DNA of 25,015 nt, from assembly GCA_963777955.1 (NCBI GenBank), contig CAVZSQ010000025.1, forward strand, positions 1 through 25,015, in the 5' to 3' direction. Within the stretch, counting starts at the first letter, position 1. Every line of letters starts with the position of its first letter. Below are positions 1-25,015 of the stretch, piece by piece. Below the pieces are notes generated by a model. The model saw only the letters and a list, made by a program, of their open reading frames with translations. It was not told where the DNA came from and made no database searches. Source of the DNA: Calditrichia bacterium (lineage in GTDB: Bacteria > Calditrichota > Calditrichia > JAJRVZ01). The position numbers and the translations under genes are program-made.

Positions 1-866
1 TTATAGATTCTTTGATCATACCCCTGCTCTGCAGTTGCACCAATGCTTTGAATAAGTAATTTGTATGCTTCCACTCTGGTAGAATCGCTGTGAATCGCTT
101 TGCGTAATACCTCGGCAGCTTTTTCATAATTTCCCGCATCCAGGTGTGCTTTACCTAATACTATCAGCAATTCTGCATTATCCGGTTCCTTACTTAAAGC
201 CTGGTTGAATTCAGCATCGGTTTTATCCGTATATTTTTCCAGATTTAACGAGGCTGTCGATTCCGGTTTATTTAATGCTGCTATATTTTCCTGCGCCTTC
301 TTCGGCCAGGGCTGTTCCTGGAACCATTTCAATCACTTTCTCCCAGGCCGCAATGGATTTTTCTTTCTCCTGTTTTTTCTGGTACGCTTCACCTAAAAAA
401 TCATAGGTGGCTGATAATCATTTCCCGGGGAATTTTACACGGCGGCCTGCTGATCGATTTTTATCACTGCTTCCAGATCTGCAATGCCCGCATCAAGTTT
501 GTTCATAAATGCCGGCATTTTTATACTCAACTGTCCGCGCTGGAAGCGGGCCACGGGATTACCGGCATCCAGCACTACAGCCCGATCCAGTTGCTCAAAA
601 GCACTTCCGACCAGCCGCCCCGCTTCCATATTGTCTTTGGTCATAAAGGCTTGTGTGGCCAGGTACAGGCCCAGGTAGGAATGAACAGTTGAATTTTCGG
701 GAAATTTTTGCACCGCCTCGGTCATAACCTTCACAGCCTGGGCCAGCTCACCGGCCTGATTAAAGCCTTCCGCCCTGGCCACAAACTCATCGGCAGTTTG
801 AGCGAATCCAATAAGCGGGAAACAAAAGAAAATGAAAGCAATGGTCAATTTTTTTACCAAGTTCAT
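1..866 (-). CDS. Secreted tetratricopeptide-repeat (TPR) protein; frameshifted near 440-395 and beyond, runs off the window start
   Basis: ATG at 866 with AGGAGG RBS (872-877). Signal peptide MNLVKKLTIAFIFFCFPLIGFAQ. TPR-like helices (AVKVMTEAVQKFPENSTVHSYLG), continuing in shifted frames (FLGEAYQK..., EPDNAELLIVLGKAHLDAGNYEKAAEVL). Confidence 0.75.
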
Positions 867-1266
867 ATAAACCTCCTGGTCAAATCCTGTATAAAGCCTG
901 AGATCATAAATTATTTTGTACATATTGCTGATCTTTATCAGGTATCCAAATAAATATTTATAAACATACGAACTGCCCGAATTTTCAATCAGATTAGCAG
1001 GTAATATACTTGAAAAACTCCGTCTGTCTAGAAATGGATGAGTATAAGCGATATTATAATTACTCGCAATTTCAAATTTCAATGTAATTTTTCTTTATAA
1101 ATATAAGTACTTCATTTCATCGAATTAACGCTGAAAATTGGATCCCACGCAACCTGTAAGTAATGTTATTTAGCAGAAGGCAGAAAGATATATTAAGTTA
1201 AAATTTTAGGTGATCTAATTGGGTTCATTGAAATCAAGATCCACTGAAAGTATTTAATAAATAATC

Positions 1267-2545
1267 TTAATCTTTTATAAATTCATTAAAAAGCATTGGT
1301 GTTAATTCCCAGCTTTGCCATTTATTGTTTTCAAAAACTGTTAGAAATTCCATATAAAAAGGATTGTAGAATGCCCTCCAGTTATTCTTGTCCCGGCATT
1401 GTATCGTCACATAGTCGCTGTCAATTTCTATCTTATGAATAATAGCTTCTTCTTCTATTTTTACGGTACGAGAGGTATCCGTATTAATTTCTTTCCCCCA
1501 CCAATGACCGGGACCATAGCTTTTAATCCATAACGAATTTGAGGTTGCAAAAATTGAAGTGATAACCTTACCCGGAATTTTATCGCTTTCGGATGGATAA
1601 TTAGTCCATTTCTTTTTGTCAATATTATAGTTGTATAATCCGTCTATGAAGTGGCAACCCAGATTCCATTATTATTTTCTGCTATGTCATTTATTTTGTC
1701 GAAACTTTATTCCGGTTGTTGATTCTGAAAACAGGGTCCATTTCTTGTGATAATAGCAACCGATTCCGTTAAAATATGAAAACCACAATCTTCCCGATTT
1801 ATCAACCAGTACATTTTCAAAATTACTATTATCCAGGGGAATTTCCCCCTTCAAGATCACAGGTGAATTATTAGCGTCATAAGATTTACGCGCCCCTGAA
1901 AATATTCCATTTTCCAAATTTGGTGTCGTAACATGCTATATTTCCTCTTTCGGGATTTCTATCACCATGTTCATAATAAGCGTAATAGTAATTAGATGAA
2001 CACATCCAAATTTTATTCCCTGACATAAAAATGTCAGATAGATTGGGTGACTCTAAGGGGGAGTTTGTATTATCAAATGAGAACCATTTGTTATTAATAT
2101 AATTATAAATAGAGAATCCGAATTCTGTGGCACAGTAAATACTTGAGTCGTCGGCAACTATATTATTGACAAAATTACACATAAGACCATTCTTTTGTTG
2201 ATGTATATTACCTTCACCCGTATTTAAAATATTAAAATTAATAGTATTGCCGTTATGGTATTTATAAATCCCCTTACCATATGTACCAAGCCATAAATTA
2301 GAATCTTGCGGCACATCGCAGAGAATCGGCGCATTGAATTTGTGAATACTCCAGGAATGTGAATTGGAATTATAAAAACATAATAAATATCCTCTGTGGC
2401 ACATATGTGGTGCACTAAAATGGGAGGTAAGAACTATATACTCACCAAACTTGTTAATTGAATTACTTTCTGAGAATCTTATGATTCCATTAGCATAAAG
2501 GTTATTGATATTTAGTAATAATAACAAAAATATCAGTTTTTTCAT
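1267..2545 (-). CDS. Secreted beta-propeller protein (two-component-regulator propeller-like repeats); frameshifts near 1900, 1700 and 1645
   Basis: ORFs 1886..2545 and 1687..1917 plus a manually read continuation to TAA at 1267-1269. Signal peptide MKKLIFLLLLLNINNLYA. Repeats NLWLGTYGKGIYKY, SIYCATEFGFSIYN, DKSGRLWFS, GIWVATS. Confidence 0.65.
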
Positions 2546-2861
2546 TTTCTATCCTTTCATACTAATTATAACAAGAGAATTCAGAGGAGATAAGATTCAT
2601 ACTGAAGTTACAAAAAAAAGCCGATTGATCTCTATTTTTTTTCCGCTCCATATAATTGAATCTAGAAGTGTTATAAACTGTCTGGTTTATATTACAATAA
2701 ATGAATTAATACCAGCCGACAATGAATTTGCAAAGGAAAAATTGGAGTGAAACCAGTGCCGTAAGGAAATTACTGGTTTAGACAAAAGAATATACCTACT
2801 ACTATTTAAAACATGTATAATTTTTTATGCTTCGAACGTTATGTAGTAGGAGTAAGAACTG

Positions 2862-2947
2862 ATTACCATTTACATCGATAGATCTTTCGGGCAACGCCCC
2901 CCTGGGAGCGCCTGGAAGCCGGTTATTTTATCTGGCTTCCTTATTTG
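2862..2947 (+). repeat. Two-hairpin dispersed element, copy R1
   Basis: ATTACCATTTACATCGATAGATCT...CGCCCCCCTGGGAGCGCCTGGAAGCCGG-ttattttat-CTGGCTTCCTTATTT; aligns by eye with copies at 7107, 11113, 16046 and 22600. Confidence 0.9.
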
Positions 2948-2954
2948 GATAAAA

Positions 2955-3141
2955 ATTAAAAGGTAAAGAGGATAAAAGGTAAAAAGGATAATAGGTAAAA
3001 GGATAATAGGGTAAAAGGTTAATAGAACAAGGGGATAACAAGTTTTATTATCATTTTATTTTTTATCTTTTATCCTCTTAACATTTTTGCCTTTTATCCT
3101 TTTTACCTTTTATCCTTTTATCCTATTGACCTCTTTACCCT
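2955..3141. repeat. Inverted pair of degenerate 7-8-mer tandem arrays (AAAAGGAT/AAAAGGT units, then TTTTATCC/TTTTACC units)
   Basis: Purine-rich array at about 2955-3026 and complementary pyrimidine-rich array at about 3060-3141. Confidence 0.8.
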
Positions 3142-3150
3142 TCTCATATA

Positions 3151-3175
3151 GATCCCGGATCAAGTCCGGGATGAC
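3151..3175. repeat. REP-like palindrome GATCCCGGATCAAGTCCGGGATGAC
   Basis: ATCCCGGA/TCCGGGAT stem; resembles the widespread GTCATCCCGGACTTGATCCGGGATC extragenic palindrome type. Confidence 0.7.
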
Positions 3176-3212
3176 ATTTTGTTTTTCATTCCTAATGTGC
3201 TCAGCTACTTTT

Positions 3213-3262
3213 TTTGTCCCTTTGTCCCTTTGTACCTTCGTCCCTCTGTCCCTTCTTTACCC
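3213..3262. repeat. Tandem degenerate 8-mer array (TTTGTCCC)n
   Basis: tttgtccc tttgtccc tttgtacc ttcgtccc tctgtccc, directly after the stop of the phosphatase gene. Confidence 0.8.
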
Positions 3263-3272
3263 TTCTTATCTA

Positions 3273-5162
3273 TCACCTGAGTAAAATCATCTTCCGCACC
3301 TGCTCAAACTCACCCGCCTGTATCCGGCAGTAATAAATCCCACTGGGTAGACTATTTGCCTGCCATTCGTATTCATGCGATCCAGAATTTAATTTTGCTG
3401 AGATTAGCGTCACCAATCTCTGACCCAGCAGGTTATAAGATTTCCAAAGAGACAAATTCAGATTTGGGAATTGAGAATTGGATTTTGGTAATTGAATTAA
3501 AGGGATTTGGATAATTCTCCAGTATCACGGGCGAGACCGGCAGATCCGCTAATTCCCGGACCGCCTCCGGCGATTGCTCCGGAATAAGATTTCTTCCATC
3601 CAGGTTCCATTCCGGCTTGATTTCAATACCAAAATGTACGAGGGCGGTGACGGTCAGGTCAACGGTCTTGGCGGTTTGGCAGGAATCGAAAGCCAGGGTT
3701 TCGACGGTTGTATCCGGAAAGATCCACTCCGGATTCGTCCCCGTGAATGCCCCGTCGTTTGCGGGCTGACTCGAATCTTTGATCAATGTTCCCTGCCCGT
3801 CGTCCATTTTCCAATAGCCGAGCAGGTCGGAATAATTGGGATGTTCCGGCGTGACCGGTGTGAATATCCAGTCTTTGAACCTGGATGTCCGGAAGTGCCG
3901 TTTTCCAGACGCGGACTTCGTTAATACTGCCCGGGACAAACGTGGTTCTGCTGCTGGTGCCGTCCTGGCCGAGAACGAATCCGTACGGCGTGTCCACACT
4001 CCCTATCCCCGATATGTCCACGGCCCCGGTTTTGATTCCGTCCTGAAACAGCGTGAGAGTGCTTCCGCGCCGGAATACGGCGGTGAGGTGATGCCAGTGG
4101 TCATCGGCGATAATGGGCCCCGATATGTTTTTTTCGTTAGTTCCATCCGCTACATTGACCTGCCATTTGCCCTCGTCAATTAATACCAGGGCAAACCCGG
4201 GATTCTTTTTGTCGCTCATGTCCTTATTGGCAAACAAAACCGGGGTGCCGGACCAGCCGGCCGTCCGGATGCACAATTCGACGGTGAAGTCCTGAGCGGA
4301 ACCGAAATGGTAATCAGCACGATCCGGAATGGTGACATGCTCTCCGGCTCCGTTCAGGCGCAAACCATAAGGCGGAACCTGATATGACTTACTTATCCAA
4401 TCGTGCGGTATCTCTCCGCGCGGCACGGCTATCCCCGGATATGATGAAAAACGTGCGCATTTCTTCGATCATCGTGCCGCCATGATGGGTGGTGTACCCG
4501 CCATGATCGGTCAGGGCGATCACCAGCCAATGTTCGTTTGAAAAATTCGGCCGCGCTTTCATGGCCGAAATCACCTGGCCGACCTGGCCGTCCGCGACAT
4601 GAATGGCGTTGAGATAGCCGGGATTTTCCGGATCGAAACCCGCCGCATGCCCCGCAGCGTCAGCGGCGCCGAAATGAACAAACAGCGCGTCGGTTTGTTC
4701 TTCACTCAATAAGTCAATGGCCCGTTCCAGGGTATTGGCATCGGACCAGTCTCCGGCCGCAACATCCGCGCCGTGGGGCATGTCGGTACCCAGATTCGGC
4801 CAGTAAACAAACCATCCGGAATAAAAATCTGGATATGCGTCCTTAAACCGCGCGAATAACAGGGGGTATTGGTCGAACCTGGAGTTGGCGAAGGTGTTGT
4901 CCGTGACACCGTGCTTGTCGTTCCAAACGCCGGTGAAGATCGAAGACCAGCACGGCCCGCTTTTGGTGGGCGGCCGGCTCAAAGCCCACCAGGTATACAA
5001 GCCGCTGTCAGCCAGAGCGAGAAGGTTTGCGGCTTCGGCTTGCAACAGGGCGTCCGGACGGCAGCCGTCAGCGCTGAGAATCAGGAGTTTCTGGTTAATT
5101 CCCGATTCCAGCGGCACTGCATATATAGCCAGGAGAATCCAAATCCATCGAATCCGCTTCAT
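3273..5162 (-). CDS. Alkaline phosphatase superfamily (nucleotide pyrophosphatase/phosphodiesterase-like) protein with an inserted LamG domain and a C-terminal secretion (T9SS type A-like) sorting domain; frameshifts near 4420, 3880 and 3439
   Basis: Pieces 4389..5198, 3659..4426, 3433..3999 and 3273..3455. Motifs LILSADGCRPD, TKSGPCWSSIFTG, DAAGH, TDHGG; LamG WHHLTAVF...GSINEVRVW; CTD YPNPFN...SGIYYCRI...RKMILLR. Signal peptide from ATG 5162. Confidence 0.8.
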
Positions 5163-5192
5163 AAAATCATCCATATACAAATAATCCAGCAA

Positions 5193-6822
<1,630 letters not shown>

Positions 6823-6854
6823 CGGCGATTCGCGACTTAAGCCGCTGGTTGGGC
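6823..6854 (-). mobile_element. Left portion of a putative integron attC site (R''/L'' side)
   Basis: GCCCAAC (RYYYAAC) begins 10 bp after the TGA of the methyltransferase remnant and is followed by CAGCGGCTTAAG, typical of an attC R''-spacer-L'' layout. Confidence 0.6.
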
Positions 6855-6864
6855 GGCACATCGT

Positions 6865-7110
6865 TCAACCCCTTGGTTTTCTTGGGAACAACATCGGCGT
6901 TCTGGATTTGTACTCCAAATACGATGCCCCGAAGCGAATCTCCAATTCCCGTTCGTCATACACTTTCACGAAGAAAAGCAATGCCGGTGCAAACAGGATG
7001 AGTACCCAAAGCACAAACAGCATTGACTGAAACCAGATCCCCAACGTCAGGAAGAAAGCCAGCTGCAAGCACCATAGGATTACGCGTCCAAGCATACAAC
7101 CAATCTGCCG
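6865..7110 (-). pseudogene. C-terminal remnant of an isoprenylcysteine carboxylmethyltransferase / phospholipid methyltransferase family membrane protein
   Basis: AADWLYAWTRNPMVL in a shifted frame, then a TM segment and ERELEIRFGASYLEYKSRTPMLFPR. The 5' part is replaced by repeat copy R2. Confidence 0.8.
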
Positions 7111-7162
7111 CCGTCCCCTTGGGAGCGCCTGAAGCCGGCGATTCATTCGCCGGCTTTCTTTA
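7107..7162 (+). repeat. Two-hairpin dispersed element, copy R2 (5'-truncated)
   Basis: GCCGCCGTCCCCTTGGGAGCGCCTGAAGCCGGCGA-ttcat-TCGCCGGCTTTCTTTA. Confidence 0.9.
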
Positions 7163-7163
7163 C

Positions 7164-7264
7164 AAAGGGCAAGAGGCTAAGCCTCTTAGCCTTTTAACCT
7201 TTTGACCTCTTATCCTTTTAACCTTTTAACCTCTTAGCCTTTTATCCTTTTTCCCTTTGCCCTT
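7164..7264. repeat. Degenerate 8-mer tandem array (TTTTAACC/TCTTAGCC/TTTTATCC) bracketed by AAGGGCAA...TTGCCCTT inverted ends
   Basis: About ten 8-nt units, the same unit family as 3060-3141. Confidence 0.8.
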
Positions 7265-7285
7265 CTCTCGCTGCTTGAAAAAGTA

Positions 7286-10200
7286 CTACTTTATCAGAAT
7301 AAGTTTCTTCGTTTCCGAATACTTTCCAACCTGCAGACGATACAGATACACCCCGCTGGCAAAACCCGCAGCGTTCCAGTAGGCTGTATGCGATCCTGCA
7401 TCCAGTTTTTCATTCACCGGTGTGGCCACTTTCTGCCCGAGCAGGTTATAAATTTCCAGAGTAACCAATTCAGATTTGGGAATTGAAAATTGGATATTGG
7501 TTATTGGATTGAAGGGATTGGGATAATTCTGCTGCAAAGAATAATTCCAGCTGATATTTTCTTCCGCAGGAAGAGCTGTCGAAGTCGATTTCTGCAAAAT
7601 CGCCCATGATTTGTTATTATTCTCATGTATCTCCGGAAGCGCATCGTCCCTATCGATTACCGCATAAATCCGCGGATAAGTCGGCAGTCCCGCCGGAATC
7701 TGCCATAGCATTTCCACCAACTGGTTGCCCCTGGCCGGAATTGCCTCTTCGGTCAGAACCTGTTCTTCTCCCCCAGTCCCGACAATCAGAGTGCCGCCAT
7801 TATCCGGATCGCCGATATAAAACTTCACACTCATGGGACCGGGTGTCGGGATCAGGCTGAAATTATGAACACGGGCGCTGGATGCGGATAATATCACCAT
7901 CCCTGGGATCCGCGGGCAGGAAAACCAGATCTTTGGTCTGCTGACGCTTGGCTTCATCCTCTAAGGTAAATCCCTTTTCCGGATCATATCGCCAGGGAAG
8001 AATAAAGGCCGGATCAGCCAGATGACTGTAATTGACCTGCCACCAGGTCTCTGTTCCCCCCTGCGGGGCAATTTCAGGCCTGACTGCATAATCCACGACC
8101 AGGGCGCCATTGGTAGCCCAGTAAGTATAAGGTGTGACAATATAACTTACTTCACCGATGCCCATATCGATGCCGTCAAGATGCACACCCAGATTCAGAC
8201 CACTGGCCACATCTGTTTTATGCGTGGAGATTTCATTCTGACTGTAACTGCTGCTCAAACTGTATCCCGATCCCCAGACATCCACGTCAACACCCCACTC
8301 GCGGCTGTAACTCTTGGAGGTGCTGGCCTGGTTGGTTTCAAAATCATCAAACTGCAGCGACCAGTCATAACTGGAATTGGCATCCAGGACAAAACTGTTG
8401 TCATAGTTACCCTTGATTTTTTCGTCGACATCCGGATTATCGGTGAGCAGCGGATATTCACGGTAAGAAAGAATATTGCCGACCTCATGCGACGGGATAT
8501 AGGCATACCCGCTCCAGCTTTTGCTGGGGAACCAGCGGTTCTCGGTCACCAGCGGACGAACTACCAGCACATGACCGCGTAATTCAGCATTGCCGTAGAC
8601 CGGATATTCCCATAAATCATAATCCATCACCGTGGCATAAATCCGGTCGTCCTCCCTGGCATCCACGGCAATCGAAACGGTTACCGTGGTCGAATGTCCG
8701 CCGTATTTTGAGAACTGTTTGCCGTATGTTTCAGTCAGGTGTGCACTGACCGATACACCCCAGTAACTTGCCCCCGCCTTCAATGTACTTGGACGTCCCC
8801 CAGTCCTGCGTAAATTCAGAAGTAACCTCCGTGGACTGGCTGCTTTCCTTGGCATAATGGGAGACGAACTGGCCCTCATTTTCGTTATAACTGAGACTGA
8901 CATCGTAGGATTCACCGCCCAGGACGTCAAAATGGATCGGCGGTGCATTGAGTATGACCAGCGGTTGCAGGATGCTGGTGAGTGAATAGCGGGCCGGCTT
9001 GCCCAGCCGGATGTCACCGTCTAATTCCGCAGCCAGCAAAGGTTCGGTCTTGTCCCAGTCCCCGCTTGATATATAGGACATCTGATCCTTGAATTCAAGA
9101 CCGGTAAAAGTGCCCGCTTCATCATACTGAATCTCATATAAACTGGAATTATAATGCGGATATTGATTCACAATCACCAGTTCCATCCAGGGAGCCGTTC
9201 CCGCGCTGTCGAGGATGACATTACCGACCGTCAGAGCACCAAGTCTTTCTTCGGCTATTCCTGACAGATCCGCCCAGATTGCCAGATCAAGAGAGCCCGT
9301 TTCCTGATATATTTTGAATGTTTTGAGGCTTGTTCTGGAATACGTAGAGATAATTTCATCAAGATCATCCCCGTTCACATCAGCAGCTTGCAGCACACTG
9401 GTAACATAATACCAGCAATGTACGCCCACAGTATCCTGTAGTTGAAAGACCGGGTCGCCAACCGTGATGTTCTGCAAACTTTGATCTGCTTCAAAGGGCA
9501 CCAGAATATGGGAGATGGTATCAGTCAAGGCATCTCCCCAGACGGCGCTGGGAAAATTACGGTGAAAACTGATTACACCATTTTCCTTTTCAGCAGATAT
9601 GAAATGGCCTGCCGCAACATTTATATTGGTGATATCAAATAATGCATTCGTATTGGTATACAAAGGCATGTGTGATTTCAATACAAGGTCTGTGGCCAGC
9701 GTATCGTACTCATAAATGTTGGCGAACATTTCCCAGCCTCCTCCGTCCAGGCCGTTGCGCCCGGCCAGCAGGACTTCGTCGATCGCATCACCGTTGAAAT
9801 CCGCACATTCGATATCAAAGAGATACAGCTGGTCTTCACAAAGGTTGATATCGGGTGGTATGGTGATCTCCTGGTCAATGATATCGCCCAGCAGGCTCAC
9901 CTCCAGGGAATCATTGACATCGAAAAGGAGAATACGGACCAGTCCTTCATCATTTTGATTGGCCCAGTAAGCCAGGATAAATTCTTTCGATCTCGTCCGA
10001 ATCAAAATTGCCGGATTGTATCAAAACCGGGGAACTGACTGGCCAACCTCCCGCAGAAAATACCGCCGGACCTGAGACAGTCCCCTCAATAGTTTTTTCC
10101 CATCTGGCCACAGCTGTCGATACTCAGTGTATATTGATCCGGTTTAAGCAGAGAATAGTGAACCTGTTTATTGGTATTATCGATCCAGCCTTCGGCAATT

Positions 10201-10487
10201 TCCTCAACTCCGTCATTATCAAAATCGTCACAGATAAAATCACTGAACAGTACATAATCCGGAGGGGAATAAGACAAAACCTCTACGAGCGTATCACGGG
10301 CATAAACAGCCTGGCCCTGGAAATACTTGTAAATGCTTATTGTTCCGTCACTGAGCGCGATCATTTCGTTGCCGCCCCCCACCTGAATGATGTAAGATTC
10401 AGCCAGAGGATCGTCGGTGAGGTCCTGGGCATACGTCAGTTGGTAGAAAAGCAGAATTAGCGCTAAGAAAAATAAAAAATTTTTCAT
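7286..10487 (-). CDS. Large secreted protein (about 1060 aa if joined) with FG-GAP/VCBS-like repeats, a Ser/Thr-rich beta region, a CARDB-like domain and a C-terminal secretion sorting domain; frameshifts near 10100-10000, 8780 and 7880
   Basis: ORFs 10086..10487, 8731..10005, 7863..9017 and 7286..7957. ATG with AGGGGAG RBS and a signal peptide. DFDNDGVEEI, DFNGDAIDEV, DVNGDDLDEI; IYAVIDRDDALPEIHENNN; QNYPNPFN...KKLILIK. Confidence 0.75.
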
Positions 10488-10737
10488 TTTTTCTCCCCTT
10501 TTATGCTGGTCTGATTGTTCTGAAAGGTCAACATCTGGATAACATCTTAGTATTTATAGACTTCGCAGAATATATCCATCCAGTGTAATGGCGAATTCTA
10601 TTTTCAGTACTCTTGACACATTTATATAACTGATATAACTTTTCACTCTTGAAACGAAGGAATTATTACCAGCTTTAGTCAAAATATTAGAGAGATTAAC
10701 GCTAATGTTGTCTGGAAGATGCTGGCATACTATATAC

Positions 10738-10765
10738 AATATAAACAGATATTCAATTTATGCAA
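10738..10765 (-). promoter_or_regulatory. Possible sigma70-type promoter for the large secreted protein gene
   Basis: TTGCAT-N16-TATATT on the minus strand, about 250 bp upstream of ATG 10487. The context is AT-rich, so a chance match is possible. Confidence 0.3.
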
Positions 10766-10921
10766 GGAAATATCAGCCATATTTTTCATCTTTATTATAA
10801 TCTTAACATCTATATTTTTAATCTACGCGCTAAGCGTCTGCGGTTAATTATATTCAGTCAAAAATATATTTCCTGACTTTATTGATATACTGCAAAATAT
10901 TGGATGACATTCATAAATTAA

Positions 10922-11113
10922 TTTTCTAATCAGGTAACGATCACCATTTATACAATTTCCGGTCAGCTAATTGAATCAGAAACCATGAATTTAAATTCTG
11001 GTTCATATATTTATGAATTTGATGGATCCAGATATTCCACCGGTATCTATATTTATAGAATTTCAACTGTATACGGTTTTAGTGCTGAACGAAAAATGTT
11101 ATTATTGAAGTAA
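10922..11113 (+). pseudogene. Orphan 3' fragment of a C-terminal secretion sorting domain
   Basis: Manual translation FSNQVTITIYTISGQLIESETMNLNSGSYIYEFDGSRYSTGIYIYRISTVYGFSAERKMLLLK*. Preceded by an in-frame TAA, with no YPNP and no upstream gene body. Confidence 0.75.
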
Positions 11114-11200
11114 TTACCATTTACAATGATAGAGCTAGCGCCGACGCCTCCTTGGGAGTGCCTGGAAGCTGGCGAATATTCTGCCGGCTTCTTTATTTTG
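11113..11200 (+). repeat. Two-hairpin dispersed element, copy R3 (complete)
   Basis: ATTACCATTTACAATGATAGAGCTAGCGCCGACGCCTCCTTGGGAGTGCCTGGAAGCTGGC-gaatattct-GCCGGCTTCTTTATTTTG. Confidence 0.9.
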
Positions 11201-11273
11201 ATCCCAGACGCCTAGCGGCGCGCAGACTAAAAACATACCAGAATTAATCTATGTTAGATTAGTAGAAAAACAA

Positions 11274-11517
11274 ACTGTCCCGGCAGGGACAATATATTTC
11301 TAGAAAAAGGATATCATGGTAATTAATGTATAGTGCCGCCAGGCACGAAATATTACGTCCCTGCGGGACTACAACGAATAAGGCTAATCTATTGATCTAG
11401 AAATATATCATCCCTGAAGGGATGTTATTCGAGAATCATTATAATTTAAATAAATTAAAACAGAGAAAATCTGTTAATTTTATCTGCGTCGAAGATCTGC
11501 GTTCATCCGCGGTCAAT
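11274..11517 (+). repeat. 244-bp direct repeat, copy A (nested REP-doublet-like palindromes)
   Basis: Near-identical to 14112-14355. Contains GTCCCGGCAGGGAC, GTGCCGCCAGGCAC, GTCCCTGCGGGAC and ATCCCTGAAGGGAT arranged as nested inverted repeats. Confidence 0.95.
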
Positions 11518-11684
11518 TAATCATAATCCGCAACAATAAATCAAATTCCCCAATAATATTGCAATATCATCAAAAGTTAATTAATATATTATGCTTTAAT
11601 ACCCAAACTCTTTTATGTATCTACTTTAAATAAACACGGTTCCGGAACTGATTTTTGTCGATTTAAAAACTGAAGGAAGGCTAA

Positions 11685-14104
11685 TTGATCGATAAAACTA
11701 TCTCCCATTATAAAATCCTCGAAAAAATCGGTCAGGGGGGTATGGGTGAAATATATAAGGCCGAAGATACCCGCTTGCAAAGAATAATCGCCCTCAAATT
11801 ATTACCTCCCGAACTGACCCGCGACCCCGAGGCAAAAAACAGATTCATCCATGAAGCCCAGGCCGCCTCTAAACTTGAACACCCCAATATATGTACGGTT
11901 TTCGAAATCGATGAAACCTCAGACGGCCAATGTTTCATCGCCATGTCCTATTGCGAGGGTATGACACTGAAAAAGAAAATTGAACAAAAACCACTGGATA
12001 TAAAAGAAGCAATCGATATCGCTATTCAGGTGTCCCAAGGACTGGATAAAGCACATAAAAAAGGAATCGTGCACCGCGATATCAAACCGGCCAATATTAT
12101 GATTACCGACGATGGCCTGGTCAAAATAGTAGATTTCGGATTGGCCAAATTAGCAACTCAGATCCAAACTTACCAAAGAGGGTGTAACCTTAGGCACGGT
12201 TGCTTACATGTCCCCTGAACAGGCCCGCGGGGAGGAGGTCAATCAGCAGACCGATATCTGGTCTCTGGGGGTGGTGCTGCATGAAATGCTGACCGGACAA
12301 ATCCCTTTTAAAGGTGAATACGAGAAAGCGATCATCTATTCGATTATTAACGAAGAACCGCAAACGGTTACCGCACTGCGCAGCGGCATACCGCTGGATC
12401 TGGAAAGGATAATTAATAAATGTTTACAAAAAAATCCGGCCGATCGCTACCAGCATGCAGATGAATTGATCGTCGACCTCCATCGCTTAAAAAAAGAATC
12501 TGAATCTAAAAGCAAAACTTCGGTCAGAACAGAAGAAAAAATGCTTCCCGGGCAATCACTTTTCAAATCAGCACGCCTGCTTACGGTCGCTATTCTGTTA
12601 GTACTTTTACTCCTGGTTGCCGGCTATTTCGTCATCAGCCATTTATCCCGGCAGGATCAGACCGAGCTGGTAAAATCAATCGCCGTTTTGCCCTTTGACG
12701 ATCTCAGTCCGGACCAGGACCAGGAATATTTCTGTGACGGTATGACCGAACAGACTCACCACCAACCTGAGCCGGCTGGACAAAATCAGAGTCCGCGGCC
12801 GCAATTCGGTCATGCAGTTTAAAAATACCGCTAAAACAATCCCCCAGATCGCCAGGGAATTCAATGTACACTATCTGCTGGAAGGCAGTATCCGCAAGGC
12901 CGCCAACCGTGTCCGGGTGACGGTTCAACTGATCAAGGCCGAGGATGATTACCATCTGTGGGCCAACGACTACGACCGTGAACTCGACGATGTCCTGAAC
13001 GTGCAGGATGAAATAGCCCGGGTGGTTACCGGGATATTATTGACCAAACTGTCCGCGGCAGACGAAGAAAAGATCAAGACGGAAAGACCGGCAAATACCG
13101 CTGCCTATGAATATTACCTTAAAGGAAAGTATTACCATAATAAGAAATTTTTAAATAGCAGCGATATGGCAGATTTTACCACAGCGGAAAAAATGCTATT
13201 GACAGCCATTGAACTGGATTCCAATTACGCACCAGCCTATACCCAACTCTCCGATCTGTATAATACCTATTATTTTCTACTTGTTAAAACCGCTGAAGAA
13301 AAAGATAAGTACATGAAATTACAGGAACATTATCTGGATATTGCTTACCGTCTGGATCCCGGATCAGCTGAGATCAATAGAGTTAAAGGAAATATTTATC
13401 AGACCAAGGGAGATTTAGAAAAAGCTTATCAATATCTTAAACGGAGCATTGAGTTAGATAAAAACGATATATACAATAATCAGCAATTTGGCTTCTTTTT
13501 AGTCCAAAGAGGACTCTATGATCTAGCGGTAAAATACTTGTTGCGGGTAATCGAAATTGATCCGCTTGAAACTTCAGTATATCCTATGCTGGCAACATCA
13601 TATTGGAATATGGGGCAACTGGACCAGGCCGAGATTTATTATAAAAAGACCCTGGAGATGTATCCGGAAGATTTAACTTCCCTGCAATATTATGCCCGCG
13701 TATTGTTTGACCTGAAAAAATACGATCAGTTTCGGGAAATCTGTCTGCAATATGAAAAACTTGACTCGGCTTCTGCCCGCACCAGATATCTGAGAGCATT
13801 ACAATATATACTCGCAGGAGAAAAAGATAAGGCCTTGAAGACATACGTTAAACCCGATCCTAACGTTAGCACCGATTTCTTTATTATGCGCTTCTATAAT
13901 CAATTTGGAATGTACGATGAATTCATACAGTATCTGGAAGAAGATTTTGGATGGCTTAAAAAAAGAGAAGAATCATTTTATCTGTGGTTAAAAAATGCTG
14001 CCCTGTATGATAATCTGCGTCCCTATCCCCGTTTTCAGCAGCTGCTGGAAAAACATAAACAATTGTATGAAGAGAATTTGAGGAAGTATAAGGATATAGA
14101 ATAA
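11685..14104 (+). CDS. Hanks-type Ser/Thr protein kinase with TM helix, TolB-like domain and TPR repeats; frameshifts near 12165 and 12755
   Basis: GQGGMGEIY, IALK, HRDIKPANI, DFG, GTVAYMSPE; TM LLTVAILLVLLLLVAGYFVI; SIAVLPF...YFCDGMTE, LEGSIRKAANRVRVTVQLI; C-terminal TPRs. TTG start with GAAGG RBS. Confidence 0.9.
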
Positions 14105-14111
14105 GTATATC

Positions 14112-14355
14112 ACTGTCCCGGCAGTGAACAATATATTCTAGAAAAAGGATATCATGGTAATTAATGTATAGTGCCGCCAGGCACGAAATATTACGTCCCT
14201 GCGGGACTACAACGAATAAGGCTAATCTATTGATCTAGAAATATATCATCCCTGAAGGGATGTTATTCGAGAATCATTATAATTTAAATAAATTAAAACA
14301 GAGATAATCTGTTAATTTTATCTGCGTCGAAGATCTGCGTCCATCCGCGGTCAAT
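14112..14355 (+). repeat. 244-bp direct repeat, copy B
   Basis: Differs from copy A at only a few positions (ggac/tgaac, one T indel, aaaat/ataat, gttc/gtcc). Starts 7 bp after the kinase stop. Confidence 0.95.
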
Positions 14356-14466
14356 CTGAATTCATTACCAATTACCCTTTAACCATTTCCCTATCAGAAA
14401 GTAATAGTGTGCTATACTGTTGCTTAGTCGCTTCAATTTACCAACCAAGTTTCGCACACTCTCGGC

Positions 14467-15264
14467 CTAAAGATTAAATCCAATAACAAAAGCAAAGGTG
14501 TTTACAGTAGAGACATTATATTCAGCTGCCATGTTGAGTGCCCAGATAGAATAGGCTACTCCAGCATATCCCTGTGCAATTAAAACGCTTTCTTTAGCCA
14601 GATCTACCTTGGAGGTTGTTTCAGTTCCTACTGCCAGGCTCTGTTTGAATCCAATATATGGAGTTAAGATGGCAATTTTTTTACTTGCTATTAAATCGAC
14701 GCTATAAATATTCATATTAAAGTCGGGGACCCCAGTGAGCATTGAAACACTCGCCCTTACGGCTGCTGCAGGATATTTTTCAGATTCTTGTAAGAATGCA
14801 TATTTAAATTCTCCACCCGCCAGACCGTAATTGGCACCCGGGGCAGTAGTCCAATAACCGCCAACATCCATATTATCGGATACTCCCATACTTGCCCGAA
14901 TCGTCGGAATTGATATCACATCGCCTAAAGGGCAGTCTGCATCAGGATGGGTAAATGTATTGATCCAGGCAGGATCGTGCTGGTTGACGGGAGTGTACGA
15001 GTTATTAATGGCAATATTAAAATTCATTTTGCCAAGAGTTTTTGCTGGTGCCAGTGATTTAAATGACACCATTGCGCCAGTCTGTTCAGTGAATTTATGC
15101 CACTGGGCTTGCGTCAGTGAAGAATTAATGACCATCGAACAGGTCTTGACATTTGGATCGATATGCCAGTAAATATTGCTACCGGTACTTTGTGCATACG
15201 ATACAGCTGCGAACAGGAATAGAACTAAAGATATTACTATTCCGTAAAGTTGTTTGCTTCTCAT
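14467..15264 (-). CDS. Hypothetical exported protein, probable outer-membrane beta-barrel
   Basis: Intact 265-aa ORF with AGGGGG RBS and a signal peptide ending VSYA. Amphipathic strands (GGEFKYAF, TPYIGF, YAGVAYS) and C-terminal FVIGFNL. Confidence 0.65.
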   Translation of the reverse strand: MRSKQLYGIVISLVLFLFAAVSYAQSTGSNIYWHIDPNVKTCSMVINSSLTQAQWHKFTEQTGAMVSFKSLAPAKTLGKMNFNIAINNSYTPVNQHDPAWINTFTHPDADCPLGDVISIPTIRASMGVSDNMDVGGYWTTAPGANYGLAGGEFKYAFLQESEKYPAAAVRASVSMLTGVPDFNMNIYSVDLIASKKIAILTPYIGFKQSLAVGTETTSKVDLAKESVLIAQGYAGVAYSIWALNMAAEYNVSTVNTFAFVIGFNL

Positions 15265-15332
15265 AATTACCCCCTTCTAAAATGGTCAACGTGTTGATTA
15301 ATTTGACTTGTTTTCATGTTTTGTTCTCATGG

Positions 15333-15900
15333 TTATTCACTTTTGGCATCGCTCCTGTGTTCGGCCAGCGTGCACCGATAAAATCAGTGCCCAATCCGCA
15401 AGGTTTGTGATATAATCCTGATCGCAGTCCTTGATTAACCCGACACAGATCAGCGAGGCCAGGCCATGGGTAAATGTCCACATTTTCCTCAGGAGTACGT
15501 ACCGCTCACTGTCTGATAGCGACGTGAATCACTGTCCTTGGTCAACTCGGATTCCAGAGTATCGAGGAATTCCTGGACAACATCACTAAAGTTGTCCCCT
15601 TCCATCATAAGGGCCCTGTAAAGCCGGCGGTGCTCGTGGGCAAACATAGCGACGCCGGTTCCCATATTCAGAAGAACCCGACGGTGTAAGATCGGGAGAT
15701 GAATTCAAGACGGTCTGTGTTTCCGCCATCACCACGGCGAACTCATCCATTGTAGCAAAGTGATTGTAGACGGGCGCTGTTGAGGAATCCAGTTTGAAGG
15801 CGACGTTTCGAGCGGTCAGCGAGTTCAGACCGATTTCCTCCACCACGCTCAGGGCTGCCCCTATCACTTCATCTCTTGTATACTTAATTTTAGGTGGCAT
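15333..15900 (-). CDS. TetR/AcrR family regulator with a WHG-type C-terminal domain; several frameshifts
   Basis: N-terminal HTH MPPKIKYTRDEVIGAAL...LTARNVAFKLDSSTAPVYNHF. A shifted-frame C-terminus LLRKMWTFTHGLASLICVG ends at TAA 15333-15335. Confidence 0.8.
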
Positions 15901-15913
15901 ATCTCATTATTCC

Positions 15914-15969
15914 ATAACTAATGTTATATAACATACGTTAGCAAACGTATGTTATATAACAAATGTTTC
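15914..15969. promoter_or_regulatory. Four tandem 14-bp palindromic operators ATAAC-N4-GTTAT, probable TetR autoregulatory sites
   Basis: ATAACTAATGTTAT / ATAACATACGTTAG / CAAACGTATGTTAT / ATAACAAATGTTTC. Includes a perfect 18-bp inverted repeat (15922-15939 and 15944-15961), immediately upstream of the tetR ATG. Confidence 0.75.
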
Positions 15970-16045
15970 ATAAATTTTCAAGTATTTTTTAAAAATATTG
16001 CTCGAATATTCTCCCCGGTTGGCTCAAAACCGAGTTGGTATAAAG

Positions 16046-16112
16046 AATTAATTAAGAAGTGATAGATCTAGCACCGACGCTCCCTTGGGAACGCCTGGAA
16101 GCCGGCGATTTA
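16046..16112 (+). repeat. Two-hairpin dispersed element, copy R4 (3'-truncated)
   Basis: GATAGATCTAGCACCGACGCTCCCTTGGGAACGCCTGGAAGCCGGCGATTT, then oxidoreductase-derived sequence. Confidence 0.9.
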
Positions 16113-16492
16113 AGCGGGTTTTCCACTGTAACAGGCGATTAAAGCTACGATCGGCTTCCCATGCATATCTTTGGGCAGCCATGGTGCAGGAGGCGCGGGG
16201 CGCATCAGCAGGGCAAGTGTAAGTTCAAGCGGGGATTTCTCGGTAAGTGTACGGTACAACTCAAGCACCTTTGGCGCATCGCTGGCCGGCCAGGCGACAA
16301 TGCCGCCAACTACCTCAGGACCGACTGGATGAAGCACATAATCGATGCCGGTCACATTGTCCGTCGTCCAACTCTAGCGCCTGGTCAGATAACCGAATCC
16401 GCCGCCGAGAGTCAGTCCCGCAACGCCCGTGAGCGACACGAAACCAAGTAAGGCAGCGAGCCCATGCACTACGTTTCACGATCCACGTCACC
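16113..16492 (-). pseudogene. Decayed internal fragment of a second FAD/BBE oxidoreductase
   Basis: Aligns to about 21553-22043 (GDVDRET...ACYSGK). It has two nonsense codons (CAG>TAG, TGG>TAG), a frameshift and a 111-bp in-frame deletion. Confidence 0.9.
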
Positions 16493-17814
16493 AAATGGTC
16501 CTTTACTTCCTGCCCGCATGTCCTGTGTAACGGCAATTGCAGCCCGGCCTGAATCACGGCCGAACAGAAGAAAATAGACTGTTCCCGCCAACCCAAAACC
16601 GAAAGCGACCAGGAAGTTGGTTGCCGGCGAAGCAATGGAGTTGAAGAATGGCAAAAGATCCTGCCCTGCCCCGAGGGTGGCTATGATCAGTTCTACCGTT
16701 GAGGAGTCCCAGAGCAACGCCCCGCCAAAGGCCGCGATGGAGACGATAATGTCTCGGATGAGATAGTACACATCCAAACGTCGCCGCTTTTCTGCCCGTC
16801 CGGGGCTAAATCCATTATCAACGCTTTACGTGTGGGTTCGCCAAACTCTTTCAGCCCGCGGATTGCGAAAGCAACAGCCATTACCCAGAATGACTTTGCG
16901 GCAAGTAGATACCAGCGGGAAAAATTGCGAAAAAAACAAACGTTGTCACCACGAATGGTTTTTTGGTACTCTTATCCGCCAGATAAGCCACCGGAACATA
17001 TACCAGCATCGCCGTCATCATCTCGATTGTCGTCAACAAGCCAAATTGCAGCGGCGTAATCTTGTTGATGCTGACACACCAGATCACGACAAAAGCATAC
17101 GGAATTTGCTCACAAAAACGCACCAGTATATCCGCTACCAGCAGGTTTCGCAACGGCTGTACTGAGCAGGGCCGGGCCGTAGGACCCTGTACGTTTCTCG
17201 GCAGGAGTCCGTTTTTCAACGGAAATCATTACCTGCTGCAATATGAGCGACACGCCGGCCAGCAGCAGGGCGACGATGAAGGCGAGACGCACACCTTGCC
17301 TTTCTCCGAATGCACCGATCAGTGCGCCGCCAATCAGGGGCCCCAAAGCCATCGGAATACGCCGGACAAGCGAGTGCAGCGACACACCCATGGTCCGCTT
17401 GCTCCCGCGGTAAAACGGTCGCCACCATATCCATCGTGGCTGGCAATGAGATGGCCGTCCAGGAAACGAACAGGATTGCGCCAGGATGACGGCTTGCCAA
17501 CTGGGGATAACGATCACCACCACATAACCCGCCATGGCAATCAGATTGAACAGCAAAAGGGCGCGTTTGTAGCCCAGTTTATCGCTGGCGTAACCGCCGG
17601 GGAATGAATACAGGGCGCTGAGGAGATTGTCCAGACCGTTCAGCAAACCGATCGAAAACGCGCCGCCGCCCAGGGCCATCAGGTAAAGCGGTAGAAACCG
17701 CTCGGCCATCTTTTCCCCCAGCCCCACCAGTATTACCATGGCCAGCAGAGCCAGAATGTTTTTCTGTAAACCCAGGAAACCGGCTATTCGCCGGCGGTGC
17801 TTTACGATCTGCAT
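16469..17814 (-). CDS. Major facilitator superfamily transporter; multiple frameshifts
   Basis: MFS motif A GGYASDKLGYKRALL and its repeat VAYLADKSTKKPF; GLKEFGEPTRKALIMDLAP. Hydrophobic helices across ORFs 17110..17814, 16881..17219, 16693..16881 and 16469..16777. Confidence 0.85.
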
Positions 17815-17867
17815 ATCAACACAAGATCTTCGTGGAATAAAAAATTACACCATGCGGTTAGGCAGGA

Positions 17868-19528
17868 TCACATTTCCTGCAGATATTTGCGTACGAAGCG
17901 GATGGCCATGGCCCCTTCCCCCACCGCCGCCGAGATGCCTTTCATGGCGCCGAAACGGACATCCCCCGAGGCAAAAATCCCGGGTACGCTCGTCTCGGTC
18001 AGAAACGGTTCCCTGTTCAGGTCCCATAATTTTTGAAATTTATTATCTTTGGTCAAATCGCTGCCGCTGAGATGAATCCCGATTCGTCTCTCAGTATTAA
18101 ACCGTCAAGCCAGGCGGTGCCGGGTTTCATGCCGACATAGATAAAAAGCGCCTTGGCCGGCACAGTTTTTTCTGCCCCGCTGTTCCTGTCTTTAAGGGTA
18201 ATATTTTCCAGAACAGTTGAGCCGCCGCAGGCAACGACATCGGTATTGCCGGTTATTTTTATATTTGGCGTACAGTTTATATTTTCCACCAGGTAATTGG
18301 CGGCTGTTTCCGTCAGTTTATCGCGCCTGATCAGGATATTTACTTCGCCGGCAAATTTGCTCATGTACATGGCGGCCTGGCAGGCGGAATTACCGCCGCC
18401 GACGATGTAGATGATCTCGCCCCGGCAGGCCTGGGCTTCCACTGCCGCATTACCGTAATAAATCCCCGCCCCGCTGAATTTTTCCAGCCCCGGAATTTCA
18501 ATCCGCTTATAAGCGATGCCGGTGGCGATCACCACTGTTTTGCTGTGTATCTCCGAACCGTTGGTCAAAAGGGTGATTTTATATCCGTCTTTAACGGTTA
18601 TACTTTGTACTTCGGCGGGGGTCAGAATTTCTGTGCCGAAGCGCCGCGTCTGGGTCATGGCCCGGCGGGCTAACTCGGCCCCGGAAAGACCGCTGGGAAA
18701 ACCAAGATAATTTTCAATACGGGCGCTGCTGCTGGCCTGTCCGCCGGGATTGCTCTTTTCAATCAGCACTGTTTTGAGCCCTTCGCACGACCCGTATACC
18801 GAAGCGGCCAGTCCGGCCGGTCCGGCTCCGATGATCAACACATCGTACATTTCTTTACTGGCCTTTTGCTTGAGTCCTACAGCGGCGGCCAGGTCGGACA
18901 CCTCCGGATCATTCATAAAGGAACCATCTTTAAATACCACCAGCGGCAAGCCGGACCTGGAGGCATGAGCGCTGGCCAGATATTTTTCAGCCTCGGCATC
19001 ATTTTCGACATCCATCCAGATGTAGGGTACCAGGTTTCCGGCCAGAAATTCCTTGAGCCGGTGCGATTTGGGCGACCATTGAAAACCGATAATGCGTGTC
19101 GCTTCATGATCGGGCTTGTAAAGCGCCTGCCAGTCATCGAGCAACTCGTTGACCACCGGGAAAAGTTTTTCTTCCGGCGGGTGCCAGGGCTTCAGCAAAT
19201 AATAATCGAGTTTGACACTGTTGATCGCCCTGATGGCGGCTTCAATATCCGAGTAGGCGGTCAGCAGCACTTTCCTGGCCGAGGGGAAAATCTCATTCGT
19301 TTTTTCCAGGAAGGCCACCCCCTCCATTTCGGGCATGCGCTGATCGGAAATGAATAAAGCCACCGCTTCATTCTTCAACTTTAATTCCCTGATCAACTCC
19401 AGCGCTTCCAGGGCGGAATCGGTGGCCACGATTTTGTAACCTTCACGGTATTCATTCCTGATGTCCCGCTGGATGGCCCGCAGTACCTGAATATCGTCAT
19501 CGATTATTACGATGTAAGGAAATTTCAT
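17868..19528 (-). CDS. Response-regulator receiver fused to a thioredoxin-reductase-like FAD-dependent oxidoreductase; frameshift near 18060
   Basis: REC: IIDDD, SDQRMP, LLTAY, KPW. TrxB: IIGAGPAGLAA, IENYLGFPSG, VVIATG, VGGGNSA, ETSVPGIFASGDVR, AAVGEG. Confidence 0.9.
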
Positions 19529-19530
19529 TT

Positions 19531-20973
19531 TTACGCCTGGCTGACTTTTATTTCTGTTGATTCCTGTTTTTGTTCCCGGGGCAGGCAGACCGAAAACTCC
19601 GTCCGGCCGGGCTCGGAGGCGACTTTTATCTCGCCCTGGTGATGTTTCACGATCCTTTTTACAATATCCAGACCGATGCCTGTGCCTTCACCTACTTTTT
19701 TTGTGGTGAAAAACGGATCGAAAATACGCGATATTATTTCTTTGGGAATCCCGGCACCGTTATCGATAATGCCGACCGTCACATTTTTATGATCACGGCT
19801 TGTTTCAATAGTAATCTCCCCGTTTTTTCCCAGGGCAAATATGGCGTTATCGATCAGGTTGGTCCAGACCTGGTTGAGTTCGCCGATGTAGGCGGGAACA
19901 GCCGGCAGTTCCGGGAAAAATTTTTTCTGCACGCTTATATTTTTCTCACGGAGTTTGTAGCCAAAAAGGGTCAGGGTGTTTTCGATATCCCGGTGAATAT
20001 CGGTGGGCTGCAACTCGTTGGTCCTGTCCAGATGTACATAACTTTTTATCGATCCGACCAGCTTGGAGATGTGGCTGGAGGCTTCACTAAGGTCCCTGAT
20101 AATTTTACGGGAACTCAATAAATTTTCAAGCCAGGGCAGCGCCTGGACGAAGTCCTGCCTTCCCACCTGGTTGAGAATATTTTCAAGTTCCACAACTGAA
20201 AATCCCAGTTCAGAAAATGTTTCGGCCAGGTCTCTGCCGTTGGCCCCGTTTTTTTTCAACCACCCGGCCAGCTCGTCTTCGTATTCCATCTGCCGTAAAG
20301 CCGGAAGTCTGATTTTAGCAGACACGCGGATTTCAATTTTCTCGACCAGCGTCTGAATGGTTTGCATATGCTCCGGGGTCATCTTGCTCTGCAGCAGATC
20401 TCTGGTCAGCTCGTAATTACGATCCAATCTTTGACCGAGTTCATGGGCGATGCGGTTGATCGCCGCCGCCGGATTATTCAATTCATGGGCAATTCCCGCA
20501 GCCAGGTTCCCCAGGGCATTCACTTTTTCATACTGCAACTGGGTGGTGGCAAAGGCCCGGGCCCTTTCGGTCATGTATCCGACCAGCCGCTGAATTAAAT
20601 CAGGATTCAGCTGTTCCAGTTCGATAAAATACTTTTTATGCAGTTGCAGTGCTTTTACATCCCCCGCGGCATAAGAATAGCCGGGGTATGTTTTCATCCT
20701 GGAGTACGGCATTAAACCGGTCACTCCGCCTGTAGATTTATCATTCTCAAAGGTAAAATAGTACACCTGGCGTCCGTTGATGTACATATAAAAAGCGATC
20801 TTGCCGGCCAAAAGAATTATCAGTACAGCGGCTTCATCGCCATATTTGGCTATGAGATCGCCATCGGCATATTCAAAATATTCCGAGCGATCAAGAATCC
20901 ACTGCAGATGTTCATCAGGCAGGTCGCTTAAAGCGATAACTTTTTTCAAATCTTCAATGAGTACCGGTTGCAT
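19531..20973 (-). CDS. Cytoplasmic sensor histidine kinase with an N-terminal cyclic-nucleotide-binding-like domain
   Basis: Intact 480-aa ORF. H box [11 protein letters not shown] box [13 protein letters not shown]1 DNGAGIP, F box FDPFFTTK, G2 GTGIGL. Confidence 0.92.
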
Positions 20974-20999
20974 CGGTCAAATTGCCTTAAATGTTCAAC

Positions 21000-22415
21000 T
21001 CAGGCCGGTTTGATGTTCCGGTTGGTACGGAACAAATTCTGCGGATCCCATTGCGCTTTGATCTCGGCTAACCGCTGCAGTCCCGTGCCCAGCGCGGCCT
21101 CGGTCCGCTCGAATCCTTCTTCTTCGGTAATAAAGTTTATATATGTGCCGCCGGTCGAGAACGATTTCAGGTCGGTCCAGGCCCGGCGCACCCATTCTAT
21201 GTTCACGGTATCATCAGCCGCCTGCTCCCACGAACCGGCCACATTAAACAGGTAGCGTGCGTTGCGGTTGCCGACGGGAGAGTGCCCTTCTTCTGACCGG
21301 TTCAGAGCACCTTCGAGCTGGAACAGGATCACCGCCGAGTGGGGTGATCTGATTCCCGCGGCATGCTCGATGACCTTCCCGCACAGGGCTGGCTCGATGC
21401 CCGCCAGGTACTCGCTCTTCCAGTAATAACGCCGGCCCTTGGGCTGCGTGGCATCGAGTAACGATTGCAATTGTACGTACGGCCGGCGTACAAGAATATC
21501 ACCAATGGGATTTCCGAACGACTTGATCGGGGCAACGACCTTCTCGCCATCAGCGGCTTTGCCGCTGTAGCAGGCGAGTATGGCAACTATAGGTTTCCCA
21601 TGCATGTCCTTCGGCAGCCACGGCGCCGGGGGTGCCGGGCGCATCAGCGCGACCAGGGTGAGTTCGGCCGGCGCCTTGGCTGAAAGTGTGCGGTACAGAT
21701 CCAGCACCTTTGGCGCCTCGCTGGCCGGCCAGGCTACCAGGCCGCCGACAACTTCAGGACCGACAGGATGGAGTACATAATCGATGCCGGTGACCACGCC
21801 GAAGTTCCCGCCGCCGCCCCGCAGCCCCCAGAACAGATCGGTATTCTCATCATTGCTGGCCCGCACTATTTTTGCGTCAGCGGTTATGACTTCCATTCCG
21901 GCAACATTGTCCGTCGTCCAGCCCCAGCGCCTGGTCAGATAACCGAATCCGCCGCCGAGGGTAAGTCCGGTCACGCCGGTGAGCGAGACGAAACCAAGTA
22001 TGGCAGCGAGACCATGCAACTGCGTTTCACGATCCACGTCGCCGAGCAGGCAGCCGGCCTGAGCGTGAGCGATTTTTCTCTGTGGATCCACCCATACACC
22101 ACGCATAAGCGACATATCAAGCATAAGTGCGCCGTCGGCCGTGGCCAGGCCCGCGATGTTGTGTCCTCCCCCTTTGATGCAGAGCAGGATATCATTTTCG
22201 CGCGCGAATTGTACGCAGGCTATCACATCGGCTTTCCCGAGGCAGCGCACAACAGCCGCAGGACGACGGTCGATCATGGCATTCCAGACGGTCCGGGATT
22301 CCTCGTAGCCGGCATCACCGGGTAGGAACAGCGACCCCCGTAAACGCATTTTCAGACCATCGAAGATGTCCTGCTTCAGATCTCACTCATGCCCTTGTGT
22401 TGTTTTCACTCTCAT
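21000..22415 (-). CDS. FAD-binding oxidoreductase, berberine-bridge-enzyme (BBE)/FAD_binding_4 family; probable frameshift near 22385
   Basis: KGGGHNIAG, GLTLGGGFG, LFWGLRGGGGNFGVVT, YINF, KAQWDPQNLFR. The likely true start is ATG 22415 with a GAGAGGA RBS; the in-frame ORF starts at 22349. Confidence 0.92.
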
Positions 22416-22599
22416 TGTTCTGGTCCTCTCAGTAATAATTATGTTTAAACATATTCACCTGCAACAATCCGCCCGCAATAAGATAATTTATTGTTAAAAG
22501 ATCATATATTTCTGTGCGGTCATTGTACATAGTAATATGAATAATGTAACTGGAGTGTAAAATATTCCCGGGAATTGATGGCAGTTCTTAACAGGCAAT

Positions 22600-22683
22600 A
22601 TTAACAGTTACAAGGATAGAGCTGGCGGGTGCCGCCCCTTTGGGAGCGCATGAAAACCAGCGCTTTATTCATTGACTTTTTTA
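22600..22683 (+). repeat. Two-hairpin dispersed element, copy R5 (most diverged)
   Basis: ATTAACAGTTACAAGGATAGAGCTGGCGGGTGCCGCCCCTTTGGGAGCGCATGAAAACCAGCG; 21 of the first 24 nt match R3. Confidence 0.8.
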
Positions 22684-22706
22684 TCCTCTTCGTGGAACGT
22701 CTGCGG

Positions 22707-23735
22707 TTATGCCGGCTGGTCTGCTTTACGGTCTTTTTTCTCCAACCATATCAGGAAATAGTAATTGACCACCGCCAGGATGACCATCGCCAGCAGGAAG
22801 AGCGGATAAGCGATCTTCCAATTTCCCGGACCGGTCATCATTGACCATTCCGACATGCCGCCGATTCCGGCCAGCAGCGTCAGCGGCATGAAAATGGTGG
22901 TGATAAAGGTCAGGCGCCTGACTGTCCGGTTGGTCCGGTTGGCGGTCTGGGCCATCTGGTTGTTCAGCATGGATAAATACATTTCCATGAGGCTGGTGAC
23001 GACGTCGCGCGATGTCTCGGTCAGTTCGAAAAATATGGTCAGATGATCGTAAATGTCTCGATAGTAGAAGAGCGCTTTTTCCGGGATAAAGGGACAGTCC
23101 TTGCGGCTAGATCTTCACGAGGATCTCCCGCTCGTGGAAGAGGCTCTTGCGCAGGGCGAACAGGTCCCGGCGCAGATGGAGCAGTGTGGCCGGTTTAAAA
23201 TTCGACAGATCGGACAGGATTGTCCTCCTCGGCCAGATCCAACTCATCTTCGAACGCTTCGATGGCGACAAATTTCTGATCGACGATCTGATCGAGGATG
23301 ACATGCAAAAGGAAAGCCGGACCCGGCCGGACAGTCCCGGGAGCAAGTTCCACCAGGCGTTCAATACTTTTCAGAGAATTATTCTCTGCTGAACCGCGGA
23401 TATTGACCGTAATCAGAAAGTTGGCACCGATGAATGATATCCACTTCCCTGATCGTCAGCACTTTGTAGGAATAGTGGAAAGCGTTGAAGAGCATAAAAG
23501 TATAACCGGGATAATCATCGATTTTAGGAATCTGAATTTCATCGACACAGTCTTCGATAGAGAGCGGATGAAGTCTAAAAGGCTCGATCAGCTCGGAGAG
23601 TTCCTCCTTGGTCGGCTGGTAGTAATCCAGCCAGACGTACCCTTCGTTCCCGGCCGCAGCGATAACTTCAGCCAGGCTCGCCAGCGGAACAAGTTTCCCG
23701 GCTTTACTGATATGGTAATACCGTGCTTCCGACAT
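22707..23735 (-). CDS. corA: CorA family Mg2+/Co2+ transporter; several frameshifts
   Basis: YVWLDY, FRLHPLSIEDC...PKIDDY, LLHLRRDLFALRK, YRDIYDHL, LTFITTIFMPLTLLAGIGGMSE followed by a second TM helix; AAGGAG RBS. Confidence 0.85.
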
Positions 23736-23786
23736 CAATGACTCCTTTACCTGGTCTTAATCCAGACTATTATATATAAAATAAAG

Positions 23787-24374
23787 TTAATCTTCTTTTT
23801 TTAAATATGCACCAAAATCAAAAAAGCCTAAATATTTTATTGTCTCGACTCGCTTAGTGCTGTATTCTCTTTTGGAATTTATATATTGAAGACTGTGGTA
23901 CCAGATATAACTTGGACCAAGTGAAAAGTACCAGACCCGGCTTTTACTTAAAAATTGCCGGCCAAAACCGACGTCAATTGTAGCAACCATACCGCCAATC
24001 CCGTGTAAACTGTCGGCAGACATGTTAGCAAAATCCGGGTATGGGCCACCTCCACTAGTGAGAAGCGTTGAGCCGATCTTTGACAAAATATTCGGCTTTT
24101 CCGTTCTGCTTAAATAGTTAAAGGAAAAACCAATATTCCCGTAATGAGGAGCACCGCCGGCACTTAACTCTAAAAAGCAATTTTCATTTGGATAATAAGC
24201 CAATGAATAAACTATTATCCTGGGCATATTAAAACTTATCCCTACCAACCATTTTGAATGGTGTTGGGCTAAACAATCTTGATTAAATAAGAAAGTAAAA
24301 ATTAAAGAACCGAGGACAATTCTTTTACTGTATTTTATTATAAGTCTCATTTCTGTATCAGACACAACAATCAT
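23787..24374 (-). CDS. Hypothetical exported protein, possibly a small beta-barrel; start may be ATG 24350
   Basis: Intact AT-rich 195-aa ORF with a signal-peptide-like N-terminus and amphipathic strands (IGFSFNY, IDVGFGRQF, FFDFGAYL). Confidence 0.55.
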   Translation of the reverse strand: MIVVSDTEMRLIIKYSKRIVLGSLIFTFLFNQDCLAQHHSKWLVGISFNMPRIIVYSLAYYPNENCFLELSAGGAPHYGNIGFSFNYLSRTEKPNILSKIGSTLLTSGGGPYPDFANMSADSLHGIGGMVATIDVGFGRQFLSKSRVWYFSLGPSYIWYHSLQYINSKREYSTKRVETIKYLGFFDFGAYLKKED

Positions 24375-24517
24375 TTTTAACAGAAAGGAATATTAATTTA
24401 ATCGAGGAATTCTAATGGCCTAAATATAAATACAGGATTTGTACGGTCAAATAAGAAAGAGTAAAAAGCACGAAGGAGATTGCTTGGTCTAGATGAATCG
24501 GGACTCGGGTACTCGGT

Positions 24518-24566
24518 GGGCAGGTACAAGACCTGCCCTTACTATGTGCCTCTGTGCCTCGATGCC
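24518..24566. repeat. REP-like palindrome GGGCAGGTACAAGACCTGCCC-TTAC followed by three degenerate 8-mers (TCTGTGCC)
   Basis: GGGCAGGT/ACCTGCCC stem; the reverse strand starts GTAAG, close to the GTAG foot of REP elements. Confidence 0.65.
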
Positions 24567-24709
24567 TTTTTCTCTGTTCTATTGCTATCCCCAAATAAGT
24601 TGATTAATATATCAGGTCATAATTTCATGCTCTCATACAAGTCTGGATCCATTCGCATCCAAAACCGGCAAACGATCTGAAACAACATAATATTTGAAGG
24701 AGTGATCCT

Positions 24710-25015
24710 ATGAAGATCATGGCGCTTTGGTTAGTTTTAATTCTGATTAGTTGTGATAATGATACCTCCGGACCTGATCAAAATTTATCCAACTCTCACC
24801 TCACTGTAACCGGAGATCTCTATGAATCCTATGCAGCGATAGCCTATTACGATACCGGTCGCTATACTTCCGGGGATACTGTTAAGGAATATTTTACCAT
24901 TATGATCATGCCCAGAATCAGCGGGGCTAATCCTTTAGGCATGGCACTATTGTTTAAATTAAATCCCGAACTTCCGGCAGTTCAGAATTATCAGATTGGT
25001 GAATATGCATTCGGA
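24710..25015 (+). CDS. Hypothetical lipoprotein, partial (runs off the window end)
   Basis: AAGGAG RBS and ATG 24710. MKIMALWLVLILISCDND... carries an LISC lipobox; the frame is open to the end of the window. Confidence 0.7.
   Translation, partial: MKIMALWLVLILISCDNDTSGPDQNLSNSHLTVTGDLYESYAAIAYYDTGRYTSGDTVKEYFTIMIMPRISGANPLGMALLFKLNPELPAVQNYQIGEYAFG

What the first reader, a model, noticed from the sequence alone, without database searches (positions are those of the whole stretch)
2862..22683. Five co-oriented copies of an unrecognised two-hairpin element punctuate the region into gene modules: candidate novel cassette/recombination site or structured RNA
Seen: copies at 2862-2947, 7107-7162, 11113-11200, 16046-16112 and 22600-22683, all in the same orientation and about 4.2, 4.0, 4.9 and 6.5 kb apart. 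Approximate consensus: ATTAMCAKTTACAWNGATAGAKCT-N8-9-CGCCCC-YYT-GGG-A-GCG-CCTGGAAGCCGGCG-loop-GCCGGCTTC-T-rich tail. Hairpin 1 can be drawn with a conserved unpaired A. Most stem substitutions give G-T wobbles on the plus strand (R1, R2, R3), which suggests selection on a strand-specific fold. Read on the minus strand, most copies lie between the end of one gene block and the upstream region of the next. There are no RYYYAAC/GTTRRRY boxes, so it is not attC, and I do not recognise it as a tRNA, riboswitch or CRISPR repeat. Inference: either a single-strand-folded site that delimits mobile cassettes for a recombinase or HUH nuclease encoded elsewhere (TTAC about 20 nt 5' of a bulged hairpin in R1, R3 and R5 recalls the IS608 left end), or a short terminated ncRNA family.
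Basis: partly seen in the sequence, partly recalled or inferred. Interest (0 to 1): 0.85.

Follow-up and report, generated by a model that had tools for sequence, protein, structure and literature searches.

The report
Serine-integrase scars behind a tRNA-Glu gene
The five repeats are leftover right-hand junctions from mobile DNA inserting again and again at the end of one tRNA-Glu gene; each joins the cut-off tail of a serine integrase gene to the tRNA's last bases and its terminator, so this is a known kind of gene-island stack with an unusual integrase, not a new RNA or hairpin recombination site.

Summary
The five co-oriented copies are real, but they are not a two-hairpin cassette site or an ncRNA. 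Each is an attR-type junction. The right arm of 'hairpin 1' is the last 14 nt of the genome's tRNA-Glu(TTC). 'Hairpin 2' is a tRNA-type terminator. The 5' 32 bp is an attP half-site. Read backwards, that half-site encodes the last codons and stop of a large serine integrase: 18 of 18 normally spaced copies carry a stop codon at the edge. A class-level relative (G016) holds an intact 16.5-kb element whose integrase gene runs into tRNA-Glu and whose far end carries a homologous arm. The window is an allelic variant of the island behind tRNA-Glu; it and two other contigs hold 14 such copies or remnants. No serine integrase was found in this assembly. Four window copies have lengthened spacers and one a decayed arm, so they are probably dead. 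This scan reported the tRNA-Glu scars before on another piece of this genome (e1-1522693), and similar serine-integrase scars in other phyla.

The parts
2863..2901 (+). R1 attP half-site (P arm). On the - strand it reads as the last codons and stop of the integrase gene (YRCKW-stop); spacer lengthened to 19 nt.
2898..2911 (+). R1 tRNA-Glu 3'-end fragment; inferred crossover dinucleotide at 2902-2903 (CT here)
2914..2947 (+). R1 terminator hairpin and T tail (B' side)
7095..7118 (+). R2 decayed P arm
7115..7128 (+). R2 exact 14-nt copy of the tRNA-Glu 3' end; crossover TT at 7119-7120
7131..7163 (+). R2 terminator hairpin and tail
11114..11151 (+). R3 P arm (YHCKW-stop on the - strand; 18-nt spacer). 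It abuts the stop codon of a gene remnant whose homologues lie elsewhere in the genome.
11148..11161 (+). R3 tRNA-Glu fragment; TT at 11152-11153
11164..11200 (+). R3 terminator (11-bp stem and T tail)
16046..16112 (+). R4: decayed P arm, tRNA fragment (TT at 16085-16086, end 16094) and 5' arm of the terminator. It is cut off and joined to pieces of an FAD-oxidase gene.
22601..22683 (+). R5: P arm (YPCNC-stop, 19-nt spacer), tRNA fragment (TT at 22640-22641, end 22649) and decayed terminator. It is the most distal copy, and both flanks are shared with the C17 allele.
1..2862 (.). Cargo: TPR protein genes (shared with C17). The stretch at 1201-2862 had no homologue in the genome or in the loci fetched.
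2948..7094 (.). Cargo: octamer repeats, LamG/phosphodiesterase gene, 5'-truncated catalase-peroxidase-like gene
7164..11113 (.). Cargo: large frameshifted secreted protein with a Por secretion tail, plus a gene-end remnant
11201..16045 (.). Cargo: Ser/Thr kinase-TPR gene, DUF6588-like protein, TetR-like regulator (name from its sequence, no Pfam hit)
16113..22600 (.). Cargo: FAD-oxidase fragments, MFS transporter, response regulator-reductase, histidine kinase, FAD oxidase
22684..25015 (.). DNA beyond the last junction (corA and others), shared with C17 and G001

Best explanation
Each copy is an attR junction of integrative elements that use a large serine recombinase (LSR) to insert at the T-arm/acceptor-stem junction of tRNA-Glu(TTC). 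SHOWN from sequence: left = 32-bp P half-site; centre = TT dinucleotide; right = the tRNA's last 8 bases plus a terminator. The attP lies inside the 3' end of the integrase gene. Integration cuts off the gene's last ~9 codons and stop and leaves them at attR, while the integrated gene borrows a new tail from the tRNA antisense strand. That is why the arm's outer edge is sharp: it is the stop codon. INFERRED: repeated arrivals of such elements from related donors built the stack behind the single tRNA-Glu(TTC). [quoted passage not shown] The five window copies are probably no longer substrates, because the distal motif sits 6-7 bp too far out or has decayed.
For: Core = tRNA-Glu 3' end. A copy 6.2 kb behind the intact tRNA repeats its end and trailer over 110 bp at 94.5%. 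In G004 the tRNA-Glu lies about 1.3 kb from backbone genes whose homologues follow the array on C17. G016: a 533-aa Resolvase + Recombinase + Zn-ribbon protein reads into tRNA-Glu, and a homologous arm lies 16.5 kb away (24 of 32 positions match the consensus arm, counted by eye). The arm's 9-bp motif at -25..-17 is mirrored at +17..+25 inside the integrase gene (9/9 in G016, 7/9 in G031, 1-6/9 at 22 other tRNA-Glu loci). It recurs weakly 5 bp closer in the tRNA (4-6/9, versus 0-4/9 unshifted), the geometry described in PMC3783163. A stop codon sits at the arm edge in 18 of 18 normally spaced copies, 9 TAA and 9 TGA. 42 of the top 56 homologues end in tRNA-antisense-like peptides by a loose pattern. 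Of 17 viral loci examined, 7 are in the tRNA-joined state and 9 carry the same core with another tail. Copies sharing a left flank switch right flank just after the tRNA end in five groups, and several right flanks match tRNA-Glu trailers of other Calditrichota.
Against: No LSR was found in G000 or G001, so the link rests on one complete element in another family (G016) and a second attL (G031). No database protein among the top 56 ends in the predicted YxCxW tail. Simple tandem insertion predicts attP-like junctions with an integrase behind them, yet 0 of 33 junctions has a P'-type right half (best 6/9); an extra, unshown step is needed to explain so many attR sites with terminators. The window contig is not physically linked to the tRNA, and the C6-C17 order is inferred from synteny. 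The 18 copies were partly selected with a profile or pattern that includes the edge; 8 were found without it, and all 8 have the stop. The match of the window's terminators to a relative's tRNA trailer is modest: R1 scores 44 versus a shuffled top of 31, while R2-R5 score 25-34 versus 24-28. One content switch (window 1200 versus C17:288089) falls at the arm's outer edge, not at the core.
Confidence: 0.85

Rival explanations
1. Active integron-like cassette system: integrase-less units (terminator - cargo - P half-site) are kept functional and are excised, shuffled and re-deposited behind tRNA-Glu by a visiting LSR element.
For: Module order differs among the window, C17 and G001. Right flanks switch at the core. 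There are many attR sites and no integrase. The same non-standard 18-nt spacer occurs in copies with unrelated left flanks (R3, R4, C17:292488, G001 C41), so sites do get copied.
Against: Only 2 of the 13 island copies measured keep the 12-nt spacing, none of them in the window. Many cargo genes are truncated or frameshifted. attR x attB is not a permitted pairing for characterised serine integrases (abstract of PMC3783163). Different order can also come from independent insertions or RecA.
Confidence: 0.2
2. The scars come from tyrosine-integrase islands at tRNA-Glu (classical Islander signature), and the resemblance to the G016 serine element is secondary.
For: tRNA 3'-fragment repeats are the classical tyrosine-integrase signature (PMC4383910). 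The trailer now behind G000's tRNA-Glu has paired short direct repeats like those behind tRNA-Phe, next to a tyrosine integrase on C21.
Against: None of the 4 Phage_integrase hits in G000 lies in the island, and tblastn found no remnant there. The stop-codon edge, the mirrored motif and the homologous arm in the LSR element are unexplained under this view.
Confidence: 0.07
3. One reading: a single-strand-folded site for an HUH or integron-type enzyme, or a short terminated ncRNA.
For: The second hairpin prefers the + strand (9 of 11). Y1 transposase genes and an integron with attC-like sites exist elsewhere in the genome.
Against: The first hairpin's right arm is tRNA sequence. No Rfam match. 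My attC scan found none in the window and three on C20. The four Y1_Tnp hits are on other contigs. The TTAC varies to TCAC, TTAA or TCAT in a way that keeps a stop codon on the other strand. Copies with unrelated right halves lack hairpin 2 altogether.
Confidence: 0.04

Closest known systems
Dehalococcoides ssrA genomic islands (PMC3146451; passages read)
   Same: Tandem islands behind a single-copy tDNA. Each is bounded by a short repeat of the gene's 3' end, with a conserved motif just upstream of the repeat. A serine integrase (DsiB) is proposed, and 15 of 31 islands lack an integration module.
   Different: Target here is tRNA-Glu. The site lies inside the integrase gene's 3' end. No integrase is left in this assembly. 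Units are about 1-7 kb of mixed cargo.
CIMEs and tandem accretion at ICE/IME attachment sites (PMC5704250; passages read)
   Same: Decayed elements that lost their integrase stack at one site and can be carried along by a neighbour.
   Different: CIMEs keep attL and attR. Here every junction is P plus host-type trailer, and no attL-type P' half was found.
Additive flexible genomic islands (PMC5217437, PMC7771536; passages read)
   Same: Gene cassettes added at tRNAs, marked by direct repeats of the tRNA end; a tRNA-Glu hot spot is mentioned for Ca. Actinomarinales.
   Different: In the passages seen no enzyme or half-site anatomy is assigned.
Thermotogota proviruses at tRNA-Glu with serine recombinases (bioRxiv 10.1101/2020.11.07.368316; passages read)
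   Same: Serine recombinases proposed to target tRNA-Glu.
   Different: These are proviruses. The passages seen do not map att sites or an attP inside the gene. Relationship of those enzymes to this clade was not tested.
Integrases that extend across attP (Mx8, SSV; as mentioned in PMC4383910)
   Same: Integration splits the integrase gene and changes its end.
   Different: Those are tyrosine integrases; the same paper states that only tyrosine integrases were known to target tDNAs.

Membership tests
tRNA-targeted island junction (Islander signature) | Fragment of the 3' end of a tRNA gene of the same genome | tested here: met
   14 of 14 nt in R2; 11-12 of 13 in R1, R3, R4 and R5
tRNA-targeted island junction (Islander signature) | Fragment downstream of and co-oriented with the intact tRNA | tested here: inconclusive
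   Direct for C6:51387; for C17 and the window inferred from synteny with G004 and G007, contigs not joined
tRNA-targeted island junction (Islander signature) | Integrase gene inside each island | tested here: not met
   No tyrosine or serine integrase in the window, the C17 end or the C6 island
Large serine integrase att site | Two half-sites symmetric about a central dinucleotide | tested here: met
   8-TT-8 inverted repeat, up to 7 of 8 in normally spaced copies and 4-6 of 8 in window copies; distal motif mirrored at -25..-17 and +17..+25 in G016
Large serine integrase att site | Distal motif 5 bp closer to the centre in attB than in attP | tested here: met
   4-6 of 9 at -20..-12 versus 0-4 of 9 at -25..-17 in 24 tRNA-Glu loci. 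The match is weak and on one half only; rule from PMC3783163.
Large serine integrase att site | Cognate LSR in an element bounded by these sites | tested here: met
   G016 element; second attL in G031; not in G000
Large serine integrase att site | Correct spacing in the five window copies | tested here: not met
   Spacer 18-19 nt versus 12 nt; R2 arm decayed
Large serine integrase att site | Recombination at the site | not testable with these tools
   Needs an assay
Integron attC | RYYYAAC...GTTRRRY boxes closing a bottom-strand hairpin | tested here: not met
   None in the window; the same scan finds three on C20
IS200/IS605 end or REP | Fixed TTAC-type target and linked Y1 HUH gene | tested here: not met
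   Tetranucleotide varies; Y1_Tnp hits only on C19 and C22
Structured ncRNA family | Match to a described family | tested here: not met
   Rfam search
Structured ncRNA family | Discrete transcript | not testable with these tools
   No RNA holder listed
CIME | Lost integrase but retains both attL and attR | tested here: inconclusive
   Integrase absent; only attR-type junctions seen, 0 of 33 with a P' half

The most novel reading that the evidence does not exclude
tRNA-Glu works as an integron-like platform. A widespread clade of serine integrases whose attP lies inside their own gene visits the site, picks up neighbouring integrase-less units bounded only by attR sites, carries them between Calditrichota lineages (bringing the donor's tRNA terminator along) and drops them behind the new host's tRNA. 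This would be a cassette system with no resident integrase, in which each junction records its donor. Variant integrases with +3-bp spacing may exist.
Probability: 0.2. Interest if true: 0.65.

Novelty: new variant of a known kind. Interest (0 to 1): 0.36.

Why it matters
It removes a candidate new RNA or hairpin site and names the enzyme class behind a large tRNA-anchored island. The by-product is more useful than the repeat itself: a serine-integrase clade with inferred attP, attB and crossover at the conserved end of tRNA-Glu. Such islands are missed by pipelines that require a tyrosine integrase inside the island (PMC4383910). The G016 element can be assayed directly, and a tRNA-restoring serine integrase could be a broad-host integration tool. 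How many attR sites with terminators accumulate without an integrase is still an open, testable question.

Tried and rejected
Rfam at E<=5: nothing at the copies. Exact arm+core pattern: 0 in viral contigs; 4 stretches in genome contigs, one of which, in a Saprospiraceae record, lies inside an ORF and was not recovered by my profile, so it was treated as chance; 7 in metagenome contigs. Arm pattern with 1 mismatch: 4 of 86 phylum genomes; it missed G016's arm, so it undercounts. Tyrosine integrases: 4 hits in G000, none in the island. The ~330-aa ones tested in G004 and G007 are integron integrases. Y1 transposases lie elsewhere. A single-protein search of viral contigs found nothing; the alignment found 19 loci, of which I examined 17, leaving out one cut-short and one weak locus. 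The promoter scan of 1-20000 was at chance level (39 versus 35.9). Sequencing runs: no RNA holder listed and only small-share DNA holders. Laying four contig sets on 7300-14100 gave no informative junction: one joint across R3 with a 21-letter side, not used. The codon tables printed were in the wrong frame; the frame used comes and from the G016 gene, and the stop count from the plus-strand triplets. The 22-copy frequency table wrongly included four long-spacer copies; counts use the 18-copy set. Literature: searches showed no paper describing this element, or an LSR with attP inside its gene at tRNA-Glu. The library is limited to open papers, and I read no supplements, where att-site tables (e.g. 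of LSR surveys) could hold this clade.
Full report
OBSERVATION. A profile made from ten copies outside the window recovers exactly these five at E 7e-18 to 3e-11, against a best E of 0.66 in 40 shuffled windows. A profile from the five copies gives 16 genome hits at E<=0.003: five in the window (contig C25), eight co-oriented on the last 22 kb of C17, and one each on C3, C6 and C27. Rfam has nothing at these places. R2 and R4 have decayed 5' parts, R4 lacks the 3' arm of hairpin 2, and R5's hairpin 2 no longer folds. The organism belongs to Calditrichota according to earlier notes on this genome (unchecked); record titles of three pattern hits name the same phylum.

CONTEXT. The window is an allelic version of C17:289281 to 275389: blocks of 1207, 1970 and 4030 bp match at 88-92%, with different modules between them. 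It probably comes from a second related population in the bin (inference; several other small contigs duplicate larger ones). The cargo is ordinary and often broken: TPR proteins, secreted proteins with Por tails, a kinase, MFS, a two-component pair, an FAD oxidase. In the same-genus genome G001 some of the same modules occur in other orders.

THE CORE IS tRNA. The tRNA-Glu(TTC) at C6:45138-45211 ends in the 14 nt that form the right part of 'hairpin 1'. R2 matches 14 of 14; the others match 11-12 of 13. The C6 copy lies 6.2 kb behind the tRNA on the same strand and repeats its end and trailer over 110 bp at 94.5%. In G004 the tRNA-Glu is followed within about 1.3 kb by an S9-type peptidase and a run of backbone genes (gene names read from sequence). 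Their homologues lie beyond the array on C17, and the genes before the tRNA match C6. So the order is tRNA-Glu, C6 island, C17 (or window) array, backbone. This is inferred from synteny; the contigs do not overlap. Hairpin 2 is a terminator on the tRNA's strand: it folds better on + in 9 of 11 copies. It resembles the trailer of G004's tRNA-Glu, clearly for R1 and two outside copies (scores 44-48 versus shuffled tops of 29-31) but not for R2-R5. Other copies carry trailers matching those of G000/G001, G002, G004 or G007.

THE 5' ARM IS THE TAIL OF A SERINE INTEGRASE. Notes from other phyla (e1-1555680, e1-1181050, e1-1195281) pointed to serine integrases. Read on the - strand in the frame that passes through the tRNA end, the arm encodes LPRGRYVYHCKW-stop or close variants. 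In the 18 copies with the standard 12-nt spacer, the triplet at the outer edge is a stop in 18 of 18 (9 TAA, 9 TGA), and conservation ends there. Eight of these were found without using that position. Among the tRNA-Glu loci fetched, G016 has 534 open codons running into the tRNA. This is a 533-aa protein with Resolvase, Recombinase and zinc-ribbon domains, followed by an IrrE-like peptidase, two HTH proteins, a primase/helicase and cargo. The only other exact copy of the tRNA end in G016 lies 16.5 kb away, preceded by an arm that matches ours at 24 of 32 positions of the consensus (counted by eye). The arm's 9-bp motif at -25..-17 from the central TT is mirrored at +17..+25 inside the integrase gene: 9 of 9 in G016, 7 of 9 in G031, and 1-6 of 9 at 22 other tRNA-Glu loci. 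It appears weakly 5 bp closer in the tRNA itself. PMC3783163 describes this arrangement: a 9-bp zinc-domain motif at positions 16-24 of attP, shifted 5 bp inward in attB (passages). Ours lies 1-2 bp further out, depending on numbering. The clade is wide: 42 of the top 56 homologues end in tRNA-antisense-like peptides by a loose pattern. Of 17 viral loci examined, 5 overlap a tRNA-Glu, 2 end in tRNA sequence at a contig edge, 9 carry the same core with another tail and 1 shows neither. No protein with the predicted YxCxW tail turned up among the 56.

MECHANISM. Shown by sequence: each copy is P half-site, TT, tRNA end, terminator, which is an attR. Inferred from LSR biochemistry: attP x attB recombination at the TT restores the tRNA, gives the integrase a tail from the tRNA antisense strand, and leaves the old tail at attR. 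Consistent with crossover in the core, copies that share a left flank switch right flank just after the tRNA end in five groups: R3 and C17:290861 versus G001 C41; C17:298236 versus C6; C3 versus a second G001 C41 copy; C27 versus G001 C439; and two metagenome copies. R5 keeps both flanks in C17 and, by block positions, in G001, so it is old. What is not shown is how so many attR sites with terminators piled up. Plain tandem insertion should leave attP-like junctions with an integrase behind them, and 0 of 33 junctions has that right half. My preferred route is accretion and co-transfer followed by excision of the integrase-bearing part alone, as described for CIMEs (PMC5704250 passages). It may be helped by homologous recombination between the repeats and by local duplication of tRNA ends, which occurs in this phylum (eight copies of the tRNA end within 1.7 kb in G013). 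No LSR was found in G000 by Pfam, tblastn or a clade profile; the assembly is 92% complete and broken inside the island. The clade was found in 3 of 86 phylum genomes, one of them weakly. Only 2 of 13 island copies measured keep the 12-nt spacer. The window copies have 18-19 nt or a decayed arm, so they are probably inactive.

AGAINST AND UNEXPLAINED. One switch falls at the arm's outer edge: window position 1200 continues into a stretch without homologues, where C17 continues into an arm. It is one case with three shared bases. Spacer lengths cluster at 12, 15 and 18-19, and the same long spacer recurs next to unrelated cargo. Triplet slippage plus conversion between copies would explain this, but so would variant integrases. 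The C3 and C27 copies lie away from tRNA-Glu and have degenerate cores and another right flank; they may be secondary sites or displaced pieces.

COMPARISON AND VERDICT. It works like the tandem ssrA islands of Dehalococcoides, which also have a motif beside the repeat, a proposed serine integrase and many units without one (PMC3146451 passages). It also works like additive islands at tRNAs. Serine recombinases next to tRNA-Glu were proposed for Thermotogota proviruses. Integrase genes crossing attP are known for tyrosine enzymes. My searches showed no paper mapping an attP inside an LSR gene at tRNA-Glu; supplements were not read. It is not an attC, IS200/IS605 end or Rfam RNA. Verdict: a real feature and a new variant of a known kind, interest 0.36. 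The scan had already recognised the tRNA scars in this genome and the serine-integrase link in other phyla. New here are the enzyme, the half-site geometry and the stop-codon edge for this array.

Noticed in passing
G016 C12:63613-80195 (L094): Complete 16.5-kb integrative element at tRNA-Glu: LSR, IrrE-like peptidase, two HTH proteins, primase/helicase, and cargo (TPR protein, probable glycosyltransferase, two secreted proteins). A ready test system.
   Followed up: yes
G070 C6:46492-47561 (L074, L093): A 1-kb islet with an apparent antitoxin/PIN-domain pair lies between tRNA-Glu and a normally spaced arm: the same system in another family.
   Followed up: partly
window 1200 versus C17:288089: Homology stops exactly at the arm's outer edge. 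The window continues into 1.66 kb with no homologue found, then R1.
   Followed up: partly
window 16113-16494: Two pieces of the FAD-oxidase gene sit directly after the cut R4. They are closer to the C17 allele (91-95%) than to the window's own copy (79-88%).
   Followed up: no
window 11274-11517 and 14112-14355: 245-bp direct repeat (98%) of small-hairpin-rich DNA flanking the kinase-TPR gene; a related copy lies at C17:115233.
   Followed up: no
window 2950-3270 and 7165-7270: Octamer-period repeats and REP-like hairpins follow the R1 and R2 terminators, then the 3' end of a secretion-tail gene; possible substrates for ectopic recombination.
   Followed up: partly
G000 C6:45060-45137: A degenerate copy of the 5' three quarters of tRNA-Glu sits directly upstream of the intact gene.
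   Followed up: no
L053, L054, L058; G000 C3:243859-244101: Small GIY-YIG-like ORFs (recognised from sequence, no family search) follow several junctions. In L058 a second tRNA-Glu 3' fragment follows the ORF.
   Followed up: no
G013 C1:4552634-4554351 (L088): Eight copies of the tRNA-Glu 3' end with terminator, mostly 168 bp apart; seven have a hairpin inserted in the T-loop.
   Followed up: no
G000 C20:46635-50864: Partial tyrosine recombinase with three attC-like sites nearby: a probable integron, separate from this array. Full integron integrases were confirmed in G004 and G007.
   Followed up: partly
L032 19330-19430 (C6 island): An attC-looking stretch between small genes, seen by eye; my strict scan did not list it.
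   Followed up: partly
G000 C27:6156-6457 and 9659-9961; C17:283545-283771: A ~300-bp AT-rich block precedes several arms and lies upstream of unrelated genes that read away from the junction; possibly a shared promoter region.
   Followed up: no
G018 C49:13367 (L075): An arm-like motif without a tRNA core follows a gene of the same repeat-protein family that abuts R3.
   Followed up: no
G000 contigs C2, C9-C12, C14, C16, C25: Small contigs duplicate parts of larger ones at roughly 85-99% identity, so the bin probably mixes related populations; many ORFs are frameshifted.
   Followed up: partly
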